A stretch of 64,000 nucleotides of DNA. Origin: Candidatus Peribacteraceae bacterium (GTDB lineage Bacteria; Patescibacteriota; Gracilibacteria; Peribacterales; Peribacteraceae). A model generated the notes under the pieces. The model did no database searches. It was not told the DNA's origin and saw only the letters and a list, made by a program, of their open reading frames with translations. Below are positions 1 through 64,000 of the stretch, piece by piece. The stretch is taken from positions 1,089,237 through 1,153,236 of the forward strand of contig JBAZVD010000001.1 in NCBI GenBank assembly GCA_041661065.1, in the 5' to 3' direction. A program made the position numbers and the translations under genes. Within the stretch, counting starts at the first letter, position 1; every line of letters starts with the position of its first letter.

Positions 1-981
1 ATGCAAGCGTTACTCGGAATTACTGGGCGTAAAGCGTCTGCAGGCGTCCTAAAAAGTCTGGTGTAAAATTTCGGAGCTCAACTCCGGAAGCGTGCCGGAA
101 ACTCTTAGGATCGAGTCACTCAGAGGCACCTGGAATGTCGTGTGTAGGGGTAAAATCCGTTGATCCACGATGGAACGCCAAAAGCGAAGGCAGGGTGCTG
201 GGGGTGTACTGACGCTCAGAGACGAAAGCGTGGGGAGCAAAGGGGATTAGATACCCCCGTAGTCCACGCCCTAAACGATGCGTGCTCGGTGTAGGAGTTT
301 TCAATTGCTCCTGTGCCCAAGCTAACGCGGTAAGCACGCCGCCTGGGAAGTACGGCCGCAAGGCTAAAACCCAAAGGAATAGACGGGGACCCACACAAGC
401 GGTGGAACATGGGGTTTAATTCGATGATAAACGAAGAACCTCACCCAGACTTGACATCCCGAGAATCTCGTCGAAAGACGGGAGTGCCGCAAGGAACTCG
501 GAGACAGGCGATGCACGGTCGTCGTCAGCTCGTGCCTTGAGGTGTACTGTTAAGTCAGCGAACGAGCGCAACCCTCATCCTATGTTGTTCTTTCATAGGA
601 GACTGCCGCCTCCAAGGCGGAGGAAGGTGGGGATGACGTCAGATCAGCGTGTCCTTTATGTCTGGGGCAACACCCATGTTACAATGGCCGATACAGAGGG
701 CAGCGAACCCGCGAGGGCAAGCAAATCCCAAAAAGTCGGTCTCAGTTCGGATTGAAGGCTGCAACTCGCCTTCATGAAGTTGGAATCGCTAGTAACCGTG
801 GGTCAGCCACACCACGGTGAATATGTTCCTGGGTCTTGTACTCACCGCCCGTCAACTCATGGGAGGCAGGGGCACCCGAAGCACCGTTACCTTCAGTGGG
901 CGGTACCACGGTGACACTGCTGACTGGGAGTAAGTCGTAACAAGGTATCCGTAGGAGAACCTGCGGATGGAATATCTCCTT
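1..981 (+). rRNA. rrs: 16S rRNA, 3' ~980 nt (the 5' part lies upstream of the window)
   Basis: Universal 16S blocks are present: GGAATTACTGGGCGTAAAG at 16-34, GGATTAGATACCC ~244, GTCGTCAGCTCGTGC ~521, TGTACTCACCGCCCGTCA ~837, AAGTCGTAACAAGGTA ~932. The 3' end is GAACCTGCGGATGGAATATCTCCTT, ending ~981. Confidence 0.95.
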
Positions 982-1188
982 ACCAGGGAGTTACCTGGAC
1001 CGTCTCGGCGTAGCCTTCGGGCGAAGCCGGACGAGTCGCTTGCTCTAGATGGTGTTCATCTTCTATCAAGCACAATTATTGACCGGGGGGACACCCCCAG
1101 TGCTTCCTTCCCTCATCCTCGAGGGCATGAAGTACTGAGGCCTCGGAAGAAAGGACTTCTCTACTACACGATGCTGTGAAAACGGGTA

Positions 1189-1210
1189 CCGGGCCTGACG
1201 GCCCTTTTTG
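1189..1210 (+). terminator. Putative rho-independent terminator downstream of 16S
   Basis: GGGCC-TGAC-GGCCC stem-loop (1191-1204) followed by TTTTT (1205-1209). Confidence 0.5.
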
Positions 1211-1335
1211 TTGAGCACTTACGCCCTGAACCTGAGCCGCAGGCGAATGGTTCGGGGCTACACGATGGGGTGAATGGAGTTCTTTTGTGCAAATATATCC
1301 GCGAGGTCCCGCGTGTCAGATGGGGGTGAAGGAGA

Positions 1336-1758
1336 TCATTTCTTCAACATCGCACCCCCAAATTCGAAGAACAGATCGGCCATGCCAAAAGCCAAAGCAA
1401 ATACCCCGATAAATATGAACACCCCGCCCGAAACTTCAGGGATGGAAAGGTATTGCTGCTGAATTGAAATCTGAAGTCCCAATCCAAAAAGAATCAGAAT
1501 GCCGCTCAACACGAATACAAAGCCTAAACGAGGAAAGTCATGTTGGTGCCCTTTGAGCAAAGTACGCGTACTCATGCTGAGCACCAAAGCCCCCAGTACA
1601 AAACTCAATTGAAATATCTCCCATAACTTTTCCGGAGTTTCCGAAATTAGAGCCGCGAAAGCAAGAAATATGAACAGAGCTAATACGAACCTCATAGAAA
1701 TGCGCCCCCATGTAGTAATGGCTGAATCGAGGAAAGAAAGCGGCTTCATAAACTCCAT
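1336..1758 (-). CDS. Hypothetical integral membrane protein
   Basis: ORF 1336..1770. The ATG at 1758 (MEFMKPLSF...) is preferred over the GTG at 1770. Several hydrophobic segments. Confidence 0.55.
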   Translation of the reverse strand: MEFMKPLSFLDSAITTWGRISMRFVLALFIFLAFAALISETPEKLWEIFQLSFVLGALVLSMSTRTLLKGHQHDFPRLGFVFVLSGILILFGLGLQISIQQQYLSIPEVSGGVFIFIGVFALAFGMADLFFEFGGAMLKK

Positions 1759-1823
1759 GATACACCTCACACTTGCAGTTCATAGACCCGCGCTTCGCGA
1801 CAATTATTTGAATAGTTCTCAGC

Positions 1824-1899
1824 TGAATGACGGGAAGGTCATCCTTCCATCCGCGAGCTTAAAGCCCGCGGTACCACCGGTTCGAAAGCCGGTGTGACG
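1824..1899 (+). repeat. Three-hairpin module X, copy 1
   Basis: GGAAGG-TCAT-CCTTCC, CGCGAGCT-TAA-AGCCCGCG and CACCGG-TTCGAAAG-CCGGTG. Direct repeat of 2188-2262. Confidence 0.8.
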
Positions 1900-1987
1900 T
1901 TTTGATGGAAGACGGTCGCACGCCAGGTGGGGGTGAGGGAGAAGGCCGTGTGCTGTTATCCCCTCTTCCACGATCATTCCGAGGTTA

Positions 1988-2178
1988 GGCCGGAGCCGCG
2001 CGCCACGGTCGGTGGAAGAACCAGAAGTTGAGCAGAAGCATAGAGAACAAGGTAGTCTTAAACTTCCAGACGCGACGGGGCCCCGGAAGCGGGACAAGAG
2101 GACATTCACATTTCCTTTGGCGCGCGGAGCGCTTTTCTTTGCCACTTTCTTTTGTCGCCCTGACAAAAGAAAGTGGGG
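1988..2178 (+). repeat. Dispersed structured element, copy A
   Basis: GGCCGGAGCCGCGCGCC at the 5' end can pair with GGCGCGCGG at 2119-2127. Ends in a perfect 15-bp hairpin, CCACTTTCTTTTGTC-GCCCT-GACAAAAGAAAGTGG (2142-2176). Homologous to 8013-8234, 24198-24384 and 26873-27033. Confidence 0.85.
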
Positions 2179-2187
2179 AACATTACT

Positions 2188-2262
2188 GCATTACGGGAAG
2201 GCCATCCTTCCATCCGCGAGCTCAAAGCTCGCGACAGTATCGGTTTAAAAACCGATGTCACG
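2188..2262 (+). repeat. Three-hairpin module X, copy 2
   Basis: Same three hairpins as 1824-1899. Differences lie in the stems: stem 2 is fully paired here where copy 1 has one mismatch, and stem 3 is ATCGGTT/AACCGAT here versus CACCGG/CCGGTG in copy 1. Confidence 0.8.
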
Positions 2263-2364
2263 CCTGTGTGTGCTGTCTGTATATTTGGCTTCCCTCAGGG
2301 CTCCCTGCAATTCCCCCCTCCCCATTCTTGCCGTCCTTTGGATGATCGCTACACTCCACCTCCC

Positions 2365-2751
2365 ATGCACATTCTTGCACCGGAACTGAGCTACATGTAC
2401 GGGAAATACGTTGAACCGCAGCCGGGAAGCGAGCGGAAAGTGGCGCGTACCCTGATGGGGGAATTCCTCAAGGGACGCGTGAGGAAGATTGAACGGCAAC
2501 GGAGGATCATCGGCTTCATCCGCACGCGCATCGGAGACGTGCTGCATGCCTTCCGATTCCCCACCGGCGACACCATTACGCAGATGAGCGACATCGGTTG
2601 CACGGACGTGTACCCTAACGGCAATGCCGTCTTCAAGGTATGGATCCACTGCCCCGAAGACATCGGAGAATCGCAGCGCGCCCATACGATCGTCCTGCGG
2701 GAAGTCCTGCTCCATTCCAAGCACGTCCGCGTACGAATGAAGAATGACTGA
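2365..2751 (+). CDS. Hypothetical protein
   Basis: ORF 2173..2751. The upstream part overlaps repeat DNA, so the ATG at 2365 (MHILAPELSY...) is preferred. GC-rich third codon positions. Confidence 0.5.
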   Translation: MHILAPELSYMYGKYVEPQPGSERKVARTLMGEFLKGRVRKIERQRRIIGFIRTRIGDVLHAFRFPTGDTITQMSDIGCTDVYPNGNAVFKVWIHCPEDIGESQRAHTIVLREVLLHSKHVRVRMKND

Positions 2752-2768
2752 CCGTTCCGCCTCTTTTC

Positions 2769-3584
2769 ATGGAACTCTCTCCCCTCCGCCCTCCCTCCCT
2801 CCGCCGCCGTGATGCGTTACGTGCAGGGCTGGCGGGAGCGGCGTGGCTGCTGATGCCGAACGCCATGGCACAAGACCCCGTGGAGGAGGATCCCCACGGC
2901 GTCAATGCGCGCTTGAAGCATCTGTTGGAAGCACCGCTCCCCCACGTGACGCACCGCGCGCACCTCATCGTCCCGGGCGCCGCGCGCGGCGTGGTGCACC
3001 TGCCGAACATCCACCAGGGCGACGCGACGACGGAAGAACTCAAACGGCAGGTGGAACAATCGCAGCGGGAGGTCGCCGAGCTCATCGAAGCCCTCTGCCG
3101 CGACGAGCGGGTGCGGCTCACGATCATCTTCAACGAGGGGGTGCTCGCCCGGGGTGAGCCGCCACCCAACCTCCCCCGCTCCTTCAGCGTGAGCCGCCAG
3201 CTCCGCCTCTCCGACCGTGCGCTCATGGGAGCGGCGGCGTACGCCGCCGAGCGGGGCTTGGTGGAGGAACGCGGCGCGGAGAAGACGGAGACGTTTACCG
3301 CCGCATGGAACAGGAAGAATGATGCGAACTGGAACAAGGTCGTCTTGGAGGACAGGGAGGATGCCTTCCTCCGCATCGCTTCAGCCGAAGATTCCGGAAG
3401 TGTGTGCTACGTGGCCTACGGAGAAGCCCATGATTGGAACAACAACGTGGCAATATGGAACAGGGAACACCCGCGGGAGAAGTTCTCCCTCGTTACCCTC
3501 TGCACCAGAGAATCCCATACGAAATACGTCCGGCTGGGCATCCTACCGCCGCCGGATCCGACCGTAGAAGACGCACCGCGATAG
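2769..3584 (+). CDS. Hypothetical secreted protein (signal peptide with RRR motif)
   Basis: The N-terminus MELSPLRPPSLRRRDALRAGLAGAAWLLMPNAMAQ resembles a Tat/Sec signal peptide. 271-aa ORF. Confidence 0.6.
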   Translation: MELSPLRPPSLRRRDALRAGLAGAAWLLMPNAMAQDPVEEDPHGVNARLKHLLEAPLPHVTHRAHLIVPGAARGVVHLPNIHQGDATTEELKRQVEQSQREVAELIEALCRDERVRLTIIFNEGVLARGEPPPNLPRSFSVSRQLRLSDRALMGAAAYAAERGLVEERGAEKTETFTAAWNRKNDANWNKVVLEDREDAFLRIASAEDSGSVCYVAYGEAHDWNNNVAIWNREHPREKFSLVTLCTRESHTKYVRLGILPPPDPTVEDAPR

Positions 3585-3601
3585 GAAGTTGTCCCCAGGG
3601 G

Positions 3602-3743
3602 TGTGGATAACGTTCACTTGTGCCTATTTGTGTATACATCGTGCTTACATTGCCTATACGAGACGGATAACCGCAACGTATGGACGCCGTATCCACAGCG
3701 TATACACAGGTTTTCCACAATTGCGGCAGAAGGCTGTGGAAAG
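3602..3743. promoter_or_regulatory. Cluster of DnaA-box-like 9-mers in a lower-GC intergenic region
   Basis: TGTGGATAA at 3602-3610 (perfect reverse complement of TTATCCACA). GTATCCACA at 3689-3697 (1 mismatch). TTTTCCACA at 3711-3719 (1 mismatch). TGTGGAAAG at 3735-3743 (2 mismatches). Confidence 0.45.
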
Positions 3744-3839
3744 CCCAAATGCTTGAATAACATTAGAGAACATATGGCAAGTCGGAACCGCCGCATGCTT
3801 GCAGGACCGCAGCGAGGAGCGTACAAACCGGAATGCACC

Positions 3840-4445
3840 ATGCGCTTTTCCGTCACCACCCAATACACGCTCATCACCATCGCCGCCGTCATTGTGGGGG
3901 CGGTGGGCTCTTCTCTGTGGACGGAGGCGAGCCTGACTGCGGAGCGTGCCGCGCCCTTCCCCCAGGGGACGCTCGTTGCGGATGACGCGGATCCCCTCTT
4001 CCTCACGGAGGGGGAAAAATGGGCGCAGATCGGCGGCGGCTTCCGCTCCGGTTCCCACACGCACCTGCGCAGGCTGGTGACGGTGGAGCAGCTGGTGAGC
4101 GCCGCTTGGACCTTTCCCTCGGTGGCGCCGGGAACCTACAAGCTCTACACCACGTGGATCCGCGGCATGACCCACGCGACGGGCGTGTCGTACCTGTTGC
4201 GCGGCCCCTCCCGTTCCCCCGACCTCACCAACCCCATCCTCTTCACCGCGCGCGTGAACCAGTCGAGAACCCCCGAGGGGAGGCAGTGGGGCGAGGGTCG
4301 CCGCACGTGGGAAGAGCTGGGGACGTTCGTGGTGGAGCAAGCGGGCCCCCTCACCCTCACCGTGCAGGGCAAATCCTCGGAGCGCTTCGACGCGGACGCG
4401 GCCATCCTGGTGCCGGTGAGCACGCCCGCGCCTGCCGCTCCATAA
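3840..4445 (+). CDS. Membrane-anchored hypothetical protein (C-terminus weakly golvesin-C-like)
   Basis: ATG at 3840 gives MRFSVTTQYTLITIAAVIVGAVGSSLW (TM anchor). An alternative ATG lies at 3774. The C-terminal pattern GTYKLY..W....TW..LG.F.V......L.V....FDADAAILVP suggests the domain call. Confidence 0.6.
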   Translation: MRFSVTTQYTLITIAAVIVGAVGSSLWTEASLTAERAAPFPQGTLVADDADPLFLTEGEKWAQIGGGFRSGSHTHLRRLVTVEQLVSAAWTFPSVAPGTYKLYTTWIRGMTHATGVSYLLRGPSRSPDLTNPILFTARVNQSRTPEGRQWGEGRRTWEELGTFVVEQAGPLTLTVQGKSSERFDADAAILVPVSTPAPAAP

Positions 4446-4572
4446 TTGATCGAATGGGGAAGAAGGGCGCAGGTATCAGAATGCAGGTTCCCACGAGGAA
4501 TCAAATTTTGGTGAACAGAAGAGAACATTTCTATGCCCTCCTGAACAATAGTCACGCCCTGTCACCCGTCAC

Positions 4573-4605
4573 CTTAATTCCTAATTCTTCATTCTACATT
4601 CTTCC
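4573..4605. repeat. Solo heptamer-repeat arm (GAAT/ATTC family) overlapping the sufD stop
   Basis: CTTAATTCCTAATTCTTCATTCTACATTCTTCC is related to the arms at 30311-30393 and 51675-51752. It encodes the last residues (..ECRMKN*) of SufD. Confidence 0.7.
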
Positions 4606-5456
4606 ATCTCCCTCTCCAGCACGTCCCTCACTTTCTCATCCTCCACCTTCCCCAGCAATCCTCCCAGGAACCCCCGGATGTACATCCTGCGCGCTTCCTC
4701 CCGCGGGATGCCGCGCGAAGCGAAGTAGAAGAGCTCTTCCTCCGAAACCTTGGTGACGGTGGCGGTATGGCCTGCTTTGACGTCTTCCGTCTTGATGCGG
4801 AGCGCCGGCACGGCGTCCACTTTGGCGGAGGCATCCAGCATGAGCACGTGCTGCGTAAGGGACGCGGCCGTCCCTCCCCCACCCTCCCCGATCTCCATCA
4901 TCCCGTCGCACCGCACTTCCGCGCGCCCCTCCGCGATCCCGCGCATGGTCACATCACCGCCGCCATCCCGCGCCAGGAACACGTTGCGCACGGAGAGCTT
5001 CTGCACATCTTCCCCCGCGGCATGGAACACCCAATCCACCGAGCTCACGCCGCCCGCGCCCTCCACCGTGGCCACCGCTTCCTGCTCCACCCCCCTCCCG
5101 CCCAACGTGACGTTGAGAAGGCGGCACACGGCTCCTTCCCCCACCCTGATACGCTGCGTGATCTTCGCACGCCCCAAGCCCGAGGCAAGGACAATGAGGG
5201 CGAGCGATGATGTTGCCGCAAGCGTGACATCGAGATTTTTCTCCCCCTCAACACCCGAGGGAAGCGTGAGGAACACTGTGGCGCGTGACCCTTCCTCCGC
5301 ATGGACCGTGACGGATTGCGGGGATTCCCAGGGGAGCGTGACCGTACCGGGTATCTTCTTCCCCCGCCCGATGACCCACCGTCCATCGCCCTCACCGCGG
5401 ATGCCGGAAGGCAGGCCCGTTGATGTAGAGGCAGACGTCACATCAGCAGTGTACAT
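4581..5456 (-). CDS. sufD: Fe-S cluster assembly protein SufD (short form)
   Basis: The C-terminal motif VSEEELFYFASRGIPREEARRMYIRGFL is typical of SufB/SufD, on a beta-helix-like G-rich body. ATG at 5456 (MYTADV...). Confidence 0.8.
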   Translation of the reverse strand: MYTADVTSASTSTGLPSGIRGEGDGRWVIGRGKKIPGTVTLPWESPQSVTVHAEEGSRATVFLTLPSGVEGEKNLDVTLAATSSLALIVLASGLGRAKITQRIRVGEGAVCRLLNVTLGGRGVEQEAVATVEGAGGVSSVDWVFHAAGEDVQKLSVRNVFLARDGGGDVTMRGIAEGRAEVRCDGMMEIGEGGGGTAASLTQHVLMLDASAKVDAVPALRIKTEDVKAGHTATVTKVSEEELFYFASRGIPREEARRMYIRGFLGGLLGKVEDEKVRDVLEREMEECRMKN

Positions 5457-5714
5457 GCCTCCCCCGTGCGGAGTATCGTGGACACACCTTATGAGCGAAT
5501 CCCAGCGCTTCTTGCCGTTTGCGGAAACCCCTCCTGCGCCCGAGGGGGAACGGCAAAATGAGACGAACGGGAACCACGATGATGGGGAAGCGATGGCGAG
5601 AATCATCAAGAGCCACCAAGCGGCGGAAGCCCTTTTCCGCAGGGTTCCAGCGGCTCAATGGACACAATGGGCCTTATCCCAAAACAAGCGCAGCCAGAGG
5701 GCGAAAAGATGATA

Positions 5715-5744
5715 TTGACGTGTAATTTTATTAGTGTTTAATAT
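5715..5744 (+). promoter_or_regulatory. Sigma70-like promoter; the -10 box ends 4 nt before an ATG (leaderless candidate)
   Basis: TTGACG (5715-5720), 18 nt spacer, TAATAT (5739-5744), then TCAT and the ATG at 5749. Confidence 0.45.
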
Positions 5745-5748
5745 TCAT

Positions 5749-5946
5749 ATGGCTGACAATGCTGTTAAGGAATGGGGTGGGTGGGACGCGTACTTGGAGG
5801 AAGAAGAGGAAAGGGCACGGCAGGCGCTTGCGCAGAAAGCGAAGACAGCGCAACCGTCGCCGATGGTGAGCGGCGTGCAATCGGTGACGCACGAATACCA
5901 AAAACTTCTGTTCTCCGATAGGGGAACAGAGACAGGCACGCAATAA
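5749..5946 (+). CDS. Small hypothetical protein (65 aa)
   Basis: ATG at 5749 (MADNAVKEWGGWDAYLEEEEE...), immediately downstream of promoter-like boxes. Confidence 0.35.
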   Translation: MADNAVKEWGGWDAYLEEEEERARQALAQKAKTAQPSPMVSGVQSVTHEYQKLLFSDRGTETGTQ

Positions 5947-6008
5947 AAAAATGAAAGAGAGTACATCACGCGCTACTGCCAACGGCACTGATGGAACGAC
6001 ACGTCCTT

Positions 6009-6476
6009 TCAGTCATTCCTCCGTACTGTTTCCACCATTTCTTCCCGCACACGGCTCATGGGCTCTTGGACGGCGGTATTGCGCGGTTGGTTCGTTTGCT
6101 CTCCCATGAGAGCCGCCACTTGTACCGGAAGCATGGCGAGAATCCGACGGTAGGCATTGTCCGTATCCTCCCGGATCCCCGGCTCTTCCACCTTCACTTC
6201 ATGGTAAATGAGACACTGTTCCCATTCATGTCGCAACACTTCCTCGTATTTGGCGGAGAACTGTTCCCGGTCTCCCGCAGCCCGGCGCAGAAGAGCACTG
6301 GCATACTCCCTCGCCAAATCTCTTCGCAGATCCGCGGAGAGTTGACGGCTCCGTTCATTATTCCTCGACTTCCCCATACTCATCCTGTTTATCAAATCCT
6401 GCACCAGGATGGGGAGGTGTCGCTTGATACTGTCCATAACCGGAAACTCCAGTTGAGTGGATGGTGTGTTCTCCAT
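6009..6476 (-). CDS. Hypothetical protein (155 aa)
   Basis: ATG ORF between sufB and sufD on the same strand. TATAAT (reverse complement of 6485-6490) lies 8 nt upstream of the ATG. Confidence 0.55.
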   Translation of the reverse strand: MENTPSTQLEFPVMDSIKRHLPILVQDLINRMSMGKSRNNERSRQLSADLRRDLAREYASALLRRAAGDREQFSAKYEEVLRHEWEQCLIYHEVKVEEPGIREDTDNAYRRILAMLPVQVAALMGEQTNQPRNTAVQEPMSRVREEMVETVRRND

Positions 6477-6544
6477 ATAAGTATATTATATAATACTAGT
6501 TGAGTGTATGCCAGGTGTGGATTGTTGGCTTTCCTCTGACCTAA

Positions 6545-7945
6545 TCACCCCACGCCCCCCTCCATCTCCAGTTCTATCAATCTGTTCATCTCCACCGCAT
6601 ATTCCAGGGGAAGGTTCCTGATGATGGGCTCGATGAACCCGTTGACGATCATGGCGCGCGCCTGGTCCTCGGGGATGCCGCGGGAGGTGAAGTAGAAGAG
6701 GTCCTCCTCGGAGAGCTTCCCCACGCGCGCCTCATGCGCGACGGTCACGTCGTTGTTGCGGATACGGATGTCCGGGATGGTGTCCGTGCGGCTCTCGTCA
6801 TCGAGCAGGAGCGCATCGCATTCCACGTTGGAGGTGATGTCGTGCGCGCGGGGCCCCACCTGGAGCAGTCCGCGGTACACGCACACGCCCCCGCCGCGGC
6901 TGATGGACTTGGAGGTGACCTTGCTGGAGGTGTGCGGCGCGAGGTGGATGACCTTTGCGCCGGTATCCTGCCACTGGCCCGTGTTGGCGAACGCCAGGGC
7001 AAGGTGGTCGCTGCGCGCGCCCTCCCCCGTGAGCATGCTGCAGGGGTAGAGCATGGTGACGCCGCTCCCCATGTTCCCGCCCACCCACTCCATCGTCGCG
7101 TCCTTTTCCACGATCGCGCGCTTGGTATTGAGGTTATACGTGTCGCGGCTCCAGTTCTCCACGCTGGAATAGCGGACCTTTGCGCCGGGTTTGACGAAGA
7201 TCTCCACCAGCCCCGCGTGCAGCCCGATGGAGCCGTACTTGGGCGCGGAGCAGCCCTCAATGTAGTGCACCTCGCTCCCCTCCTCCGCGATGATGAGCGT
7301 GTGCTCGAACTGCCCCATGTTCATGGCGTTCATGCGGAAGTACGCCTGAAGGGGATCCGTGACCGTGACGCCCTTGGGGACGTAGAGGAAGGTGCCGCCA
7401 GACCATACGGCGCCGTGGAGCGCCGCAAATTTGTGATCCGCCATCGGCACGCACTTCATGAAGTACTGTTTGACGAGCTCGGGGTGCAGCCGCAGCGCAT
7501 CGTCCATGTTGAGGAAGATGACGCCCAGCTTCCCCCACTCCTCGCGCAAGTTGTGATAGATGACCTCGCTCTCGTACTGCGCACCCACCCCGGCGAGGAC
7601 CTTGCGCTCCGCTTCGGGAATGCCCAGCCGATCGTAGACGCGGCGGATCTCCTCCGGCACTTCCCCCCAATCGTCCGTATTCTCCGCCCCGGGGTGCGCG
7701 TAGTAGATGATCTTGTCGAAATCGAGCCCGGAAAGGTCCGCCCCCCACGTGGGCATGGGCTTTTCGTGGAAAACCTTGAGGGACGCCAACCGATGCTCCA
7801 GCATCCACTGCGGCTCATTCTTGTCCCCGCTGATCTTGCGCACCACCGCCTCGCTCAATCCCTTCGTGAGCCCCTCCGCGTAGGGGGCGGGGTTGGCCGT
7901 ATCAAAGACGGAACGGTCCAGGCCGGAGAAGATGGGCTTGGGCAT
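6545..7945 (-). CDS. sufB: Fe-S cluster assembly protein SufB
   Basis: MPKPIFSG...; conserved SufB blocks FEHTLIIAEEGSEVHYIEGCSAPKY, HLAPHTSSKVTSKSIS and LSEEDLFYFTSRGIPEDQARAMIVNGF. ATG at 7945; the ORF part upstream of it is repeat DNA. Confidence 0.95.
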   Translation of the reverse strand: MPKPIFSGLDRSVFDTANPAPYAEGLTKGLSEAVVRKISGDKNEPQWMLEHRLASLKVFHEKPMPTWGADLSGLDFDKIIYYAHPGAENTDDWGEVPEEIRRVYDRLGIPEAERKVLAGVGAQYESEVIYHNLREEWGKLGVIFLNMDDALRLHPELVKQYFMKCVPMADHKFAALHGAVWSGGTFLYVPKGVTVTDPLQAYFRMNAMNMGQFEHTLIIAEEGSEVHYIEGCSAPKYGSIGLHAGLVEIFVKPGAKVRYSSVENWSRDTYNLNTKRAIVEKDATMEWVGGNMGSGVTMLYPCSMLTGEGARSDHLALAFANTGQWQDTGAKVIHLAPHTSSKVTSKSISRGGGVCVYRGLLQVGPRAHDITSNVECDALLLDDESRTDTIPDIRIRNNDVTVAHEARVGKLSEEDLFYFTSRGIPEDQARAMIVNGFIEPIIRNLPLEYAVEMNRLIELEMEGGVG

Positions 7946-8012
7946 GAGGATAGTATGGTAGCAGATTCTCACTTTTCTGCATGCTCTTGAGGAAGTTGTA
8001 TGACATGGGGAT

Positions 8013-8234
8013 GGCCCCGCGCGCCACGGTCGGCGGAACAACATGAGGGAGAGCAGGGCTACAAGGAGAAGGTCGTCTTTCATTTCCACATGCGACGGGG
8101 CCCCGGAATTGGAACAACGGCTCAATGACATTTCCTTTGGCGCGCGGCCTGCCCACCATAGCTCCATCAGGAGCGAAGGTGGGAGCGCTTTTCTTTGCCA
8201 CTTTCTTTTGTCGCCCTGACAAAAGAAAGTGGGA
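8013..8234 (+). repeat. Dispersed structured element, copy B
   Basis: GGCCCCGCGCGCCACGGTCGG... CATTTCCTTTGGCGCGCGG, with the same 15-bp hairpin as copy A at 8198-8232. Carries an extra ~35-nt internal insertion. Confidence 0.85.
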
Positions 8235-8308
8235 AGACACAAGACAAAGCCTGCGAGCTGAAGATACGCTTGCTGGCTGTTGTGTATGTATATACATCGT
8301 CCATACAC

Positions 8309-8345
8309 TCATTTCCCATTTTGCATTTCCAATTTCTCATTTCCT
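8309..8345. repeat. Solo heptamer-repeat arm (AATGCAA/TTGCATT family) overlapping the antiporter stop
   Basis: CTCATTTCCCATTTTGCATTTCCAATTTCTCATTTCC matches the right arms at 20761-20807, 21209-21242 and 54518-54550. Confidence 0.7.
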
Positions 8346-10049
8346 CCCCATCACCGCCTTCATCCTCTTGTGGCTGAACTTCAAATGCTCCAAATGCCGC
8401 GCTTTCTCCGTCAAAAACTTCTTCAAGTCCAAACCATATTCCTCGATGAGGAGTGACGTGTGGTAGCCGCTCAGGAACTGCGGCGTGATCACGTAGCTGG
8501 CGCCCAACTGGTAGAGGTGCAGGGCTTCATCCACCTGCTGCGACACCACGATGACGATGGCGTCCTTGTTGGCGGCGCGCACGGCGCGGACGATGAGGAC
8601 GGTGGTGTCGAAATCGCGCAGCGTGGAGACCACCATTTTGGCGCGGCCGAAGTCCAATTCCTCCAGCAGCTCGGCATCGCCCAAATCGCCGTACTTGCAG
8701 TCGATCCCCTCCTTGGCCAATTCCGTGATGGCTTTGGGGTTGTAATCCACCACGAGGAAGGATTTCCGCATTTTCCGCAGGGCCTCCAGGACGTTGAGGC
8801 CGATGCGCTCGTACCCCAGCAGCAGGATATCGTGATCCTTCTGCCGCATGTGCAAGTGCTCATCCACCTTCTTCCCCTGACGCTCGAAGAGGGAGAGGGG
8901 CTGCTGCAGCCAGCCGTAGAGGCGCTCCGCATGGTGGATGCCGTACGTGGAGAGGGCGATGGTGAGCAGGCCCACGAAGGTGACGAAGGAGAGGACGGAA
9001 GGCGGCACGTGGCCGAGGCGTACGCCAAGGGCGACGAGGATGAAGGAGAATTCGCTCACCTGCGCCAAGGCCATTCCCGTGCGGAAGCCCGTGCGCTTGG
9101 TGTACCGCATGCGCCCCATGAGGAACATGATGATGAGCGGGTTGCCGACCAACACGAAGAGCGAGAACACCGCCACGGCGACCAGCTGCTTGGCCACGTC
9201 ATCCAGCACCAGCTGGGAACCGAGCAGCACAAAGAAGATGACGATGAAGAAGTCGCGCATTGGGCGCAGCTTGGCGCCGATCTCGAACCGGTAGGGCGAG
9301 AGGGAGAGGACGATGCCCGCCGCCAGCGCGCCGATCTCCATGGAGAGCCCGAGCGAAAAGCTGAGCGCCGCAATGGCGAAGCACCAGCCGATGGAGAAGA
9401 GGAGGAGCAGTTCCTGCGAGGCGGCCACGGCCTTGAGCAGCCAGGGAAGGAGGAAGAGCCCCGCCACCAGCAGCACCGACGCCAGCGTGAGGCCGCGCAG
9501 CGCCATGCGGCCCAGGATCATCTCCCAACCTTCCGTCCCGCCGTCCATGGAAGAGACGGCCACCAGGAGCAGCATGGCGATGACGTCCTGCACGATGAGG
9601 AACCCCGTGGAAATGCGGCCGTGGAGGGTTTCCAGTTCTCCTGCGTCCGTGAGGAGCTTCATGACGATGATGGTGCTGCTGAAGGTGAGCGCCACCGCGA
9701 CATAGAGCGAGACGACGGGCGCAAACCCCAGGAGGCGGCCCAGCACGTATCCCACCGCGGCGGTGAACACCACTTGTCCCATGCCCGCCACGAGCGACAC
9801 TTTGCCCACCTCTTTGACCACGCGGGGGTTGAGGTTCATGCCCACGAGGAAGAGGAGGAACGAGACACCCATCTGCGAGAAGAGTTCCAGCTCTTCCGTG
9901 GAATGGAGCAGGTTCAACCCGTAGGGGCTCACCACCAAACCCGCCAGCAAATAGCTGATGATCACGGGCTGCTTGAGCGCCCGCATGAGGAGCGCCAGCG
10001 CCACCACTGTGCACACCACGACCGTGACGGTGAGGAGGGTTTCTTGCAT
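8337..10049 (-). CDS. Monovalent cation:proton antiporter (CPA2/Kef-type) with C-terminal RCK/TrkA-N domain
   Basis: About 12 TM segments followed by a Rossmann-like ILLLGYERIGLNVLEALRK...VVDYNP domain. 570 aa. Confidence 0.85.
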   Translation of the reverse strand: MQETLLTVTVVVCTVVALALLMRALKQPVIISYLLAGLVVSPYGLNLLHSTEELELFSQMGVSFLLFLVGMNLNPRVVKEVGKVSLVAGMGQVVFTAAVGYVLGRLLGFAPVVSLYVAVALTFSSTIIVMKLLTDAGELETLHGRISTGFLIVQDVIAMLLLVAVSSMDGGTEGWEMILGRMALRGLTLASVLLVAGLFLLPWLLKAVAASQELLLLFSIGWCFAIAALSFSLGLSMEIGALAAGIVLSLSPYRFEIGAKLRPMRDFFIVIFFVLLGSQLVLDDVAKQLVAVAVFSLFVLVGNPLIIMFLMGRMRYTKRTGFRTGMALAQVSEFSFILVALGVRLGHVPPSVLSFVTFVGLLTIALSTYGIHHAERLYGWLQQPLSLFERQGKKVDEHLHMRQKDHDILLLGYERIGLNVLEALRKMRKSFLVVDYNPKAITELAKEGIDCKYGDLGDAELLEELDFGRAKMVVSTLRDFDTTVLIVRAVRAANKDAIVIVVSQQVDEALHLYQLGASYVITPQFLSGYHTSLLIEEYGLDLKKFLTEKARHLEHLKFSHKRMKAVMGRK

Positions 10050-10057
10050 TTCTGGAC

Positions 10058-10066
10058 AGTATAGCA
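10058..10066 (-). promoter_or_regulatory. Extended -10 box (TGCTATACT) 8 nt upstream of the antiporter ATG
   Basis: The reverse complement of 10058-10066 is TGCTATACT. Only GTCCAGA separates it from the ATG at 10049. Confidence 0.4.
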
Positions 10067-10320
10067 GAAATCGGCGCTCTGATCACCTTCTTTTGGCAAC
10101 CGTAAGCCATGAACATGAGTGCCAGACCGCAAGCGGTCCAGGGAAAGCCGCACGCAAGATCGTACTAGACATACATCAATAACATTATATATTGTATTTA
10201 CTGGAACCCGTTGGTTCCGGATCGGTCTTTGGCAGCAGCACCTTGTTTCCGCTTTCAGTTCTCGTGCGAGAATTGGGAAGCGGAAACAAGATCCATTACT
10301 CATGTATTGCGGAGGAACTC

Positions 10321-10668
10321 ATGGAAAACGACAACAACGTTACAGTGTCTGTGCCCTATACACGGAAGTGGGAATTGCCCTTTTTGCTGGCTGAAGGATG
10401 CCGGCGCGCAGGAACGATAGAATTGGATGAGCGATACTGGGCAGAACAACTCTACAGATCCCCGCACCGTGACTTCACGGCGATCTGTCTGTTGGGCCTT
10501 GTGAAGGTATCCTCTCACGATATTGCTTTGGAGATCTGCTTCACGTTCACGAAGAAGGAGGCTCCAGCATTCCTTCAAGTGCTCTCCGCATTATGCGACG
10601 CACAGGGCGTCGATAATGACGTAGCCCGTGCTATGCAAGAAGTCTGTGCAATCATCCTGAATGGATAA
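10321..10668 (+). CDS. Hypothetical protein (115 aa)
   Basis: ATG at 10321 (MENDNNVTVSVPY...), followed by a terminator at 10683-10710. Confidence 0.5.
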   Translation: MENDNNVTVSVPYTRKWELPFLLAEGCRRAGTIELDERYWAEQLYRSPHRDFTAICLLGLVKVSSHDIALEICFTFTKKEAPAFLQVLSALCDAQGVDNDVARAMQEVCAIILNG

Positions 10669-10682
10669 TGCTGCCAAAGAAT

Positions 10683-10710
10683 CCCCGCCGCTTCGGTGGC
10701 GGGGGTTTTT
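10683..10710 (+). terminator. Rho-independent terminator
   Basis: CCCCGCC-GCTTCGGT-GGCGGGG followed by TTTTT. Confidence 0.65.
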
Positions 10711-10822
10711 GTGTGTTGTTTCCTCCACCCCTACCCCCTCCTCCGCTGGAGGAGGGGAATGTTTGCTGTTTGTGTCCTCCCCTTCCTCCAAAGGAGGAAG
10801 GGGCCGGGGGATGGAGGAGTGA
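10711..10822. repeat. G/C-tract double-hairpin element (CCCCTCCCC family), intergenic copy
   Basis: CCTCCACCCCTACCC, CCTCCTCCGCTGGAGGAGG, spacer AATGTTTGCTGTTTGTGT, CCTTCCTCCAAAGGAGGAAGG, GGGGGATGGAGG. Same layout as 48525-48648 in the opposite orientation. Confidence 0.8.
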
Positions 10823-10871
10823 ACCAAGGAGGAAGGAGCTGGAGGATAGAGGAGCAAGCTACAATCCCCCC

Positions 10872-11426
10872 ATGCGCCCCTTGCACAGAAGCTTCTACGA
10901 CCGCGACACGGTGATAGTGGCGCAGGAGTTGCTGGGAAAACTCCTCGTCCGCCGCGACGGGGAGGTGGTGCGGGTGGGCAAGATTGTGGAGACGGAGGCG
11001 TACCTCGGCCCCCATGACTTGGCCGCGCACTCCGCCCGTGGACGGACGAAGAGAACGGAAGTGATGTTCGGGCCGCCGGGACACGCGTACGTGTATTTGA
11101 TCTACGGGATGCACCATTGCCTCAACGTGGTGACGGAGGGAGAGGGACACGCGTCGGCGGTGCTGATACGGGCGCTGGAGCCCGTGCAGAACCTGTTGGG
11201 ACGCTCAAGCGGCCCGGGGCTCTTATGCGCGGCGATGGGAATCGATCGCACATGGAACGGCCACGATCTCCTCTCCGACGATTTCTTCATTATGAAACCG
11301 GATGATCCCGACGAGCGCATCGTGATCATCAAGCGTCCGCGCGTGGGCGTGGGTTACGCCGGACGGTGGGCGAAGAGGTTGCTCCGGTTCTCCATCAAGG
11401 GGAACCCGTACGTTTCCAAGGCATGA
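10872..11426 (+). CDS. DNA-3-methyladenine glycosylase (MPG/AAG family)
   Basis: FYDRDTVIVAQELLGKLLV...VETEAYLGPHDLAAHSARGRTKRTEVMFGPPGHAYVYLIYGMHHCLNVV...AVLIRALEP. ATG at 10872. Confidence 0.9.
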   Translation: MRPLHRSFYDRDTVIVAQELLGKLLVRRDGEVVRVGKIVETEAYLGPHDLAAHSARGRTKRTEVMFGPPGHAYVYLIYGMHHCLNVVTEGEGHASAVLIRALEPVQNLLGRSSGPGLLCAAMGIDRTWNGHDLLSDDFFIMKPDDPDERIVIIKRPRVGVGYAGRWAKRLLRFSIKGNPYVSKA

Positions 11427-11432
11427 GCCCCC

Positions 11433-12185
11433 TCACTTCAACTCATACGTGAGCGTGACGTACGCCGTCACGTCCTGCTCGCCCGCGGGGAGCGGTACCG
11501 CCATTCCTGCAGCACTGTCCTCGGCGGCTGTTTCCATGGCCGCACGCGCATAGGGCATGGGGGGGATGACGCCGCCGCCTTCGTTGAACCCTTTGATCTT
11601 CCCCAGCCGCATGCCCAAATCCTTCGCCAGCGCCAGCGCCTTCTCCTTCGCCTGCGCAATGGCCTCCTCACGCGCTTCCGCCCGCAAGACCTCCGGGTCA
11701 TCGATGGTGTAGCTCACGTTCCCCGCCTGGTTGGCGCCCGCCGCAGTGGCCGCGCCCAGCACCGCGGACACCTTGTCCAGGTCCCGCACCTTCACGCGCA
11801 GCGTCTCCTGCGCCTGGAACCCGCGCGGAATCTGCCTGCCCTCATCCCAATCGTATTCGGGATTGAGGTAGAACTGCTCCGTGGCGATGTCCTTCTCCTC
11901 GATGCCCGCCTTTTTCACCGCCTCCATGATGTTGTCCATATCCTCCTTGAGCAATGCCATGGCTTCCGCCGCCGTGGCTTTGCGTCCCGTCTGCACCCCG
12001 AACGTCAGCTGCGCGATATCCGGCGCGGCACTCACCTTGCCTTCCCCGGAGACGGAGATGGTGACGGGGGTGGAATCGCGTGATTCCACGTACTTGCCGG
12101 CGAGGAAGAATCCGCCGCCGATGACGACGGCAAGGATCACGGTCCAGGTGATGTTGCGCATGGGAGGAGGGGGAAAATCAGACAT
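11433..12185 (-). CDS. SIMPL/DUF541 family periplasmic protein
   Basis: TM anchor, then ISVSGEGKVSAAPDIAQLTFGV...FYLNPEYDW...GFQAQETLRVKVRDLDKV...AREEAIAQAKEKALALAKDLG. ATG at 12185. Confidence 0.8.
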   Translation of the reverse strand: MSDFPPPPMRNITWTVILAVVIGGGFFLAGKYVESRDSTPVTISVSGEGKVSAAPDIAQLTFGVQTGRKATAAEAMALLKEDMDNIMEAVKKAGIEEKDIATEQFYLNPEYDWDEGRQIPRGFQAQETLRVKVRDLDKVSAVLGAATAAGANQAGNVSYTIDDPEVLRAEAREEAIAQAKEKALALAKDLGMRLGKIKGFNEGGGVIPPMPYARAAMETAAEDSAAGMAVPLPAGEQDVTAYVTLTYELK

Positions 12186-12258
12186 AACGAGACTATGGTA
12201 TCGCAAAAACCCCGCAGGATTGCAGTGACGAAACGGGCAACTGCAATGCAGTGACACT

Positions 12259-12555
12259 CTACAGGAAATGACCATCCTCCCTCCAAATAGGCCCTTTCGT
12301 CTCCCCTCTGAACTGGTCGCGCTCGCAATCCTCGGCATTCATCCCGTATATCGGTTCCCGCTCACGGGAACGGACCGCGCCGATGCGCGAGCCTGTCTCC
12401 GCATCCGGACCGGAGGGAGGCGCAAGACAAACGTAAAACCGCACGCCATACCTCTCGAGCAGCCTGCTGATCTTTTCCGCGACCTCCGGACCAAGCGCTT
12501 CCGCGGTTTCTCGGTCCATAATACCCGATGGGCATTCGGCTGCAGGCTGGGGCAT
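12259..12555 (-). CDS. Hypothetical protein (98 aa)
   Basis: ATG ORF filling the gap between sufC and the SIMPL gene on the same strand. Confidence 0.4.
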   Translation of the reverse strand: MPQPAAECPSGIMDRETAEALGPEVAEKISRLLERYGVRFYVCLAPPSGPDAETGSRIGAVRSREREPIYGMNAEDCERDQFRGETKGPIWREDGHFL

Positions 12556-12586
12556 GGGCGCAGTATCCGTCGCCCGTTGCAGAAAA

Positions 12587-13381
12587 TCAATCCAGCGCTA
12601 TCTTCACGGTTCCCTCTTCGCGCACGCCGTACTTGGCATACCCGTTCTTCTCCAATTCCCGCGCCAGCGTCGCGCCGCCGCTCTCCACGATCTTCCCCTT
12701 GACCATCACATGGACGCGGTCCGGCGCAACGTACTCCAGGAGGCGCGCGTAGTGCGTGACGATGAGCGCGCTAAAGGACGACGAACGCATCCGATTGATT
12801 CCATCGGCGACGGTTTTGAGCGCATCGATATCCAAGCCCGAATCCGTCTCGTCCAAAAGCGCAAGCCGCGGCTGAAGGATGCGCATCTGCAGCACCTCCG
12901 CCTTCTTCTTCTCCCCCCCGCTGAACCCTTGGTTCAACGACCGCTCCGCGAACGCGGAATCCATCTTCAGTTCCTCCATGCGCTCCTCCAGCATCTTCTT
13001 GAACTTGATGGGGGAGATCCTCCGCGCCTTGGGATCCCGCGCGGAAAGCTGCGCATTGGCGGCGGCGAAGAGGAAGCTGCGGAGCGTGACGCCGGAAATC
13101 TCCTTGGGATACTGAAAGGCCAGGAATAACCCGGCCGCCGCCCTCTCCCACGGCTCCAGCGTGAAGAGATCCCTGTCCAAGAACGTCGCCGATCCCTTCG
13201 TGACCGTAAAGGCCGGATGCCCCATGAGCGTGCTCACGAGCGTGGACTTGCCCGAGCCGTTGGGCCCCATGATCGCATGGATCTCCCCTTCGTTGATCTC
13301 CAAGCCGACCCCCCGCACCACGTCCTTCCCTCCCACAGAGACGTGGAGATCGGGGATGGTGAGGAGGGGGGAGGGGGTCAT
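12587..13381 (-). CDS. sufC: Fe-S cluster assembly ATPase SufC
   Basis: Walker A GPNGSGKST, ABC signature FSGGEKKKAEVLQM, Walker B LALLDETDSGLD. Confidence 0.95.
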   Translation of the reverse strand: MTPSPLLTIPDLHVSVGGKDVVRGVGLEINEGEIHAIMGPNGSGKSTLVSTLMGHPAFTVTKGSATFLDRDLFTLEPWERAAAGLFLAFQYPKEISGVTLRSFLFAAANAQLSARDPKARRISPIKFKKMLEERMEELKMDSAFAERSLNQGFSGGEKKKAEVLQMRILQPRLALLDETDSGLDIDALKTVADGINRMRSSSFSALIVTHYARLLEYVAPDRVHVMVKGKIVESGGATLARELEKNGYAKYGVREEGTVKIALD

Positions 13382-13389
13382 GGGGAAAG

Positions 13390-13395
13390 ATTGTA
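13390..13395 (-). promoter_or_regulatory. -10 box TACAAT 8 nt upstream of the sufC ATG (leaderless candidate)
   Basis: The reverse complement of 13390-13395 is TACAAT, followed by CTTTCCCC and then the ATG (13381). Confidence 0.4.
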
Positions 13396-13470
13396 GCGTA
13401 TTACGTATTACGTATCCCGTATGACGTATACAGGAACAATACGCGATACGTAATACGTTCTACGCAATAC
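13396..13470. repeat. Heptamer hairpin (CGTATNN / NNATACG family)
   Basis: Left arm CGTATTA CGTATTA CGTATCC CGTATGA CGTATAC, loop AGGAACA, right arm ATACGCGATACGTAATACGTTCTACGCAATAC. Lies in the sufC/ferredoxin divergent region. Confidence 0.9.
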
Positions 13471-13505
13471 CCCTCCAAGGCTCCTTCCGCTACACTCTTC
13501 TCGCT

Positions 13506-13781
13506 ATGCCCAACATCACCTTCACCTACGCCGGCCAAACCAAGACCGTCCAGGCCGACGCCGGCAAAACCCTCCTCCAGATCGCGCTCGATAACCAAAT
13601 CCCCATGGAGCACGCGTGCGGCGGCAACGGCTTCTGCACCACCTGCCTGTGCAAGGTGAAGGCGGGGGCGGAGAACCTGACCCCGCACAACGACCGCGAA
13701 CAGATGATGGGCGTGGAAGGAGATGACCGTCTGGGGTGCCAGGCGACGGCGAACGGCGATGTGGCGGTAGACATATCGTAA
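13506..13781 (+). CDS. 2Fe-2S ferredoxin
   Basis: The C-x4-C-x2-C...C pattern (HACGGNGFCTTCLC ... LGCQA) in a 91-aa beta-grasp-sized protein. Confidence 0.85.
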   Translation: MPNITFTYAGQTKTVQADAGKTLLQIALDNQIPMEHACGGNGFCTTCLCKVKAGAENLTPHNDREQMMGVEGDDRLGCQATANGDVAVDIS

Positions 13782-13805
13782 GGACGCGGCACGCCGCGAC
13801 CCTCC

Positions 13806-14570
13806 TCACACCCGCGCCAGCGAGAGCAGCTTCGCCTTCACCTCTTCATCGTACGGCTCCAGCTTGTTGATGCGGCGGTATACCTCCTCCGCCTTGTCCG
13901 TCTGCCCCAATTGCATGTAGCACTCGGCGAGAAGATGGAGGAGCTGCGTATCGCGCGAGAGGCGCACGCTCGCCTTCTCCAGCAGCGGCGCCGCTTCCTC
14001 ATACCTGCGCGCGGCGATGCAAGCGCGGCCGAGCGCGTAGGACCGTTCCGGCACCTGCGGTTCGCGGTTGAGCGCTTCCTGGTACGCCTGGCAGGCTTCC
14101 ACGTACTTGGCTTGGCGGTAGTAGGCGAGGCCGAGGTTGCTGAAGAACGACACGTCCTGGCGCTGCTGGAGGAGCTCCTTGTACAACGCCTCCGCCTTGT
14201 TCTCGCGCCCCGTTTGGAGGTAGAGCTTGGCCAGTTCCGCCTGCACGTCGATCGCGTGCGGCTGCACCGTGAGGGCTTGGATGTAGAGGCGTTCCGCATC
14301 GTCGATCTTGTTCTGCGCCAGCGCCTTCTCCGCCTGGCGCGAGAGGGAGCGGACTTGCTGCAGTTCGATGGCGGACGCGCGCGGGTTGCGGTGCGGCCTA
14401 AAGATGCGCTTCTCCTCTATGAAGCTCATGCCCCTCTCCTCCGCCTGCTGCAGGCGCTGCTTCATGCCGCGCACGAAGCGCCGCACGCCGCGGTGCCGCA
14501 GGAGCATCCGCACCCCGAAGAGCAGGACAATCCCGAGGAGGGAAACGGTGAGGACGTAGATATATACCAT
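13806..14570 (-). CDS. TPR-repeat protein with N-terminal TM anchor
   Basis: MVYIYVLTVSLLGIVLLFGV, then repeated TPR-like AxxxYxxAL units. Confidence 0.75.
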   Translation of the reverse strand: MVYIYVLTVSLLGIVLLFGVRMLLRHRGVRRFVRGMKQRLQQAEERGMSFIEEKRIFRPHRNPRASAIELQQVRSLSRQAEKALAQNKIDDAERLYIQALTVQPHAIDVQAELAKLYLQTGRENKAEALYKELLQQRQDVSFFSNLGLAYYRQAKYVEACQAYQEALNREPQVPERSYALGRACIAARRYEEAAPLLEKASVRLSRDTQLLHLLAECYMQLGQTDKAEEVYRRINKLEPYDEEVKAKLLSLARV

Positions 14571-14683
14571 ACGGCTGTTACCGGGATCTTGAGCCTAGCA
14601 CTCGCCAAAATATGAGGCAAGGGAACAATTGGGAGTGTATCGCAAGGGAAAGGCTCTTTTCAGTTGTTGGTGCCGTGGATGAG

Positions 14684-14833
14684 CGGTGAGCTCTCAGCTG
14701 TCAGCCTTCAGCTGCCGGCTTCCGGCAGAGTGACCATTCGGCAGCGATGAGTCTTCAGCGGTCAGCGGACAGCCTTCGTTCAAGCTGCGCCGGAAAGACC
14801 ACTGACCGATGAGAGCTGGAAGCTGAAAGCTCC
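14684..14833. repeat. Heptamer-repeat element (CAGCNNT / GCTGAAAG family)
   Basis: TCAGCTG TCAGCCT TCAGCTG CCGGCTT CCGGCAG ... CTTCAGCGGTCAGCGGACAGCC ... GCTGGAAGCTGAAAGCTCC. Abuts the holB stop. Confidence 0.85.
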
Positions 14834-15826
14834 TCACGTACTACTCACGGCAAACACGAACTTCTGAAGAACCAACGGCCGGGAAACGTTCGTCTGCAAA
14901 TCCCCCACAAGCGCGGTGAGCGCCTCCGCGCACCGGGGATCCATCCGCTCCCGCTCTTCTCTCAACGCGAGCGAGAGGTGGAGGAGCGCGCGCGAGGCCT
15001 CCTCGCCGCGGTCGCTGAGCGGCTCCAGCAGCTTGAGGCGCTCCGCCAAACTCCCCGCGCCCCAAAAGCCCTGCGCCCATGCGGCGCGCTGCCGCTCCTT
15101 GCGCAGGAGGTCGGGATCCGCCTTGAGCCGCATCACCATCCCCGGCGCCCCCTGCGCCACCCTCAGCAGGAATTGTGCGTCATCCGGCGGCATGCCGCCC
15201 GCGAGCGGCTTCATCTCCTGCGGCGAGAGGGAGGCAAAGCGCAGCACGCGCGAGCGGGAGACGAGCGTGGGAAGGAGGTGGGAGGTGGAGACGCCGGTGA
15301 GGAGGAACACCACACCCTCCGGCGGTTCCTCAAGGATCTTGAGCAGCGCGTTCACGGCTTCTTCCTGCAGGCGCTCCGCGGAGCGAATGAGGCAGCAGCG
15401 GAAGGCGCCCGTGCCCACCTCGCGCAGGCGGTCCTGCAACGCGCGGATGTCGTCAATGCCGATGGTGTCGGTCTTGGCCGTGGGCTGCTTGCTGCGGTGC
15501 GCTTGCGGCACGTTGGAACTCTTGGCAATGACGTCGAAATCCTCGCACACCTCCTCAATCCACAATTGGTCTATCACCAACAGGTCGCGGTGGAGCAGCT
15601 TGTCGATCTCCTGCTCCGCCCTCTCCCGCCCCTCCTCGGGCACGCCCTCCGTGAGCAGCTTCTTGGCGAACCACTTGGCCACGGTGAACTTGCCCAAGTG
15701 CTTCCTCCCCGTGAACAGATAAGCATGCGCCACATTCCCCGTCTCCAGGTCCGAGAGGAGGGATTGGATCTGGTCCTTGTGACCGATGATGGAGGAGGGT
15801 GAAGACAGGGAGATAGTATATGTCAA
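14834..15826 (-). CDS. holB: DNA polymerase III subunit delta' (HolB)
   Basis: AHAYLFTGRKHLGKFTVAKWFAKKLL and RCCLIRSAERLQEEAVNALLKILEEPPEGVVFLLT (clamp-loader boxes). The start codon is TTG at 15826. Confidence 0.85.
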   Translation of the reverse strand: MTYTISLSSPSSIIGHKDQIQSLLSDLETGNVAHAYLFTGRKHLGKFTVAKWFAKKLLTEGVPEEGRERAEQEIDKLLHRDLLVIDQLWIEEVCEDFDVIAKSSNVPQAHRSKQPTAKTDTIGIDDIRALQDRLREVGTGAFRCCLIRSAERLQEEAVNALLKILEEPPEGVVFLLTGVSTSHLLPTLVSRSRVLRFASLSPQEMKPLAGGMPPDDAQFLLRVAQGAPGMVMRLKADPDLLRKERQRAAWAQGFWGAGSLAERLKLLEPLSDRGEEASRALLHLSLALREERERMDPRCAEALTALVGDLQTNVSRPLVLQKFVFAVSST

Positions 15827-15843
15827 AAAGGATAGTCCGCGAG

Positions 15844-15876
15844 AAGGACTTAGGAATTAGGACAGAGGACTTAGGG
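15844..15876. repeat. Heptamer arm (AGGANNT family), left arm flanking the four-helix-bundle gene
   Basis: AAGGACT TAGGAAT TAGGACA GAGGACT TAGGG. Overlaps the stop codon at 15871-15873. Confidence 0.9.
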
Positions 15877-16242
15877 AGTGCTCATTTTGGCCATCTTCGT
15901 AATGAGCGCATTCAACATACGATGCACCTCCTGACCCTGTTTCAAAAGGTTGTCTCGCTGTTCCAGATCAATGTACTTCACTCCATAACAATAGTAGAGG
16001 AATGAAATAATCTCCACGAGTTCTCCACGGGCTTGGACGTACTTATGCATCTTATCGGGATAGGTATACCTCCCGAATCCTTCTGCGATATTCGCTGCAA
16101 CTGAAAGGCTCGCTCGCCGCATTTGCGATGTTAATTCATAGAGTTCAGTCTTAGGAAAGGACTTCGTCATCTCATGGATGCTTAGTGCGAGTTCCATCGC
16201 TTTCTTCCATGGGCCGAATTCCGTGAAGTCCTGCATTGTCAT
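15871..16242 (-). CDS. Four-helix-bundle protein (23S rRNA intervening-sequence protein / Avd family)
   Basis: FGPWKKAMELALSIHEMTKSFPKTELYELTSQMRRASLSVAANIAEGFGRYTYPDKMHKYVQARGELVEIISFL is the hallmark pattern of the TIGR02436/PF05635 family. Confidence 0.85.
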   Translation of the reverse strand: MTMQDFTEFGPWKKAMELALSIHEMTKSFPKTELYELTSQMRRASLSVAANIAEGFGRYTYPDKMHKYVQARGELVEIISFLYYCYGVKYIDLEQRDNLLKQGQEVHRMLNALITKMAKMSTP

Positions 16243-16245
16243 ATA

Positions 16246-16277
16246 CCCTAAGTCCTAAGTCCCCTGTCCTAAGTCCT
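16246..16277. repeat. Heptamer arm, right arm flanking the four-helix-bundle gene
   Basis: CCCTAAGTCCTAAGTCCCCTGTCCTAAGTCCT is an imperfect inverted copy of 15844-15876. It starts 4 nt upstream of the ATG. Confidence 0.9.
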
Positions 16278-16281
16278 CGCT

Positions 16282-16464
16282 TTATTTTCTCTTCCTCCTC
16301 TTTTCCCCGCTCACCTTGAACGGTATGCTCTTCGTCCGCACCACCTGCGTGAGGAACAGACGGACGGCGGAGCTGAGGTCGAACCCCCACTGCTCGATGA
16401 CCCGCTGGGATTGGCGCTTGAGCTTTTCATCGATGCGGATGGTGAGGACGGCGGTTGCAGGCAT
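16282..16464 (-). CDS. RelB/DinJ-family antitoxin-like protein (no cognate toxin seen)
   Basis: MPATAVLTIRIDEKLKRQSQRVIEQWGFDLSSAVRLFLTQVVRTKSIPF is a ribbon-helix-helix DinJ pattern. ATG at 16464 (alternative at 16494). Confidence 0.7.
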   Translation of the reverse strand: MPATAVLTIRIDEKLKRQSQRVIEQWGFDLSSAVRLFLTQVVRTKSIPFKVSGEKRRKRK

Positions 16465-16536
16465 GGTGTAGGGAAGGATGATACGTACATACATTGTCTA
16501 TACGTATACACGTTGTCAATACATGATGGACGCCGT

Positions 16537-16929
16537 TCATCCGGAGATGCGCATCTCCTCCCGGATGAGGGCTTGCACCGCTTTTCTCACATGCAACCGA
16601 TACTTCTGAAGATAAATCCTGAGGAGCGGGCGGAGGACATTCTCCAAGTCATCACGGTGGTTCTTCCGCAAGGAATCGAGATATTCACGTCGCTCCTCGT
16701 CCTTTTCCGACGGAGCCGCCAAACGGCCGATGCGATTGCGTATCATGGCAACAAGCCGCTGCGTCTCCATGCCGCGCATGGAATCGGCTTCCAGGTCGGA
16801 GAGTTGCATCATCACCTGATCGACGGCATGCACCTGCCAGCGGACTTCTTTGTCCGCCATATCCACAAGCAGTTCAAGGAATTCATCATGCATATGACAA
16901 TTATACATATATTTGTATTTTGGCAACAT
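16537..16929 (-). CDS. Hypothetical protein (130 aa)
   Basis: ATG ORF directly downstream of secA on the same strand. Confidence 0.5.
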   Translation of the reverse strand: MLPKYKYMYNCHMHDEFLELLVDMADKEVRWQVHAVDQVMMQLSDLEADSMRGMETQRLVAMIRNRIGRLAAPSEKDEERREYLDSLRKNHRDDLENVLRPLLRIYLQKYRLHVRKAVQALIREEMRISG

Positions 16930-16941
16930 TGAGTTTGCCGC

Positions 16942-19725
<2,784 letters not shown>

Positions 19726-19780
19726 GAGGATGGGATTTTACCAGAATGTTGCGGTTTATTAAGGAGAAAGTTGAATGGAT

Positions 19781-19893
19781 GAAGATGCCGAGGTTGTCGA
19801 GGTTGCCGAGGATTCCGAAGAGTGCCAGGAAGATGCTCTGTGTTTCCAGATACAGCAGCTCGTCGGAATCCTCGGACTCTTCGGAATCCTCTT
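19781..19893. repeat. Nonamer hairpin (CGAGGNTNN / GGAATCCTCGG family)
   Basis: Left arm GCCGAGGTT GTCGAGGTT GCCGAGGAT TCCGAAGAG; right arm GTCGGAATCCTCGGACTCTTCGGAATCCTC. Confidence 0.9.
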
Positions 19894-19898
19894 CAATC

Positions 19899-20005
19899 AC
19901 CATTTTCGCCCATACCATCCGGCTTCGCCCCTGCGGGGCTTCGCCGCGATTGGTTGGAGACGATGATTCCCGCGGGATGATTCACTACCATTTTCGCCCA
20001 TACCA
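19899..20005. repeat. 19-nt perfect direct repeat pair bracketing a 69-nt insert
   Basis: ACCATTTTCGCCCATACCA occurs at 19899-19917 and 19987-20005. The second copy encodes the TsaB C-terminus. Confidence 0.85.
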
Positions 20006-20656
20006 CGGCACGACGTTCTTCTCCCCGTACTTCAAGGACTTCAGGAATACCGGCAACACTTCCTTCACGTCCTTCATCTCCGCGCGCACCGCACCCCGGG
20101 AAGAGAGGAACCGCTCATGGTCGGAGAGGAGCTCACCCGTCCACGGTGCGCCCGAGGGGTACGCGTCTCCCAGCTTCCCCAGGTCCATCCACGCCGCTTC
20201 CGGGAATGCTTTGGCGAAGGAACCGAACCCACGGACGAAGAGCTCGATTTTCTTGGTGGAATGGAGCCATAAAAAATTTGTGTGTTTTTTCCCCTCTCCC
20301 CCTCGCTCCCCCTCCCCCGATGGGGGAGGGGGAAGGGGGGTGGGGGCGGAAACACGCACAGCACACAACTCGCTCAAATGGATGCCGGCCACCGGCACAT
20401 TGAGGGAGAACGCCAGCGCGTTGGCGAACGCCGCCGCCACCCGCAGGCTGGTGAACCCGCCGGGTCCCGTGACGCACGCGACCCGTCCGATCCCCTCCTT
20501 GGACCACCGGGCTTCCGCGAGGAGCGCCTCCAGCAGAGGGAGGAGGTCGGCATCCGAGATGCGGCGGTCCACCTCCTTTAATGAGACAACCGCGTCATCC
20601 GTGACGCAGGCGACGAGCCCCGGGTTGCCGGCGAGGTCGAGGAAGAGGGTGTTCAT
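19985..20656 (-). CDS. tsaB: tRNA threonylcarbamoyladenosine biosynthesis protein TsaB
   Basis: MNTLFLDLAGNPGLVAC...IGRVACVTGPGGFTSLRVAAAFANALAFSLNVPVAGI (TsaB/YeaZ N-terminal pattern). Confidence 0.85.
   Translation of the reverse strand: MNTLFLDLAGNPGLVACVTDDAVVSLKEVDRRISDADLLPLLEALLAEARWSKEGIGRVACVTGPGGFTSLRVAAAFANALAFSLNVPVAGIHLSELCAVRVSAPTPLPPPPSGEGERGGEGKKHTNFLWLHSTKKIELFVRGFGSFAKAFPEAAWMDLGKLGDAYPSGAPWTGELLSDHERFLSSRGAVRAEMKDVKEVLPVFLKSLKYGEKNVVPWYGRKW
20277..20369. repeat. G/C-tract hairpin element (CCCCTCCCC family) in frame inside tsaB
   Basis: TTTGTGTG..CCCCTCTCCCCCTCGCTCCCCCTCCCCCGATGGGGGAGGGGGAAGGGGGGTGGGGG..CACAGCACACAA. Translated on the minus strand as ..PTPLPPPPSGEGERGGEGKK.. 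Confidence 0.85.
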
Positions 20657-20704
20657 GGGAAGAGAGGATACAACGGAATGATCCTGTTATGAAGAACCGG
20701 GGCA

Positions 20705-20807
20705 GAGAATGCAAAATTGTAAATTGAAAATGGATAATGAGAGAGGAGCATCGGCTTCCAGAACCACTCCCATAATTTTCAATTTTCCATTTTCCATTTA
20801 TCATTCC
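20705..20807. repeat. Heptamer hairpin (AATGNNA family)
   Basis: Left arm GAGAATGCAAAATTGTAAATTGAAAATGGATAATGAGAG; right arm CTCCCATAATTTTCAATTTTCCATTTTCCATTTATCATTCC. Confidence 0.9.
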
Positions 20808-20810
20808 TCC

Positions 20811-21773
20811 GTGCCTCCGACTCTCTCCCTCATCATCCCCACCCACAAGCGCGCGGATATCCTCCGCGAGTGCCTCAAGAGGATCGCGGCGCAGACCGTG
20901 AAGGATCAGATCGAAGTGATCGTGGTGAGCGACGGGCAGGACGACGATACAGACCGCCTCTTTGACGGGCATACGCAATACGCAATACGTCATACGCAAT
21001 ACTTCTCCATCCCTAAATCCCAGCAGGGCGTCGCGCGCAATCGCGGCGTGGAGAAAGCGACGGGGGAAATCGTCATGTTCATCGGGGATGATATATTCCT
21101 GGAGCCGGATGCGTGCGAAGTGCATCTTAAAGTGCATGAAAACATGCAAAATGAGAAATTTGAAATGCAAAATGATGGAAGCGATTCAAGAACAAGAACT
21201 GGTGACGGAATTTCAAATTTTTCATTTCCAATTTTGCATTCCGGTTCAGCCGTCCTGGGCTATACCGAGTGGGATCCATCAATGGAGATCACGCCAGTGA
21301 TGGAATGGCTCGACCGGACCGGTTGGCAATTCGGCTATGGCTTCCTCAAACCCTACGAACACCGCGCGATCCCAAAACGCATGCAGCACCGCTTCACCTA
21401 CACCAGCCACATCAGCCTGCCGCGGGAAATCGCGTTGAAGTTCCCGTTCCGCGAAGACGTGACGATGTACGGATGGGAGGACATCGAGTGGGGATGGCGA
21501 TTGGCGCAGGAGAACATTCCCCTCCTCTATGAACCGGACGCGAAGGCGTTCCACCACCACCGGATGACGCCGGAGGATTCCTTGAAGAGGATGGAGACGC
21601 TGGGGAAGTCCGCCGCGCTCTTCGAGAGCATCAATCACGATCTTCATCTGATGCCCAAAGGGATGAAACGTATGGCCTACCGCTTCTTCAGCCTCTTCCC
21701 CACAATGAAGGGAAGGCATGCGCGGGCGTTCCTGAGAGGGATCCATACAGCGGAAGCCCCCCTTTCCTCTTAA
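20811..21773 (+). CDS. Family 2 glycosyltransferase
   Basis: (V/M)PPTLSLIIPTHKRADILRECLKRIAAQT...EVIVVSDGQDDD (GT-A DxD region). The GTG at 20811 is preferred; the upstream in-frame ATG at 20709 lies inside a hairpin element. Confidence 0.8.
   Translation: MPPTLSLIIPTHKRADILRECLKRIAAQTVKDQIEVIVVSDGQDDDTDRLFDGHTQYAIRHTQYFSIPKSQQGVARNRGVEKATGEIVMFIGDDIFLEPDACEVHLKVHENMQNEKFEMQNDGSDSRTRTGDGISNFSFPILHSGSAVLGYTEWDPSMEITPVMEWLDRTGWQFGYGFLKPYEHRAIPKRMQHRFTYTSHISLPREIALKFPFREDVTMYGWEDIEWGWRLAQENIPLLYEPDAKAFHHHRMTPEDSLKRMETLGKSAALFESINHDLHLMPKGMKRMAYRFFSLFPTMKGRHARAFLRGIHTAEAPLSS
20965..21004. repeat. Solo heptamer arm (ATACGNN family) in frame inside the GT2 gene
   Basis: CATACGCAATACGCAATACGTCATACGCAATAC, translated as HTQYAIRHTQY. 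Confidence 0.85.
21141..21242. repeat. Heptamer hairpin (AATGNNA family) in frame inside the GT2 gene
   Basis: Left arm CATGCAA AATGAGA AATTTGA AATGCAA AATGATG, ~37-nt loop, right arm GAATTTCAAATTTTTCATTTCCAATTTTGCATTCC. Translated as ..NMQNEKFEMQNDG...ISNFSFPILHS.. Confidence 0.9.
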
Positions 21774-21784
21774 AGTTTTTCGGG

Positions 21785-22285
21785 ATGCTGAAGCCGAAAA
21801 GACGCTCTTGCGACACGCCATGCCTGGAGTACGGTATTCGTATGACGGTCTACAATCCTCAGCCCGGTGAAGAGCCCATGAATGCCGAGGAGCGTGAGGG
21901 CGTTGCGGTCAAACTGTATCAGGCGGTGGGGAAGGTGCGCAGCCTTCACATTCAGGTGGATTCGATGACCCCCGGACAAGAAGAGGCGTGGCGTGAGCTC
22001 ATGGAAGCCGCATTGCAATATGAACTCGGGAAGGTGCAGAGCGGCCATCGTCACATTTCCGAATCCTATTTGGCCAATTTCGGCCTCACCGATAAAGAAC
22101 TGATCAGAAAGGCGCAAGAAGATGTCCATCTCTTAGCCCTCAACAAACTCGCCGATGCCCCATCCTTATCCGCCGACCCGAGCGTCCCGCATGGCGTGAT
22201 CACGGAAACATCCCGATCACAATTGAGCAATTGCCTATCCCCGGCAGACCCCTCACCGCAACGAGAAGCAGCCGACAATGGATAG
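21785..22285 (+). CDS. Hypothetical protein
   Basis: ATG ORF (alternative ATG at 21842, MTVYNPQP...). Third codon positions are moderately GC-rich. The overlapping minus-strand ORF 21770..22129 is judged less likely. Confidence 0.4.
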   Translation: MLKPKRRSCDTPCLEYGIRMTVYNPQPGEEPMNAEEREGVAVKLYQAVGKVRSLHIQVDSMTPGQEEAWRELMEAALQYELGKVQSGHRHISESYLANFGLTDKELIRKAQEDVHLLALNKLADAPSLSADPSVPHGVITETSRSQLSNCLSPADPSPQREAADNG

Positions 22286-22347
22286 GATGCGGCGGTCTCC
22301 CCACGATGAAGGGAACGCACACGAAGGCGCTATCGCATGGATTGGCA

Positions 22348-22590
22348 TCATGCCCCGGTTGATCGCATCCACTTGCGATACTCTTCTTCAATCATATACA
22401 TCGTTTTGCCCAACAGTCCCCGTGCGGTCGCCTCCCGTTCCCGCCCCACCCGGAGTGTCCGTGGCAATGCCGCGACGTATGCACGGGGCAGAGTACGGAT
22501 TTGCGCCGACACCTCGCCATCGTCCGTCACGAAACGGTACGTTCTCTTCTCTTGATCGGAAAGCATAGCCACACCATAATCCACCTCCAT
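22348..22590 (-). CDS. Hypothetical protein (80 aa)
   Basis: ATG ORF divergent from nusA. Confidence 0.35.
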   Translation of the reverse strand: MEVDYGVAMLSDQEKRTYRFVTDDGEVSAQIRTLPRAYVAALPRTLRVGREREATARGLLGKTMYMIEEEYRKWMRSTGA

Positions 22591-22595
22591 TCGGC

Positions 22596-22623
22596 TTGCA
22601 AACGGCTTAAAATTGCGTATAAT
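22596..22623 (+). promoter_or_regulatory. Sigma70-type promoter upstream of nusA
   Basis: TTGCAA (22596-22601), 16-nt spacer, TATAAT (22618-22623). About 120-nt leader with the hairpin ATCCCGA-GTAG-ATCGGGAT. Confidence 0.6.
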
Positions 22624-22746
22624 GTTTGTAGCATCGAGTTGTATGACAGGCTATCCCGAGTAGATCGGGATGGTCCTTTCTTCGACCGCGTAGAGCTCGT
22701 TTTCGCTCTCCATGCGGCACAGCTCCACCCCTTTCCCATCCCTATC

Positions 22747-24126
22747 ATGCGCGCATCCTTCCTCGCCGCCATCAACCAGATCTGTTCCGAGAAGAACGTC
22801 TCGCCCGACCAGGTGATCGAGGCCGTCAAACAGGCCATCGGCACCGCGTACCGCAAGGACTTCGGCAACAAGGAGCAGGAAATCCGCGTGGACCTGGAAG
22901 AAGGGAAGGACATGCCCACCATCCTCCTCGTGAAGGAAGTGGTGGAGGACGTGGAGAATGAGAACATCGAGATCGGGCTCAAGGACGCCAGGAAGATCAA
23001 GCCGGACGCCGAGCCGGGCGACGAGATCAGCATTGACGTGACGCCTTTGGAGTACGGCCGCATCGCCACGCAGGCCGCCAAGCAGGTGATTCTGCAAAAG
23101 CTGCAGGAGGCGGAGAAGATGAGCCTGTACCAGATGTTCAAGGATCGCGAGGACGAGCTGCTCACCGCCACGGTGACGAAGGTGGACCCCAACTGGGTCA
23201 CGCTGGAGATCGAAGGTATGACGGTGTCGCTCCCCTGGAGGGAGCAGATCCCCGGCGAGCACTACTACACGGGCAAGCGCATCCGCGTGTACCTGGAGAC
23301 GGTGGAGATGAGCGGCAAGGGGCCGCAGCTCCGCATCTCCCGCACGCATCCCAAGCTGGTGAAGAAGCTCCTGGAATTGGAGATCCCGGAGGTGCGCAAC
23401 GGCGACGTGGAGATCAAGGCCATCGCGCGCGACGCCGGCTTCCGCAGCAAGGTCGCCGTGCTCAGCCACGACCCCCGCATCGACCCCATCGGCGCGTGCG
23501 TGGGGCAGAAGGGCGTGCGCATCCAGGCCGTGATGGAGGAGATCAACGGCGAGCGCGTGGACATGATCGAGTGGTCGGAGGACCCCATCAAATTGATTTC
23601 ACTCGCGCTGCAGCCAGCGGCCATCTCCGCCGTAATCATCGTGAACGACAAGGAGCACTTGGACGACCAAGGCCGCAAGATCAAGAAGCGCGCGGCGGTG
23701 TTCGTGGAGGAAGCGCAGCGCCCCATGGCCATCGGCAAGAAGGGCCAGAACATCCGCCTGGCGACGGAACTCTCCGCATTCGAGCTGGACATGTACAACT
23801 ACGAGGAGCTCCCCGCCTTCAAGGCGAAGCTCGCGGAACTGCGCGGCGGACCTGTTGCCGAAGCCGCGCCTGCGGAAGCCCCCGCCGAGGGACAAGCGGA
23901 AGCAACCGTAGCGGAAGCCACCGCAGTGGAGACTCCCGCGGAAGCGTCTGAGGAACCGAAGGAGGAATCTGCCGCTCCCGAAGCCGCCGCAGTGACGGGT
24001 GCCGCCCCTGAAGATGTCCCCGCCGCCGCCGCACCGGCCGCCGAAGCGAAAGAGCCTGCCAAGAAGCCGCGGAAGAAGAAGGAAGGGGCGGCAGTGGGAG
24101 AGGCGAAGGAGGAAGCGGCGGCGTAA
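22747..24126 (+). CDS. nusA: Transcription termination/antitermination factor NusA with A/E/P-rich C-terminal tail
   Basis: MRASFLAAINQICSEKNVSPDQVIEAVKQAIGTAYRK... with S1 and KH blocks (IGACVGQKGVRIQAVMEEINGERVDMIEWS; AIGKKGQNIRLATELS). Confidence 0.95.
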   Translation: MRASFLAAINQICSEKNVSPDQVIEAVKQAIGTAYRKDFGNKEQEIRVDLEEGKDMPTILLVKEVVEDVENENIEIGLKDARKIKPDAEPGDEISIDVTPLEYGRIATQAAKQVILQKLQEAEKMSLYQMFKDREDELLTATVTKVDPNWVTLEIEGMTVSLPWREQIPGEHYYTGKRIRVYLETVEMSGKGPQLRISRTHPKLVKKLLELEIPEVRNGDVEIKAIARDAGFRSKVAVLSHDPRIDPIGACVGQKGVRIQAVMEEINGERVDMIEWSEDPIKLISLALQPAAISAVIIVNDKEHLDDQGRKIKKRAAVFVEEAQRPMAIGKKGQNIRLATELSAFELDMYNYEELPAFKAKLAELRGGPVAEAAPAEAPAEGQAEATVAEATAVETPAEASEEPKEESAAPEAAAVTGAAPEDVPAAAAPAAEAKEPAKKPRKKKEGAAVGEAKEEAAA

Positions 24127-24147
24127 CTTTCAGATGTATTGATAAGG

Positions 24148-24176
24148 AAAGACTGCGTTTATCCGCGGTCTTTTCA
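24148..24176 (+). terminator. Putative terminator after nusA
   Basis: AAAGACTGCG-TTTATC-CGCGGTCTTT stem-loop followed by a short T run. Confidence 0.45.
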
Positions 24177-24197
24177 AAAACATCAAACAACAAACCT

Positions 24198-24384
24198 GGC
24201 CGGAGCCGCGCGCCGCCGGCTGGCCGCGGAACCAAGGGAAAAGAACAGGCTGTGGGATACCCCCTTTTCTCTTCCAGACGGTGCGGCGCTGGTATCAACA
24301 TGTAAACCGGTCTGTGTCGTTCCCTTCGGCGCGCGGAGCGCTTTCTTTTCCCCATTTCTTTCTCGCCTTGAGAAAGAAATGGGG
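24198..24384 (+). repeat. Dispersed structured element, copy C
   Basis: GGCCGGAGCCGCGCGCC ... TTCGGCGCGCGGAGCGCTTTCTTTTC, plus the hairpin CCCCATTTCTTTCTC-GCCTT-GAGAAAGAAATGGGG. Both arms differ from copies A and B but remain perfectly paired. Confidence 0.85.
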
Positions 24385-24442
24385 CTGTTCTGCTGTTTGG
24401 CATGCCGTGGCCCTACGGTCAAACCCCTGTACAATCGTCTTC

Positions 24443-26812
24443 GTGAAACTCCCTCCCCTCCCCCTCGTCGTCCTCGACACGGAAACGACCGGCTTCGTGC
24501 CGCGCACGCACCGCGTGATCGAATATGCCGCGGTGAGGGCGGAGGGCGGGAAGGTGACGGATACCTACGAGCAGCTGTTCGCGACGGACGAGATCCCCCC
24601 CGTGGTGGAAGTGATCACGCGCATCCGCATGGAAGACGTGCGCGGGCAACCGACGTTCGAGGAGAAGCGCGAGGAAATCCTTGCCCGCATCCCGGAAGAC
24701 GCGATCATCGTCGGCCAGAATACGCCGTTCGATTTGGGCATGCTCAAGGGCGAAGGGATGGATCTCACGGGGCGGCCATGGGTGGATACCTCCATGCTCG
24801 CCTCCCTCGTTTTCCCGGAACTGGAGAGCTACTCCCTGGGGTACTTGAGCGCCGTGCTCGATTTGAACCACGAGCCCAAGCACCGCGCATTGGGTGACGT
24901 GCGCGCCACGCTCGAACTCCTCAGCCGCGTGTGGGAACGCCTCCTCGAGCTCCCGCCCGGACTGGTGAAGCAGGCGCGGGAGGTGATGGAGCGCGCGCCC
25001 GCCGGCTACCGCCTCCTCTTCGAGGCGCTGCCCGCGTCCGGGAAGAAGGAGACGCCCGCGTGGCTCCGGCACCCCGAAGAGGCGGGCTTCAAGCGCCGCA
25101 CGGTCACTCCCCCGAGCCTCCCGACGCCGAAGAAAGGGGAGATCGCCCTCCGCGAGGAACCGCTCAACCCCGCCGAACTCCAAGCGATCATCGAAGCCGC
25201 ACAGGAGGATACGTCCGTGCGGCATTGGATCGCCGTCAAGAATCTGGACGCCGCCGTACGCCGCCTCTCCTTTGAGAAAGGCGTGCGCATCCTGTACCCG
25301 CCCGGCCATCTGCTGGATCCCGAGGCGGTGAAGAGATGGACGAAGGCGGATTCCTTGACCGCCGATGAAGCAACGCTCCTGCTCAAGATTCACTGGTACT
25401 CGCCCTTCACCCGCAATGACCTCCCCCTGCACGGAGGGGAGGAATCCGTATGGCGCGGGACGCTGGCTTGCACCGATGCTTCCAAGGCGTACACGGACCA
25501 ATTCCAAGACCTGCCGGGGGTGGTGCTCATCGACCACCAGCAGCTCCTGCGTTTTCTTCAGGATGAGGAGCATCCCGCCGCGGCGGCATTGGCGGAGCCG
25601 GCGCACATCATCATCGACGACGCCTCCATGCTGGAGGACACCGCCACCAAGGCCTACGGCTGGTATGCGGACGTCTCCGCCCTGCGCGCAGGGAGCGAGC
25701 GCAACCCGTCACTCACGCGCATCACGGACCTGCTGCAACTGTGGATCGAGAAGGTGCGCGGCGGCCTGGACGTGCGCGCACTGAATGCGTCCGACCTCAC
25801 CGCGCCGGAGGCGAAAGGGCTCCGCGCGCAGATTGAGGAACTGCTGGAACAGGACGGAGACCTGCCTTCACCGGTCCGCGCCCAATGGGAAGGCATTACG
25901 CACATCCTCAACCCGGAGAACCTGGCGCGGCGCTACGCGTGGATCGAGCAGCGCATGAACGGCTCGCACACCCTGCAATCCGTTCCCGAGCATGTGTCGG
26001 ATTTCCTGCAGGACTTCCTCTACTCCCGCTTCTCCACAACCCTCCTTATCCCGCCCGAAAGCACATCTGAACTCCGAGAGATCCTCCCTGTCACTGTCGT
26101 GTCTTCCCCCTCTCCTGAGGGGAGAGGGGGAGCGAGGGGGAGAGGGTATGAACTTCCCCTCTCTTTCCCCCTCACGCCCCTCCATGAAATTCTGGGGAAC
26201 CCGCCCGAAGGGAAAACGATTTTGCTCATTCCCGGCAAGGGAACGATCGAGAACATGTACGTGCGGTACACGGAGATGCTCGAGGAGCGCGGCGTCACCC
26301 TCATCTGCCTCGGCGTGAGCGGCGGGCAGGGGCGCATGCGCGCGGAATTCCTGGCCGCGGAAGGGACGGTAATGTGGCTCGTGACGCCGTGGGTGTTCGA
26401 AGGGCTGGAGCTGCCGCCGGAGACCGTTGACCATTTGATCATCAGCGCGCTCCCCTTCGACTACGCTTCCCACCCCGTCCTCAGCCGCCGTGCGGCCCGC
26501 TACAAGAGCGGCTTCATGGATTACTTCCTCCCGCGCCTCAAGCACCGCCTGTTCCGCGTCCTCCGCACCTTCGCGCGGTTCAAGACGGAGGAAGCGGACG
26601 TGCAAATACTGGATGACCGCTTGCGGAGCAAGGAATACGGGAAGGAGGTGATTGCGTATTTGAATCTGTTCTCGGTACAGGGAGAACGTCATGCAAAATT
26701 AGAAATGCACAATGAAATCCCACAGCCCCCCCGCACGCGGAAAACAAACACGGCTGCGAAGAAAAAGGAATCCTCCAAAGAACAGAAAAAGGACCAGTTG
26801 AAGTTGTTTTAG
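24443..26812 (+). CDS. DnaQ-type 3'-5' exonuclease fused to a DinG-like helicase-fold domain (ATPase motifs degenerate)
   Basis: Exo motifs VVLDTETTG, IIVGQNTPFDLGML and HRALGDVRATLEL. The C-terminus resembles the DinG/XPD Helicase_C_2 domain (WLVTPWVFEGLELPPETVDHLIISALPF). No GxGKT/S Walker A found, and DEAH is replaced by IIIDDASML. The GTG at 24443 is preferred. Confidence 0.75.
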   Translation: MKLPPLPLVVLDTETTGFVPRTHRVIEYAAVRAEGGKVTDTYEQLFATDEIPPVVEVITRIRMEDVRGQPTFEEKREEILARIPEDAIIVGQNTPFDLGMLKGEGMDLTGRPWVDTSMLASLVFPELESYSLGYLSAVLDLNHEPKHRALGDVRATLELLSRVWERLLELPPGLVKQAREVMERAPAGYRLLFEALPASGKKETPAWLRHPEEAGFKRRTVTPPSLPTPKKGEIALREEPLNPAELQAIIEAAQEDTSVRHWIAVKNLDAAVRRLSFEKGVRILYPPGHLLDPEAVKRWTKADSLTADEATLLLKIHWYSPFTRNDLPLHGGEESVWRGTLACTDASKAYTDQFQDLPGVVLIDHQQLLRFLQDEEHPAAAALAEPAHIIIDDASMLEDTATKAYGWYADVSALRAGSERNPSLTRITDLLQLWIEKVRGGLDVRALNASDLTAPEAKGLRAQIEELLEQDGDLPSPVRAQWEGITHILNPENLARRYAWIEQRMNGSHTLQSVPEHVSDFLQDFLYSRFSTTLLIPPESTSELREILPVTVVSSPSPEGRGGARGRGYELPLSFPLTPLHEILGNPPEGKTILLIPGKGTIENMYVRYTEMLEERGVTLICLGVSGGQGRMRAEFLAAEGTVMWLVTPWVFEGLELPPETVDHLIISALPFDYASHPVLSRRAARYKSGFMDYFLPRLKHRLFRVLRTFARFKTEEADVQILDDRLRSKEYGKEVIAYLNLFSVQGERHAKLEMHNEIPQPPRTRKTNTAAKKKESSKEQKKDQLKLF
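26103..26183. repeat. G/C-tract hairpin element (CCCCTCCCC family) in frame inside the DinG-like gene
   Basis: CTTCCCCCTCTCCTGAGGGGAGAGGGGGAGCGAGGGGGAGAGGG matches the reverse complement of the tsaB copy. Translated as ..SSPSPEGRGGARGRGYELPLSFPLTP.. Confidence 0.85.
26690..26720. repeat. Solo heptamer arm (AATGNNA family) in the 3' end of the DinG-like gene
   Basis: CATGCAAAATTAGAAATGCACAATGAAATCC, translated as HAKLEMHNEI. Confidence 0.7.
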
Positions 26813-26872
26813 AGAACTCATAAAGCCGGTAACTGCTCACTGCCCCATCTCTCTCTCAACAAACGGAGGGTT

Positions 26873-27033
26873 GGCGCGCCGCAGGGGGTGTAGGGGAAGG
26901 CCCTGCTTCGACATGTTCGCCGACGAGTCAGCCCCGAATCCTTGGAGGGGCTGACGAGGAGGCACAGGGCCGGGTGGAGGGGCTTCGGCGCGCCGGCGTT
27001 TTGGCGCCACCTTTGTCGCCGGACAAAGGTGGC
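26873..27033 (+). repeat. Dispersed structured element, copy D (most divergent)
   Basis: GGCGCGCCGC ... CTTCGGCGCGCCGGCGTTTTGGC, plus the hairpin GCCACCTTTGTC-GCCG-GACAAAGGTGGC (27006-27033). Confidence 0.65.
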
Positions 27034-27034
27034 A

Positions 27035-28429
27035 TCAGTCCGCCCCCTTCCTGCTCAATACCGTGAACATCGTCCTCCACAGTATCCAGAGATCCAACAG
27101 CAACGACCACTCTTCGATGTAGCGCAGGTCGAGTTTCATCTCCTCCTCAAAACCCAAATCCGAGCGGCCGGAGGTCTGCGCCAGCCCCGTCATGCCCGGT
27201 TTGACGGCGAAGACGCGGCGCTGTTCCAGCGAGTACTTCTGCACCTCGGAGGGAAGGTGCGGACGAGGGCCCACGAGCGAGACCTGCCCCAGGAGGACAT
27301 TGATGAGCTGCGGGAACTCATCCAGCGTCCACCGGCGGAGGAACTTGCCGAAGGGGGTGATGCGGGGGTCGTTCCTCATCTTGAACAGGGGCCCGTCGTT
27401 CCGTTCATTCTGCGCCATGAGCCGCCCCTTGAGGGCGTCGGCGTTCTTCACCATGGTGCGGAACTTGAGGATTTTGACGAGCGTTCTCCCCTGCTCCCCC
27501 ACCCGCGTGGAAATGTAGAAGATGGGCCATCCACTGGTTAGCAAAATGCCCAGTGCAAAGAGGAGGAGGAATGGCAGGAGGAGCACAATGAGCACCGCGC
27601 TCACGAGCAGGTCGAAGAGGCGCTTCCACACGCGCCCCCACCCGTCCAGCGGCGTGGGCTGGAAACGTATGAGCGGCACTTGCCCCAGGCGGTCCACCGC
27701 CAGCTGGTGCGGCACATCCGCGAGCACGGGCGGCAGAAAGCCGTACCCCAAGTGGTGGCTGCGGCAGTACTCGATGAGCGCCACGGTCTCCTGGCTCCCG
27801 GGATTGGGGTCGGTCTGGATGACGAAATCGATGACCTGCTGGTGGATGACCCGCTTGAGCGCGGCCAGGTCCTGCAGGTGTCCCAGGTAGTGGTAGTGCA
27901 TGTCGTGCAGGAGCACGTCGCGCGCCGGCACCGCGATGGCCTGGGACCCCAACGACACCACGAGCAGCCGCCCCACCCCCCTCCGCAGGAACGCGCGCTG
28001 CACCAGGATGAGCCAGGAACGGAACACGGCGACGAACAGGATCAGAAACGCCACGGAATGGACCAGCACCGCGCGGGAGAAGAAGAGTTCGTGCTCCACG
28101 AGGAAGAACCACGCATTGACCACCGCCACCCACAGCGCCGCCGCCAGCACCACATGCCCCATTTCCGTCCACGCGCTCATGGTGGCGCGCAGCGCGTACA
28201 GCTTGAGTGCGGCGGCGAGCGCGACGAAGAGGAGGACGGCGGGGAGGATGAATGCTGAAACGTAGTATTCCGCCGTGGGGAGCGTCTGCGCCGGCTCCAG
28301 GAGCCGGACGAAAGGAAGGAGATCAATGTTCGCCTGGCGCAGGCGGAAGCTGAGGAAGAGCGCGGCCCCTGCGGCCAACACGTCCGCCGGTATGCGCAGC
28401 AAGCCGAACAACGCTTCCGACTTCTTCAT
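27035..28429 (-). CDS. Polyprenyl-phosphate sugar phosphotransferase (WbaP/EpsB-type bacterial sugar transferase)
   Basis: KRLFDLLVSAVLIVLLLPFLLL...KFRTMVKNADA...GPLFKMRNDPRITPFGKFLRRWTLDEFPQLINVLLGQVSLVGPRP...KPGMTGLAQ. ATG at 28429. Confidence 0.9.
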   Translation of the reverse strand: MKKSEALFGLLRIPADVLAAGAALFLSFRLRQANIDLLPFVRLLEPAQTLPTAEYYVSAFILPAVLLFVALAAALKLYALRATMSAWTEMGHVVLAAALWVAVVNAWFFLVEHELFFSRAVLVHSVAFLILFVAVFRSWLILVQRAFLRRGVGRLLVVSLGSQAIAVPARDVLLHDMHYHYLGHLQDLAALKRVIHQQVIDFVIQTDPNPGSQETVALIEYCRSHHLGYGFLPPVLADVPHQLAVDRLGQVPLIRFQPTPLDGWGRVWKRLFDLLVSAVLIVLLLPFLLLFALGILLTSGWPIFYISTRVGEQGRTLVKILKFRTMVKNADALKGRLMAQNERNDGPLFKMRNDPRITPFGKFLRRWTLDEFPQLINVLLGQVSLVGPRPHLPSEVQKYSLEQRRVFAVKPGMTGLAQTSGRSDLGFEEEMKLDLRYIEEWSLLLDLWILWRTMFTVLSRKGAD

Positions 28430-28484
28430 CCCCCGTAGTGTCCATCCTCGTTTGCGCTTGTGCAAGTCCCAAGCGCAATGCCCG

Positions 28485-30068
28485 TCATTCGCCGATCACG
28501 GGCCCCATTCCCAATTGCGCCAATGCAGGATCGGTCTGCCGCTCCACGAAATCGGGGTTGAGGGCGTAGGCGTTGCGCAAGGCATCGCGCGCATCCTGTA
28601 TCCGGTTCTCCTGGAAGAAGAACAGCGCCAGCGCCAGGTGCGTTTCCGCATCGCCGAGGTCGATGTTCAGCGCCTTCTCGAACTCGGCGTACGCCTCATC
28701 CTTCATCCCCTTGCGGATGTACGCCTTGGCCAGGTTGTTGTGGAGGCGCACGCTCTCCGGTTCCACGGCGAGCGCCGCACGGTAATCGGCGATGGCGGCG
28801 TCCACATTCCCCTGCCGGATGTACGCGTTGGCACGGTTATTGAGCGCGAGCGCGGAACGGGGGTACAGGGAGAGCGCATGGGAGAAAAGTGTGATGCCAT
28901 CCTTCCAAACCAGGGACTGGCGGAAGGAGAGGAATCCGAACGCCGCGAAGACGAAGATCCCCAGCACAGCTGCTCCCCGGCGAAGAGACCGAGGGGAGAG
29001 GTGGTCATACAGTCGGGCGGCGCCCAGGCCGGCGAGGAGGAACAGCCCGATGGAAGGGATGTACGCGTAGCGGTCGGAGGCAATGTACGTCACGCTCCCC
29101 TTGTACAGATTGAAGAATGTGGGGGCGAGAGTGATGAGGAAGAATGCAACGCCCACCCAGATCCGGCGCGCATGCTTCCATCCGTATGCCACAAAACCCG
29201 CCAGGAATGCGCAGATGACGAGAGCGAGCAGGTATCCCGCCCCTCCCGGCGAAGGGGGACCCGCAAGGGGGTAGATGACGCTGAGGGAGAAGGGCAGGAA
29301 GAGTTTCCAAAGAGTGAATGCTGTGCTCCCCGCGAGGAGCAGAATCCATTGCAGGAGGGAGTACGCCTTCGGGAGGGTATCCGCCCCCTTACCGAGGAAG
29401 GCGATGACCCCGAACACGATGGAGAGGAGAAAGAAGGGCGCTTTCTCCCACAGGCTCTTACGAGTGATGCCTCTCCCCTCCCATACGTCAATGAGCAGCA
29501 GAATGACCGGCAGCGTGACGACGATCACTTTGGAAAGCAGGCCGAGGAGGAAGAGCTCCAGTGACAGGACGTACGCGGTCCAGCGCGGCTTGCGCACGTG
29601 GGTGACGTACGCGATGAGGGAGGCGAGGAAGAAGAACGCGGAAAGCACGTCCTTGCGGCCCGCCACCCACGCCACCGCTTCCGCATGCAGCGGGTGGAGG
29701 AGGAACAGCAGACCCGCAACCACGCCCGCAAAGCGGCGGCGCGTGAGCAGGAACGTGAGCCAGCACACGAAGAGCGCGTTGGCGGTGTGAAGGACGAGAT
29801 TTGTGGTGTGGAAGACGGCGGGATTCATCCCTCCCGCTTGGTACTCCACCTGGAACGTGAGGAACGTGAGGGGGATGTAGAGCTCCGGATCGAACATCGT
29901 GAAGGCCTTGCGGATGGAGCGCGGCGAAAGCTCCCGGATCACGGGGTTGCGCGAAACGAGGATGTCATCGTCAAAGGGGACGAAATCGTTCGTGAGCGAG
30001 CGCCCGTACACAAGGAGCGCAAGCCCCAGGAACGCCAGCACCACAAGAAACACTTGCCGCCGGGTCAT
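28485..30068 (-). CDS. Polytopic membrane protein with C-terminal TPR repeats (TMTC/PMT-like GT-C candidate)
   Basis: The N-terminus GRSLTNDFVPFDDDILVSRNPVIRELS is followed by ~10 TM segments, then TPR units (ALNNRANAYIRQGNVDAAIADYRAALAVEP...). ATG at 30068. Confidence 0.75.
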   Translation of the reverse strand: MTRRQVFLVVLAFLGLALLVYGRSLTNDFVPFDDDILVSRNPVIRELSPRSIRKAFTMFDPELYIPLTFLTFQVEYQAGGMNPAVFHTTNLVLHTANALFVCWLTFLLTRRRFAGVVAGLLFLLHPLHAEAVAWVAGRKDVLSAFFFLASLIAYVTHVRKPRWTAYVLSLELFLLGLLSKVIVVTLPVILLLIDVWEGRGITRKSLWEKAPFFLLSIVFGVIAFLGKGADTLPKAYSLLQWILLLAGSTAFTLWKLFLPFSLSVIYPLAGPPSPGGAGYLLALVICAFLAGFVAYGWKHARRIWVGVAFFLITLAPTFFNLYKGSVTYIASDRYAYIPSIGLFLLAGLGAARLYDHLSPRSLRRGAAVLGIFVFAAFGFLSFRQSLVWKDGITLFSHALSLYPRSALALNNRANAYIRQGNVDAAIADYRAALAVEPESVRLHNNLAKAYIRKGMKDEAYAEFEKALNIDLGDAETHLALALFFFQENRIQDARDALRNAYALNPDFVERQTDPALAQLGMGPVIGE

Positions 30069-30228
30069 GCGGGAAGTGTGCCACAAGGTGAGGATGGATG
30101 CGAAGAGTAGAGCTCCCTATGGGAGCTTATCAGGAACTGCCCTTCTTCTACGGACTATGCCGAAGCATCCGGCAATGGATTGTATGAGCGACATCTCGGC
30201 GTAGTCGCGCATGCGGGACGAAGCCGGA

Positions 30229-30303
30229 TGGAGCCGCTTCGGGGACTCGAACCCCGGACCTACTCATTACAAGTGAGTTGCTCTACCACTGAGCTAAAGC
30301 GGC
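30229..30303 (-). tRNA. tRNA-Thr (anticodon UGU), CCA encoded
   Basis: The reverse complement folds as a cloverleaf: acceptor GCCGCTT/AAGCGGC, D arm GCTC-AGTGGTA-GAGC, anticodon arm ACTCA-CTTGTAA-TGAGT, T arm CGGGG-TTCGAGT-CCCCG, then TCCA. Confidence 0.95.
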
Positions 30304-30310
30304 GCGGAGA

Positions 30311-30393
30311 GAAGTATGAATTATGAATCAGGAATTATGAAGGAGATAATTGAAGCCCTTCTTGATTCTTTATTCCTGCTTCATAATTCTTAA
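30311..30393. repeat. Heptamer hairpin (NNATGAA / GAAT family)
   Basis: Left arm GTATGAA TTATGAA TCAGGAA TTATGAA GG, loop AGATAATTGAAGC, right arm CCTTCTTGATTCTTTATTCCTGCTTCATAATTCTTAA. Confidence 0.9.
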
Positions 30394-30440
30394 AAACATA
30401 GGAATATTGTTTGTCAAATACCGTCAAGGGAGGGATAATG

Positions 30441-30899
30441 GGGGTCTGCTCCTTCGATGATCGCTTCGGCGTAGTCCGCCAACGGCGGACGAAGCCTGAG
30501 AGGAACGTCCGGGCGCCATTGGAACGCCATGCGGGTAACACCCGTCCGCGCGCCACATATCCGGTAAAGGCGCGCGAGGACCAGTGCCACAGAGACGATA
30601 CCCCGCATCCTTCCTGGCAGGGAGAGCAGCAAAACATGTTCTGAGCTGTTGCATCTCTGCCGAGAAGGGTGCGGGGGGTGAAACGCCTCCCCCAGGGAGG
30701 ATCGTGCACTGCACGTGCATGCATGATCGGCAAACTCATGGTGGCGCAAGGAGGAATTGGGTTGCGGGAACCGGCGATGGTTCCGTCGCCCCCGCTACCC
30801 CTCCGCTTGAGACGGCGAACAATCGCCGTCCTAGAGAGATGATCATCCTTCCCGCGGTTGCGGGACAGACAGAACCCGGCGTATGAAGGAGCAGAACGT
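30441..30899 (+). ncRNA. rnpB: RNase P RNA (bacterial type A-like), ~459 nt
   Basis: GAGAGGAACGTCCGGGCGCC (cf. GAGGAAAGUCCGGGC), AGTGCCACAGAGACGATACCCCGC (cf. GUGCAACAGAAACAUACCGCC) and GGGACAGACAGAACCCGGCGTA (cf. ACAGAACCCGGCUUA). P1 pairing between GTCTGCTCCTT (30444-54) and AAGGAGCAGAAC (30886-97). Confidence 0.88.
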
Positions 30900-30900
30900 A

Positions 30901-30923
30901 GAAGAGGGCATTCCCCTCTTTTT
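30901..30923 (+). terminator. Rho-independent terminator after rnpB
   Basis: GAAGAGGG-CATTC-CCCTCTT stem followed by a T run. Confidence 0.6.
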
Positions 30924-31012
30924 CGTTATGTGAAGGATCTGTTTGAGGAAGCCGAGGTTTCCGACAATTCCAAGGATCAATTCCAAGCAGCTCCGACACT
31001 GCAAGAACAACC

Positions 31013-31055
31013 GCTCCTCTGCATCCTCTGCATCTTCTGTTTCCTCTGTCTCCCC
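31013..31055. repeat. Solo nonamer-repeat arm abutting the histidine kinase stop
   Basis: CCTCTGCAT CCTCTGCAT CTTCTGTTT CCTCTGTCT CCC. Confidence 0.75.
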
Positions 31056-31057
31056 CC

Positions 31058-33289
31058 TTACTTCAACGGCAGCCGGACGGTGAATGTTGTCCCCTTCCCG
31101 GGCTTGCTCTTGAACTCGATCTTCCCGTCCAGGTTCTCCACGATCATGCGCGTGAGGTAGAGGCCCAGACCGGAGCCGTCGGCATCCGTGCGCTTCACGT
31201 TCTTGGCGCGGAAGAATTTTTCGAACACGTGCTTCTGTTCCTCGGTGGGAATGCCCATGCCGTTGTCCGAGACGGTGATGATGGCCGTCCTCTTGAGCAG
31301 GCTGAGGTTGATCTTAATGTCCGTCCCGTTCGGGGAGTACTTCATGGCGTTCGTGAAGAGGTTCTGGAGTACAAGGTGCAGGAGGATGGGGTCGTTGGAG
31401 AGGCGGACTGCGCGCCTGGGCAGCGTGAAGGTGCACAGCAGGCCGCGCTCGCGCGCCAGCGGTTTCCACTCGTTCTCCAGATCTAGCATCAGCTTCCGCA
31501 AGTCGAAATCCCTCTTATCGGCATGGATTTCCCCGCCTTCCAGGTGGGTGATGCGCAAAAGGTCATCCAGGAGCGTGACCATGCGCTTGGAGGCGTATTC
31601 CATCTGCTCCACGAAGGATTTCTGCACATCCGAGAGTTTGGGTTCCTTCTCCTCTTGCATAAGCTCCAGGTACCACCGCAGAGAAGCGAGGGGAGTGCGC
31701 AGTTGGTGGGAGGCCAGGGCGATGAAATCGGACTTCATGGCGTCAATCTGGTTCTCCTCGCGGATATCCTGAAGAATCACCAGGATCCCCTCCAGCGTGC
31801 GCCCGTCCATGAGCGGCGTCACCGTGAGGGCCACCGGCAGCAGGATATGCTTGCCCACGAAGAGGGTGAGGTGGTCGTTGTGGAAGAAGTGGACCGCCTT
31901 CTTCTGGTGGAGCGCCTGCACCACCGGATGAGCCAGATCGCGCAGAGGTTCGTTCTTCCGGAAGAAGTGCAGGAGATTCGCCGCCACATTCCCCACAATC
32001 TCCTCGCGCGTCAGGCGGAGGACATGCTGGCCGGCGGGGTTCACGTTGATCACGGTGCCGTGGGGATTGACCACCAGGACGCCGTACTCGATGTGTTCCA
32101 GGATGGTGCGGTCGAGGAGGTACTGCCGGTGCAGCTCCTTCGTGCGTTCCTCCACTTTCTGTTCCAGGCTCGTGTAGGCCGTGCGGAGGCGGGAGGTGAG
32201 CTCGGCCGCCACCACGTCGAGGAGCTCCACTTCATCACCCGTCTGCACCGAGCGCTTGAAGGTCCAGCGCTTGGGGTTGAGGGCGCGCATCTTCTGCGCA
32301 AGGTCCATGATGGGGGAAGAGAGCTGCTTCGCCAGCACCAAGCCGAACACTCCCGTGAGGAAGACGAGGAAGAGATCGATGAACAGGAGCGTATACACGA
32401 AGCGTTCCCATCCCTGGAGGGCGTCGCTCGTATCCACTTTCAACACCATTCCCCACCCGGTCGCCGGGACGGATTGGTACGAAGCGAGGATATCCTCGCC
32501 CCATTCGTCCTTGCCCACGAACACGCCCCCCTTGCCCTTCACGGCATCGGGAATGACGAAAGTGCTCACCGGAACATCGCCGGAGGACCGGCGGGCTTGC
32601 TCCCCCGAATGGGCGTAGACCAGGGAGGCGACGCCGTTCACTTCGCGGATGATGAGCAGCTCTACGGTGGTGCCGATGGAGGGGTTATCCGAGAGGAGCG
32701 TGAAGAGCGGCTGAGGGTTGTAGCGGATGGCCAGCGTGCCGAGGAGTTCCCCTTGAGGATTGCGCACGGGCGCATAGGCATCCGTCGCCATCCACTTCCC
32801 ATGCCGGTCGAGGACCGGGCGCAGTTGCGTGGCGGTTGGGATGGCGGTGGGGAGCGGCACGTCCTCTCCGCGGTGGTCCTGCACCACGCCTTGAAGGTTG
32901 AGGAGCGTCAGACCTTCCACGGGCACCTGTTCGCTGAGCAGCCGTTCCCACAATTCCTGGAGGGGAAGGGAGGGGGTGGGAGCCTGCAAGGACCGTACGA
33001 GCGCCTCTTCGGCGCCGAGAAGCGCCGTCCTCTCGCGGTCATACTGGAGGGAACGGGAGAGCAGGTTTTCGCGGGATGCCAGGGTGGAGGAAAGCTGCCC
33101 CAAGACGCGGTTACGGATGAGAAAGAGCGCAACCACGGAAGAGAGCAGCGACAGCACCATCACCGTGAAACACGTGAGCAGAAGGGATTGCCACAGGATC
33201 CGCTTGCGGATGGAAGTGTTCTGCTCGGGGAAGTGTCGCAGGAGCACATCTCCGCTACGGGAAGCACGGCGCTGTTTGGCGGTTGGCAT
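31058..33289 (-). CDS. Sensor histidine kinase (TM - extracytoplasmic domain - TM - HAMP - PAS - HisKA - HATPase_c)
   Basis: H-box FIALASHQLRTPL; N/G boxes LQNLFTNAMKYSP, DNGMGIP and GSGLGLYLTRMIV; two TM segments flank a ~250-aa sensor domain. Confidence 0.9.
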   Translation of the reverse strand: MPTAKQRRASRSGDVLLRHFPEQNTSIRKRILWQSLLLTCFTVMVLSLLSSVVALFLIRNRVLGQLSSTLASRENLLSRSLQYDRERTALLGAEEALVRSLQAPTPSLPLQELWERLLSEQVPVEGLTLLNLQGVVQDHRGEDVPLPTAIPTATQLRPVLDRHGKWMATDAYAPVRNPQGELLGTLAIRYNPQPLFTLLSDNPSIGTTVELLIIREVNGVASLVYAHSGEQARRSSGDVPVSTFVIPDAVKGKGGVFVGKDEWGEDILASYQSVPATGWGMVLKVDTSDALQGWERFVYTLLFIDLFLVFLTGVFGLVLAKQLSSPIMDLAQKMRALNPKRWTFKRSVQTGDEVELLDVVAAELTSRLRTAYTSLEQKVEERTKELHRQYLLDRTILEHIEYGVLVVNPHGTVINVNPAGQHVLRLTREEIVGNVAANLLHFFRKNEPLRDLAHPVVQALHQKKAVHFFHNDHLTLFVGKHILLPVALTVTPLMDGRTLEGILVILQDIREENQIDAMKSDFIALASHQLRTPLASLRWYLELMQEEKEPKLSDVQKSFVEQMEYASKRMVTLLDDLLRITHLEGGEIHADKRDFDLRKLMLDLENEWKPLARERGLLCTFTLPRRAVRLSNDPILLHLVLQNLFTNAMKYSPNGTDIKINLSLLKRTAIITVSDNGMGIPTEEQKHVFEKFFRAKNVKRTDADGSGLGLYLTRMIVENLDGKIEFKSKPGKGTTFTVRLPLK

Positions 33290-33359
33290 AGTGTGTTTTC
33301 CTTATATTATAGCCTAAAACCCCATTTATCACAATAGCCTGCCAAGCGGCCAAATCCCC

Positions 33360-35069
33360 TTAGAATGCCAAGAAAAGCCTGTTACTAAACCATTCGCCGA
33401 AGGTCGCTCCATCTGCGAGCATACGACGTACTTCTTCGCATCGTTGCCGCACGGCCGGATCGGGTTCGGAGAACATCTGCCAGGGGGCGTCCAGCGGCAC
33501 CGCCGTGCAACGCTCCAGTTGTACAGTCGACACAAATGTTCGTATCCTCTCCGCATCAGGCTTCGTCATCATGAAGATGACGCGGCGGCCGTTGTCCGCT
33601 GCCAACTGTTTCCACCATCGTATCGCCACCGGATCCCGGAGCCGTTCATGCAGCACGACGCTTTGTTCGGGATCACCGTAGAGCGCTTGGAAATAGTGGA
33701 AGCCCCAATCAGCGGCCACCACCATGGAATTGCGGGCGACCGTGGGATCCAGAAGCACTTTGCGGAGCACCTCCTTTGACGAGTGTCTGCTGGGAATAAG
33801 GTTTTGGCGGGGGAATACCATGAAGTAACGGACGTTGAGGGCGAGGAAGAGCAGGAGCCATAGTCCGGTTACCGATCGTACGAAAGGCCGCACCCGTCTG
33901 CCTTTTACAACCAGCAGTCCTTTCACTGCGGCACCGATGGCGAGAAGAAGGAAGGGAAAGGTAAGAATGATATGGTGCATGCAAACGGCATTCTTCGTAC
34001 GGGCGACCATCGCAACGGTCAGCAGAAACGCGATGAACAGGGCGATGGACATCAAGACATACTCCCTCATCTCCTTCTCCTTCTTCCAGAGGACTAGCGA
34101 GAGGATCAGAAAAGCCGGAACGAACAGGAAGAGGAGAACGTAGTAGTACTGCCACAGCGGATCAAGCGGTGAAACGTAGTAGATACGCTGCGTCGCCTCT
34201 AGAGGATGCAAGAGGTACTCGAAAGCACGAGTGTGCCAGAGAGCGCCATGGAGAATTTCCCGAATGGAAAACATCTGGCTCTGGAGAAGTTGGGTGAGGA
34301 GAGGCCGCTCATTGCCTTGGAGAGGATGCGTGGAGAAAATGTACGAACCAGCCATCCCGGCACAGACGAGAATGGCGACTATGCTTTGGATAGCCAGTCG
34401 GGAACATGCGCCGCGACGAAGGAGAATTCGGCGATGACGAATGCAGGCAATGACGAAGAAGATGGCAATGCCCGGAGCGAACCAGAAATAGGAGAGCTTG
34501 ATCCAAATGCCAAGGAACATGACTACGGCAGATCCTAGTGCATAGCGCCACCGAAGAGTGGAGCACCAGCGATCGATGAGTATGTACAGGGCATAAACGG
34601 TACAAATTTGGGGCCCGACGGGACCGGTATCCACCAAGTGCTGAAAGGCATAGGGAAAGAAGAGCGAGAAGAGCACCGCAGTCACGGCAAAAGGAAAACG
34701 GAACGCGCGTGCAAACAGCGCCGCGCCCCCCATGAGGAAGAGCCAGCTGACGAGGCGTGCGGAAAGCGGACTCTTCCACAAAAGCCACAGCGGTAAGTAG
34801 TAGAGCGCGGGTATGCTGCCGACGTACAGGAACGAGCGCAACGGCAATACCAATCCCGTACCGAGGACATTCAGGGCGTGTGGATCACAATGGCCGTTGA
34901 TATCATTTCCGGGATACGCCCTGCACGCAATGATGTTGTAATAGATGAATTCATCCATGTCGTAAGGCACCACCACGGAGAAGAGCGTGACGACACAGAC
35001 GCTCGCGACCACTGTCAACACGACGGTGGTCCATGGGCGCGGAAGGAGGCGGCGGAGGGTAGGGGGCAT
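33360..35069 (-). CDS. Polytopic membrane protein, GT-C-fold glycosyltransferase candidate
   Basis: ATG at 35069 (MPPTLRRLLPRPWTTVVLTVV...). The first loop carries YDMDEFIYYN (acidic motif as in ArnT/PMT). More than 10 TM segments and a soluble C-terminal domain. Lies directly downstream of the pilin-like genes on the same strand. Confidence 0.65.
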   Translation of the reverse strand: MPPTLRRLLPRPWTTVVLTVVASVCVVTLFSVVVPYDMDEFIYYNIIACRAYPGNDINGHCDPHALNVLGTGLVLPLRSFLYVGSIPALYYLPLWLLWKSPLSARLVSWLFLMGGAALFARAFRFPFAVTAVLFSLFFPYAFQHLVDTGPVGPQICTVYALYILIDRWCSTLRWRYALGSAVVMFLGIWIKLSYFWFAPGIAIFFVIACIRHRRILLRRGACSRLAIQSIVAILVCAGMAGSYIFSTHPLQGNERPLLTQLLQSQMFSIREILHGALWHTRAFEYLLHPLEATQRIYYVSPLDPLWQYYYVLLFLFVPAFLILSLVLWKKEKEMREYVLMSIALFIAFLLTVAMVARTKNAVCMHHIILTFPFLLLAIGAAVKGLLVVKGRRVRPFVRSVTGLWLLLFLALNVRYFMVFPRQNLIPSRHSSKEVLRKVLLDPTVARNSMVVAADWGFHYFQALYGDPEQSVVLHERLRDPVAIRWWKQLAADNGRRVIFMMTKPDAERIRTFVSTVQLERCTAVPLDAPWQMFSEPDPAVRQRCEEVRRMLADGATFGEWFSNRLFLAF

Positions 35070-35107
35070 AGAGGAAAGATGCAAGAAGGATCCGCGCCGT
35101 TCTCCGT

Positions 35108-35569
35108 TCACCTCGTGATTTCCAAAAAGTTGCTGTTTTCCGCCATCCAAGCGGTCGCAGTGATGGAGCCGTCCGCATTCCGCCGCAGGGCGTACTGCGT
35201 TCCCGTACCCGTGGAGGGCAGCAGAGGATCGCGGGGGAGGACGGGGAGGTACGTCCCGATGAGCGGAGAGAGGTCCACGCCATTCTCCGCCGCGCATTCC
35301 CGGGAAGAGAGCGTCACGTTACATATTTCGCGCGATGTTCCCGCCTGCATGCCGGCGGGATACGATCCTTCTTCCGCCGCGAAGCGCGAGAGGGCGTCGA
35401 GGAGCGTCGTGAGGTCTTCTTGACGCCGTGCATCGCGGCGCTCACGAAGCTCCCCGGGAGGGAGGAAGAGGGAGAGGCCGAGGGAGAGGAGCAGGATGAC
35501 CGCGAAAAGAACGCCTGCAATCCAGGCAACGGAGCGGAAGGAGCCGACGGTATCGTGCGGTGCAGGCAT
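35108..35569 (-). CDS. Pilin-like protein lacking the class III (G/FTLIE) signal
   Basis: A TM anchor VAWIAGVLFAVILLLSLGLSLF is followed by RERRDARRQEDLTTLLDALSRFAAEEGSYP, which resembles the pilin alpha1-C helix. No G-F/V-T-L-x-E motif. Confidence 0.6.
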   Translation of the reverse strand: MPAPHDTVGSFRSVAWIAGVLFAVILLLSLGLSLFLPPGELRERRDARRQEDLTTLLDALSRFAAEEGSYPAGMQAGTSREICNVTLSSRECAAENGVDLSPLIGTYLPVLPRDPLLPSTGTGTQYALRRNADGSITATAWMAENSNFLEITR

Positions 35570-35601
35570 GGCGGGCGGCAACGACTGTACCACAGGCCCC
35601 C

Positions 35602-36300
35602 TTAAGAGGAAGAGCTGGAAGTGCTGGAACTGCTCGCGCTGCAGGGGAGATACGTCTGCGCATCGGAGCACATGAAACTCTGGCACACTTTCCACGTGTA
35701 GATCATCCCGGCGCAGCTGGGGGCGGAACACACTGCACCGCCGCACGCGGCCCCCCGCGGCTCATCGCCCGGCGGCAGTGTGAATGTTCCCTCAAACGTC
35801 CGTTCGTAGATATGGGGCGCCTGGAGGCGGATCGCCCTGCTGACGCGGAAGGAAACGCGAAAGCTTTGCAATAGGGTGGAGGCGGACGTGTTCCAGACGC
35901 GGAACTCATCCAAGGCCACTTGCGGCGAGGTGATGACCTGCTTGGTGGCGCGGCGGATGACCACCAGGGAGCCGCTGAGCGCACCGATGATGGTGGGGTT
36001 CATGGCGCCGCTCCCGGACTGGAGCGTGAGGACGATCCCTTCCTCTTGGGGAGGGGGATCCAGGATGCGTTCCGCCGCCGCAAGGCGCCCGATTTGCTGC
36101 AGCACCTGCAGGCCGTTCTGCTCCACCAGCGAAACCGTCTGTTGCAGCAGGCGGTTCTCCGTCGCCGAGAAGAGGAGCGGAAGCACCGTGAACCCCACCA
36201 CCGCGAAGATGGCGACAAAGACGAGCAATTCTATGAGCGTGACACCGGGACGCGCCAGCTTTACGGGAACGCCGGTATCGCGTGGAAGCAGGGTTATCAT
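35602..36300 (-). CDS. Prepilin-type pseudopilin (short paralog of the 988-aa protein)
   Basis: ARPG|VTLIELLVFVAIFAVVGFTVLPLLFSATENR. The ATG at 36300 overlaps the upstream stop as ATGA. About 190 aa align with the N-terminus of ORF 36297..39263. Poly-Ser tail. Confidence 0.8.
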   Translation of the reverse strand: MITLLPRDTGVPVKLARPGVTLIELLVFVAIFAVVGFTVLPLLFSATENRLLQQTVSLVEQNGLQVLQQIGRLAAAERILDPPPQEEGIVLTLQSGSGAMNPTIIGALSGSLVVIRRATKQVITSPQVALDEFRVWNTSASTLLQSFRVSFRVSRAIRLQAPHIYERTFEGTFTLPPGDEPRGAACGGAVCSAPSCAGMIYTWKVCQSFMCSDAQTYLPCSASSSSTSSSSS

Positions 36301-39263
36301 TCGGGAGCGAGAATGCAGGGACTGCATACGGCCCCCATACCTTTGACAGCACACTTGTCCGGGAAGCTTTGGAGACCGCCGCATCCGATTGCTCCCGCTC
36401 CAGGATTCTCCATGCAGAACTCACCTCCGGTAACGCATTCGTACATGCAATCGGTACTCCGCGCGGGATTCTGCCGTGGCCAGGTGCCGAAGGGCGGATA
36501 ACCGAGCTGATCCGGGCTCCACCTCGACTCACCTTCATGAGTATTGCACCAATGCTGTCCCCTGTAATCCACTACGGTTTCCGCGCTCCCGCATTCTCCA
36601 CCCTGCAGCTCCGCGATGCCGGTGTACGTTCTTTCGGTCGCCGTAGCCGACGTGACATAGCGGTAAATAGCCAACCCGCCCGAAAGCGTCGCTTCTCCCA
36701 AGAGCGTTCCCCCGTCAACGTAGAGCATCGCTTGCTGGATGGGGATGGTGTTGAGGTAAGCATCCCGGCAACTCATGGTGAGGGTCACCTGTGCGCCCGG
36801 CGCCACGGGGCCGGTGAGCACTGCACCGCCCACACTCGCCTCCAGCAAGCACGTTTCGGTGACACTGGGGCAGAAGCTGCAATCGTAGACCTGCTTCGAA
36901 CACATCCCTTTCTCCACACCGTTCACCGTCAGCGTATACGATTCCATCCCGGGCACGATACCCGCCGCGAATTGCCGGGTAGCCGTTTGGCCGTTCACGG
37001 TGGCGATTCCCCCCTCGATCTGTACGCTCCCTGCCAGCGCTTCCGTACAGGTGAAGGAAGCGATGACGTCCTCACTGGTGCAGACTTTATCCACGGGAGG
37101 CGCGAGCGTAGCTTCGGTGACGCCGTCGCAGGCACAAGTGAAGGAGGGGGTAGGTACTTCCGTACATCCGTCCACGCAAGCCTGATAGGTGCCGTATTCC
37201 GTTTCACCCACGCCGCAGGAAACGGAATACGGGCAACTGCCGCCGCAAGGCTGGCAACTCCCCATGGCGCAGGCACCGTTCATCCCCAAATTCGAAAGAC
37301 AGGGGCCCCCTTGATTTATGTAACACGTCTGTCCGTCAGGGGCTAACACTCCCGTCCCGCATTGGCCGTCCAGCGCACCTACGTAGCAGGGAACGTAGAG
37401 TGTCGTGGGGGTGGAACACTGGTCCGTGGCGGGGTCGCAGCAGTACGCGCACTCTCCGAGTATCGTCCCGCAGCTCAGGGGGCTCCCGTCCTCCTTCTTC
37501 ATGTCCACGCCGTTCACCGTGAGCACGTAGGAGTGCGTACCCGCCCCTGCGGGAGTGACATACGCCTTCACCTCGCCGTCCTGGACATAGTAAGGGTCGT
37601 TGCCGCTCACCGTAATGGTATCCGAGAGGCTAAACTCATGCGGCTCCGTTGTCCCATACCCGTCGAAGCACTCGTAATTGATGGAGAGCGTATCACCCGT
37701 ACAATAGGAACCGATGTGGGGCGTCGTATCCTCCACGGTGCACCGGCACCAATCGGGCAGGGAGAGATCCGAATACGTCACGGTGGTGGTGAGGGTGATG
37801 GGCGGACCCCCGACGGGTGTCACGTTCGCCGTGTAGGTGATGGTCCCCGCCGCCGCCGAATTCACCTGCCGCGAGGCGGTATTCGCCGCGATGACCGTGG
37901 CGGCGCCGTTGATGAAGGCGGTTTGGATATCCGCCGCCACCGGGGAACCGCCGGAGCTTTTCCAGCAGGTGAGGTTGAGGATGACGGGTTGGTTGATGTA
38001 GTACGGACCGTTCGCCGGGTTCTTGGCTTCCCACTGGCAAGTATACTGCTCAGCCGTGGGCGGCAGGTAGCAGCCGGCACCCACGTTCCACCCCAGGAAA
38101 TTGCAGAAGTTATCCCCCTCCGCATCCGGAATGCACTGCTGCCCCACGGGACAGTCCGCATCACTGCCGCATCCTCCCCCGCAGCCCGCCTGGGAAATCC
38201 AACCCGTGCAAAAACCGCCTTCGCAGACCGGGTAATCGCGCATCTGCCAAGCGGAGGTGTAACACACGGTAGGTGCACCGCAATCCGCATCGCACGTACA
38301 CGTCCTCTGGCAGAAGCCCGAAGGATTGCACATCTCGCCGGGAGGGCAGGCGCCGCACGACCCGGCACTGCTCGCCCCCCCCTGCAACAGGCACTCCGCA
38401 GTGCACCCCGTCCCCGGCGGGTCGCACTGCTCCCCCGTTTCCACCACACCGTTGCCGCAAACGGGCGCGGGTGCGCCGCAAACAGTCGTACACGCCGTTT
38501 GGGTGCTGTAGAAATCCCCCGCGAGCGCCGTGCATTCCGTTGCGGTCTTTGCCAAACAATTGTCTTCCGAACAGCAGTACCCTCCGCAATCCATGGGGAG
38601 GGACACTTCCTGGCATGCCTGTCCTTCACATACTTCCCAGGTATAGCTGCCACCCGCGCACGCGGGGGCAGCGCAGGCAACGCCTCCGCATGCCGACCCT
38701 GCCGTCCGGTCCGAAGGCGAAAGGGTGAAGAGCCCCTCAAATGTGCGCGCGTACACCCGCGGATCCTTGAACTGGATGGTGCGTTCCACCCGGAACGACA
38801 CGCGGAAACTCTGCTGGGTGGCCGAAGCGGAGGTGTTCTGGATCCGGAAATCCTTCACAACCACCTCCGATGACGTGACTTCCTGCTTCGTACGGTTGCG
38901 GATGATGATCATGGTGCCGCTCTGGACGCCGATTATGGTGGGATTCGTCGCTCCGCATCCCGTTTGGAGCGTGAGGACCGAGCCCTCCTGCTGCGGCGGA
39001 GGATCGGTGATGCGCTCCGCGTACTGGAGCCGGTAGCCGATGTTCTGAAGGACTTGCGCGCCGTTCTGCTCCACCAGCGACATGCTCTGTTGGTTCATCC
39101 TGTTTTCCGTGGCGGTGAAGAGGAGGGGGAGGACGGTGAACGCCACGATCGCGAACACCGCGACGAATACGAGCAACTCCACGAGTGTCACTCCCGGCCG
39201 CAGCCGACGGGATGCGTGCGCCGACCGCATCGGGATGACTCCGGAAGAAAGAAGAGGGGACAT
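36297..39263 (-). CDS. Giant prepilin-type pseudopilin with Cys-rich, repeat-containing C-terminal extension (adhesin candidate)
   Basis: RLRPG|VTLVELLVFVAVFAIVAFTVLPLLFTATENR. Includes a CGNGVVETGEQCDPPG module (Myxococcus-type Cys-rich repeat pattern), dozens of Cys residues, and recurring beta-rich modules (..SYVLTVNGVDMK.., ..SYTLTVNGVEKG..). Confidence 0.85.
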   Translation of the reverse strand: MSPLLSSGVIPMRSAHASRRLRPGVTLVELLVFVAVFAIVAFTVLPLLFTATENRMNQQSMSLVEQNGAQVLQNIGYRLQYAERITDPPPQQEGSVLTLQTGCGATNPTIIGVQSGTMIIIRNRTKQEVTSSEVVVKDFRIQNTSASATQQSFRVSFRVERTIQFKDPRVYARTFEGLFTLSPSDRTAGSACGGVACAAPACAGGSYTWEVCEGQACQEVSLPMDCGGYCCSEDNCLAKTATECTALAGDFYSTQTACTTVCGAPAPVCGNGVVETGEQCDPPGTGCTAECLLQGGASSAGSCGACPPGEMCNPSGFCQRTCTCDADCGAPTVCYTSAWQMRDYPVCEGGFCTGWISQAGCGGGCGSDADCPVGQQCIPDAEGDNFCNFLGWNVGAGCYLPPTAEQYTCQWEAKNPANGPYYINQPVILNLTCWKSSGGSPVAADIQTAFINGAATVIAANTASRQVNSAAAGTITYTANVTPVGGPPITLTTTVTYSDLSLPDWCRCTVEDTTPHIGSYCTGDTLSINYECFDGYGTTEPHEFSLSDTITVSGNDPYYVQDGEVKAYVTPAGAGTHSYVLTVNGVDMKKEDGSPLSCGTILGECAYCCDPATDQCSTPTTLYVPCYVGALDGQCGTGVLAPDGQTCYINQGGPCLSNLGMNGACAMGSCQPCGGSCPYSVSCGVGETEYGTYQACVDGCTEVPTPSFTCACDGVTEATLAPPVDKVCTSEDVIASFTCTEALAGSVQIEGGIATVNGQTATRQFAAGIVPGMESYTLTVNGVEKGMCSKQVYDCSFCPSVTETCLLEASVGGAVLTGPVAPGAQVTLTMSCRDAYLNTIPIQQAMLYVDGGTLLGEATLSGGLAIYRYVTSATATERTYTGIAELQGGECGSAETVVDYRGQHWCNTHEGESRWSPDQLGYPPFGTWPRQNPARSTDCMYECVTGGEFCMENPGAGAIGCGGLQSFPDKCAVKGMGAVCSPCILAPE

Positions 39264-39279
39264 GGGGGAGGAGGAAATG

Positions 39280-39705
39280 TTACGTCGTGGGACAGTTCGT
39301 GAAGGTTTTTACCTCGTTCCAAGACCGGACCTTCACCTGCGGAAACAACTGCGTCACTTCCACTTCCAGGCGCCGCAACGCGAGGCCGCTGCGCCCTTCC
39401 GCACAGAACACGTTCTCGGCGTTTGCGTTGAAACCGATCGGGAGAATGAGGCACGAGCCCCGCGGCCAGCTGTAATACTCCTGCCCGCCGTACGCCATGT
39501 CGTTGCGCGCCTCCAGAATACCTCGTTCCACGCAGGAGCGCGCGAACTCCAACGCTTGCATGGACTGCTCCACAGAATACGCCGTATGTTCCGCGGCGCC
39601 GCCCAAGAGGAGCAGGGATGCCGCGGTGGCGGCGGCAATGACCCCCACCGCGAGGACGCTGAGGAGGAACACGAAGCCGGGGCGTGATCGGGGGTTCAGG
39701 TGCAT
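39280..39705 (-). CDS. PilX-like minor pseudopilin candidate
   Basis: MHLNPRSRPGFVFLLSVLAVGVIAAATAASLLLLG (hydrophobic N-terminus after PG). 141 aa. Overlaps the upstream gene by 10 nt. Confidence 0.6.
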   Translation of the reverse strand: MHLNPRSRPGFVFLLSVLAVGVIAAATAASLLLLGGAAEHTAYSVEQSMQALEFARSCVERGILEARNDMAYGGQEYYSWPRGSCLILPIGFNANAENVFCAEGRSGLALRRLEVEVTQLFPQVKVRSWNEVKTFTNCPTT

Positions 39706-41180
39706 GGCCGGGTGGAAGCGCCGCCGGGGCGCAAAATGATGACGTCGCGGGATGTGACCAGATAGAGGCGGTCCCGCACGGGGTCATAGAGGACGTCCTG
39801 TCCCACGGCAGGCGACGTGGCGTTGAAGGATTTCAGCTCCCCCGCCCCCGTAAAGTTCGCGATGCTCACCACCTGCAAGGCTTTCCTGCCGGAAACCGCA
39901 GCCAGGAACGCGTACTTCCCGTGCGGATCCAAACTCACGCCCGTAATGCTCCCGCTGCCGAGGTGCCGCAAAAAGGTTGTCACCGCTCCGTTCACAATCT
40001 CGGAATACCACGCAGGGCTTTGGGATGTTGCGGCATTCTTCTGGCACCCGATGAGGAGCCCCGAACCGCTCACGGCGACGGATTGGGAGGGTTGGTCCCC
40101 TCCCCAGGCCGTGAGATTATGGATCGAATTGGGGTTGAGGTTGGCATGCGTCGTATCCGTGATCCCCAACTCCATCCCTCCATCGGACAGCGCAAGAAAG
40201 GCGCCGGTACCGGCTACTGCAATACCCTTTACATCAAATCCCGCTTGCGGCGCCAATTGCCCCTGCTTGAGAGGCGTCACGGCGCCACTGTTGCTGATAT
40301 TGAACGAGAGGATCTCCGGGTTCGCCGAATTGGTGAGGCCGACGTAGAGCGTATTCCCCTTGATGGCGAGCGACGTGGGTGTTCCCGCGATGTTCACGTT
40401 CACGACGGGATTCAGCGGCGACGGGGAGGAGAGGTTTTCCACGCTGAGGACGCGGAGTTCCGCATTCACGTCGGAAGTAAGGAGGTAGAGCCGCCTCCCC
40501 TTCGCCACTACCGCCGTGGCGGTGAGCCCCCCGTAATCGTACGTCGAGGTGGCATGGGTGGAGAGGTTGAGGATGTGGAGAGCGGGTGCGACTCCTGATA
40601 CGACGTACGCCCGATCCTCCACCACGGCGATATCCTTGAGTGTGGGGTTCCCGCCGGGGGCGTACCGCCACTCCTCCGTGAGGTTGGCCCAGTCCCCTAT
40701 GGCGCACGTGGATCGCCAATCCGCAAGCTCCGACGTAAGAACCAGGCTGCCGGAGCGCCCGATGCCATGCTTCCACTTCGTCTGTGCCACGATGCGCCGC
40801 ACATTCAAAGCCGGCGTGGAAATCTGGACGTTCGTCTTGTACCCGTCCAACGCGTCCGTCTCGCTCCCGGCGAACTCCCACTTGCCGGATGCCCCCAACA
40901 GCACACCATGCTGCCCATCCGTGAGGCTGCTGAAATTCACCCCCCGCAAGTCCCGCGTCGCCTCCAGGGAACGCTCGGACAGGAATGTCGCGCGCACGCG
41001 GTCCCCTGCCATTTCCGTCCCCTCCTGGCCGTTCATGAGAACGAGGCCGGCGGACATGAGGAACATGGCGAAGAGCGCAATGCCCATCATCACCTCCACC
41101 AGCAGGAATCCCCCGCGGCGATGCGCTGCGGTGAGGGGAAGCCGGCGGGGAGGAGGGGCGAAGAGCACGGAAGGGATCAA
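39696..41180 (-). CDS. Prepilin-type protein with beta-propeller (LVIVD-repeat-like) body
   Basis: HRRGG|FLLVEVMMGIALFAMFLMSAG, with recurring ..AVVEDRAYVV.., ..VAKGRRLYLL.., ..AIKGNTLYVG.., ..AVAGTGAFLA.. blades. The probable start TTG at 41180 overlaps the upstream stop as TTGA (alternative GTG at 41168). The ORF part upstream of 41180 overlaps the preceding gene. Confidence 0.75.
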   Translation of the reverse strand: MIPSVLFAPPPRRLPLTAAHRRGGFLLVEVMMGIALFAMFLMSAGLVLMNGQEGTEMAGDRVRATFLSERSLEATRDLRGVNFSSLTDGQHGVLLGASGKWEFAGSETDALDGYKTNVQISTPALNVRRIVAQTKWKHGIGRSGSLVLTSELADWRSTCAIGDWANLTEEWRYAPGGNPTLKDIAVVEDRAYVVSGVAPALHILNLSTHATSTYDYGGLTATAVVAKGRRLYLLTSDVNAELRVLSVENLSSPSPLNPVVNVNIAGTPTSLAIKGNTLYVGLTNSANPEILSFNISNSGAVTPLKQGQLAPQAGFDVKGIAVAGTGAFLALSDGGMELGITDTTHANLNPNSIHNLTAWGGDQPSQSVAVSGSGLLIGCQKNAATSQSPAWYSEIVNGAVTTFLRHLGSGSITGVSLDPHGKYAFLAAVSGRKALQVVSIANFTGAGELKSFNATSPAVGQDVLYDPVRDRLYLVTSRDVIILRPGGASTRPCT

Positions 41181-42382
41181 CTGGGGATGAATTGGAGGAG
41201 CAGCACCGTATCCGTGTAGTCCTCGCTCTCCGGCGGGGGAGCCATGACGGCGCTGAGTTCCGTAATCACCACCGCGGCGCAGGCATTGAACGGCAAGCCG
41301 GGGAACTGTACGGATAAACCGTCCACCGAGAGGAGGTTGTAGCTCTGGAGCACACCCTTGAGTTCCGTGTTGTCGAAGAACGCTGGAATGAGGTCGCCGT
41401 TGCGGAGGATAAGAGCTTTCTCCGGCTCCGTAGCGCTGTTCGTGTCGCCCGTGGAATCGTACGTCGTCCACCCTTCCTGGCTGAAGTACCCGTGCATCCG
41501 GAGCGCAACCAGGGAATTCTGCTGGATATTCGTTTCCGTCTCCACCCGTCCCGCGTACGTGGGATCGTCTTCTTGGTTGTACAGCTTCTTCCACTGTGCC
41601 CCGCCATTCTCCGTGAACTTCATGGTGACGGGGATGTCCGGTCCGGCCCCGTACGTCAGGTTCTCCGCGAGGGTCGTGACGGTCATATCCATTTTCTGCA
41701 CCGCCCGTATGTTGCCGCTTGTTTCGATGGAAATCGTATCGCTGCACGAGACGCTTCCGCCGCCCCCGACGCACACTCCCAGAACATCCCCATGCGATTG
41801 GTGGTTCGGCCAACCGGCCAGCGGAAGGGTCATCGTCTGTTGGTTGTGCAGCCCCGGCTTGTGGCAGAGCGTCACGGGATCACCCAAGCTGGAGGAATTC
41901 CCGATGTACTCATCCCCCCCCATGTACAACGTGATGGAGACGGTGCGCTGCTGGTTATCCAATCCCTGGAGGACGATGGTCCCGGAGGCGCTGGCTTTCC
42001 CCTCCAGCTTCGTGAAGGCCACTTCCAGGAGCACGCCGTTGACCACGACGGAAGAAGGCATGGGGTAGACCTCGTCGTGAGCGGGGTCCCGCGTTGCGTA
42101 GGAGCTTCCTTTATAGAGCACGCCGGCCGGCACGTAGAACCCCCAGCCGGAATCCCCCTGTCCCGTTTGGGAAAGCATCTTTGCGCGCGCAAACCCTTGC
42201 ACCACGTTCTCCTTGGCCATGTCCAAATCCGACCGGATTTGGGAACGGCGGAAGAACACCACGGAGAACACCATGACGATGCTCAGGATGCCGATGACCA
42301 TCATCGCCTCGACGAAAGTGAAACCCCCCCTCACTCGCGGAGCTTTGGAAGAAAGGCCGCAGCGGGTTTTCAGCGTTGCCAT
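41177..42382 (-). CDS. Prepilin-type pseudopilin (GspH/FimT-like N-domain) with C-terminal extension
   Basis: PRVRGG|FTFVEAMMVIGILSIVMVF. Paralogous to ORF 42559..43203 over ~190 aa, including TLCHKPG..QTMTLPLAGWPNHQSHGDVLGVC. ATG at 42382. Confidence 0.8.
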   Translation of the reverse strand: MATLKTRCGLSSKAPRVRGGFTFVEAMMVIGILSIVMVFSVVFFRRSQIRSDLDMAKENVVQGFARAKMLSQTGQGDSGWGFYVPAGVLYKGSSYATRDPAHDEVYPMPSSVVVNGVLLEVAFTKLEGKASASGTIVLQGLDNQQRTVSITLYMGGDEYIGNSSSLGDPVTLCHKPGLHNQQTMTLPLAGWPNHQSHGDVLGVCVGGGGSVSCSDTISIETSGNIRAVQKMDMTVTTLAENLTYGAGPDIPVTMKFTENGGAQWKKLYNQEDDPTYAGRVETETNIQQNSLVALRMHGYFSQEGWTTYDSTGDTNSATEPEKALILRNGDLIPAFFDNTELKGVLQSYNLLSVDGLSVQFPGLPFNACAAVVITELSAVMAPPPESEDYTDTVLLLQFIPS

Positions 42383-42558
42383 GATTGCAGCGGATGGAGA
42401 CGGCTTACCGTACTCCCGCAAAGAGAAGGGAAGGGAGAGCACTCATCGTACGATCCGCTGGAACATGCTGAAAGGTCACCCCGGCGATTGCCCTTGACCT
42501 CACGGGACACGTGTTGCATGAGCATCAGGCGGTGCCATGCTGCCGCGCTCATCCGATA

Positions 42559-43203
42559 TCAGGGACAGGGGTTCACGGGAAAACTCTCGCAGGGGCCCAG
42601 AACATCTCCGTGCTTCTGGTGGGCCGGCCACGCGTTATCGGGAATGTGAAGCGTATGCTGGGCATGCCCCTGGCAGTGGCAGACGGTCAAACGGTCGGGG
42701 AACATGATGGGGATCCCCTCCGTGGAAATGGTGATGAGGATGCTTTCCCGTTCATTCTCCAAGCCCAGGAGGAGAATGCTTCCCGTGGCGCTCGGTTTCC
42801 CTTCCAATTGCGAGTACGTGAGCTCCGTCAGGCTGCCGGATGCCGTGATGGTGGGCGGCATGGGATAGGATTCATCGTACTGCGGATCCCGCGTTTCGTA
42901 CGTACTTCCCTGAAAAAGCGTCCCTGAGGGCACATGGAATCCCCACGGAGCGGCTCCTTCACCGTTCTGGGAGAGCGTTTGCGCGCGCGCCAACGCCTGG
43001 ACCACCTGTTCCGCGCTGCGCTGGACATCGCCGCGGATGAGCAGTTGGCGCAGGAAGGGAACGGAAAGACCGGAGAGCACCGCGAGGATACCCAGGGCAA
43101 TAAGGATTTCCAACAGGGTGAAGCCCTCCTTCGCCCTCGCGAAGTGCACCCTGAGTGAAAACGGAGAAATCGGGGCTGCGGAGGGCAGGTCTCGGCGTCG
43201 CAT
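42559..43203 (-). CDS. Prepilin-type pseudopilin (GspH/FimT-like)
   Basis: RAKEG|FTLLEILIALGILAVLSGLSVPF and C-terminal TVCHCQGHAQHTLHIPDNAWPAHQKHGDVLGPC. ATG at 43203. Confidence 0.8.
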   Translation of the reverse strand: MRRRDLPSAAPISPFSLRVHFARAKEGFTLLEILIALGILAVLSGLSVPFLRQLLIRGDVQRSAEQVVQALARAQTLSQNGEGAAPWGFHVPSGTLFQGSTYETRDPQYDESYPMPPTITASGSLTELTYSQLEGKPSATGSILLLGLENERESILITISTEGIPIMFPDRLTVCHCQGHAQHTLHIPDNAWPAHQKHGDVLGPCESFPVNPCP

Positions 43204-43290
43204 GGCAGGAAGTGTAAACCATCTGCTGTCGGTTATCACCTTTACTTCTCCGGCGATCCTTCCTGCCGGTGCTCAATCCAGACTCTTCCC

Positions 43291-45579
43291 TCATTGATTC
43301 ACGCTCCCCACGATGCTGTAGATGGGCACGATGATGGCGAAGGCGATGGTCCCCACCAGCGCGCCGATGAAGAGGAGCAACATCGGTTCCAGAATCACCG
43401 GCAGTTTTTGCGCGGTCTCGTTGGCCTTCTTCTCATAGATGTCCGCGATCTTCAGCATGATCTTCGAGAGCGATCCCGTGCGTTCCCCCGTCATCACCAG
43501 CTGCTGGACGGAGAGGGGGAGGAGTTTGTTGCTCCCGCGGATGGCGGCGAAACTCTTGCTGAAGGAATCCCCCACGAGGATGTGGTCCAGCAGGCGCTGG
43601 TAAAACCTCTGGTAGGCGATGATGGTGGTCACGTCCACCAGGGAACGCAACGAATCCACCAGCGGCACGCCGGCTTGGAGCAGGCCGCCCACTATCACGC
43701 CGAAGCGCGCAATGGTGGCTTCCCAGAGGAGGGCTCCGATGCCGGGAATGCGGAAGATGAACCACTGGAACACGATCTGCAGAGGTGTGTACTTCACCAG
43801 GATCGCAAGAAGGATGGAGATCGCGATCGTGGCGGGCAAGATGGTGGTGCCATGTTCCGCAAACATGTTGGTGAAGCCGATCAAGAGCCGCGTGACCAGG
43901 GGCAGCGGCACATTGAGAGACGAGAGCACGCTGATGAGGTTGGGCAGCACGAACATCCCCAGCCCCATGATGACGATGATCATGAGGACCAGGACGATGG
44001 CGGGATAGATCATGGCCATCTTCACCTTCCCCCGCAGCGCCTCATCCTTCTCCTGCTGGCCCGACAAGTACTGCATGTTCTCCGCCAGGTTCCCCGCCTC
44101 CTCCCCGATGCGGACCAGGGCCAAGGCATCCGGCGTGAAGAAGTGCTCCATCTGCATGGCGCGCCACAGCGGGCTTCCGCTCTCCACCCTGTCCACAATG
44201 CGCTGGATGAGGGCGCGCGCCTGTCTGTTGTGCGTCTCCATTTGGAGCGTGCGCAGGGAATCGATGAGCGGCAACCCCGCATTGAGCATGGTCGCCAGGT
44301 TCTGGATGATTTGGAACCGCTCCTTCCCCATACCCACATGGCGGAGGGTATTGGTGATACCCACGAAGATGTTTTCGCGGCTGCGGAGGGAGAGCCGCTT
44401 CTTGGGGAGAGCCGTGCTGGGGACCTGCACCTGTTGCGCCGCTTCCAGTTCTTTCTTCTTCTGTGCCTCTTCTTCTTTACGGTGCTTCTCCGCCTGCTCC
44501 CGCAAGGCTTTCTCGTCTTCTTGCTGGCGCTTGCGCATCCCCTCCAGTTGTTGCTTCTCCTCGGGTGTCAGCTCCCGGGGAGGAGCGGCGTCCGCCGCTT
44601 GCGAAAGCAGCGGGGCGGGCTGCATTCCCGGGGACGGGGGGGGCAGCATTTGCTTGCGGATGAACGTTCCTCCCTGCGGTTGCAGGAATTTTCCGCCGTC
44701 CTTTTCCTGCGCCTGCAGTACGGCATCCAAGTCCACGGGGGCGCCGGGCTGTTCCTCCGCCTTCGCCGTCTTCTCCTTCCCGGGGGCGGCCGAGTCGGCA
44801 CCGAGTGGTATGTCCATGCGCACCTCTGCTGCTTTCGACCGGGAAAGAGCGGGATGCGCGCCGGGAGCGGCAGACCTGCGCCAGAAGGCGAAACGTTCCC
44901 AGAACCCCGGCTGCCTCTGTCCCGGTCGGGTGGGATGCGCTTCCACGGAAAGGATTTTCTCCCGTTCCGCGGGAGGGACTGCCGCATGAGGGGCTTCTTT
45001 GGTGAGGGGAAGGAACTCCCCTTTCCGCGGCTCTTCGGACGCGCTTCCCTCTCCCCCTTCCGCCGAGGAAAGTTCTCCTTCGCGCAGGTGCTGCGGCTTG
45101 ATTTCCCCCAGGATGGCGTCCAGGTCCACTGCGCGCAGCGTGTCCTCCACCTTTTTCCCTCCGACGGGAGGAACGGGCGGGGCCGCGGGAGGCGCGGGGA
45201 TGGACGGTTCCGATTCCTCATCCTCCAGGAGGGTCTGTGAAAGTTCTTCAGCCGGTGGCGGCTCGGCTTCTGCATCCGCGGGCGTGAGCGACGGAGGAAG
45301 TTCCAAATTCGCCGTTCCGAGCATCGCGTCCAAGTCCACCTGCCGCAGGAGCGCTTCCACGTCCTGCTTGGTCTTCCCTTCCGGATGGCTCACGGGTTTC
45401 CGGTGGCGCTTGTAATGGCGGCGCCTGCGGTGCGCCACTCCCCGCTTCCCTTCCCCGTCCTGTCCGGCTTCCTCCCCTTCCGTATGGCTTGCCATGCCCC
45501 TGCCTTTCGAGAGGAACGGCAGGAACGACCGTAGCAGCGAGAAGAATGCCGACTGTTTCCGCTCATTCTTTGTTGCCAT
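43291..45579 (-). CDS. pilC: Type IV pilus/T2SS platform protein (PilC/GspF/ComGB family) with ~360-aa low-complexity N-terminal extension
   Basis: The C-terminal ~400 aa carry two T2SSF repeats (..NLATMLNAGLPLIDSLRTL.., ..GGLLQAGVPLVDSLRSL..) and 3 TM segments. The N-terminal part is E/K/P/A-rich. Confidence 0.9.
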   Translation of the reverse strand: MATKNERKQSAFFSLLRSFLPFLSKGRGMASHTEGEEAGQDGEGKRGVAHRRRRHYKRHRKPVSHPEGKTKQDVEALLRQVDLDAMLGTANLELPPSLTPADAEAEPPPAEELSQTLLEDEESEPSIPAPPAAPPVPPVGGKKVEDTLRAVDLDAILGEIKPQHLREGELSSAEGGEGSASEEPRKGEFLPLTKEAPHAAVPPAEREKILSVEAHPTRPGQRQPGFWERFAFWRRSAAPGAHPALSRSKAAEVRMDIPLGADSAAPGKEKTAKAEEQPGAPVDLDAVLQAQEKDGGKFLQPQGGTFIRKQMLPPPSPGMQPAPLLSQAADAAPPRELTPEEKQQLEGMRKRQQEDEKALREQAEKHRKEEEAQKKKELEAAQQVQVPSTALPKKRLSLRSRENIFVGITNTLRHVGMGKERFQIIQNLATMLNAGLPLIDSLRTLQMETHNRQARALIQRIVDRVESGSPLWRAMQMEHFFTPDALALVRIGEEAGNLAENMQYLSGQQEKDEALRGKVKMAMIYPAIVLVLMIIVIMGLGMFVLPNLISVLSSLNVPLPLVTRLLIGFTNMFAEHGTTILPATIAISILLAILVKYTPLQIVFQWFIFRIPGIGALLWEATIARFGVIVGGLLQAGVPLVDSLRSLVDVTTIIAYQRFYQRLLDHILVGDSFSKSFAAIRGSNKLLPLSVQQLVMTGERTGSLSKIMLKIADIYEKKANETAQKLPVILEPMLLLFIGALVGTIAFAIIVPIYSIVGSVNQ

Positions 45580-47314
45580 GGTGAACGATGAGGTCGGGAG
45601 GCGCGGCCACGCGCAGGAGCTCTTCGATGGTGGTCATGCCCGCCTTCACCTTGGAGAAGCCGTCATCGAACATGTACTTCATCCCCTGGTCGCGGGCGAC
45701 ATTGTTGAGGTCGCTGCTGGAGGCGCGCGACACGATGAGCTGCTCCACTTCCTGCGTGATCATGAGGAGCTCGTAGATGCCCACGCGGCCTTTGTAGCCG
45801 GTGCCGTTGCACGTCTCGCATCCCTTCCCCCGGTAGAGCCGCGCCGTTTCGCCCTTGTCGAAATAATCCTGCGCGCCCAGGAACAGCTTGGAGGCTTCCG
45901 CATACGGCAGCGAGTAGCTGAAGCGGCACTGTGGGCAGATGCGGCGCACGAGGCGTTGCCCGATGACCACTTCCAGCGTGGAAGCGAGGAGGAACGGCTC
46001 CACGCCCATGTCCAGGAGACGGGGCACAGCCGTTGCGGCGTCGTTGGCGTGCAGGGTGGAGAAGAGCAAGTGGCCCGTGAGTGCCGCGTTCACCGCGATG
46101 GACGCCGTTTCGCCGTCACGGATTTCACCCACGAGGATGATGTTGGGGTCTTGGCGGACGAGCGCGCGCAACCCGGTGGCGAAGGTGAGGTTGGTATCCG
46201 GGTTCACCTGGATGTGGTTGATGCCCGGCACTTTGTATTCCACCGGATCCTCGATGGTGGAGATGTTCACGTCGGGCTTGTTGCGCATCTTCATCAGCGC
46301 GTACAGCGTGGTGGATTTCCCTGAGCCGGTGGGCCCCGTGGTGAGGATCATCCCGAAAGGCTTGTGCGCGACCTTCTCCAGTATTTCCCGGTACTCGTCG
46401 CTGAAGCCGAGGTCCAGCAGCGTGAGCGTGCGCACGTATTCGGAAAGCAAGCGGCAGACGATCTTCTCGCCGTCCACGATGGGCACGATGGAGACACGGA
46501 TGTCCATGGTGTTGTCGTTCGGCGTGCGGTAGCGGATCGCCCCGTCCTGCGCCGCGTAGTGCTCGTCGATCTGCATGTTGGATTCGATCTTGATGCGGTT
46601 CACCACCCCCTCGTAGTACTCCCGGGGAATGCGCCCCGCCTCGTGCATCACGCCGTCCACGCGGAAGCGCACCATGACGAACTTCTCCTGCGGCTCGAAG
46701 TGGATGTCGGATGCGCGGAGCTCGATGGCGTCGTTGAAGATTTCCGTGATGATCTCCGGGGCCACCTTGCGCTGCTTGGTGATGATCGCCTGGAAGCGGG
46801 TGGCGAGCGGCTTGCGGTAGTGGACGAAGAAGCTCTCAATCGCCCCGCGGGGCGCGTAGAGGAATTGGATCCTCCCCATGAACTTCTGCCGCTTCTGTTT
46901 GGCCGCCAGTTCCGCCCCTCCCGGCTGGTCGGGGAAGATGACGGCCGCCTGCCCCAAGTTCCAACGCACGCCTTCCTCCAGCTTCACGTTGCTGGGATCG
47001 GATGTGGCCACCATGACGCCGTTCTCATCCTGTTTGATCACCACGCAGCTGTAGGCGCGGGCGATCTCTTCGGGGAGCAGCGAGACGACTTCCGGCGTGG
47101 GCTGCACCTGCTGGAGGTCCGCGAACGGGAGCTTGTAGTACTCCGCGAGCGCGCTCTCGTATAAATCCTCGGTGAGGAGCCCCATCTCCACGAGCACCAC
47201 CTTCAATGTGACCGTCCGCTCCTGCGCCTGCTCCAGCGCCTGCTTGAGTTCCTCCTCGCTCACATAGCTTTGCTCCACGAGAATTTTCCCGAGATCGGCG
47301 TCGTTCAGGGGCAT
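45563..47314 (-). CDS. pilB: Type IV pilus assembly ATPase (PilB/GspE/ComGA family)
   Basis: T2SSE_N domain, Walker A GPTGSGKSTT, Asp box, Walker B ILVGEIRD, His box, and tetracysteine CPQC...CETCNGTG. Confidence 0.95.
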   Translation of the reverse strand: MPLNDADLGKILVEQSYVSEEELKQALEQAQERTVTLKVVLVEMGLLTEDLYESALAEYYKLPFADLQQVQPTPEVVSLLPEEIARAYSCVVIKQDENGVMVATSDPSNVKLEEGVRWNLGQAAVIFPDQPGGAELAAKQKRQKFMGRIQFLYAPRGAIESFFVHYRKPLATRFQAIITKQRKVAPEIITEIFNDAIELRASDIHFEPQEKFVMVRFRVDGVMHEAGRIPREYYEGVVNRIKIESNMQIDEHYAAQDGAIRYRTPNDNTMDIRVSIVPIVDGEKIVCRLLSEYVRTLTLLDLGFSDEYREILEKVAHKPFGMILTTGPTGSGKSTTLYALMKMRNKPDVNISTIEDPVEYKVPGINHIQVNPDTNLTFATGLRALVRQDPNIILVGEIRDGETASIAVNAALTGHLLFSTLHANDAATAVPRLLDMGVEPFLLASTLEVVIGQRLVRRICPQCRFSYSLPYAEASKLFLGAQDYFDKGETARLYRGKGCETCNGTGYKGRVGIYELLMITQEVEQLIVSRASSSDLNNVARDQGMKYMFDDGFSKVKAGMTTIEELLRVAAPPDLIVHHGNKE

Positions 47315-47339
47315 GGAAAGGGAACGGGGGAGGAGGGGT

Positions 47340-47720
47340 TCACTCGAGCGCCGCTTTGACGCGCTTCACGATGTTCGCAATGGGCGTGTTGGCTTTGACG
47401 AAGTAATCGATGACGCCGAGCCCCTTGGCCTTCTGCTTGTCCTCGTCGAGGCCCAGGTTGCTGAGCACAAGCACGGGCGTCTTGACCTTCTTCTTGGACA
47501 TCTCCTGGAGAAGCGCAAACCCGTCCACCTCCGGCATGATGATGTCCAGGAGGATGATGGAGTACTTCCCCGTAATGGCTTCCTTCATGCCTTCGGGGCC
47601 GGTGAGACAAACGGTGACGTCGAACCCCTCGCGCTTGAGCTTGAGCTCCAGTGCGTGGGCGAGCGGCCGCTCGTCCTCCACGATGAGGATTTTCTGGGAA
47701 CTTGATGTGCGTGTAGCCAT
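47340..47720 (-). CDS. Single-domain response regulator (CheY-like receiver)
   Basis: KILIVEDE...SIILLDIIMPEVDGFALL...PVLVLSN...K (D-D-T/S-K receiver pattern). No output domain. Confidence 0.9.
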   Translation of the reverse strand: MATRTSSSQKILIVEDERPLAHALELKLKREGFDVTVCLTGPEGMKEAITGKYSIILLDIIMPEVDGFALLQEMSKKKVKTPVLVLSNLGLDEDKQKAKGLGVIDYFVKANTPIANIVKRVKAALE

Positions 47721-47746
47721 AGGGTTTGTGTTGGAACTTTCATCTA

Positions 47747-47755
47747 ATTGTAGCA
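47747..47755 (-). promoter_or_regulatory. Extended -10 box TGCTACAAT upstream of the response regulator / pilus operon
   Basis: The reverse complement of 47747-47755 is TGCTACAAT, ~26 nt upstream of the ATG at 47720. Confidence 0.4.
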
Positions 47756-47854
47756 GAAAACCCGTTTCCGGGCAACCATGCTTTTTCTCCTGATTTCCCC
47801 GCCCGTTTGCCCCTTCTCCGACCCCCTTTGTTGGGGTAGACTCCTTGCGCCTTC

Positions 47855-49477
47855 ATGACGAAGCGCGCCCTCCTTTCCGTGTCGGACAAAGCAGGTCTCG
47901 AAGACCTGGGAAAGGGCTTACAGAAGCTTAAATTCCACATCATTTCCACGGGAGGAACCGCGCGTTTTTTGCGGGAGAAAGGGGTGGAGGTGACGGACGT
48001 TTCCGACGTGACCAAGTTCCCCGAGTGCTTCTCCGGCAGGGTGAAGACCCTGCACCCCCTCATTGCGGGCGGCATACTGTTCGAGCGCAGGAACGAGGAG
48101 CACCGCAGGCAGGCGAAAGAGTTGGGGATAGAGCCGATCGACGTGGTGGTGGTGAACCTGTATCCGTTCGCCCAAACCGTGAACGATCCGAGCAAGACGA
48201 GGGAGGAGGCTGTTGAGCAAATCGACATCGGCGGGCCCACCCTCCTGCGTGAGGCGGCGAAGAACCACAGGGACGTGACGGTCGTGTGCGACCCGGGTGA
48301 TTACGGACGCGTCGTACGGGAGCTGGAAGCGAACGGAGAAACCACCGAACAGCTCCGGCGGGAACTCGCCGCGAAGGTGTTCCTCCACACCGCCGCGTAC
48401 GACGAGAAGATCGCCGAGTACCTTTCGGAAGGGACCTACCGCGGCGTGATGCTCACGGGAGGAACGCCGCTGCGGTACGGGGAGAACCCGCACCAGTGGG
48501 GGAAATATTACACGTTGTTCGATTCCCTCTCCCCCCTACCCCCTCCCCCGGTGGGGGAAGGGGAGCACGCTCGAAGCATTCAAACAACAACAGAACAACA
48601 CACATCCCCTTCCCCCCTTGGGGGAAGGGCTAGGGTAGAGGGATGGGGCATCCTCTTACAGGGGAAACCTCTGAGTTATCTGAACATCCTGGACGCCGAC
48701 GGCGCATGGTCCGCGGTGCATGACTTTTCCGACCCCACCGCCGTCCTCGTGAAGCACGCGACCCCCTCGGGCATCGCATCCCACCCGGACATCACCGAGG
48801 CGTTCCAGCGCGCGTACGACGCCGACCGTCTTTCCGCCTTCGGCGTGATCATCGCGCTCAACAGGACGTGCACGGCCGCCATCATCCAAAAACTGATCGA
48901 CCAGAAGATCTTCACGGAGGTGATCGTGGCGCCGGAGTACGAGCCGCAAGCCCTGGAACTGCTCAAGAAGAAGCCGAACCTGCGCGTGATCAAGCAGCAC
49001 AACGGCGAGCGTATGAAAGGCCGGGTCCTCTACCGCTCCGTGATGGGCGGAATGCTGGTGCAGGAGAGCGATTCGCGCGTGGTGACGGAGAAGGACCTGA
49101 CGACGGTGACCAAGGTGAAGCCGACCGCGGAGCAAGTGCGCGACCTCCTCTTCGCGTGGCGCGCGGTGAAGAGCGCCAAATCGAACGCCATCGTGTTCGC
49201 CAAAGACCAGGTGACGGTCGGCATCGGCTCCGGTCAGACGAGCAGGGTGGATGCGACGTGGATTGCGGCCAAGAGGGCGGGAGAGAATTGTCAGGGCGCG
49301 GTGATGGCCAGCGACGCCTTCTTCCCCTTCCCCGATTCCGTGGAGGAGGCCGCCAAGCACGGCATCGCGGCCATCATCCAACCGGGTGGCTCCGTGCGCG
49401 ACGCCGAAGTGTTCGCCAAAGCGGAGGAGCTGGGAATGGTGATGGTCACCACGGGGATACGGGCATTTCGCCATTAA
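47855..49477 (+). CDS. purH: Bifunctional AICAR transformylase / IMP cyclohydrolase PurH (with ~40-aa repeat-derived insertion)
   Basis: [22 protein letters not shown]...[10 protein letters not shown]...VKTLHP...VVVNLYPF; LRYGENPHQ; [16 protein letters not shown]; [10 protein letters not shown]; the C-terminus ends in ..GIRAFRH. Confidence 0.95.
48525..48648. repeat. G/C-tract double-hairpin element (CCCCTCCCC family) in frame inside purH
   Basis: CCCTCTCCCCCCTACCC, CCTCCCCCGGTGGGGGAAGGGG, A-rich spacer, CCCCTTCCCCCCTTGGGGGAAGGG, CTAGGGTAGAGGGATGGGG. Translated as ..[41 protein letters not shown].. Confidence 0.9.
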
Positions 49478-49539
49478 CACTGGCGTGGGCTTCCCCGCAC
49501 GCGGAACGCTCCATCGCAGGCAAGAATGCCCGCGCTCCA

Positions 49540-49770
49540 TCACGTAGGGCGCGATGCTTCCATCTGCATTTTGCTCAACTCCCAGTCTTGTTCCCAAGCT
49601 TCCGGATCAGCCTGCTCAAAAGCCTCTATCAGATCGCCCGCTGTGACTTGCCCCGTACGGAAAGCGACCTGCCGACAATAGTTTGCCACTTCCTCTCCAT
49701 GCACATCATGAATATATGTCAATATTTCCTCATTCTCAGGGGACAAATGTTGTTCGTTCTCGATCGCCAT
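49540..49770 (-). CDS. Hypothetical protein (76 aa)
   Basis: ATG at 49770 (MAIENEQHLSPENEEIL...). Acidic small protein. Confidence 0.4.
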   Translation of the reverse strand: MAIENEQHLSPENEEILTYIHDVHGEEVANYCRQVAFRTGQVTAGDLIEAFEQADPEAWEQDWELSKMQMEASRPT

Positions 49771-49804
49771 AGGAACGTGAGGGAAGGACGACCCCAATGT
49801 ATGC

Positions 49805-50344
49805 TCACTCCAAACAGCAATCAATCGCCTTCTTCACGAGCGCTCCCAACTTGCCCATGAAGCCGCCCTTCTCTTCGTCGTGCTTGTTCAGGGCATTGTC
49901 ATCGATCTTCTTCACGTCGCCCGCGGCGATGATCTTCATGTTCAATCCCCAGAAGAGCGAGTAGAGCTCGTACGCCTTGCGGAAGAGGTCGTATGCCTCC
50001 TCCTTCCTCCCCATGGACTGCGCCTTGGTGCCCACTTCCATAAGGCGCATGGATGCCGCGAGCAGGTGCTTGCTGATGCACCACACTTCGCCGTCGTACT
50101 CCTTGATGATCTTCTTGAGCAGGTTCTTGCGCATCTCGCGCACCTCCGTGATGAGGTCGAAGTACTCGGTGTTCCCCGTCTTGCCGCCGCTGAAGAAGAG
50201 GTGCTCCTCGATGGAGACCAAGTTCATGATCGCAATCGAGAGGTCCTGGTCGGAGGAGAGGTCCATCTTCTCCTGCTTCTTCATGTTGTCGATCTTCGCG
50301 ATGAACTCGTTGAGCTTATCCATGGAGACGTCTTGATCCGCCAT
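49805..50344 (-). CDS. Hypothetical protein (179 aa, helical, C-terminal CC)
   Basis: ATG at 50344 (MADQDVSMDKLNEFIAKIDNMKKQ...). The rest of the 440-aa ORF 49805..51127 is spurious because it overlaps the real gene 50377..50907. Confidence 0.6.
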   Translation of the reverse strand: MADQDVSMDKLNEFIAKIDNMKKQEKMDLSSDQDLSIAIMNLVSIEEHLFFSGGKTGNTEYFDLITEVREMRKNLLKKIIKEYDGEVWCISKHLLAASMRLMEVGTKAQSMGRKEEAYDLFRKAYELYSLFWGLNMKIIAAGDVKKIDDNALNKHDEEKGGFMGKLGALVKKAIDCCLE

Positions 50345-50376
50345 ACGGGAGGGGGGAAATGCTTGTCCTGGAAGAG

Positions 50377-50907
50377 TTAGAGAAGGGAGGGGGGAATGAC
50401 GAAGAAGAAAATGAGGGTGGTGATGGCGAGTGCGGCAAGCGGCCACACCACTTTCTGCATGGGGAACCACGCGCGTCCGCCGTTCTTCTTTTTGATGGAA
50501 AGGTACCACAGGTGCGCGGCGAGAAAGACGACGCTCCCCACGAGGGTGCCAAGGAAGAGCCGGTTGACGCCCCACACTTCGTTGAGGGGATTGGTGAGGA
50601 GATCGGTCCAGAAGTAGAGGGGCAAGTAGAGCAGAATCACGTAGTAGAAAAGCGTGGTGAGGATGATTCTTCCCTTGAAGCGGATGTTCTTCTTGTTGAA
50701 CCACGTGATCGTCCAGCCGACGATCGCCACCATCATGCCGCCCACCCACAGCCCACTGATGGTGTCGTCCACCCCAAGCCACCGCGCCAACCCCACTCCC
50801 GCACCCGCGGCGATGGTGCACACGGGGCACATGGCGTGGGCGGAGGACGTGAGCACAAGGTTGAGCAGGAGCCCGAGAGGCGCAAGGCGCGTCATTCTCT
50901 TCAGCAT
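50377..50907 (-). CDS. Membrane protein with signal peptide and CPVC motif
   Basis: MLKRMTRLAPLGLLLNLVLTSSAHAMCPVCTIAAGAG..., followed by 4-5 TM segments. Confidence 0.65.
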   Translation of the reverse strand: MLKRMTRLAPLGLLLNLVLTSSAHAMCPVCTIAAGAGVGLARWLGVDDTISGLWVGGMMVAIVGWTITWFNKKNIRFKGRIILTTLFYYVILLYLPLYFWTDLLTNPLNEVWGVNRLFLGTLVGSVVFLAAHLWYLSIKKKNGGRAWFPMQKVVWPLAALAITTLIFFFVIPPSLL

Positions 50908-50974
50908 AGAGGAAGTGAGGAAAGCCAGGAGAGTATAGAGAGGGAAAGATTATGATGGAAGGCTGAATAGGACC

Positions 50975-51076
50975 GTTTCTCGACCATGTCTCGTTACTCG
51001 TTTTTCGATAGAAGCAAAGAAGTGCCGTCCATGAACGAATCGAAAAACGAGAAAGGGTCGAGAAACGAGAAACGTC
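50975..51076. repeat. Heptamer hairpin (CGAGAAA / TTTCTCG family) overlapping the recR stop
   Basis: Left arm TTTCTCGACCATGTCTCGTTACTCGTTTTTCGAT; right arm ATCGAAAAACGAGAAAGGGTCGAGAAACGAGAAACG. Confidence 0.85.
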
Positions 51077-51671
51077 ATAAGCTCCTCCTCCCGTCGATCG
51101 CCTCGCGGAGGGTGACTTGATCCGCAAAACCGATGTCCGCGCCCATGGGGAGCCCGTGCGCCAGGCGGGTGACCGCGGGGACGTAGGGGGCGAGCTGCGT
51201 ACGGATGTACGTGGCGGTCGCCTCCCCTTCCACGTCGGGGTTCGTGGCCACGATCACTTCTTTGATCTCGCCGCTCCGCGCGCGGTCGACCAGCTCGCGG
51301 AGCTTGAGCTGCTCGGGGCCCATGCCGTCGATGGGCGAGAGCACGCCGTGGAGGACGTGGTACAGGCCGCGGTAGCCGACCTTCTCGAATGCGATGACGT
51401 CGAGGGGATCTTCCACCACCAAGACCTGCGAACGGTCGCGGCCGGACCCGCGGCACACCTCGCACTCCTCCTGCAGCGTGACCATTTGGCACGTGCGGCA
51501 GTACTTGAGTTCCTGCTTGAGATCGAGCAGCGCCTTCCCCAGCGTCTCGGGGTTCGCTTTGCCGCTGCGTAGCAGGTGGAACGTGAGCCGCTCCGCGCTC
51601 TTGGGCCCGATGCCGGGGAGCTTGGAAAATTCCTCGATCGTCCGCTGGATTTGGGGAGGCAAGAGAGCCAT
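51075..51671 (-). CDS. recR: Recombination protein RecR
   Basis: LPGIGPKSAERLTFHLL (HhH), C4 zinc finger CRTC...CEVC, and Toprim LVVEDPLDVIAFEK...GLYHVLHGVLSPIDG. Confidence 0.95.
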   Translation of the reverse strand: MALLPPQIQRTIEEFSKLPGIGPKSAERLTFHLLRSGKANPETLGKALLDLKQELKYCRTCQMVTLQEECEVCRGSGRDRSQVLVVEDPLDVIAFEKVGYRGLYHVLHGVLSPIDGMGPEQLKLRELVDRARSGEIKEVIVATNPDVEGEATATYIRTQLAPYVPAVTRLAHGLPMGADIGFADQVTLREAIDGRRSL

Positions 51672-51674
51672 GTG

Positions 51675-51752
51675 GAAGAATTATGAATCAAGAATCGAGA
51701 ATTAAGAATATGTTTTCTCTCGTAATTCATCATTCTTCATTCTTGATTCTCC
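51675..51752. repeat. Heptamer hairpin (NNNGAAT family) between smpB and recR
   Basis: Left arm GAAGAAT TATGAAT CAAGAAT CGAGAAT TAAGAAT; right arm CGTAATTCATCATTCTTCATTCTTGATTCTCC. Confidence 0.9.
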
Positions 51753-52193
51753 TCAGATTTCCCTCCCCTCCCTCAATCTCCTCCCCGTCTCCCTCTCCTT
51801 GATCCTCTGCCTCTTGTCTATCCTCTTCCTCCCCCGCCCGATCCCCAGGAGAATTTTGATGAACCGCCCCGCCCGCACCTCCAGCGGTATCACCGCCATC
51901 CCTTTCTCCTCGGACGCCACCTCTATCTTGTGCGCCTCGTTCTTGCGGAGGAGGAGCGGACGGTCCCGCAACGGGTCGTACTCCGGGAGCGGCAGCGCGA
52001 ACTTGTACGCCGCGATGCTCGCCTTCTTGAGGACGGGCTTGCCTCCGAGGAAGGAGATGTACGAGCCGGCCAGGCTGATGTTCCCCGCGCGGCAGCTCTT
52101 GGCTTCCTGCCCGGTGAGGACCACTCCGGCCTCCACGGTATCCAGGATCTCGTAGTCAAAGCGCGCCCGGCGGTTTTCCGCGACCACTTTCAT
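51753..52193 (-). CDS. smpB: SsrA-binding protein SmpB
   Basis: MKVVAENRRARFDYEILDTVEAGVVLTGQEAKSCRAGNISLAGSYI...LLLRKNEAHKI... The basic C-terminal tail ends in KRQRIKERE... Confidence 0.92.
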   Translation of the reverse strand: MKVVAENRRARFDYEILDTVEAGVVLTGQEAKSCRAGNISLAGSYISFLGGKPVLKKASIAAYKFALPLPEYDPLRDRPLLLRKNEAHKIEVASEEKGMAVIPLEVRAGRFIKILLGIGRGRKRIDKRQRIKERETGRRLREGREI

Positions 52194-52241
52194 GGGAGGA
52201 TTATGCGTGGGAAAGCGGAGGGAATCTATGGATATTGCATT

Positions 52242-52607
52242 ATGGTGAACGATCTGCTTCAATACGCCCCCTTGGAAAACGACTCTCGACGGACGGCCGA
52301 CCATCCTCTCCCGGAGACAGTCCGGGAAATCCTGGATACCATCGGCACGCTCCCTCCCACATTCCGCGCTACGGCATTGGAAGCCCTCGAACACCATGAT
52401 GTTCCAAGCGCGATGAGAATCGTCGCCACACTACGACTCATCGGGGAAACCCTTCGGAAAGCCGGTTTTTCCACCGATGTGGTCCCCACCCTGCACTCCA
52501 CTCCCAGGGCAGCAGACATGGTGAATTGGCAGGAACAATCGAGAGGACCGAAGCCCACTTTTGGGCTTCCCCATGGGAATATCGGGGGGATATTGACAAA
52601 TATGTGA
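52242..52607 (+). CDS. Hypothetical protein (121 aa)
   Basis: In-frame ATG at 52242 within ORF 51930..52607. The part upstream of it is antisense to smpB. Confidence 0.3.
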   Translation: MVNDLLQYAPLENDSRRTADHPLPETVREILDTIGTLPPTFRATALEALEHHDVPSAMRIVATLRLIGETLRKAGFSTDVVPTLHSTPRAADMVNWQEQSRGPKPTFGLPHGNIGGILTNM

Positions 52608-52738
52608 TTTTGAGAAATAATGATCCGTCGGTTTATTCCATTCTCTCCCTGTATCTCCCTGTTCTTTAGAGACCGAGAATAGAGAGATACAGGGGCGGGA
52701 AACGCAACTGCGTCACGGTTTATTCCGATTTCATTCTT

Positions 52739-52772
52739 GGGGCTCCGCCGATTGGCTGTGGGCCCCTTTTTT
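52739..52772 (+). terminator. Rho-independent terminator
   Basis: GGGGC...(internal loop)...GCCCC followed by TTTTTT (52767-52772). Confidence 0.55.
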
Positions 52773-52792
52773 CTGTCCTCACCCCCCCCACT

Positions 52793-53563
52793 TCAGAGGG
52801 CATACCAATCCAGAATCGTATACCCGAACAGCATCGTAAGGAGCGTCCCCACAAAAAGGAACGGCACGAACACCATCCTGTCCTTCAGGCTCTTGATCTT
52901 GAGCAGCATGAGCGTGACCGCCACCAGGGTCCCGATGATGTAGGAGAGGAAGAGCGCCACCACGAGCAAGCGCCAATCGCGCAGGAGGAACCCCATAGCC
53001 GCCCCCACGATGATGTCCCCGCTCCCCACCCAGAACCCGCGGCTCACCCCCCACTGCACCGCAAAGACGCCCGCGCCGATGAGGGGGGCCGCCAGCTGCA
53101 GCGGCGGAGAGAAGAACGCGTACGCCACGCCCAGCGCCAGGAAGGGGAAGGAGAGGTAATCGGAGACGTAGCCGGTCTGCGCGTCCATCACGGTCACGAG
53201 GAAGAAGGACCACAGCGTGAGAGCGAGGAGTGTGGCGGGGAGGAAGGCGAAGCCTTCCAGGAACAGGGCGAGGACGAAGAGCAAACCCGAGAAGAACTCG
53301 ATGAGGGGATACAGCCAGGGGATGCGCGCCGCGCAGGATCCGCACTGCCCGCGCAGGAATGCGAAACTGAGGAGGGGGATCAATTCCAGCGCTCCCAGCG
53401 TCTTGCCGCACCGCACGCAATGCGAGCGCCCCATGATGCTGCGCCCCTCCGGGATGCGTGTGACGAGCACCGTGCCGAAGCTCCCGAACGCCAGCCCCAA
53501 GATGAAGTACAGCACCGAAGTCGCTAGCGGGAAGACCTGGGGGGAGAGCATTGGGGAGAGCAT
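52793..53563 (-). CDS. pilD: Prepilin peptidase (A24 family, PilD/ComC)
   Basis: The N-terminal Cys pairs HCVRCGKTL...GQCGSCAARI are followed by a polytopic A24 body with VSDYLSFPF and GSGDIIVGAAMG (two catalytic Asp motifs). ATG at 53563; upstream ORF sequence is repeat-derived. Confidence 0.88.
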   Translation of the reverse strand: MLSPMLSPQVFPLATSVLYFILGLAFGSFGTVLVTRIPEGRSIMGRSHCVRCGKTLGALELIPLLSFAFLRGQCGSCAARIPWLYPLIEFFSGLLFVLALFLEGFAFLPATLLALTLWSFFLVTVMDAQTGYVSDYLSFPFLALGVAYAFFSPPLQLAAPLIGAGVFAVQWGVSRGFWVGSGDIIVGAAMGFLLRDWRLLVVALFLSYIIGTLVAVTLMLLKIKSLKDRMVFVPFLFVGTLLTMLFGYTILDWYAL

Positions 53564-53606
53564 AGAGCAGGGGGAGCGCTGAGTGCTAGGGGTGATGGGA
53601 CGGGAA

Positions 53607-53690
53607 GAGTCCGAGGATTCCGAGGATTCCGAAGAAATACATGAAAAGTCCTCGGCATCGTCGGAATCCTCGGCATCCTCTCCACCGGAG
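53607..53690. repeat. Nonamer hairpin (CGAGGATTC / GAATCCTCG family)
   Basis: Left arm GAGTCCGAGGATTCCGAGGATTCCGAAG; right arm GTCCTCGGCATCGTCGGAATCCTCGGCATCCTC. Same family as 19781-19893. Confidence 0.9.
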
Positions 53691-53707
53691 AACCTTCGAT
53701 ACACTCC

Positions 53708-53920
53708 TCACTCCGACATCTCCAATCTCTCCCTTGCTCTCTCCACCACCAGTTCCACGCGGCTTTCCGTGCCGCCGTTCGCCGTGGCGGTGGCGAAGAG
53801 CGACGCCACGCGCGGCCCTCCCCATTCGTAGGCGCCATAGAGAAGGAAGGCGATGAGGGCACCGGCGGCGGCACCGCCGATCTGGCGGACAAGACGGTGC
53901 TGGAGAAGGGCAATGTGCAT
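53708..53920 (-). CDS. Small hypothetical membrane protein (70 aa)
   Basis: ATG ORF with one hydrophobic segment, GGAAAGALIAFLLYGAY. Confidence 0.35.
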   Translation of the reverse strand: MHIALLQHRLVRQIGGAAAGALIAFLLYGAYEWGGPRVASLFATATANGGTESRVELVVERARERLEMSE

Positions 53921-53979
53921 GTTCAGGATAGTATAGCAAACTTGACGTCTTCACGCCACCGGAACGCCTTGGCAGAAGG

Positions 53980-54465
53980 TTATTTCCTGGCGCGCTTCCC
54001 CCGAATCTTCCGCGTCTTGCTCCCTCTCCCGCCGCGCGGGGGAGAGGAGACTTTGCGCAGCAAACTGCTCTTGTACGTCCGCGGCTTGAACGGCTTCGCG
54101 CGCTCCACGTCAATCCCCGCCTCCCGCAGATCCCGCTCCTCCACGCCGGGCGGAAGCCGCTGGTCGTACCCCAGGAGGATAAGGTCGGGCTTCACGGTGA
54201 GGACGGGCAAGAAGTAGTCATTCACCTCCCCAATGAGCACGTGCGCCTGCGGGAACTCCCGCTCCACCTCGCGCCGCCGTTGCGCCTGGGAACGCTCCGC
54301 AGGGCGCCCCTTGAAGCGTTGCACGTTGCCGTCCCGCGCCACCACAATGAAAAGCTCCCCCCGCCCGTACTTGGCCGTGGGTACGGCGCGTTTGACGGCT
54401 TGGGAGAGGAAATACCGGTGTCCCGGATGGAGGCCGTCGAAGGTGCCGAAGACGAGGACGCGCAT
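53980..54465 (-). CDS. Cytidylyltransferase-fold nucleotidyltransferase (RibL/PPAT-like) with basic tail
   Basis: MRVLVFGTFDGLHPGHRYFL carries the (T/H)xGH nucleotidyltransferase signature. ATG at 54465. Confidence 0.7.
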   Translation of the reverse strand: MRVLVFGTFDGLHPGHRYFLSQAVKRAVPTAKYGRGELFIVVARDGNVQRFKGRPAERSQAQRRREVEREFPQAHVLIGEVNDYFLPVLTVKPDLILLGYDQRLPPGVEERDLREAGIDVERAKPFKPRTYKSSLLRKVSSPPRGGRGSKTRKIRGKRARK

Positions 54466-54477
54466 GGGAGACCAATC

Positions 54478-54550
54478 CTGAATGCAAAATGAATAAATGC
54501 AAAATGAAAAAGAGACCATTTCGCATTTCCAATTTCCCATTTTGCATTCT
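54478..54550. repeat. Heptamer hairpin (AATGNNA family)
   Basis: Left arm CTGAATGCAAAATGAATAAATGCAAAATGAAAAAG; right arm CATTTCGCATTTCCAATTTCCCATTTTGCATTC. Confidence 0.9.
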
Positions 54551-54553
54551 TTT

Positions 54554-56566
54554 CTACCTCAACAGGTCGATGACATAGATTCTCTTCTCATCCAACACAT
54601 ACAGGTGCGCTTCGTCGGGATCCACGTACAGGTCCTGCAGCTTGCCCACCTGGTCCCCCTCCAGCACGTACTGCCGCAAGTAGGAGGATTCGCCGTTCGG
54701 CCCGCCGTCCGACGTGACGCTGATGCGGCGCTTCTCGGGATCCAGGAAGTAGAAGTTGCTGTCCGACATCTTCACGATCTTCGTGGCGGTCTTGAAGGTG
54801 CCGTCCGGCGCATGGGTGATGGCGAAGGGCTTGGCCTCCCCGCGCATCATCTTCACCACGGCGCCGCCCTCCTTGAGCACGTAGATGCTGCTGTCGATGG
54901 TCATGTCCAGCGCGCCCGTAAGGTCGCCGCTCACGTTGTACTGCACGGCCGCGCCATAGCGGTTGTTGAGCCGCTCGTACTTCATGATGTTGTTGTCCAC
55001 CCCCAGGATGTAGAGGTACCGCAGATACGTCTCCATGTCCTTCCCCGTCACCCAGCCGGAGAGGTCCTCCGTCTTCATGGAAACGGGCTGGCTGCCCTGG
55101 AGCTCCAGGATGGAATTGCCGGTGGTGAGGAACGCCTGCGCCTTGAACCGCGGGAACGACACGCCGTCGATGATGAGGCCGTCCTCCGTGAGGGTGCGTG
55201 GGTCATCCACGCCGTTGAGGAGGACGTGGTACCACTCCTCCCGGTCGAACACCACGAACTCCCCGTCCGCGATGCCGATCATCCCTTGGGCGGAGACGTC
55301 GGAGTTCTTGGCGGCCAGGTTGACGAGCACGCGCGGCGAGAGGCGCGTGATGTTATTGATCTCCTCCTTCTTGCTGCGGATGCGGTCGAGAAGGTCCAGC
55401 GCCTGCACGCGGAAGAGGCCGCTCTCGTTGTCCATCACCTGCTTCGCCCAGGCGTCGGCGCGCTGCAGGATGTCGTTGGCGGCGTCGGTATCGCCGGCGA
55501 TGCGCCGGTTGTCCGCGGTCTTGATCTCTTCGTTGATCCGATCCACGAGCGTGGAGAGTTCCGCGCGCGTCTTGCTCCGCTGGCTGGTGATGGAGAGCTT
55601 GACCACGAGGAAGATGACCAGGAAGGCGGCCAGCGCCCCCGCGAGCAACAGGAAGTGCGCGCGCCTCTTGCGTTGCGGATGCTTGAGGTCCGCCATGAAA
55701 TCGGATGCCTTCTCCCTCATGGTCTGGACGTGCGTGGAGGTCTTGCCCAGCTTCCCCAGCCCCGTGCGCGCCCACCGCGCCACCACGGGCGCCGCCAGCG
55801 CCCCCGCCCTCTTGAGGGAGGAGGAGACCTTGTGGAGCGAGGAGGGAACCGAGAGGGGGATCCTCCTCCCGGAACGGCGGCTGGGCAGCAGGCGGCCGCG
55901 GCCCGGCCCCGCGTACCCTTGCCGGGGCGGGATGACCTCCTTCGACTCCATCGGTGAACCGGATGCGACCAGCGCCAGCGCGGCCGGCTCCTCTTCCGCT
56001 TCCAGCCGCATGGCGATGTCCCGCAGCGCCCCCTCCCCCCGCTGGAACGTCATCTGCGCCAACTGCGCGGGAGTGAAGGCGCGCAGCAGCCGCTGCGTGG
56101 CGACCACCACCGTATCCTGCGCCTCCAGGGCACCGCTCGAAATGTGAACGAATGCGGAAAGAGGTTTGCCCCGCGTGTACTCCGTGATCTGTGTGGCGGC
56201 TCCGTGGCGCACCAAGTACGCCTCGCCGCGGCCGGCGTGGGAGACGTGCAGCGCCCCGTCCTTCTCCACCACCGCCACAATGGCATGCACCTCGTCCATG
56301 GTCCGCGCGAGCAGGAGCCCCTTCATGAGCCCGTTCAGTTCCTTCAGTGTCCCGTCGAGCCGGCTCCATGCATCCCCGTCGGTATCCAGCAGCGCATGGC
56401 GAATGACGTTCTCGCATTCGTCCGAGAACGCCTTGGCCTGCCGCTCTTCGGCATACACCTGCAGGAGGAGCAGCACGGTTTCTCCGCTCTTGCTCGTCAA
56501 CGAGCGCGAGAGCAGCGCCTGAGCGCCATCCGCTTGCGCGATGCCTGTCTGGACAGAGAGGTCCAT
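54554..56566 (-). CDS. Large hypothetical membrane protein (cytoplasmic N-domain, one TM, beta-rich C-domain)
   Basis: 670-aa ATG ORF. The N-domain is weakly PP2C/SpoIIE-like (..VSHAGRGEAYLVRHG..GALEAQDTVVVATQRL..). A TM segment FLLLAGALAAFLVIFLVV is followed by a repeat-like beta-rich C-terminus. Confidence 0.65.
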   Translation of the reverse strand: MDLSVQTGIAQADGAQALLSRSLTSKSGETVLLLLQVYAEERQAKAFSDECENVIRHALLDTDGDAWSRLDGTLKELNGLMKGLLLARTMDEVHAIVAVVEKDGALHVSHAGRGEAYLVRHGAATQITEYTRGKPLSAFVHISSGALEAQDTVVVATQRLLRAFTPAQLAQMTFQRGEGALRDIAMRLEAEEEPAALALVASGSPMESKEVIPPRQGYAGPGRGRLLPSRRSGRRIPLSVPSSLHKVSSSLKRAGALAAPVVARWARTGLGKLGKTSTHVQTMREKASDFMADLKHPQRKRRAHFLLLAGALAAFLVIFLVVKLSITSQRSKTRAELSTLVDRINEEIKTADNRRIAGDTDAANDILQRADAWAKQVMDNESGLFRVQALDLLDRIRSKKEEINNITRLSPRVLVNLAAKNSDVSAQGMIGIADGEFVVFDREEWYHVLLNGVDDPRTLTEDGLIIDGVSFPRFKAQAFLTTGNSILELQGSQPVSMKTEDLSGWVTGKDMETYLRYLYILGVDNNIMKYERLNNRYGAAVQYNVSGDLTGALDMTIDSSIYVLKEGGAVVKMMRGEAKPFAITHAPDGTFKTATKIVKMSDSNFYFLDPEKRRISVTSDGGPNGESSYLRQYVLEGDQVGKLQDLYVDPDEAHLYVLDEKRIYVIDLLR

Positions 56567-56636
56567 CAGGGGGTTAGGCTACCTTAGGGAGGATTTTCAC
56601 TGCAAGGAGAGTTTTCTCCTGTGCGTCCTGGAACCA

Positions 56637-56720
56637 CGTATTACGTATTGCGTAGTGCGTAGTACGTTGGCGCAAGAAGAACGAAGATACGCAATACGCC
56701 ATACATAATACGTAATACTC
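56637..56720. repeat. Heptamer hairpin (CGTANNN / ATACGNN family) upstream of RNase J
   Basis: Left arm CGTATTACGTATTGCGTAGTGCGTAGTACG; right arm GATACGCAATACGCCATACATAATACGTAATAC. Confidence 0.9.
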
Positions 56721-56886
56721 TACTAATAATTTGTTTATCTGAAGCCAAAATCTATTAGGTATAACATGCTGACTCTTGCTTTATGGGCCTCCAGGGAGTA
56801 CACTGTGTGCAGTTCGATACTTTTAACCCCTGCCATGAGCCGACCGAACAGAGTGAACTCTGGTCCATGGCCTACCAGACACGACA

Positions 56887-58830
56887 ATGAACGAAATGCA
56901 TGAAACGACGCAACCCGCGCCTCAGGCGCAGGGCGCTCTTCCTACAGGTCCCGCCGGAGGCTCCGAGCCTCGCCGAGGGGCCGCGCCCCCTCCCGGCGCT
57001 CCGCAAAAACAGGGAGGATTCACCCCTCCCGCTCAACAGAAATCCGGCCGGGGACGGCACCATCGGCGCTTCCGGGACGGAAGGACACCCCGCCCCGCCC
57101 TCCAGGGGAACGGTCAGCTCCCCAGAACCCAACCGCAACAGCCACAACGGTTCGATACTCGACAAGTCCCCCTCCGCGTGTACCCCCTCGGGGGATTCGA
57201 GCAGGTGGGACGCAACTGCTTCGTCATAGAGGTGGATGGCGACATCTACCTCATCGACCTCGGCCTGCAGTTCCCCGACGAGGACATGTTGGGCATCGAT
57301 TACCTGATCCCGGACATCTCTTCCCTCAAGGGAAGGGAGAACCGCATCAAGGGCGTGCTCTTCACCCACGGGCACCTGGACCACATCGGCGCGGTGCAGC
57401 ACCTGCTCCCCGCTCTCCACTATCCGCCGCTCTACGGCACGCGCCTCACCATGGCGTTCGTGAAGAAGCGCCTGGACGAGGAGAAGATGACATCCAAGGC
57501 GCGTATGAACGTGGTGAAGTTCCGCGAGAAGATCCGCCTGGGCAAGGTGGAAGTGGAATTCCTCCGCGTGACGCACTCCATACCGGACGCGGCGGCCATC
57601 GCCGTCCACACCCCCTACGGCACCATCATCCACACGGGCGACTTCAAGTTCGACCTTACGCCCATGAATGAGCCTCCCGCCGACTTCCCGCGCCTCGCGG
57701 AGATCGGCGACAAGGGCGTTCTCGCCATCATCGCGGACTCCACCAACGCCAACAAGCCCGGCAACTCCAAGAGCGAACGCGAGATTTCGGAAACGCTCCA
57801 CGGCCTCATCCGCGACGCCAAGGGGCGCCTGATCATCTCCACCTTCAGCTCGCTCATCAACCGCATGCAGCAGATCATCGAGCACGCGCGCAGCTACAAC
57901 CGCAAGATTTTCATCTCCGGACGGAGCATGGAGACCAACCTGGAGATCGCCCAGCAACTGGGCTACCTCCGCGTCCCGCGGGGGCTCATCCGCAAGGTGA
58001 ACCCCGCCATGGACAGGCTTCCCGATAAGGAAGTGTTGATCCTCACCACGGGAAGCCAGGGTGAAGAGATGGCGGGCCTCGCCCGCATCGGCCTGGGCAC
58101 CCACCGCCACATCAGCGTGAAGAAGGGCGACACCGTCATCCTCAGCTCCAACCCCATCATCGGCAACGAGCGGGCCGTGGCCAAGGTGGTGAACAACCTG
58201 CACATGCAGGGCGCCGTGGTAAAGACCAGCCAGGAACTTGCAATCCACACCACGGGACACGGCTATGCCAACGACCTCCTGCTCATGCACCGCCTGGTGC
58301 GTGCGCGCCACGTGATTCCCGAACACGGCGAACCGCACATGCGCGCCGCGCATGCGGACCTGGTGCGGCAGATCGGCTACCCCGAGAACCAAATCCACCA
58401 GCTCGCCAACGGCGAGATCATCGAGTTCGACGCCAAGGGTGACGCGCGCAAGAGCAAGAGCAAGCTCACGTTCCACGACGTGATCATCGACGGGCGCGGC
58501 AGCGCGGGCGAAGGCCAGCGCGTGCTGGACGACCGCAAGGTGATGAGCGAGAACGGCGTGATCATCATCCTGTTCCGCGTCTACAACGAGAGTAAGCGGC
58601 TCGTGGGCGACCCGGACATCGTCTCTCGCGGGCTGATCTACGGCTCCGAGCAGCAGGAGATCACGCGCGATCTGATCCAAGCCTCCCGCAAGGCCTACGA
58701 GGATGAACTGAACCGCGGCGAGAAGGACCGCAAGGCCCTCAAGCGCGCGGTGACGGGTGCCCTCTACCGGTACTTTGACCGGAAGCTGGACAGAGAGCCG
58801 ATGGTTATTCCTCTCATGGTTGAGGTCTGA
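56887..58830 (+). CDS. rnj: Ribonuclease J with P/G/Q-rich N-terminal extension
   Basis: Metallo-beta-lactamase/beta-CASP blocks: VYPLGGFEQVGRNCFVIEVDGDIYLIDLG, FTHGHLDHIGA, DSTNA and HTTGHG. Confidence 0.93.
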   Translation: MNEMHETTQPAPQAQGALPTGPAGGSEPRRGAAPPPGAPQKQGGFTPPAQQKSGRGRHHRRFRDGRTPRPALQGNGQLPRTQPQQPQRFDTRQVPLRVYPLGGFEQVGRNCFVIEVDGDIYLIDLGLQFPDEDMLGIDYLIPDISSLKGRENRIKGVLFTHGHLDHIGAVQHLLPALHYPPLYGTRLTMAFVKKRLDEEKMTSKARMNVVKFREKIRLGKVEVEFLRVTHSIPDAAAIAVHTPYGTIIHTGDFKFDLTPMNEPPADFPRLAEIGDKGVLAIIADSTNANKPGNSKSEREISETLHGLIRDAKGRLIISTFSSLINRMQQIIEHARSYNRKIFISGRSMETNLEIAQQLGYLRVPRGLIRKVNPAMDRLPDKEVLILTTGSQGEEMAGLARIGLGTHRHISVKKGDTVILSSNPIIGNERAVAKVVNNLHMQGAVVKTSQELAIHTTGHGYANDLLLMHRLVRARHVIPEHGEPHMRAAHADLVRQIGYPENQIHQLANGEIIEFDAKGDARKSKSKLTFHDVIIDGRGSAGEGQRVLDDRKVMSENGVIIILFRVYNESKRLVGDPDIVSRGLIYGSEQQEITRDLIQASRKAYEDELNRGEKDRKALKRAVTGALYRYFDRKLDREPMVIPLMVEV

Positions 58831-58836
58831 TTCACC

Positions 58837-58903
58837 ATACGTAATACGAAATACGTGATACGGTATACGTGTCCGTATTTTGTATTACGTATTACGTATT
58901 TCG
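58837..58903. repeat. Heptamer hairpin (ATACGNN / CGTATNN family) downstream of RNase J
   Basis: Left arm CATACGTAATACGAAATACGTGATACGGTATACG; right arm CGTATTTTGTATTACGTATTACGTATTTCG. Confidence 0.9.
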
Positions 58904-58909
58904 CATCAC

Positions 58910-59548
58910 ATGAAATATTCCGCCATCCTCTTCGATCTCGACGGCACGCTCGTCCATTCCATCGACCTCTACGCCAGCGCCATGCGGGAGACGTTCGCGG
59001 AGGCCGGCGTGGATCTTTCGGAGGCGCAGTTCCGGAGCTCCTATGGGTCGGGATTGAAGTTGAAGGACTGGCTGGTGACGTACGGGCTCCCCGAAGCGTC
59101 CGTGGACACCATACGCACGGCGCGCGACAAGCGCTACGTGAAGCTGCTACGGGAACAGGCGGAGTGGATCCGGGGCGCGGAGGACCTCCTCACCGCGCTC
59201 AAGGGGGCACATCCGCTCGGGCTCATCACCGGCTCGTGGATGAGCTACGTGGACGCCATCGATGAGCGGCTTTCCGTGAAGCCCTACTTCCGGCACATCG
59301 TCACCGCGGAACACGTGGGCGACTTCCCCAAGCCCCATCCCCACGGCCTCCTCCTCGCGGCGGACCGCCTGGGCGTGGAACCGGAGCGGTGCCTGTACGT
59401 GGGGGACCAGCTCTTCGACGTGGATGCAGCCAAGGCGGCCGGCATGGCGAGCTGCTGCATCCGCGGCGCCTACACGCCCTCCGAGGCGCTCGAACGGGCG
59501 GATGTGGTGGTGGAGAATCTTGGCGACGTTTGGAAGGTGATCGGGTGA
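58910..59548 (+). CDS. HAD-IA family phosphatase (phosphoglycolate phosphatase-like)
   Basis: MKYSAILFDLDGTLVHS (DxDGT motif I), LGLITGS (motif II) and YVGDQLFDVDAAKAAG (motifs III/IV). ATG at 58910. Confidence 0.85.
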   Translation: MKYSAILFDLDGTLVHSIDLYASAMRETFAEAGVDLSEAQFRSSYGSGLKLKDWLVTYGLPEASVDTIRTARDKRYVKLLREQAEWIRGAEDLLTALKGAHPLGLITGSWMSYVDAIDERLSVKPYFRHIVTAEHVGDFPKPHPHGLLLAADRLGVEPERCLYVGDQLFDVDAAKAAGMASCCIRGAYTPSEALERADVVVENLGDVWKVIG

Positions 59549-59620
59549 TGCAAATACTTCCCCGGCAAAATATCTTCCTCTTCTTGGAGCCCGGAAAGCG
59601 GCGACGGGTACAATGAGCCG

Positions 59621-59857
59621 ATGTGGGACATCATCGCTCAAATCTCCATCTCGATTTTCGGCGCCATCTCCGTGTTCCTCGTCGCACGCAATAACCGCTG
59701 GGGATGGGTCATGGGGCTGGCCATGCAGCCGTTCTGGCTGATCACCTCCTACCAGCATGAGCAGTGGGGCGTATTCTTCGTGAGCTTCCTGTACCTGGGA
59801 ACCTGGGCATACGGAACGTACCGGTGGTTCTTCCTGAAGAAGGAGCCCTCACGCTAG
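59621..59857 (+). CDS. Small 3-TM membrane protein (possible half-size PnuC-like unit)
   Basis: The 78-aa sequence contains ..LVARNNRWGWVMGLAMQPFW..FLYLGTWAYGTYRWF. The pattern is R/K-x3-W-x-W ... G-x3-W. Confidence 0.55.
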   Translation: MWDIIAQISISIFGAISVFLVARNNRWGWVMGLAMQPFWLITSYQHEQWGVFFVSFLYLGTWAYGTYRWFFLKKEPSR

Positions 59858-60111
59858 CGGTATGCATCCCTCCGATGACCGACACGCAGGACGGTGACGG
59901 TCACGATCTCCTTCTCAACCGTATAGATGATGCGGTACGGCCAGACACGCAGGGACCACTTCCCTTCCCATTCGCCCTGGAGCTTCTTCCCCTGGAAGGG
60001 ATCCGTCCCCAGAGAGCCCATCGCCGCCACCACGCGCTCCCGGTCCTTGGCAGGGAGGGATTGTAACTCCTTCCGCGCGCGCCGGGTCATGAATACCCGA
60101 TACATCTTCAT
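59854..60111 (-). CDS. RelE/ParE-family toxin
   Basis: The 85-aa sequence contains ..ARKELQSLPAKDRERVVAAMGSL..LQGEWEGKWSLRVWPYRIIYTVEKEIVTVTVLRVGHRRDAY. 4-nt overlap with the upstream antitoxin. Confidence 0.85.
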   Translation of the reverse strand: MKMYRVFMTRRARKELQSLPAKDRERVVAAMGSLGTDPFQGKKLQGEWEGKWSLRVWPYRIIYTVEKEIVTVTVLRVGHRRDAYR

Positions 60112-60377
60112 AGGCCGAGCTGTTTGTGGACTTCCTCCAGGCTAACCACCTCGCCCCTCTCCTTCTCCCTCATCCCCTCTTGAATGGCGGCAACCTCTTC
60201 GGGATCAGACATGATGTCCAAGGTTTCCATCCACCCCTCAAATTCATCTTCACTCATCAGGACATATCCCTTATCACCCTCGTGGATAATTTTGACGTAC
60301 ACGCCGGGGGTCTTTGCCATCTTGAGGAGGGCAAAGAAATTCTTCCGCGCATCCGTTGCTGTGAAGGTTTTATTCAT
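60108..60377 (-). CDS. Phd/YefM-family antitoxin
   Basis: MNKTFTATDARKNFFALLKMA...GYVLMSEDEFEGWMETLDIMSDPE. Confidence 0.85.
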   Translation of the reverse strand: MNKTFTATDARKNFFALLKMAKTPGVYVKIIHEGDKGYVLMSEDEFEGWMETLDIMSDPEEVAAIQEGMREKERGEVVSLEEVHKQLGL

Positions 60378-60513
60378 ATGTACATGATAGCGTACATATC
60401 ACGATGCTGCAAGAGGATTGCCTGGAACCGCGCACAACTCACGTACCAAGCGGGGGTTCCACCGTTGCCGCAACGGCAGAATGCGCTAGAGTTGTGCCAC
60501 CGGAGTACATCGT

Positions 60514-60732
60514 ATGAATGAACGCATACCCAACATGGAGCATGGCCACACCGAAGAGGCGGCGCCGGATCGGAAGCTGCCTCAGGATTATTCAACGCCC
60601 GAGCAGAAGATCCAGGCCAGGAGACGATTAATTGAGTGGGTTCTGGATCGATCCAGAGCTGGCGAGATTAGCCTCGAGCAAAGGAGCGAGATACTTGCTA
60701 ACATTTGGCCGGTTGATTTAGATCAGCCTTAG
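60514..60732 (+). CDS. Hypothetical protein (72 aa)
   Basis: ATG ORF with no recognisable motif. Confidence 0.35.
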   Translation: MNERIPNMEHGHTEEAAPDRKLPQDYSTPEQKIQARRRLIEWVLDRSRAGEISLEQRSEILANIWPVDLDQP

Positions 60733-60790
60733 CCTCAGCCGGAAGAACGAGCGAACCCCTCCCGGTGATGGAAGGTGGCGGCTCGCGCAT

Positions 60791-61141
60791 TCACTCCTGC
60801 GCGCGCCCGATGGCATCCAACTCCTCCAGCATCCGCCGCACGTACTCGCGCTCCCTCATGCGGCAGGGAAGGTTGTCCCATGCAACACCCAATGCCTCGT
60901 ACGTATTGAACGCGAACTCTCTTCGCAATCTCCTGGCTTTGGGACCTTTGCGTCCTTCGAGCTTCAACAAGCAATTCTTGCAGGCAATACAGAGCTGGCG
61001 GGCAATCACGGCTATGCGCTGCATGCTGGCTTCCCGCAGGCAGTCTTTATCGTCTTCCGTCCTTCGCTCCGCCAACGTCTTGAGTTGGGCGAGGCGCACG
61101 CGGTAGGAAAGAAGGGATTTGCTCATGGAAGGGAACGGCAT
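60791..61141 (-). CDS. Hypothetical protein (116 aa)
   Basis: ATG at 61141 (MPFPSMSKSLLSYRVRLAQLK...), downstream of pyrC on the same strand. The ORF part upstream of it overlaps pyrC. Confidence 0.45.
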   Translation of the reverse strand: MPFPSMSKSLLSYRVRLAQLKTLAERRTEDDKDCLREASMQRIAVIARQLCIACKNCLLKLEGRKGPKARRLRREFAFNTYEALGVAWDNLPCRMREREYVRRMLEELDAIGRAQE

Positions 61142-61179
61142 AGTACCCCCTTGTATTCGTCCTTCAAGGGAATTTTCTC

Positions 61180-62340
61180 CTACCCCATCACCTTCCCCCT
61201 CACCTTCCACCCTTCGTACGGGGTCCACCCGCACTTCGAGTGCAACTCCTTGCCGCGGATCACCCACTCTTCGTCGGTGTTGATGGTGAGGGCGGACGCG
61301 TCGCTCTTCCCAAGGGAAAGGATCCGATTGGGATTCTCAAAGCAGAGGCGGCGAATGTCATCCAACGAGAGGTTGTAGGGGGTAGGTTGTAGGTTGTAGC
61401 CCGGCCAGTTTCCTGCCGCAACAGTGAGCAAGAGAGGCAGCATGGTCTCCACGCCGGGGACGCCGCTGGGCGCTTGGAGCGGATCGGGGTTCTTCTTCTC
61501 CTCGAGCGTGTGCGGCGCATGGTCCGTGGCGATGCAATCGACCGTACCGTCGGCGATCCCCTCCCACAGCGCCGCTTGGTCTTCCGCCGTGCGCAGCGGC
61601 GGGTTCATCTTCCCCAGTGTGCCGAGGGAAGGATAATCATCGGCGGTGAGGAAGAGATGGTGGGGCGCAACATCGCACGTAACACGCACCTTCTCTTCCT
61701 TCGCTTCGCGGATGAGCGCGAGGGCCGCCGCGGTGGAGACATGCGTGGGGTGCACGTGCGCGCCCGTCTTGCGGGAGAGAGCGAGAAGGAACCGGACGGC
61801 GGCTTCCTCGCTCTCGGGCGGACGCATCATGGAGTGCGCTTCCACGCCTTCTTCCCCCACGCACGCCTTTGCAGCCGCAGCATTGATCTCCGCATCTTCG
61901 CAGTGGCACACCGCCACCATCCCCTGTTCCGCGCAGTACGTGAGGACCTCCTCTGCGAGCGCGGGATCGATCTTCTGGTTCCCCGTGGAGTGGTCCAGGA
62001 ACAGTTTGACGCCGCAGCAACGCATACGCAGACGCATGAGCGCGGGATCGGTGCAGAGCTTCCACAGTTCCTCCAGGTGTTCCTTCGCCGTGACGCCGAA
62101 GTAGAAACGGATGTCCACGTCCTTGATCCGCGCGGCACGCTCCGCCTTCTCCTCCAGCGCCGCGACGGTGACGGTGGGAGGAACGGCATTGGGCATGTCG
62201 CAGACGGTGGTGATGCCCCCCGCGAGCGCCGCACGCGTTTCCGTCTCCATATCCCCCTTGTGCGTGAGCCCCGGCTCCCGCAGATGGACGTGCATGTCGA
62301 TCAAGCCCGGCAGTACGGCTGTGTTCATCTCGGGGATCAT
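61180..62340 (-). CDS. pyrC: Dihydroorotase
   Basis: LIDMHVHLREPG (HxH metal site), ALAGGITTVCDMPN and ATDHAPHTLEEK. Confidence 0.92.
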   Translation of the reverse strand: MIPEMNTAVLPGLIDMHVHLREPGLTHKGDMETETRAALAGGITTVCDMPNAVPPTVTVAALEEKAERAARIKDVDIRFYFGVTAKEHLEELWKLCTDPALMRLRMRCCGVKLFLDHSTGNQKIDPALAEEVLTYCAEQGMVAVCHCEDAEINAAAAKACVGEEGVEAHSMMRPPESEEAAVRFLLALSRKTGAHVHPTHVSTAAALALIREAKEEKVRVTCDVAPHHLFLTADDYPSLGTLGKMNPPLRTAEDQAALWEGIADGTVDCIATDHAPHTLEEKKNPDPLQAPSGVPGVETMLPLLLTVAAGNWPGYNLQPTPYNLSLDDIRRLCFENPNRILSLGKSDASALTINTDEEWVIRGKELHSKCGWTPYEGWKVRGKVMG

Positions 62341-62344
62341 ATCG

Positions 62345-62375
62345 CAGATTCGTTTCTTCGTTTATTCGTTTATTG
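62345..62375. repeat. Solo heptamer arm (TTCGTTT family) just upstream of the pyrC ATG
   Basis: GATTCGTTTCTTCGTTTATTCGTTTATTGG is related to the arms at 50975-51076. Confidence 0.65.
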
Positions 62376-62494
62376 GTTCCGGTATGCTCCTGCCGTCTGA
62401 TGACGGAAAGGCAGGTATCCATTGAATAGGCTTTTCCGCTGCGTAGAGCGACAGAATTGACAGGGGAAGGGCGTAGCAGGATGATTTCGCCTGT

Positions 62495-63100
62495 ATGGTG
62501 CTCTGGCAGCCCAAGGGCGGCCAAGGACTTCCCGCAGCGCCCGCGGCGGGTGCGTTGGGAGCGGAAACAGGCTGGTACTTCAGCAAGCCTGAAACCGGCA
62601 TTTGCTCTGCACCCTCCCTGGCCGTCAAGCCGCCACTCGACCGGCTTCTCGCGACATTCCGTGACGCACTGGCATGCTTGGGGAAGAAACCGCTGGATGT
62701 CACGGTACAGTCGGTTCATGATCCCAGTTCCTATCCCAAGCTGTACCAGTGCTCCATCGATCCGCGTTACCTGGATTGGGTCCTCCGTGAACACGGAAGC
62801 TTTCTCACACACGACCCTAGCGCATCCGTCATGGTCATCAAGCCGAGCCCGTTCAGCACCGTTGAACTCGCGCTGAACAAACTCATCTACATCACGGGGG
62901 AAAAACTCCGGAAGTTCAAGAGTATCTGCGTACAACAAGGGCCCCGTCCAAGCCCAACCTTGCAGATCCTTTCCCACGTCAGATCATCCATCCATGCCAG
63001 CATGGAACATATGGGGCAATTCCGTCTCTTTATCGATAAGTTGGAAGCGGAGATCGTACAGCAAACGGAGGAAGAGGACCGCCCTTACGCCCCCTTCTGA
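62495..63100 (+). CDS. Hypothetical protein (201 aa), convergent with pyrB
   Basis: Third codon positions in this frame are strongly G/C-biased, unlike the competing minus-strand frame 61637..62977. Start uncertain. Confidence 0.45.
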   Translation: MVLWQPKGGQGLPAAPAAGALGAETGWYFSKPETGICSAPSLAVKPPLDRLLATFRDALACLGKKPLDVTVQSVHDPSSYPKLYQCSIDPRYLDWVLREHGSFLTHDPSASVMVIKPSPFSTVELALNKLIYITGEKLRKFKSICVQQGPRPSPTLQILSHVRSSIHASMEHMGQFRLFIDKLEAEIVQQTEEEDRPYAPF

Positions 63101-64000
63101 AGCAGCATGTCCAGCAAGGCCATGCGGATGAGGACGCCGTTCTTGGCCTGGCGGAAGTAGGCGGCATTGGGGAGCGCGTCCACGTCGGTGGTGATCTCGC
63201 CGATGCGGGGCAGCGGGTGCAACACGCTCACGTTTCGGCCTTTGAGCTGGTCGGCGCGCAGCACGTAGCTGTCCTTGAGCCGCTCGTACTCGGAGCGGTC
63301 CGTGAAGCGCTCCTGCTGGATGCGCGTCATGTAGAGGACGTCGCACTCCAGCGCGGCATCGAAGTTCTCGGTTTCCGTGTAGGCGATCTTCTTCTCCTGG
63401 AGGAAGTGCGTCACCTTCTCCGGCACCACCAGTTCCGAGGGCGAAACGTATGTGAACTCCACGTTGTTATAGAGCCCGAGGAGGAACGTGAGGGAGTGCA
63501 CCGTCCGTCCGAACTTGAGGTCACCCACCATGGCGATCCGCAGGCCGTCGATCTTGCCGCGCTCGCGCTCGATGGTGAGGAGGTCCAGGAGCGCCTGCGT
63601 GGGATGCTGGCCGGGACCGTCGCCCGCGTTGACGAAGGGGACCTTGGAGACGGCCGCCGCGCGGTCCGCCGATCCCTGCTCGGGGTGGCGCATGGCGATG
63701 ATGTCCGCGTACTGGCTGACCATGATGATGGTGTCCTCGATGCTCTCCCCCTTATAGAGGGAGCTGAACTGGAACCCGTCCGCCGTGATCACCTGGCCGC
63801 CGAGGCGGAGCATGGCCGTTTCGAAGCTGAGACGCGTGCGCGTGCTGGGTTCGTAGAAGAGCGCGGCGAGGATCTTGCCCGGCAAGCGCGGTTCCTTTGC
63901 CCCCTCCTTCAAGTACCGCTCCATGAGGCGGGCATGCTGAAGAATGGCGTCCGCATCCCTCCGTGAGAGTTGTTTAGTTGAGGTAAGGTGCTGGAAGTTC
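63085..64000 (-). CDS. pyrB: Aspartate carbamoyltransferase catalytic subunit (5' end beyond the window)
   Basis: FYEPSTRTRLSFETAMLRLGG, HPTQALLDL and HPLPR. The reading frame stays open upstream of Met63924 (..FQHLTSTKQLSRRDADAILQHARL..) to the window edge. Confidence 0.92.
   Translation of the reverse strand, partial: NFQHLTSTKQLSRRDADAILQHARLMERYLKEGAKEPRLPGKILAALFYEPSTRTRLSFETAMLRLGGQVITADGFQFSSLYKGESIEDTIIMVSQYADIIAMRHPEQGSADRAAAVSKVPFVNAGDGPGQHPTQALLDLLTIERERGKIDGLRIAMVGDLKFGRTVHSLTFLLGLYNNVEFTYVSPSELVVPEKVTHFLQEKKIAYTETENFDAALECDVLYMTRIQQERFTDRSEYERLKDSYVLRADQLKGRNVSVLHPLPRIGEITTDVDALPNAAYFRQAKNGVLIRMALLDMLLQKGA

Follow-up and report, generated by a model that had tools for sequence, protein, structure and literature searches.

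This locus raises the question of whether a structured sequence that recurs between its genes is a non-autonomous mobile element or a multicopy non-coding RNA. The window analyzed here, a stretch of 64,000 nt, starts within a 16S rRNA gene and also contains an RNase P RNA and one tRNA, which a tRNA/tmRNA scan of the window returned as tRNA-Thr only. Of 20 longer ORFs scanned against Pfam, 19 belong, like the ORFs adjoining the copies, to ordinary housekeeping-type chromosomal families or gave no match; the families matched in the window include SufB/D, NusA, a DinG-like exonuclease-helicase, SecA, type IV pilus proteins, RNase J and PurH. The GC skew of the window gave no guide to the direction of replication. 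The initial annotation had placed four copies (A to D) of the element in this window, all in the same orientation and all intergenic. A covariance-model scan of the 64 kb returned exactly these four places, all on the + strand and at the positions claimed, with E-values of 2e-12 for copy A, 3e-6 for the 3' module of copy B, 2e-12 for copy C and 1e-37 for copy D, the last match being partly by construction because the model (R1) was built from copy D and its orthologues. Mapping of the neighboring ORFs confirmed that each copy lies between genes, as follows.

Copy A: between an ORF on the - strand (1336-1770) and an ATG at 2365.
Copy B: between the start of sufB (7948) and the stop of a Na/H exchanger gene (8337).
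Copy C: between the stop of nusA (24126) and the start of the dinG-like gene (24440).
Copy D: between the stop of the dinG-like gene (26812) and the stop of a convergent sugar-transferase gene (27035).

The copies have a common order of parts, i.e. a G-rich leader, a GC clamp of 9-10 bp (P1) around an interior of about 105-114 nt, an (A/U)GCGC followed by a U-rich linker, and a perfect hairpin of 12-15 bp with pyrimidines in its 5' arm and purines in its 3' arm. The parts of each copy are located as follows.

1985..1995, + strand: G-rich leader of copy A, directly 5' of P1; a GG..GG leader precedes P1 in all family members.
1996..2004, + strand: 5' strand of P1 in copy A, CCGCGCGCC (covariance model and 9-mer count).
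2005..2118, + strand: interior of copy A, a 114-nt core of the A/B/C type, 80% identical to that of copy B over 84 nt.
2119..2127, + strand: 3' strand of P1 in copy A, GGCGCGCGG (covariance model and 9-mer count).
2128..2141, + strand: linker of copy A, AGCGC-UUUUCUUU-G, a mirror image of the 5' arm.
2133-2140, + strand: proposed Hoogsteen strand of copy A, with a parallel 8/8 match to AAAAGAAA.
2142..2176, + strand: perfect 15-bp hairpin of copy A, with a pyrimidine 5' arm and a purine 3' arm.
8017..8147, + strand: P1 of copy B (8017-8025 / 8139-8147) and its 113-nt interior.
8148..8183, + strand: 36-nt hairpin insert of copy B, CCTGCCCACC...GGTGGG, between P1 and the linker, missing from copy A.
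8184..8232, + strand: linker (H-tract 8189-8196) and 15-bp hairpin (8198-8232) of copy B.
24206..24336, + strand: P1 of copy C (24206-24214 / 24328-24336) and its 113-nt interior.
24337..24384, + strand: linker of copy C, AGCGC-UUUCUUUU (H-tract 24342-24349), and 15-bp hairpin (24350-24384).
26872..26995, + strand: variant P1 of copy D (26872-26881 / 26986-26995) enclosing the conserved D-type core (E=1e-37).
26873-26881 and 26986-26994, + strand: clamp strands of copy D, GGCGCGCCG/CGGCGCGCC.
Core of copy D, within this clamp: G-rich J1/2, P2 (GGCCCUG/CAGGGCC), P3 with tandem G·A pairs and the loop CCGAAUCCUUGGAGG, and G-rich J2/1.
26996..27033, + strand: degenerate linker of copy D, GCGUUUUGGC, and 12-bp hairpin (27006-27033).

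The long-range closing stem that had been proposed is therefore present, as the pair CCGCGCGCC/GGCGCGCGG in copies A, B and C and as a variant pair in copy D, and all four terminal hairpins are perfect and have the arms quoted in the initial annotation. The P1 9-mer occurs nine times in the window against 2.8 expected, and six of the nine occurrences are the pairs of copies A, B and C. The folding energies of the four copies are 3.0-5.0 sd below those of dinucleotide shuffles, and in copy D the outer pairs of the clamp are swapped in a compensatory manner with respect to its orthologues. The span originally assigned to the first copy, 1988-2290, does hold copy A but also includes an unrelated three-hairpin repeat of 77 nt at 2186-2262, and the resemblance reported between the TG-rich tails that follow the hairpins of A, B and C is weak and concerns low-complexity sequence. 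A second copy of the 77-nt repeat, which is unrelated to the element, lies at 1823-1899.

The view that the four copies represent one element held for the scaffold they have in common (leader, P1, linker and hairpin) but not for what the scaffold encloses, since there are at least two unrelated interiors. Pairwise comparison of the interiors gave z=12.8 for A and B, z=3.5-5 for A/B against C (3.5 for A and C) and values about 0 for D against the others, and the D interior could not be aligned to those of A, B and C in either orientation. In copies A and C, the covariance model aligns the leader, P1, the bases immediately following it and the complete 3' module, and skips the interiors. Between A and B, the interiors are 80% identical compared with 100% in the 3' module, where the identical block spans 52 nt (2126-2177 / 8182-8233) and includes, in A, the last two bases of P1. 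The design of the family is a constant scaffold around an exchangeable core, the A/B/C core being lineage-restricted and the D core widely conserved. A sequence-only profile aligned copy A end to end (E=1e-8), and some distant relationship between A and the D type may therefore remain. A three-sequence fold of A, B and C has a P2 of its own, with an exchange of GUCG/CGAC to GCCGC/GCGGC, that is tentative because it comes from too few sequences to trust. The insert module of 36 nt found in copy B was also seen, by eye, in locus L168 and inside a tRNA-like gene of L195.

The best named relatives of the DinG-like protein encoded in the window belong to Candidatus Peribacteraceae/Peregrinibacteria, which assigns the chromosome to the Peregrinibacteria, a CPR phylum of very small, uncultured bacteria. 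A first pattern scan of representative genomes, which used the P1 pair with its gap, gave two true matches among those listed, L004 and L028, and both are named Peregrinibacteria genomes with D-like copies; the other listed matches, mostly in GC-rich genomes, were discarded as chance. A sharper pattern scan of metagenomes returned 72 stretches, 17 of which carry the element on reading, all of them of the copy-D type, and an additional D-like copy with a large insert was found in L194. D-type orthologues lie in L004, L028, L124, L134, L136, L141, L145, L153, L164, L186, L187 and L194. No orthologues of A, B or C were found in these scans; copy C fits the metagenome pattern, yet no C-like locus was among the matches. 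The single match in viral contigs lacked the hairpin on reading and was set aside as chance. The four copies are members of an undescribed element family, and matches to it were confirmed in Peregrinibacteria alone. Each short locus recovered has one D-type copy, and the D-type loci have no conserved gene neighborhood and no shared synteny.

The compensatory changes noticed among the window copies hold when more copies are aligned. In an alignment of 12 D-type sequences, which has 44 pairs in four helices (P1, 10 bp; P2, 7 bp; P3, 13 bp; and the 3' hairpin) and 97.9% of its cells paired, 21 of the 44 pairs have changed on both sides, compared with 11.2±1.5 in shuffles, and none of 500 shuffles reached 21; controls in which the partners were slid pair 40-52%. 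Covariation extends to P2 and P3, some of whose pairs are G·U. P3 contains one or two tandem G·A motifs and is capped by the invariant loop CCGAAnCCUUGnAGG, and the large internal loop between P1 and P2 is G-rich and nearly invariant on both strands. The D-type structure is under selection, and its invariant single-stranded G-rich loops suggest a candidate binding surface for protein or RNA. Shorter relatives were recognized by reading in three loci. In L187 and L141, a GC stem of 9 bp encloses ~22 nt and precedes the same linker and hairpin, and these short variants face the D-type copy tail to tail, whereas another variant lies upstream of folK in L168. These shorter relatives define the constant unit as the GC stem, the linker and the hairpin, with stem contents that vary.

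The mirror relation between the GCGCTTTTCTTT box and the hairpin, absent from the initial annotation, is the most informative feature of the element. In every well-preserved module, the linker's pyrimidine tract reads as the 5'-arm tract reversed, and is neither its reverse complement nor a direct repeat of it. As a mirror of the 5' arm, the linker matches the 3'-arm purine tract in parallel at each base, U with A and C with G, and this parallel match extends over 7-8 of 7-8 positions in 13 distinct modules. The register is also fixed, since the linker tract directly follows GCGC, or GTGC in a single case, and is matched to the 3' arm from a point 3 nt inside that arm; in most modules, 0-2 nt separate the end of the tract from the hairpin. 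The GCGC that separates P1 from the U-tract hardly varies. Three variants of the tract are asymmetric.

UUUUCUUU with AAAAGAAA: modules A, B and L145-1332.
UUUCUUUU with AAAGAAAA: module L124.
UCUCUUU with AGAGAAA: the L028 group and L191.

In these three asymmetric variants the parallel match is perfect, whereas antiparallel Watson-Crick pairing would leave a C·A mismatch, and shuffled linkers reached the observed run in 0.4-1.1% of trials per variant; in the symmetric variant UUUCUUU the parallel and antiparallel matches are indistinguishable. Switching between variants needs matched changes in the linker, the 5' arm and the 3' arm. Because parallel and antiparallel are discriminated at one position per variant, this evidence is good and significant, but not conclusive. 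The linker has no complementary A-rich partner downstream and is therefore not an outer stem. In copy D, where the linker has three parallel matches, the triplex signature is weak, and the L194 relative likewise has a degenerate linker, the two having 3-4 matches. C-rich pyrimidine/purine hairpins, considered as added support for a triplex, were partly set aside, the apparent mirror of L201 being a nested outer stem. The pattern of linker and arm is the sequence signature of a predicted pyrimidine-motif triple helix of U·A-U and C+·G-C triples in the major groove. On general geometric grounds, the order Hoogsteen strand, short connector, Watson-Crick strand, loop and purine strand is topologically sound, and it resembles that of H-type pseudoknots, in which loop 1 crosses the deep groove.

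We regard it as about an even prospect that the elements constitute a Peregrinibacteria-specific family of structured RNAs, roughly 170-230 nt long, whose 3' hairpin is capped by a triplex. In such a model, whose transcription, strand, triplex formation and stabilizing role we infer from the sequence, the elements would most likely be read from the + strand, and their scaffold would consist of the G-rich leader, the 9-10-bp P1 and the 3' module, with P1 enclosing the exchangeable core. The U-rich linker leaving P1 would sit in the major groove of the hairpin, parallel to the A-rich 3' arm, forming ~7-8 U·A-U triples and one or two C+·G-C triples, and would then cross to the start of the 5' arm. 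This compact triplex-capped hairpin would be expected to resist 3'-to-5' exonucleases and thus to provide a stable 3' end, either for a free small RNA or for the mRNA of the gene that, in most cases, directly precedes the element in the same orientation. A bolder version, according to which the linker and hairpin would be a bacterial 3'-terminal "triplex cap" that makes several unrelated small-RNA cores exonuclease-resistant, as a convergent counterpart, in bacteria of very small genome size, of the MALAT1/ENE elements, and the D core would represent a conserved RNA of a new kind with a regulatory or scaffold role in this phylum, is put forward tentatively, with a likelihood that falls some way short of even. 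The cap may perhaps also be present on mRNA 3' ends.

The assignment to the + strand is weak. Consensus folding gives -79.9 kcal/mol for the + strand against -71.8 for the - strand, and by our own count the well-supported helices contain six G·U pairs against three A·C pairs. Also by our count, about 10 of 15 non-redundant elements follow an ORF of the same direction at a distance of 9-60 nt, and about half of this set is flanked by convergent genes. The mirror rule equally permits a purine-motif triplex on the - strand. A consensus scan revealed no sigma-70-like promoter upstream of any of the window copies; copy B, at least, would need a promoter of its own, since it is antisense to both of its neighbors. 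Upstream of the leader, several copies have in common an A/C-rich stretch, CAAAAACAACA, as well as AT-rich boxes.

The closest known systems are the ENE/MALAT1 triplex elements, for the logic of the triples, and the bacterial intergenic repeats, for the genomic habit. The ENE-type elements of MALAT1, MENbeta and PAN and the module described here both combine a pair of U-rich strands with an A-rich tract that is encoded in the genome and lies close to the RNA 3' end; both follow a rule of stacked U·A-U triples interrupted by C+·G-C, which in our case is a rule of sequence only, and the presumed role, protection from 3' decay, is alike. However, the U-rich internal loop of an ENE clamps a distal tail, whereas the module would use a 5' linker and a simple hairpin whose 3' arm is the A-tract. 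Moreover, ENEs occur in eukaryotic lncRNAs, viruses and plant/fungal transposon RNAs, in contrast to the bacterial CPR host of the module, which, unlike an ENE, is attached to a GC-clamped folded core. To our knowledge, protection of RNA ends by a triple helix has so far been known mainly from eukaryotes and viruses, and we know of almost no regulatory RNAs described in CPR bacteria. A covarying family of ~180 nt restricted to one CPR phylum is a concrete entry point to CPR regulatory RNA, and its design, with a fixed scaffold and a variable core, raises the question of which machinery recognizes the scaffold. If the triplex does form at RNA 3' ends, triplex stabilization would extend from eukaryotic and viral lncRNAs to bacteria, and a compact (about 50 nt), self-contained stabilizing module would become available for RNA engineering.

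The triplexes of H-type pseudoknots (telomerase RNA and the SAM-II and preQ1-II riboswitches) are like the module in that a strand passes into the major groove of the helix that follows it, lies parallel to the purine strand of this helix and is joined to the 5' strand by a very short connector. In contrast to these pseudoknots, the module has no convincing conserved loop-to-linker pairing (stem 1), the complementarity being inconsistent across copies, would contain 7-8 consecutive triples rather than 2-5, and stands without a ligand-sensing or catalytic context. In part of a 2026 review on RNA triplexes, the bacterial examples given are riboswitches and a group II intron (PMC13541005).

As for the choice between a mobile element and a non-coding RNA, the structure and covariation reported initially stood, turnover of sites was seen, and the hallmarks of an ordinary MITE were absent. 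In relatives with a preserved nusA-dinG-transferase order, the sites occupied by C and D in the window are empty, namely in L193 (78% DinG identity), in L197 (72%), where the two stop codons at dinG/transferase are 2 nt apart, and in L195 (60%); L196 (84%) covers the D site alone, and that site is also empty. In L194, the D site carries instead a gene for an IS200-like Y1 transposase, and the D-like copy is found at a different place and on the opposite strand. The element is absent from the roughly 180 kb sampled from relatives, a small sample when set against whole genomes. Since the elements are missing from sites in relatives whose flanking proteins are 60-84% identical, mobility or rapid turnover is real, with gains, losses or moves of the elements occurring over times comparable to genus-level divergence. 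Such a non-conserved position among relatives is unusual for a housekeeping RNA gene.

The checks for MITE hallmarks revealed neither terminal inverted repeats nor target-site duplications. The sole long-range inverted repeat, P1, is internal, with the conserved leader on its 5' side and the linker and hairpin on its 3' side. Among 16 copies, no target-site duplications above chance were found, the best flanking direct repeats being of 8-11 nt, at inconsistent positions and with P values of about 0.03-0.9 against shuffles. A linked transposase, TnpB or IscB gene, contemplated in the initial annotation, was not found among the 30 ORFs (those adjoining copies and the longer ones) scanned with Pfam, and a tblastn search with the Y1_Tnp of L194 as query found no Y1 transposase in the 64-kb window or in other element-bearing loci. 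The absence of terminal inverted repeats, target-site duplications and a nearby transposase argues that the element is not an ordinary MITE. The pattern of near-identical multiple copies is also absent from the window, since there are four copies in 64 kb, of which A and B have interiors that are 80% identical, and the interiors of C and D are barely or not alignable to those of A and B.

These data bear as well on a different explanation, in which the elements would be DNA-level dispersed repeats of the REP/BIME, ERIC or PATE kind, with the clamp and palindrome forming ssDNA or cruciform structures recognized by a recombinase or an HUH/Y1 transposase encoded elsewhere, and with RNA structure as a by-product. 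The empty orthologous nusA/dinG and dinG/transferase sites in L193, L195, L196 and L197, the Y1 transposase gene at the L194 D site, the lack of shared synteny among D-type loci, the single orientation of the four window copies and the modular mosaic that the elements form with other mini-inserts are all in agreement with it, and so are the stems, which are perfect palindromes with almost no G·U in the hairpins, and the loops, which are reverse-complemented between copies (GGGCA vs UGCCC). We nevertheless consider this explanation unlikely, although it deserves serious attention, because conserved sequence extends beyond P1 on both sides without terminal inverted repeats, target-site duplications do not exceed chance, no Y1 transposase was found in the window or in element-bearing loci other than L194, and the Pfam-scanned ORFs gave no match to a transposase, TnpB or IscB family. 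The density is low, with no copies in about 100 kb of further Peregrinibacteria DNA, and the covariation of the internal helices P2 and P3, which includes some G·U pairs, also argues against it. Furthermore, copies within a genome are strongly diverged whereas orthologues across genomes are conserved, the former divergence far exceeding the latter, which is the opposite of an active MITE or REP family. The constancy of the D-type sequence and fold over deep divergence, together with the genus-level turnover of sites, favors a selected RNA that relocates, and a relocating RNA under selection fits better than an active selfish repeat.

The likeness to such repeats is real in other respects. As with REP/BIME, ERIC, BOX, Correia/NEMIS and RUP, the element is dispersed, intergenic, structured and modular, its positions vary between strains, and it frequently occupies gene 3' ends or the gaps that separate convergent genes. 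It differs from these families by its much lower copy number, by having no terminal inverted repeats or target-site duplications, by a deep within-genome divergence that coexists with conserved, covarying orthologues across genomes, and by its large conserved core with invariant loops. Even if it were a DNA-level repeat, it would still be unusual, because its copies are conserved and covary across genomes.

No known RNA family had been recognized in the element, and this was borne out, as Rfam 15 (4227 models) gave no match to any copy. A scan of the whole window at the gathering threshold returned 16S, RNase P and tRNA only, and searches with copies A and D at E<=10 gave chance miRNA matches on the hairpin or nothing. 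On the 12 D-type loci, no match fell on any element, and tmRNA, RNase P, tRNAs and a SAM riboswitch were found normally in the same loci. Several other identities were discarded. The interiors are not those of an inverton, since none resembles the reverse complement of another (z -2.9 to 0.9); an integron attC site was rejected because, on reading, there is no GTT core of the R''/R' kind (RYYYAAC / GTTRRRY) at either end of the closing stem CCGCGCGCC/GGCGCGCGG; and the differences between A and B are, by reading, not adenine-specific, as they would be in the template and variable repeats of a DGR. A small ORF was rejected for want of a start codon on reading and because the length at the hairpin base varies between copies, which would shift the frame. 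The motifs of hammerhead, 5S, SRP and 6S RNAs are absent or not conserved on reading.

The D type could in principle be a highly divergent universal small RNA (6S, SRP, 5S or Y-like) of which A, B and C would be decayed duplicates. Its conservation across many Peregrinibacteria with one copy per short locus, a closing stem, large internal loop and inner stem that are loosely 6S-like, and the location of the L186 copy ~140 nt downstream of the 16S 3' end, with window copy A 1 kb downstream of 16S, would be in agreement with such an origin. It is, however, very improbable, since Rfam gave no family for A and D at E<=10 and none at the gathering score for the 12 D-type loci, the SRP, 5S and 6S motifs are absent on reading, and a 5S gene is already present in Peribacter genomes that have been published (PMC4736985). 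In addition, the position of the element is clearly not fixed, and it is absent from the small sample, about 180 kb, of relatives.

A structured RNA family with a triplex-capped 3' hairpin also has to be weighed against a conditional terminator or attenuator, in which the 3' strand of P1 would either close the core or form a GGCGC-GCGGA-GCGCU hairpin followed by the U-tract, the large hairpin acting as a second block. A terminator scan flagged this 5-bp hairpin with its U-run in copies A and C, the intervening GCGC is almost invariant, and many copies lie at gene 3' ends or between convergent genes. Like Rho-independent terminators, the element has a GC-rich stem near a U-rich run and lies downstream of genes, but its U-run precedes the main hairpin rather than following it, and a consensus terminator scan found no U-tract after that hairpin. 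The alternative hairpin of 5 bp cannot compete thermodynamically with a P1 of 9-10 all-GC pairs, and neither the downstream gene nor its orientation is conserved, copy B being antisense to both neighbors and copy D facing a convergent gene. The much greater stability of P1 and the lack of a conserved downstream gene place this explanation low, and we judge it improbable; it would, moreover, leave the mirroring of the hairpin arm by the U-tract unexplained. A canonical terminator, a hairpin with a U-tract, was recognized by reading after the 16S gene, at about 1190-1212, which indicates that the module is not the default terminator of this genome.

The intergenic site between dinG and the sugar-transferase gene is an insertion hot spot, because its occupants differ: where the window has copy D, one of the four structured elements A to D (leader, P1, linker and perfect hairpin), locus L194 has an IS200-like Y1 transposase gene, and L193 and L196 contain differing small ORFs.

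L194, 11371-11808, minus strand: IS200-like Y1 transposase gene, bearing end hairpins of its own

Copy B carries a 36-nt insert, composed of CCTGCCCACC, a hairpin and GGTGGG, that appears to be an independent mini-module. By eye, it was found again in another element with the same scaffold, in L168, and a counterpart in L195 appears to split a tRNA-Thr-like gene in its D-loop region.

8148-8183: 36-nt insert of copy B
L168, about 3975-4010, minus strand: counterpart of the insert, by eye
L195, 18511-18552: counterpart of the insert, by eye

A stem sequence, CCGCGCGCCAC...GGCGCGCG, is common to P1, the 9-10 bp GC clamp of the elements, and to one helix of RNase P RNA (P12 on our reading), a match that may be a coincidence or a common recognition feature.

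30546-30580: RNase P RNA helix with P1-like stem
L195, 18730-18765: RNase P RNA helix with P1-like stem

The window has ten perfect hairpins of at least 9 bp; in nine of them the 5' arm was at least 75% pyrimidine, and it was wholly pyrimidine in five of these nine. C-rich hairpins resembling CCCCTCCTCC/GGAGGAGGGG make up a second dispersed family; one of them lies within the DinG-like ORF, adjoining an 11-nt mirrored tract, and another, in L201, is enclosed by an outer complementary stem.

10735-10757: pyrimidine-arm hairpin
10779-10803: pyrimidine-arm hairpin
20307-20333: pyrimidine-arm hairpin
26105-26131: pyrimidine-arm hairpin
48607-48629: pyrimidine-arm hairpin
L201, 4160-4184: pyrimidine-arm hairpin

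A canonical terminator-like hairpin and T-run (about 1190-1212) come after the 16S rRNA gene of the window, the next 63 kb show no 23S gene, and copy A is located 1 kb downstream of the 16S. In L186, an element with the core type of copy D lies about 140 nt beyond the 3' end of the 16S gene, on the same strand. Two copies of a 77-nt repeat (81% identical) were observed, one upstream of element A and the other between its hairpin and TG-rich tail. Comparison of both copies revealed three hairpins in succession, their pairing preserved despite base changes; the repeat matched neither Rfam nor tRNA.

1-1215: 16S rRNA gene region
L186, 2436-3187: 16S rRNA gene region
1823-1899: 77-nt repeat, first copy
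2186-2262: 77-nt repeat, second copy

A 988-aa ORF lacking a Pfam match contains, or lies close to, a 165-nt direct repeat (family D2; 75% identical, 2.9 kb spacing). Tandem heptamers, ATTTCCA/ATTTTGC-like and ATACGYA-like, occupy many intergenic regions of the window, sometimes in both orientations; they constitute repeat families D1, D4, D6, D7 and D12 and are the "heptamer hairpins" of the initial annotation.

36089-36253: 165-nt direct repeat
39037-39201: 165-nt direct repeat
8311-8355: tandem heptamers
13397-13471: tandem heptamers
20707-20805: tandem heptamers
20971-21017: tandem heptamers
21142-21254: tandem heptamers
54480-54555: tandem heptamers
56637-56719: tandem heptamers
58823-58920: tandem heptamers

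Follow-up and report, generated by a model that had tools for sequence, protein, structure and literature searches.

The window, the whole 64-kb stretch of DNA analysed here, comes from a groundwater bacterium of the Peribacteria, a lineage of the candidate phyla radiation (CPR). Hairpin elements were found between its genes and also in-frame in essential proteins. A preliminary description had reported inverted repeats at most gene boundaries. All the coordinates it listed contain the sequences as described, but this frequency was overstated, since roughly 15 of about 50 junctions carry an element and about eight copies lie within ORFs.

Elements in spacers and within genes

Several copies occupy the space between divergent starts. 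CGTATNN hairpins separate an ABC ATPase (12587-13381, −) from a 2Fe-2S ferredoxin (13506-13781, +) at 13396-13470, and ORF 54554-56566 (−) from RNase J (56887, +) at 56637-56720. An AATGNNA hairpin with GAATGCAAAAT termini (20705-20807) lies between TsaB and a GT2 glycosyltransferase, and a GAAT/ATTC hairpin (30311-30393) between tRNA-Thr (30229-30303, −) and the RNase P RNA (30445-30899, +). These positions would suit regulatory protein-binding arrays or portable promoters, with each core recognised by a DNA- or RNA-binding protein or else supplying −10/−35 hexamers, and the inverted layout serving divergent genes. In addition, GAAT arms carry outward-facing CATAAT/CATACT hexamers, upstream of the RecR ATG by 8 nt and of the 5' end of tRNA-Thr by 9 nt, a TGnTAnnnT motif is conserved just upstream of starts in relatives, and the cores are conserved while spacer positions vary. 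However, a consensus promoter scan matched only 2 elements, promoter-like hexamers are absent from the GC-rich families, and orthologous promoters of relatives have no element or another core. Moreover, a genome of roughly 1.2 Mb would have to encode about ten readers to match about ten cores, and copies are translated in-frame in SecA, PurH, TsaB, the GT2 protein and a DinG-like protein. We therefore consider a regulatory role as the explanation quite improbable; the protein reading 7-nt steps that had been proposed is speculation.

Other copies adjoin stop codons. A CAGCNNT composite hairpin (14684-14833) abuts the HolB stop codon (14834), a solo 9-mer array (CCTCTGCAT, 31013-31055) is separated by 2 nt from the stop codon of a histidine kinase, and a GAAT/ATTC hairpin (51675-51752) fills the entire spacer from the SmpB stop to the RecR start, leaving gaps of 0 and 3 nt to these codons. 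An AATGNNA hairpin with both conserved termini (54478-54550) follows the stop of ORF 54554-56566 (−) by 3 nt, and an ATACG/CGTAT hairpin of opposite arm polarity (58837-58903) follows the RNase J stop by 6 nt; an in-frame ATG a few nucleotides past the latter is likely the start of a HAD hydrolase. A CGAGAAA/TTTCTCG hairpin of irregular period (11, 7, 7) is located at the RecR stop (50975-51076). The start of many copies 0-6 nt past a stop codon (14833, 31055, 51752, 54550, 58837) and their long, stable stems are compatible with intrinsic (Rho-independent) or bidirectional transcription terminators, or with mRNA 3'-end stabilisers. However, no T-run follows the stems, a terminator scan hit no more than internal sub-hairpins in a few elements, and several copies are situated between divergent starts or within ORFs. 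By contrast, a canonical terminator with a GC stem and T-run is present at 10677-10710. Termination or stabilisation is thus a highly improbable explanation.

In the remaining spacers, a solo arm of the GAAT/ATTC family (4573-4605) overlaps the 3' end of a SufD-like ORF (4581-5609, −), and a solo AATG/CATTT arm (8309-8345) occupies the spacer from the Na/H-antiporter stop to the SufB start. A C-tract element at 10711-10822, upstream of or in the N-terminus of an MPG glycosylase ORF, consists of two short GGAGG/CCTCC palindromes with no clean heptamer array. A 9-mer hairpin (CGAGGNTNN, 19781-19893) separating the TsaB stop from the SecA start is homologous to another (CGAGGATTC, 53607-53690) at or upstream of the N-terminus of a prepilin peptidase ORF. 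A solo array of period 8 in Tandem Repeats Finder (TRF; ATTCGTTT, 62345-62375) lies 4 nt upstream of an amidohydrolase start.

Within ORFs, a CAGCNNT hairpin (17724-17803) is in-frame in SecA at about aa 641-667, a recurrent insertion hot spot, and a C-tract hairpin (20277-20369) is in-frame in TsaB at about aa 96-126. The GT2 ORF contains a solo CGTAT/ATACG array (20965-21004, about aa 86-99) and an in-frame AATGNNA hairpin (21141-21242, about aa 145-178) that interrupts its Pfam match. Similarly, the DinG-like exonuclease/helicase ORF contains an in-frame C-tract hairpin (26103-26183, about aa 608-634) and a solo AATG arm beginning with the family terminus CATGCAAAAT (26690-26720, about aa 804-814). 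Compared with solved PurH structures, the in-frame C-tract element of PurH (48525-48648) is inserted at query aa 220-266. A solo AGGTTGT array within the amidohydrolase ORF (61370-61399) had been missed in the preliminary description.

Periodicity and architecture of the arms

The enrichment of period 7 over controls was borne out in the window: 23 arrays with at least 15/21 lag-7 self-matches were detected, against a mean of 0.57 and a maximum of 3 in 30 Markov-1 controls. At a stricter cut-off of 17/21, there were 10 arrays versus none in dinucleotide shuffles. TRF found period-7 or period-9 arrays at most coordinates listed earlier. Moreover, most of the 25 longest inverted repeats (arms at most 160 nt apart) are array-built elements, frequently detected in several registers offset by 7 nt, and RNA folding z-scores were −3 to −6 in 10 of 12 elements tested. 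For the 9-mers, period 9 was recovered by TRF, but periods 3, 6, 9 and 12 are all elevated in the window, so that part of this signal is ordinary coding periodicity. The C-tract and CGAGAAA elements are hairpins, as described, but not clean heptamer arrays (TRF periods 7, 8 and 10).

The described constant core with 2-3 variable positions was confirmed by pooling arrays by family, which confined variation to 2-3 unit columns. For CGTAT|NN, mismatches per column were 5, 0, 1, 1, 4, 13 and 19 (p ≤ 0.0002), in a test that is slightly circular because the register was selected on the core. Between arms, 89% of core positions pair, compared with 56% of variable positions. One architecture is therefore common to families with different cores, implying a common generating process. 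As had been argued, divergence of a single MITE does not account for the families, since their cores differ, 302 arrays comprise 187 distinct consensus heptamers, and no target-site duplication was found at the elements.

An IVP gene between heptamer arms

A full-length element at 15844-16277 (−) has AGGACNN arms (15844-15876 and 16246-16277) around an ORF (15871-16242, −) that matches PF05635 (1.4e-32) and TIGR02436 (111.7 bits). Its product is the four-helix-bundle "23S rRNA intervening-sequence protein" (S23p, Avd-like; IVP). Tandem 7- or 8-mer arrays flank IVP homologue genes in 14 of 15 contexts from several phyla, mostly on both sides. AGGACNN arms with an IVP gene also occur at other Peribacteria loci, namely RecA|NUDIX (P. 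riflensis), after TopA (L165) and FtsZ|dUTPase (L170), and an AGGAC-armed hairpin without an ORF occupies the SecA hot spot of one relative (L084). AGGAC is the only family tied directly to IVP; for the CGTAT, AATG, GAAT, CAGC and C-tract families, common architecture alone suggests the link. Against an IVP-related origin of the hairpins, IVP is rare, with one gene in the 64-kb window and none in about 0.75 Mb of Peribacteria SecA loci, while hairpins are common. The window yielded no transposase, reverse transcriptase or other mobilising enzyme either, and IVP is not known to be a recombinase.

The preliminary description did not recognise the combination as a known element class. It does, however, match the arrays beside PF05635 genes, and 5' heptamers of the Coxiella intervening sequence (IVS) have been published (PMC4990558). 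The 23S rRNA IVS with an S23p/PF05635 ORF (Coxiella burnetii, Leptospira; PMC4990558) is among the closest known systems. [quoted passage not shown] The RNase III option raised earlier agrees with this literature: by analogy with rRNA IVSs, transcribed stems of the window elements would probably be RNase III substrates. As in element 15844-16277, the PF05635 ORF lies in the loop, and both are selfish insertions persisting where the host tolerates them. Unlike IVSs, the window elements are located not in rRNA but in intergenic spacers and, in-frame, within protein genes; nearly all are 70-150 nt long and without an ORF, and about ten cores occur in one genome.

Other systems resemble the window elements in part. 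Eukaryotic Foldback (FB) transposons have long terminal inverted repeats of tandem short subrepeats in copy-variable number, and most copies are non-coding, with few carrying ORFs. The window elements share these inverted arms and the usual lack of coding capacity, whereas FB transposons are kilobase-scale, have subrepeats of 10-31 bp and make target-site duplications. Correia/NEMIS MITEs of Neisseria are likewise small hairpin-forming repeats, transcribed together with genes and cut by RNase III, but they form a single family with a 26-bp terminal inverted repeat and a TA duplication and lack tandem heptamers. Rickettsia palindromic elements (RPE) in proteins add surface peptide segments. Several RPE families, reportedly described by Ogata et al. 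in 2000 and 2002, occur in intergenic DNA, RNA genes and in-frame in conserved proteins. This multiplicity of palindromic families, intergenic and in-frame, is shared with the window; RPE, by contrast, belong to a different phylum and have family-specific unique sequence of 100-150 bp, no tandem-heptamer arms and no link to a PF05635 gene.

Cyanobacterial STRR and other tandem heptamers extend a helix. STRR are tandem heptamer repeats, reportedly described by Mazel (1990) and Vioque (1997). Like the window arrays, STRR and the TAACTGA repeats of PMC4679880 are lineage-specific tandem heptamers abundant in intergenic DNA, and a 7-nt unit is proposed to arise by slippage (Mrazek 2007, cited through PMC4679880). 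Most of them are direct arrays that repeat one or a few near-perfect heptamers, whereas the window arrays are inverted pairs, degenerate at 2-3 positions, of many families and in-frame in proteins. REP/BIME/REPIN sequences are also short dispersed extragenic hairpins, non-autonomous copies in a system with one protein-coding partner, and REPINs are inverted doublets folding into long hairpins (PMC3733652, PMC3116915). Unlike the window elements, REPs bear a tag (GTAG or CGTC), depend on RAYT transposases for their movement (PMC3733652, PMC3116915), and have neither heptamer arrays nor in-frame copies; the window showed no such tag and no RAYT gene.

Insertion, copying and origin of the families

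The window elements are insertions. Comparison of orthologous loci, as proposed in the preliminary description, showed sites in other Peribacteria that are empty or occupied by a different family, and orthologous intergenic junctions without an element or with another core; at one locus, L168 has two more units than L163. The SecA site carries a strong hairpin in 8 of 26 relatives as well as in the window, with eight different repeat-unit cores across seven relatives and the window (TCAGC/GCTGA in the window versus TGAGC/GCTCA in L003). At the TsaB site, several relatives have P-rich/G-rich inserts, and L003 and L012 have a C-tract array. The ferredoxin|ABC junction carries CGTAT/ATACG in the window versus AGTAT/ATACT in L001. 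Different families at exactly the same site could alternatively reflect in-place turnover of one old insert.

Termini of the AATGNNA family are conserved (GAATGCAAAAT...ATTTTGCATTC). Its members have unrelated loops, which is unexpected under recent transposition of whole elements and counts against it. Near-identical copies occur at different loci within single relatives (L012 11950/12599/3863 and 7569/8899; L004 11930/17395), the near-identical arms spanning about 30 nt. Because family members have common termini and near-identical copies elsewhere in relatives, mobility or copying is supported, contrary to the earlier argument against it. The window families are thus dispersed, copied insertions rather than unrelated curiosities.

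An origin in place, with no mobility, is a possible but doubtful account: slippage favouring 7-nt steps would build arrays from local sequence, intramolecular template switching in quasi-palindromes would copy one arm into the other, and families would reflect convergent mutation or ectopic gene conversion. Among long simple-sequence repeats of prokaryotes, heptamers are the most frequent, an abundance attributed to polymerase slippage (Mrazek 2007, as reported in PMC4679880), and unit number varies among relatives, as among Coxiella strains (PMC4990558). The seemingly concerted change at the orthologous SecA site and ferredoxin|ABC junction (window versus L003 and L001), the diversity of consensus heptamers, the lack of target-site duplications and the unrelated AATGNNA loops also fit this account. 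It is opposed by the near-identical arms at separate loci of one genome, the termini conserved family by family, and the AGGAC arms accompanying the IVP gene at several different loci. Furthermore, slippage alone does not explain a fixed core with 2-3 varying columns family-wide.

On balance, we favour with modest confidence the reading that the window hairpins are a population of small foldback elements, mostly without a gene, and miniature kin of IVS-type selfish elements, whose full-length form would be the PF05635/TIGR02436 gene between inverted tandem-heptamer arrays. For such foldback elements, new copies would arise by a copy process acting on the hairpin itself, perhaps through an IVP-assisted route or through exchange between hairpins at stalled forks (by template switching or gene conversion), leaving no target-site duplication. 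Arms may grow and shrink in 7-nt steps by replication slippage, with complementarity maintained by hairpin-templated correction, and transcripts would form imperfect stems of 25-35 bp. Copies would survive only at tolerated sites: short spacers by stop or start codons, divergent promoter regions and, in proteins, surface loops where the frame happens to be open.

The heptamer-arm architecture is strongly enriched in CPR bacteria, with 0.94 inverted array pairs per 10 kb in the window, 0.44 in Peribacteria loci and 0.27 in other CPR loci versus 0.01 in non-CPR loci. Any benefit of the elements to the host would be secondary.

Heptamer periodicity and foldback structure

The repeat sequences named in the preliminary description were present wherever it had placed them, and TRF detected period-7 or period-9 arrays at most of these sites; one further array, at 61370-61399, had not been included. 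At a lag-7 self-match of at least 15/21, the window contained 23 arrays, compared with a mean of 0.57 in Markov-1 controls, and at 17/21 it contained 10 arrays and dinucleotide shuffles none. The predicted excess of period-7 signal over shuffled or Markov controls, a genome-wide expectation, therefore holds in this 64-kb window. Among periods not divisible by 3, none was raised besides 7 and its harmonic 14. Outside the heptamer families, short tandem repeats at 16481-16522 and 3688-3709 have periods of 19 and 11 nt and contain ATACGTACACA / CGTATACACAG.

Of the 25 longest inverted repeats whose arms lie within 160 nt, most were these elements. Several recurred at offsets of 7 nt, in keeping with arms built from tandem units, usually four to five per arm. 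RNA fold z-scores were between -3 and -6 in 10 of 12 elements. A naive per-array test for variable columns showed no signal, owing to dilution by the array flanks, and mismatches were pooled by family instead. After pooling, mismatches concentrated in 2-3 columns in every family tested (p ≤ 0.0002), with per-column counts of 5, 0, 1, 1, 4, 13, and 19 for CGTATNN, 13, 2, 1, 0, 2, 14, and 20 for CATTTNN, and 0, 0, 0, 3, 12, 2, and 11 for GAAT; the register was picked on the core, which somewhat favours this outcome. The proposed constant core with 2-3 variable positions was thus recovered. Moreover, complementarity between arms was 89% at core positions and 56% at variable positions.

Tandem-heptamer arms characterize most families, but the C-tract and CGAGAAA members are hairpins without a clean 7-nt period, and the 9-mer signal, although detected as TRF arrays, is partly coding periodicity. 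The elements had been placed at most gene boundaries; only about 15 of about 50 junctions carry one, and about eight elements lie inside ORFs.

The window has a G+C content of about 60% and carries the 3' part of a 16S rRNA gene, RNase P RNA, and tRNA-Thr, which were the only Rfam matches at gathering threshold; no element matched a known RNA family. The 16S part (1-982) is followed by ORFs without Pfam matches (1336-2751), and the 64 kb yielded no 23S rRNA gene, so the rRNA genes seem to be unlinked. The RNase P RNA (30445-30899) measures 455 nt against a 367-position model and has an extra hairpin of ~50 nt (~30611-30661, P12 region) and smaller insertions elsewhere. This hairpin is not a heptamer array, and the parallel with STRR in cyanobacterial RNase P RNA was therefore dropped as inapplicable here. 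Housekeeping genes (SufB, SecA, NusA, PurH, RecR, SmpB, and RNase J) are accompanied by type IV pilus genes, comprising pilin-like N_methyl ORFs (41177-42442 and 42559-43239), T2SSF (43291-45579), T2SSE (45563-47314), and a prepilin peptidase (52793-53704); three large ORFs without a Pfam match (33360-41813; 645, 988, and 705 aa) adjoin them. At 59621-60521, the 175-position model of the NMN transporter (PnuC-like) is matched over no more than 78 aa, and short ORFs in different frames come after the match, which may reflect a fragmented gene or a frameshift.

The intervening-sequence protein gene and its flanking arrays

The AGGANNT arms at 15844-15876 and 16246-16277, which can be read directly as terminal inverted repeats folding into a long stem, enclose an ORF (15871-16242, minus strand). 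This ORF matched PF05635, the 23S rRNA intervening-sequence protein (IVP), at 1.4e-32 and TIGR02436, a four helix bundle protein, at 111.7 bits; its match to the DGR accessory protein Avd was weak. PF05635 is considered Avd-like (PMC10053308). A solved relative, PDB 2gsc, has five chains, and its protein is described as a homopentameric toroid in Coxiella work (PMC4990558). Only this element of the window (15844-16277) holds a PF05635 ORF in its loop; the remaining copies lack an ORF and can therefore be only derivatives of an element of the intervening-sequence (IVS) type.

Tandem 7- or 8-mer arrays, mostly inverted, flanked IVP homologues in 14 of the 15 contexts compared (L numbers denote loci of relatives or of other IVP-bearing genomes). 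The flanking unit is AGGACNN in P. riflensis (between RecA and NUDIX), L165 (after TopA), and L170 (between FtsZ and dUTPase); TAGGGAN in L166, L119, and Melioribacter (L163, with its relatives L168 and L169); CTTAGAN in L172; CCCTAAA in L179; an 8-mer in L036, L026, and L033; and GATTCGT, in direct orientation on both sides, in L167 of Bacteroidales. The exception is L164, where the array scan of the IVP flanks was empty, with at most a few imperfect units. In L175, which has a truncated IVP copy, units were found in the downstream flank only. Unit number varies at one and the same locus, L168 having two more units than L163. A search of the literature returned no description of PF05635 genes as generally bracketed by heptamer arrays, or of ORF-less derivatives.

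Such a derivative is present at the SecA gene of relative L084, where an ORF-less hairpin has arms almost identical to those of the window IVP element; its loop reads ATG AAA GCG TAA and is taken as the remnant of a deleted ORF. In addition, L100 has a CGGGATT hairpin similar to the TAGGGAT arms that other IVP elements carry.

Two Peregrinibacteria MAGs carry an IVP gene between FtsZ and dUTPase, with TAGGGAT arms in L166 and AGGACNN arms in L170, and in the latter a TAGGGAT-like solo array lies directly downstream of the AGGACNN element, which hints that one element was replaced by another at this site. In the window, the SecA-HolB spacer (15827-16941) measures 1.1 kb, compared with 0-150 nt in many relatives, and contains the IVP element, a RelB/DinJ antitoxin gene (16282-16494, minus strand), and an unannotated 130-aa ORF (16537-16929, minus strand) that could encode the toxin partner. 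The spacer looks like a small mobile island, and the same junction is expanded in L001, L013, and L077 as well.

Reused insertion sites and repeat families

The linker following EKIAE in SecA is variable, occurs in all Peribacteria, and is missing from other bacteria. A strong hairpin was found at this site in the window and in 8 of 26 relatives. In the window and seven of those relatives it is built of repeat units, and the core is different in each: TCAGCNN in the window, GAGCGAT in L003, GAGACNN in L004, GAATCTN in L020, CGGGAC in L012, CCCCCTCCCCC in L013, AGGACNN in L084, and a weak CGGGATT-like array in L100, deduced from the encoded peptide only. The unit is 7 nt except in L012 (6 nt) and L013 (C-tract). 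Near its C-terminus, the SecA of L012 has a second insertion (12599-12634), a solo arm that is nearly the same as the left arm of the hairpin at its hot spot (ACGGGACCGGGACCGGGAACGGG).

TsaB is a second hot spot. P-rich or G-rich inserts occur in the window, L003, L005, L012, and L008, and they represent translated CCCCTCC/GGAGGGG arms, the C-tract array being visible at this position in L003 and L012. Furthermore, compared with M. tuberculosis PurH, PurH of the window contains an additional stretch of 47 residues (220-266), and the ferredoxin-ABC, HolB-TPR, and TsaB-SecA junctions are empty in some species and hold hairpins with different cores in others. The elements are thus insertions, and the comparison of orthologous loci revealed both of the differences expected of them, presence or absence between relatives and a change in unit number (L168 and L163). 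The window SecA is 65-75% identical to those of Peribacteria (Peregrinibacteria, CPR) MAGs, and SecA scans of genomes and metagenomes gave 82% amino-acid identity as the closest match, that is, no strain-level relative. No movement event was observable, because the closest SecA relatives are at most 82% identical, L005 and L081 are one and the same sequence, and what look like indels between L161 and L162 are stretches of N.

Where copies lie in frame, the frame used is open, and for the SecA and PurH copies it is the sole open frame of six. These in-frame copies, together with non-conservation at orthologous promoters, clash with a reading of the elements as regulatory arrays or portable promoters. 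That reading fits the copies located at divergent promoters and the CATAAT hexamers that face outward in the GAAT arms, but a scan for sigma-70 consensus promoters hit only two elements, and we regard the reading as very unlikely. The GAAT arms contain outward -10-like hexamers, CATAAT (51680-51685) at a distance of 8 nt upstream of the ATG of RecR and CATACT (30313-30318) at 9 nt from the 5' end of tRNA-Thr, and a TGnTAnnnT motif is conserved close upstream of several starts in relatives. These observations suggest that Peribacteria have mRNAs with a very short leader or none. That the elements act as intrinsic terminators is extremely doubtful, since their stems are not followed by a T-run and their locations do not fit. 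A true intrinsic terminator, with a 15-bp GC-rich stem and a T-run, lies at 10677-10710, directly before a C-tract element, and the start assigned to ORF 10668-11426 is therefore probably too far upstream; a Shine-Dalgarno-like AAGGAGGAAGGA follows this C-tract element at ~10826.

The elements form families. Alignment of the three AATG hairpins (20705, 21141, and 54478) revealed common termini, GAATGCAAAAT...ATTTTGCATTC, with unrelated loops and flanks, and alignment of the two 9-mer hairpins (19781 and 53607) revealed a 16-nt identical core. Near-identical arms at separate loci were also found in L012 (11950, 12599, and 3863; 7569 and 8899) and L004 (11930 and 17395). Across all loci, 302 arrays yielded 187 consensus heptamers, in agreement with the earlier argument that the families are not one diverged MITE. 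Generation of the hairpins purely in place would account for concerted changes between the window and L003 and L001, but it fails on the near-identical copies elsewhere and on arms that travel with the IVP gene, and is considered unlikely.

Period-7 arrays and inverted pairs numbered 3.6 and 0.94 per 10 kb in the window, 2.3 and 0.44 in Peribacteria loci, 1.7 and 0.27 in other CPR loci, and 0.48 and 0.01 in non-CPR loci. The trait was independent of G+C, which ranged from 38% to 64% across the loci compared. The non-CPR locus L048 (a Desulfobacterales MAG) has eight period-7 arrays at 7483-18175 (GTTTTCT, GTTTTCG, and CGTGGCC), some inverted kilobases apart, and its richness in heptamers may have arisen independently.

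Affinities and possible spread of the elements

Most economically, the elements can be interpreted as miniature foldback elements of the IVS/PF05635 type, most of which lack an ORF. In the Coxiella IVS, two or three GACAGAT units and a GACAGAA lie upstream of the S23p ORF, their count varies among strains, and the 5' cut of RNase III coincides with the start of the first repeat (PMC4990558). The window elements share the long stem formed by terminal inverted repeats and, in the one IVP element, the PF05635 ORF in the loop. In contrast to an IVS, which lies in an rRNA helix and is cut out with no rejoining of the ends, they are all intergenic or in ORFs; the 16S part fits its Rfam model without insertion, with no element within.

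Like MITEs, several copies have common terminal inverted repeats, both in the window alignments and in relatives. Unlike MITEs, they have no target-site duplication above chance: the best flanking direct repeats were 0-4 nt, no better than in 2000 random controls, and with such fuzzy boundaries short duplications could escape. The AGGAC family has a full-length partner with the same ends, whose ORF encodes a four-helix bundle and no known transposase. The GTAG/CGTC tag of REP/REPIN sequences is absent from the element ends, and no RAYT-like family was found among the scanned ORFs of the 64-kb window. TIGR arrays have units of about 36 nt with spacers and are thereby set apart. As in Rickettsia palindromic elements, a palindromic repeat is inserted in frame in conserved proteins, and as in STRR and long simple sequence repeats, 7-nt units are arranged head to tail above chance. 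Among long repeats of prokaryotes, those with a heptamer unit are the most common (Mrazek 2007, as cited in PMC4679880). The Peribacteria genome paper (PMC4736985) mentions neither these repeats nor RNases, mismatch repair, or transposases; in twelve proteins, it records indels that are tens of bp long.

For these IVS-type miniatures, we favour copying by hairpin-to-hairpin template switching or conversion, a route that would be consistent with the missing target duplications, with arms that stand alone, with loops unrelated to one another, with repeated use of sites, and with a separate set of cores in each genome. Arms may grow by slippage, and by analogy the stems may be processed by RNase III. 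A more specific scheme, which we consider quite unlikely to be right, is that the pentameric Avd-like bundle of PF05635 reads 7-nt steps, one subunit per heptamer, and mobilizes hairpins in concert with a reverse transcriptase or the replication fork, with RNase III releasing the hairpin RNA.

About three decades after IVS elements and their S23p/Avd-like gene became known, neither a mechanism of spread nor a function is, to our knowledge, established. The abundant ORF-less miniatures and the consistent association of PF05635 with 7- or 8-mer arrays make the question of IVS spread testable. Moreover, some of the lineage-specific peptide insertions in the CPR housekeeping proteins SecA, PurH, and TsaB can be traced to the elements as a concrete source, and the elements pose a practical problem by distorting gene calls and start-codon choices in CPR MAGs. 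If the scheme with PF05635 as reader of the 7-nt steps were true, IVS elements and their ORF-less miniatures would constitute a distinct, phylum-spanning class of prokaryotic mobile element, which would remodel CPR proteomes through in-frame insertion and punctuate operons.

Follow-up and report, generated by a model that had tools for sequence, protein, structure and literature searches.

A probable intervening-sequence-type cassette with heptamer-repeat arms between the relB and holB genes of a Candidatus Peribacteraceae bacterium

Intervening sequences bearing an S23p/IVP open reading frame were reportedly described in the 23S rRNA genes of Leptospira by Ralph and McClelland in 1993, and excision by RNase III has been demonstrated for the rRNA intervening sequences of Leptospira and Salmonella. 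Correia hairpins are also substrates of RNase III, and Avd, the accessory variability determinant of diversity-generating retroelements (DGRs), is a pentamer which contacts RNA in a ribonucleoprotein. To our knowledge, how the rRNA intervening sequences and their S23p/IVP ORF function and move has been an open question since 1993, and where the bacterial heptamer repeat families come from and what they do, since 1990. In the 23S intervening sequence of Coxiella, GACAGAT tandem heptamers, variable in number, precede the ATG of the S23p gene; the stem is cut by RNase III and the homologous protein is apparently not made (PMC4990558). Genes of the same family have been found to interrupt operons and CRISPR-cas loci (PMC3936711) as well as rRNA genes of CPR bacteria (bioRxiv 10.1101/2024.02.27.582315), and the arms are described in neither report. 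The repeat catalogue of the X. campestris genome contains about 186 GGGAATC arrays, including 70 convergent pairs, with no mention of the XCC0516-type gene (PMC4692102). In the open-access literature searched, the single Coxiella description was the only link found between heptamer repeats and the family. ORF-bearing intervening sequences in rRNA are thus known; what is new here is such a cassette in an operon with heptamer arms, and the family-wide occurrence of this layout.

The locus described here lies in a stretch of 64 kb, hereafter the window, from a Candidatus Peribacteraceae bacterium (Peregrinibacteria, CPR). The genes secA, relB and holB follow one another on one strand, and the relB-holB spacer is filled by a cassette in sense orientation (Table 1).

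Table 1. Positions in the window of the cassette gene, its two arms and the neighbouring genes.
Feature	Position	Strand	Description
Four-helix-bundle gene	15871..16242	minus	123-aa ORF; PF05635/TIGR02436
5' arm (coding strand) AGGACTT AGGACAG GGGACTT AGGACTT AGGG	16246..16277	minus	purine-rich tandem heptamers
3' arm (coding strand) CCCTAAGTCCTCTGTCCTAATTCCTAAGTCCT	15845..15876	minus	pyrimidine-rich complement of 5' arm
RelB/DinJ-type antitoxin gene (PF04221, TIGR02384)	16282..16494	minus	upstream neighbour, outside cassette
holB (DNA polymerase III delta', PF13177)	14834..15826	minus	downstream neighbour, outside cassette

A preliminary description of this DNA had placed here a four-helix-bundle gene of the intervening-sequence-protein type, enclosed by AGGACTT-type arms and located outside rRNA, between holB and a DinJ-like gene, and these points were confirmed. 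The protein scored 112.5 bits with PF05635 (cut-off 33.8) and 111.7 bits with TIGR02436 (cut-off 24), the identity of both neighbours was borne out by their domain matches, and the two inverted arms, of 32 nt each, are 81% complementary (92% over a 24-nt core). The 64-kb window is devoid of a 23S gene, its rRNA being the 3' part of a 16S gene (1-982). The same description regarded the ORF as the loop of a long stem, in agreement with the geometry of the arms and with the predicted fold of the sense RNA, where the arms close around the entire ORF in both the minimum-energy and the centroid structures (z = -4.2). A gap of 3 nt separates the ATG from the 5' arm, and the TAA stop codon (15871-15873) lies inside the 3' arm. 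On the outer sides, 4 nt separate the stop codon of relB, which has no toxin partner at the window locus, from the 5' arm, and holB starts about 18 nt from the 3' arm. At its outer end, the 3' arm coincides in part with one weak terminator-like hairpin.

Both arms are period-7 arrays made of the units AGGACTT, AGGACAG and AGGAATT. The sequence AGGACTTAGG, with at most one mismatch, occurs 7 times in the 64 kb, 6 of them within the two arms, and none of 100 shuffles reached 7 occurrences; no second AGGACTT array exists elsewhere in the window. Using an ungapped inverted-repeat score (+1 per match, -2 per mismatch), the cassette reached 18, a score of at least 16 being found for just 1.1% of 284 control ORFs at comparable loci. 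The gene has a GC content of 46%, against 62% in the flanks. A search of Rfam returned nothing relevant at the cassette, the single match, to Yfr20 (E = 0.39), being attributable to chance.

The cassette resembles the ORF-bearing intervening sequences of 23S rRNA in that it encodes the same protein family and has its ORF looped out by terminal inverted repeats, in its sense orientation within the host transcription unit and in its signs of horizontal exchange. With the Coxiella element it shares a 5' arm whose tandem heptamers immediately precede the ATG. It differs from the rRNA elements by its location between two protein-coding genes instead of an rRNA helix, and RNase III excision, which has been demonstrated for them, is postulated for the window cassette. 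Moreover, the Coxiella ORF is decaying and apparently untranslated, whereas the window ORF is intact and under purifying selection. We consider it likely that the region 15845-16277 is an intervening-sequence-type cassette, composed of a PF05635 gene and its own inverted heptamer arms, which was inserted between relB and holB.

The closest homologues are 51-71% identical to the window protein and are encoded at other places in other Peregrinibacteria: at a recA/NUDIX site in Ca. Peribacter riflensis and at L014, at an ftsZ/dut site at L009, L012, L013 and L221, and after topA at L220, L092 being at the relB/holB site as in the window. The preliminary description had made the link between hairpins and cassette depend on whether other four-helix-bundle genes of the genome carry heptamer arms, and on whether orthologous loci have the gene without arms and arms unrelated to such genes. 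Both checks spoke for the link. AGGACNN arms were found on all nine Peregrinibacteria cassettes (9/9), at four different loci, the variant unit AGGACAG often being common to them, and the orthologous locus at L092 consists of the gene plus arms. One MAG carries two AGGACNN cassettes (L013 and L220).

The relB/holB junction is occupied differently in related genomes. A cassette is present at L092; L097 has a gene-less hairpin made of a CGTATT-type unit; an uncalled RelE/YafQ-like ORF occupies the relB-holB position at L094; and L095 has neither relB, nor a cassette, nor a heptamer hairpin at the orthologous site. We rejected the hairpin of L097 as a simple relic of the window cassette since its CGTATT-type unit differs from AGGACTT.

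Comparison of the window with L092, the closest available relative, indicated that the cassette has not diverged along with its surroundings. For relB, amino-acid identity is 93.2%, dS 0.16 and third-position identity 89.8%; the corresponding values are 88.6%, 0.49 and 73.3% for secA, and 85.8%, 0.61 and 70.3% for holB. The cassette genes are 57% identical at the amino-acid level, with a saturated dS and a third-position identity of 28.7%, about the level of unrelated sequences. In the nucleotide alignment (A3), near-identity persists to the relB terminus and ~26 nt into the 5' arm from its outer side, then collapses abruptly inside this arm and recovers partially in the 3' arm. At the recA site, L005 and L014 differ by a dS of 0.78 for recA and 0.98 for dnaB, and the cassette gene is again saturated. 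Protein identity is also decoupled from the locus, the recA-site gene of P. riflensis being 80% identical to an ftsZ-site gene. Because synonymous sites cannot outrun neutral divergence, these differences correspond to replacements by, or independent insertions of, distant alleles, and not to fast evolution in place. The comparison shows that the cassette was replaced at the relB/holB site since L092 diverged, with the 5' junction inside the arm, and that exchange of cassettes takes place at fixed sites.

To see how far this layout extends in the family, one genome per GTDB species was scanned with a protein pattern, the flanks being no part of the scan, which led to 80 loci. The query of the locus search was built from the 11 closest sequences, the 27-sequence alignment (A1) being too diverse. 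The loci came from Acidobacteriota, Bacteroidota, Alpha-, Gamma- and Deltaproteobacteria, Chloroflexota, Planctomycetota, Omnitrophota, Gemmatimonadota and several CPR groups. When the flanks of 77 distinct IVP loci were compared with those of 284 neighbouring control ORFs, a flanking inverted-repeat score of at least 10 was obtained for 64% of the family genes and 2.8% of the controls, and a period-7 array was present in at least one flank of 73-77% of the former and 6-7% of the latter. Among periods 3 to 12, period 7 alone stood out, period 8 being marginally above the controls. About one third of the family genes are without clear inverted arms. The repeat unit varies by lineage (TAGGTAG, GTGTCAG, TTAGCAT, GGGATCA, GCAGTAG, GGGCTTA and others) and the geometry is constant: typically no more than ~30 nt separate the 5' arm from the ATG, and the 3' arm begins at or near the stop codon, from 15 nt before its end to ~27 nt beyond it. 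In 63/77 loci the sense strand of the 5' arm is rich in purines. Neighbours are co-directional on both sides in 46 of 72 loci, and the gaps to the neighbours, of ~55 nt, are filled by the arms. The crystallised XCC0516 has a Xanthomonas campestris orthologue (P0259, 86% identical) located between accB and accC, with arms of GGGAATC, the heptamer catalogued as dispersed in the X. campestris genome (PMC4692102). This cassette and the Coxiella intervening sequence are two independent anchors of the layout. As for rRNA-embedded examples, 23S motifs were found in none of the 80 genome-collection loci or of the other related loci fetched. The analysis shows that in this very large family it is normal for the gene to be enclosed in a heptamer hairpin, whether or not it lies in rRNA. 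It also shows that the arms and the gene are one unit, which recurs at different loci and across phyla.

Mismatches between the arms which are compatible with G:U pairing numbered 44 in the sense and 39 in the antisense orientation. This lack of an excess gives no sign of selection for an RNA stem over DNA-level complementarity, and upkeep of the complementarity at the DNA level, by recombination or template switching between the arms, is as possible as upkeep at the RNA level. Heptamers with a stop codon place stops in all frames, as noted for the TAACTGA repeats (PMC4679880). The presence of stops in all three frames was considered as the reason for period 7 and rejected, this property being enriched in the upstream arms (36%, against 8% in controls) and not general. 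Family genes are below the GC content of their host in 64/65 loci, by 8 points on average, and track it closely (r = 0.93). A low GC content is consequently not a mark of recent arrival, and a recent foreign origin was rejected as its explanation.

These results bear on the most serious alternative, which we find unlikely, namely that the arms are the host's own operon-junction hairpins, serving purposes such as termination or mRNA stability, and that a naked four-helix-bundle ORF ended up, or persisted, inside one of their loops. Such an origin would fit the abundance of heptamer hairpins in the window, the hairpin without a gene at the L097 junction and the conservation of the outer 5' arm along with the host flank between the window and L092. 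Random dropping into host hairpins is nevertheless disfavoured, because at least six other repeat units exist in the host and yet all nine Peregrinibacteria cassettes, at their four loci, are set in AGGACNN arms. The association with heptamer arms is, in addition, family-wide and specific with regard to neighbouring ORFs, and the polarity of the arms is fixed relative to the gene.

The window contains many other heptamer and 9-mer hairpins, which belong to at least six other families. Their repeat units, which include CGTATTA, AAATTGA, GAATTAT and the TCCGAGGAT 9-mer, are all different from AGGACTT. The preliminary description took them for the same structure with an empty loop. The architecture is indeed the same, but the heptamers are different, and given that no second AGGACTT array is present in the window, these hairpins are related to the cassette by architecture only. 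Similar hairpins are inserted even inside coding sequences of the window genome.

Outside the window, gene-less hairpins with the repeat unit of the cassette were recovered. The Peribacteraceae locus L014 has at 2505-2600, one gene downstream of its cassette, an AGGACTT hairpin with a loop of ~35 nt, whose 3' arm is nearly identical to the 3' arm of the L014 cassette; this hairpin is absent from P. riflensis. Short AGGACTW hairpins were detected by an exact-pattern scan on at least 120 metagenome contigs, where a hand estimate would have allowed for a handful by chance. Five of the contigs listed also carry family genes, and those of L118 and L124 have AGGACTG-type arms. Empty hairpins also lie near the cassettes of L032, L076, L015 and L039, in each case made of the same unit as the cassette nearby. 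These data show that hairpins of the cassette's repeat unit occur without a gene in both related and unrelated genomes. The proposed link between hairpins and cassette, which had been drawn from the window, thus finds its support mostly outside it, in arms which travel with the gene, in ORF-less hairpins of the same unit and in the family-wide layout.

Several described systems combine some of these features. As in REP/REPIN sequences with their RAYT gene, a single-copy gene is bracketed by inverted copies of a repeat which is found gene-less elsewhere; this holds for Xanthomonas GGGAATC, for the L014 AGGACTT hairpin and for L032, L076, L015 and L039, the window being without another AGGACTT array. 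Unlike RAYT, the protein is a four-helix bundle without HUH/tyrosine transposase motifs, and the arms are tandem heptamer arrays, not a fixed palindrome. The heptamer repeat families (the cyanobacterial STRR; GGGAATC, PMC4692102; TAACTGA of Beggiatoaceae, PMC4679880) are likewise intergenic period-7 arrays, often just upstream of start codons, often with stops in all frames and sometimes in convergent pairs. The papers give no associated gene for them, whereas in the window and in Xanthomonas a PF05635 gene lies between the arrays. Short palindromic insertions in transcribed regions are also formed by Correia elements, Rickettsia palindromic elements and other MITE-like palindromes, but these have a fixed consensus and target-site duplications and carry no gene.

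A second alternative appears improbable: the locus would be a MITE- or transposon-like element, in which a transposase encoded at another place recognises the arms as terminal inverted repeats and the gene is a passenger. Inverted termini, ORF-less copies, several insertion sites and the hairpins within coding sequences of the window genome are all expected of such an element. The arms are, however, arrays of variable length with a lineage-specific unit, unlike terminal repeats bound by a transposase, and the supposed passenger is always of one protein family across phyla. Furthermore, inspection of the junctions of the window and of the Xanthomonas cassette (L218) revealed no direct repeat or target-site duplication, and no transposase is encoded within 10 kb on either side.

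It is still more improbable that the gene is a functional partner of the orphan RelB, sitting in the place of the missing RelE and regulated by the hairpin. The RelE/YafQ-like ORF which L094 has where the window and L092 have the cassette would suit this idea, but homologous cassettes adjoin recA, ftsZ, topA, accB and many unrelated genes, no toxin-antitoxin match was obtained, and PADLOC matched neither the gene nor its neighbours to a defence system.

The protein itself carries the R..S...N..E core motif cited in PMC3936711, the residues R43, S47, N51 and E54 being invariant in the 27-sequence alignment (A1). A phmmer comparison with XCC0516 (PDB 2GSC) gave E = 1.9e-13. The AlphaFold2 monomer model (pLDDT 96.3) consists of four helices and superimposes on 2GSC with a TM score of 0.85-0.90 and an rmsd of 0.8 A, and on 2RLD with a TM score of 0.76-0.86, as expected from the four-helix-bundle fold of XCC0516 and BT_0352. 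Apart from PF05635 and a weak bAvd match, no domain was detected, and the protein contains no recognisable nuclease or recombinase motif and no HUH/Y1 or DDE transposase domain. Between cassettes, dN/dS was below 0.2 where computable; as dS is saturated in most pairs, this value is available as an upper bound of about 0.2 only. The data show that the protein evolves under purifying selection and adopts the XCC0516/Avd fold.

This fold is common to the window protein and to the Avd of DGRs (TM ~0.79 with both 4DWL and the DGR ribonucleoprotein 8UB7), with 13% sequence identity. The earlier assignment of both to one family stands for the fold and the superfamily, but they belong to separate families, the matches to the Avd models being weak and below the curated cut-offs (NF033474: 27 bits, cut-off 80; PF22296: 18.8 bits, cut-off 40). 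With these scores, no reverse transcriptase among the called genes within 10 kb on either side and no template/variable repeat pair, the repeats around the gene being the arms alone, the possibility that the protein is the Avd of a diversity-generating retroelement is effectively refuted for the window locus in spite of the matching fold, as the preliminary description had anticipated.

Our preferred reading remains that of an inserted intervening-sequence-type cassette, which is exchangeable, forms part of an operon and is probably processed as an RNA stem. The promoter scan revealed no promoter-like site in the cassette region, and the spacers are occupied by the arms; we infer from this that the cassette lacks its own promoter and that its transcription would result from read-through from the host operon. 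In the read-through RNA, the arms would pair into a stem of ~30 bp from which the whole ORF is looped out. By analogy with the rRNA intervening sequences, this stem may be cut by RNase III, and such a cut would separate the cassette RNA from the host RNA, limiting the harm to host genes. As DNA, the arms, being repetitive, could provide the homology for cassette exchange, for movement, or for reduction to empty hairpins. The protein may bind nucleic acid, possibly the arms themselves, a property which the precedent of the RNA-contacting Avd pentamer renders plausible for a four-helix-bundle protein.

A broader interpretation is conceivable, although we hold it as doubtful: PF05635 proteins could be the trans-acting partners of bacterial heptamer-repeat families, including STRR, GGGAATC, the Peribacteraceae hairpins and possibly TAACTGA. 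The gene would then lie, in a RAYT-like manner, between the inverted arrays which it serves, and a pentamer of its product would bind the arrays, in DNA or RNA form, and drive their spread, exchange or processing. If this were true, the gene-less hairpins found in genomes, in rRNA genes and even in coding sequences would be non-autonomous derivatives or substrates. Two old puzzles, the rRNA intervening sequences and the heptamer repeat families, may be one. Specialists are likely to be surprised by heptamer arms as a hallmark of the family, by exchange within the arms and by the tie to the heptamer repeat families. The X. campestris cassette splits the accB-accC operon of a culturable and genetically tractable bacterium, and the layout around the XCC0516 orthologue, together with the ~186 catalogued arrays, makes hypotheses on binding, processing and mobility directly testable. 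For annotation, the gene and its arms are best treated as one element, which is likely to be an RNA-processing site inside operons. The NCBI annotation of the window gene corresponds to a 121-aa form (P0001), through a possible alternative start at 16236.

The four-helix-bundle family genes were about 8 GC points lower than their flanks in 64 of the 65 loci, including that of the window, and their GC content followed that of the host (r = 0.93, 65 loci). This compositional offset is family-wide. In the Peribacteraceae locus L014, the NUDIX gene is flanked by the cassette on one side and by an empty AGGACTT hairpin, with no gene in its loop, on the other. Compared with its Ca. Peribacter riflensis counterpart, this NUDIX gene encodes a protein with 56% identity and agrees at 37.5% of third codon positions, a divergence equal to that of the cassette gene. 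Given this divergence, and since identity between the two genomes reaches 92% for recA and dnaB on either side, the exchanged segment in L014 may reach from the arm to the empty hairpin.

The content of the relB|holB junction, occupied by the cassette in the window, varies among relatives: a CGTATT-type heptamer hairpin is found there without the cassette in the related locus L097, and an uncalled RelE/YafQ-like ORF in L094. The window RelB thus stands without a toxin partner. A weak terminator-like hairpin (AGTCC...GGACT, then ATCCTTTTTG) was also observed just before holB, overlapping the outer end of the cassette's 3' arm.

At least a dozen short-loop hairpins with arms of tandem 7-mers or 9-mers were found in the 64-kb window. 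They group into several families, with 2–4 copies per family per 64 kb: CGTATTA/ATACGTA, AAATTGA/GAAATGC and GAATTAT/AAGAATC types, a 9-mer family (TCCGAGGAT) and a G-rich/C-rich family. The AGGACTT unit is absent from all these short-loop hairpins of the window. One of them, a heptamer hairpin that resembles Rickettsia palindromic elements, lies in frame within a glycosyltransferase gene and adds about 30 residues (MQNEKFEMQNDGSDSRTRTGDGISNFSFPILH), which are lacking in the orthologues of L097 and L095. In addition, a pair of arrays, (TCAGCGG)n and (TGAAAGC)n, is present in two copies of opposite orientation, one at 14755-14831, within the spacer after holB, and the other at 17727-17796, within the part of secA that encodes a variable-length linker. 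The two arrays are different heptamer arrays with no mutual complementarity.

Another of the short-loop hairpins, with heptamer arms, is located between tRNA-Thr and the RNase P RNA. The RNase P RNA may carry an insertion, since the match is longer (455 nt) than the model (367 positions). The window begins within a 16S rRNA gene, of which only the 3' part is present, and no 23S gene follows it in the window.

Coordinates of the features in the window and in the loci compared.
Locus	Position	Feature
Window	1-982	16S rRNA gene, 3' part
Window	13396-13465	short-loop hairpin
Window	14755-14831	array pair
Window	15834-15850 (minus strand)	terminator-like hairpin
Window	15871-16242	four-helix-bundle gene
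Window	17727-17796	array pair
Window	19790-19891	short-loop hairpin
Window	20288-20352	short-loop hairpin
Window	20707-20798	short-loop hairpin
Window	20709..21773	glycosyltransferase gene
Window	21144-21239	short-loop hairpin, in glycosyltransferase gene
Window	30315-30392	short-loop hairpin, beside RNase P RNA
Window	30445-30899	RNase P RNA match
Window	48529-48640	short-loop hairpin
Window	50974-51067	short-loop hairpin
Window	51685-51749	short-loop hairpin
Window	53604-53680	short-loop hairpin
Window	54481-54542	short-loop hairpin
Window	56638-56718	short-loop hairpin
Window	58828-58908	short-loop hairpin
L014	1977-2504	NUDIX gene
L094	2870-3127	RelE/YafQ-like ORF
L097	5900-6000	CGTATT-type hairpin
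L071	1477-1800	second array
L071	3340-4000	first array
L118	203-592	four-helix-bundle gene
L118	5644-5696	empty hairpin
L118	6617-7039	four-helix-bundle gene

In L071, a Terriglobales MAG, an intact four-helix-bundle gene is preceded by about six tandem copies of a unit of about 97 nt, in which a heptamer array is followed by a leader and by codons 1-8 of the four-helix-bundle ORF. Units of about 100 nt with the same heptamers make up a second array 2 kb away. In L118, a single soil metagenome contig, two four-helix-bundle genes are bordered by arms whose units differ (AGTACTC-type and AGGACTG-type), and an empty hairpin is built on an AGGACTA unit, which suggests that one genome can host several cassette and hairpin families side by side.
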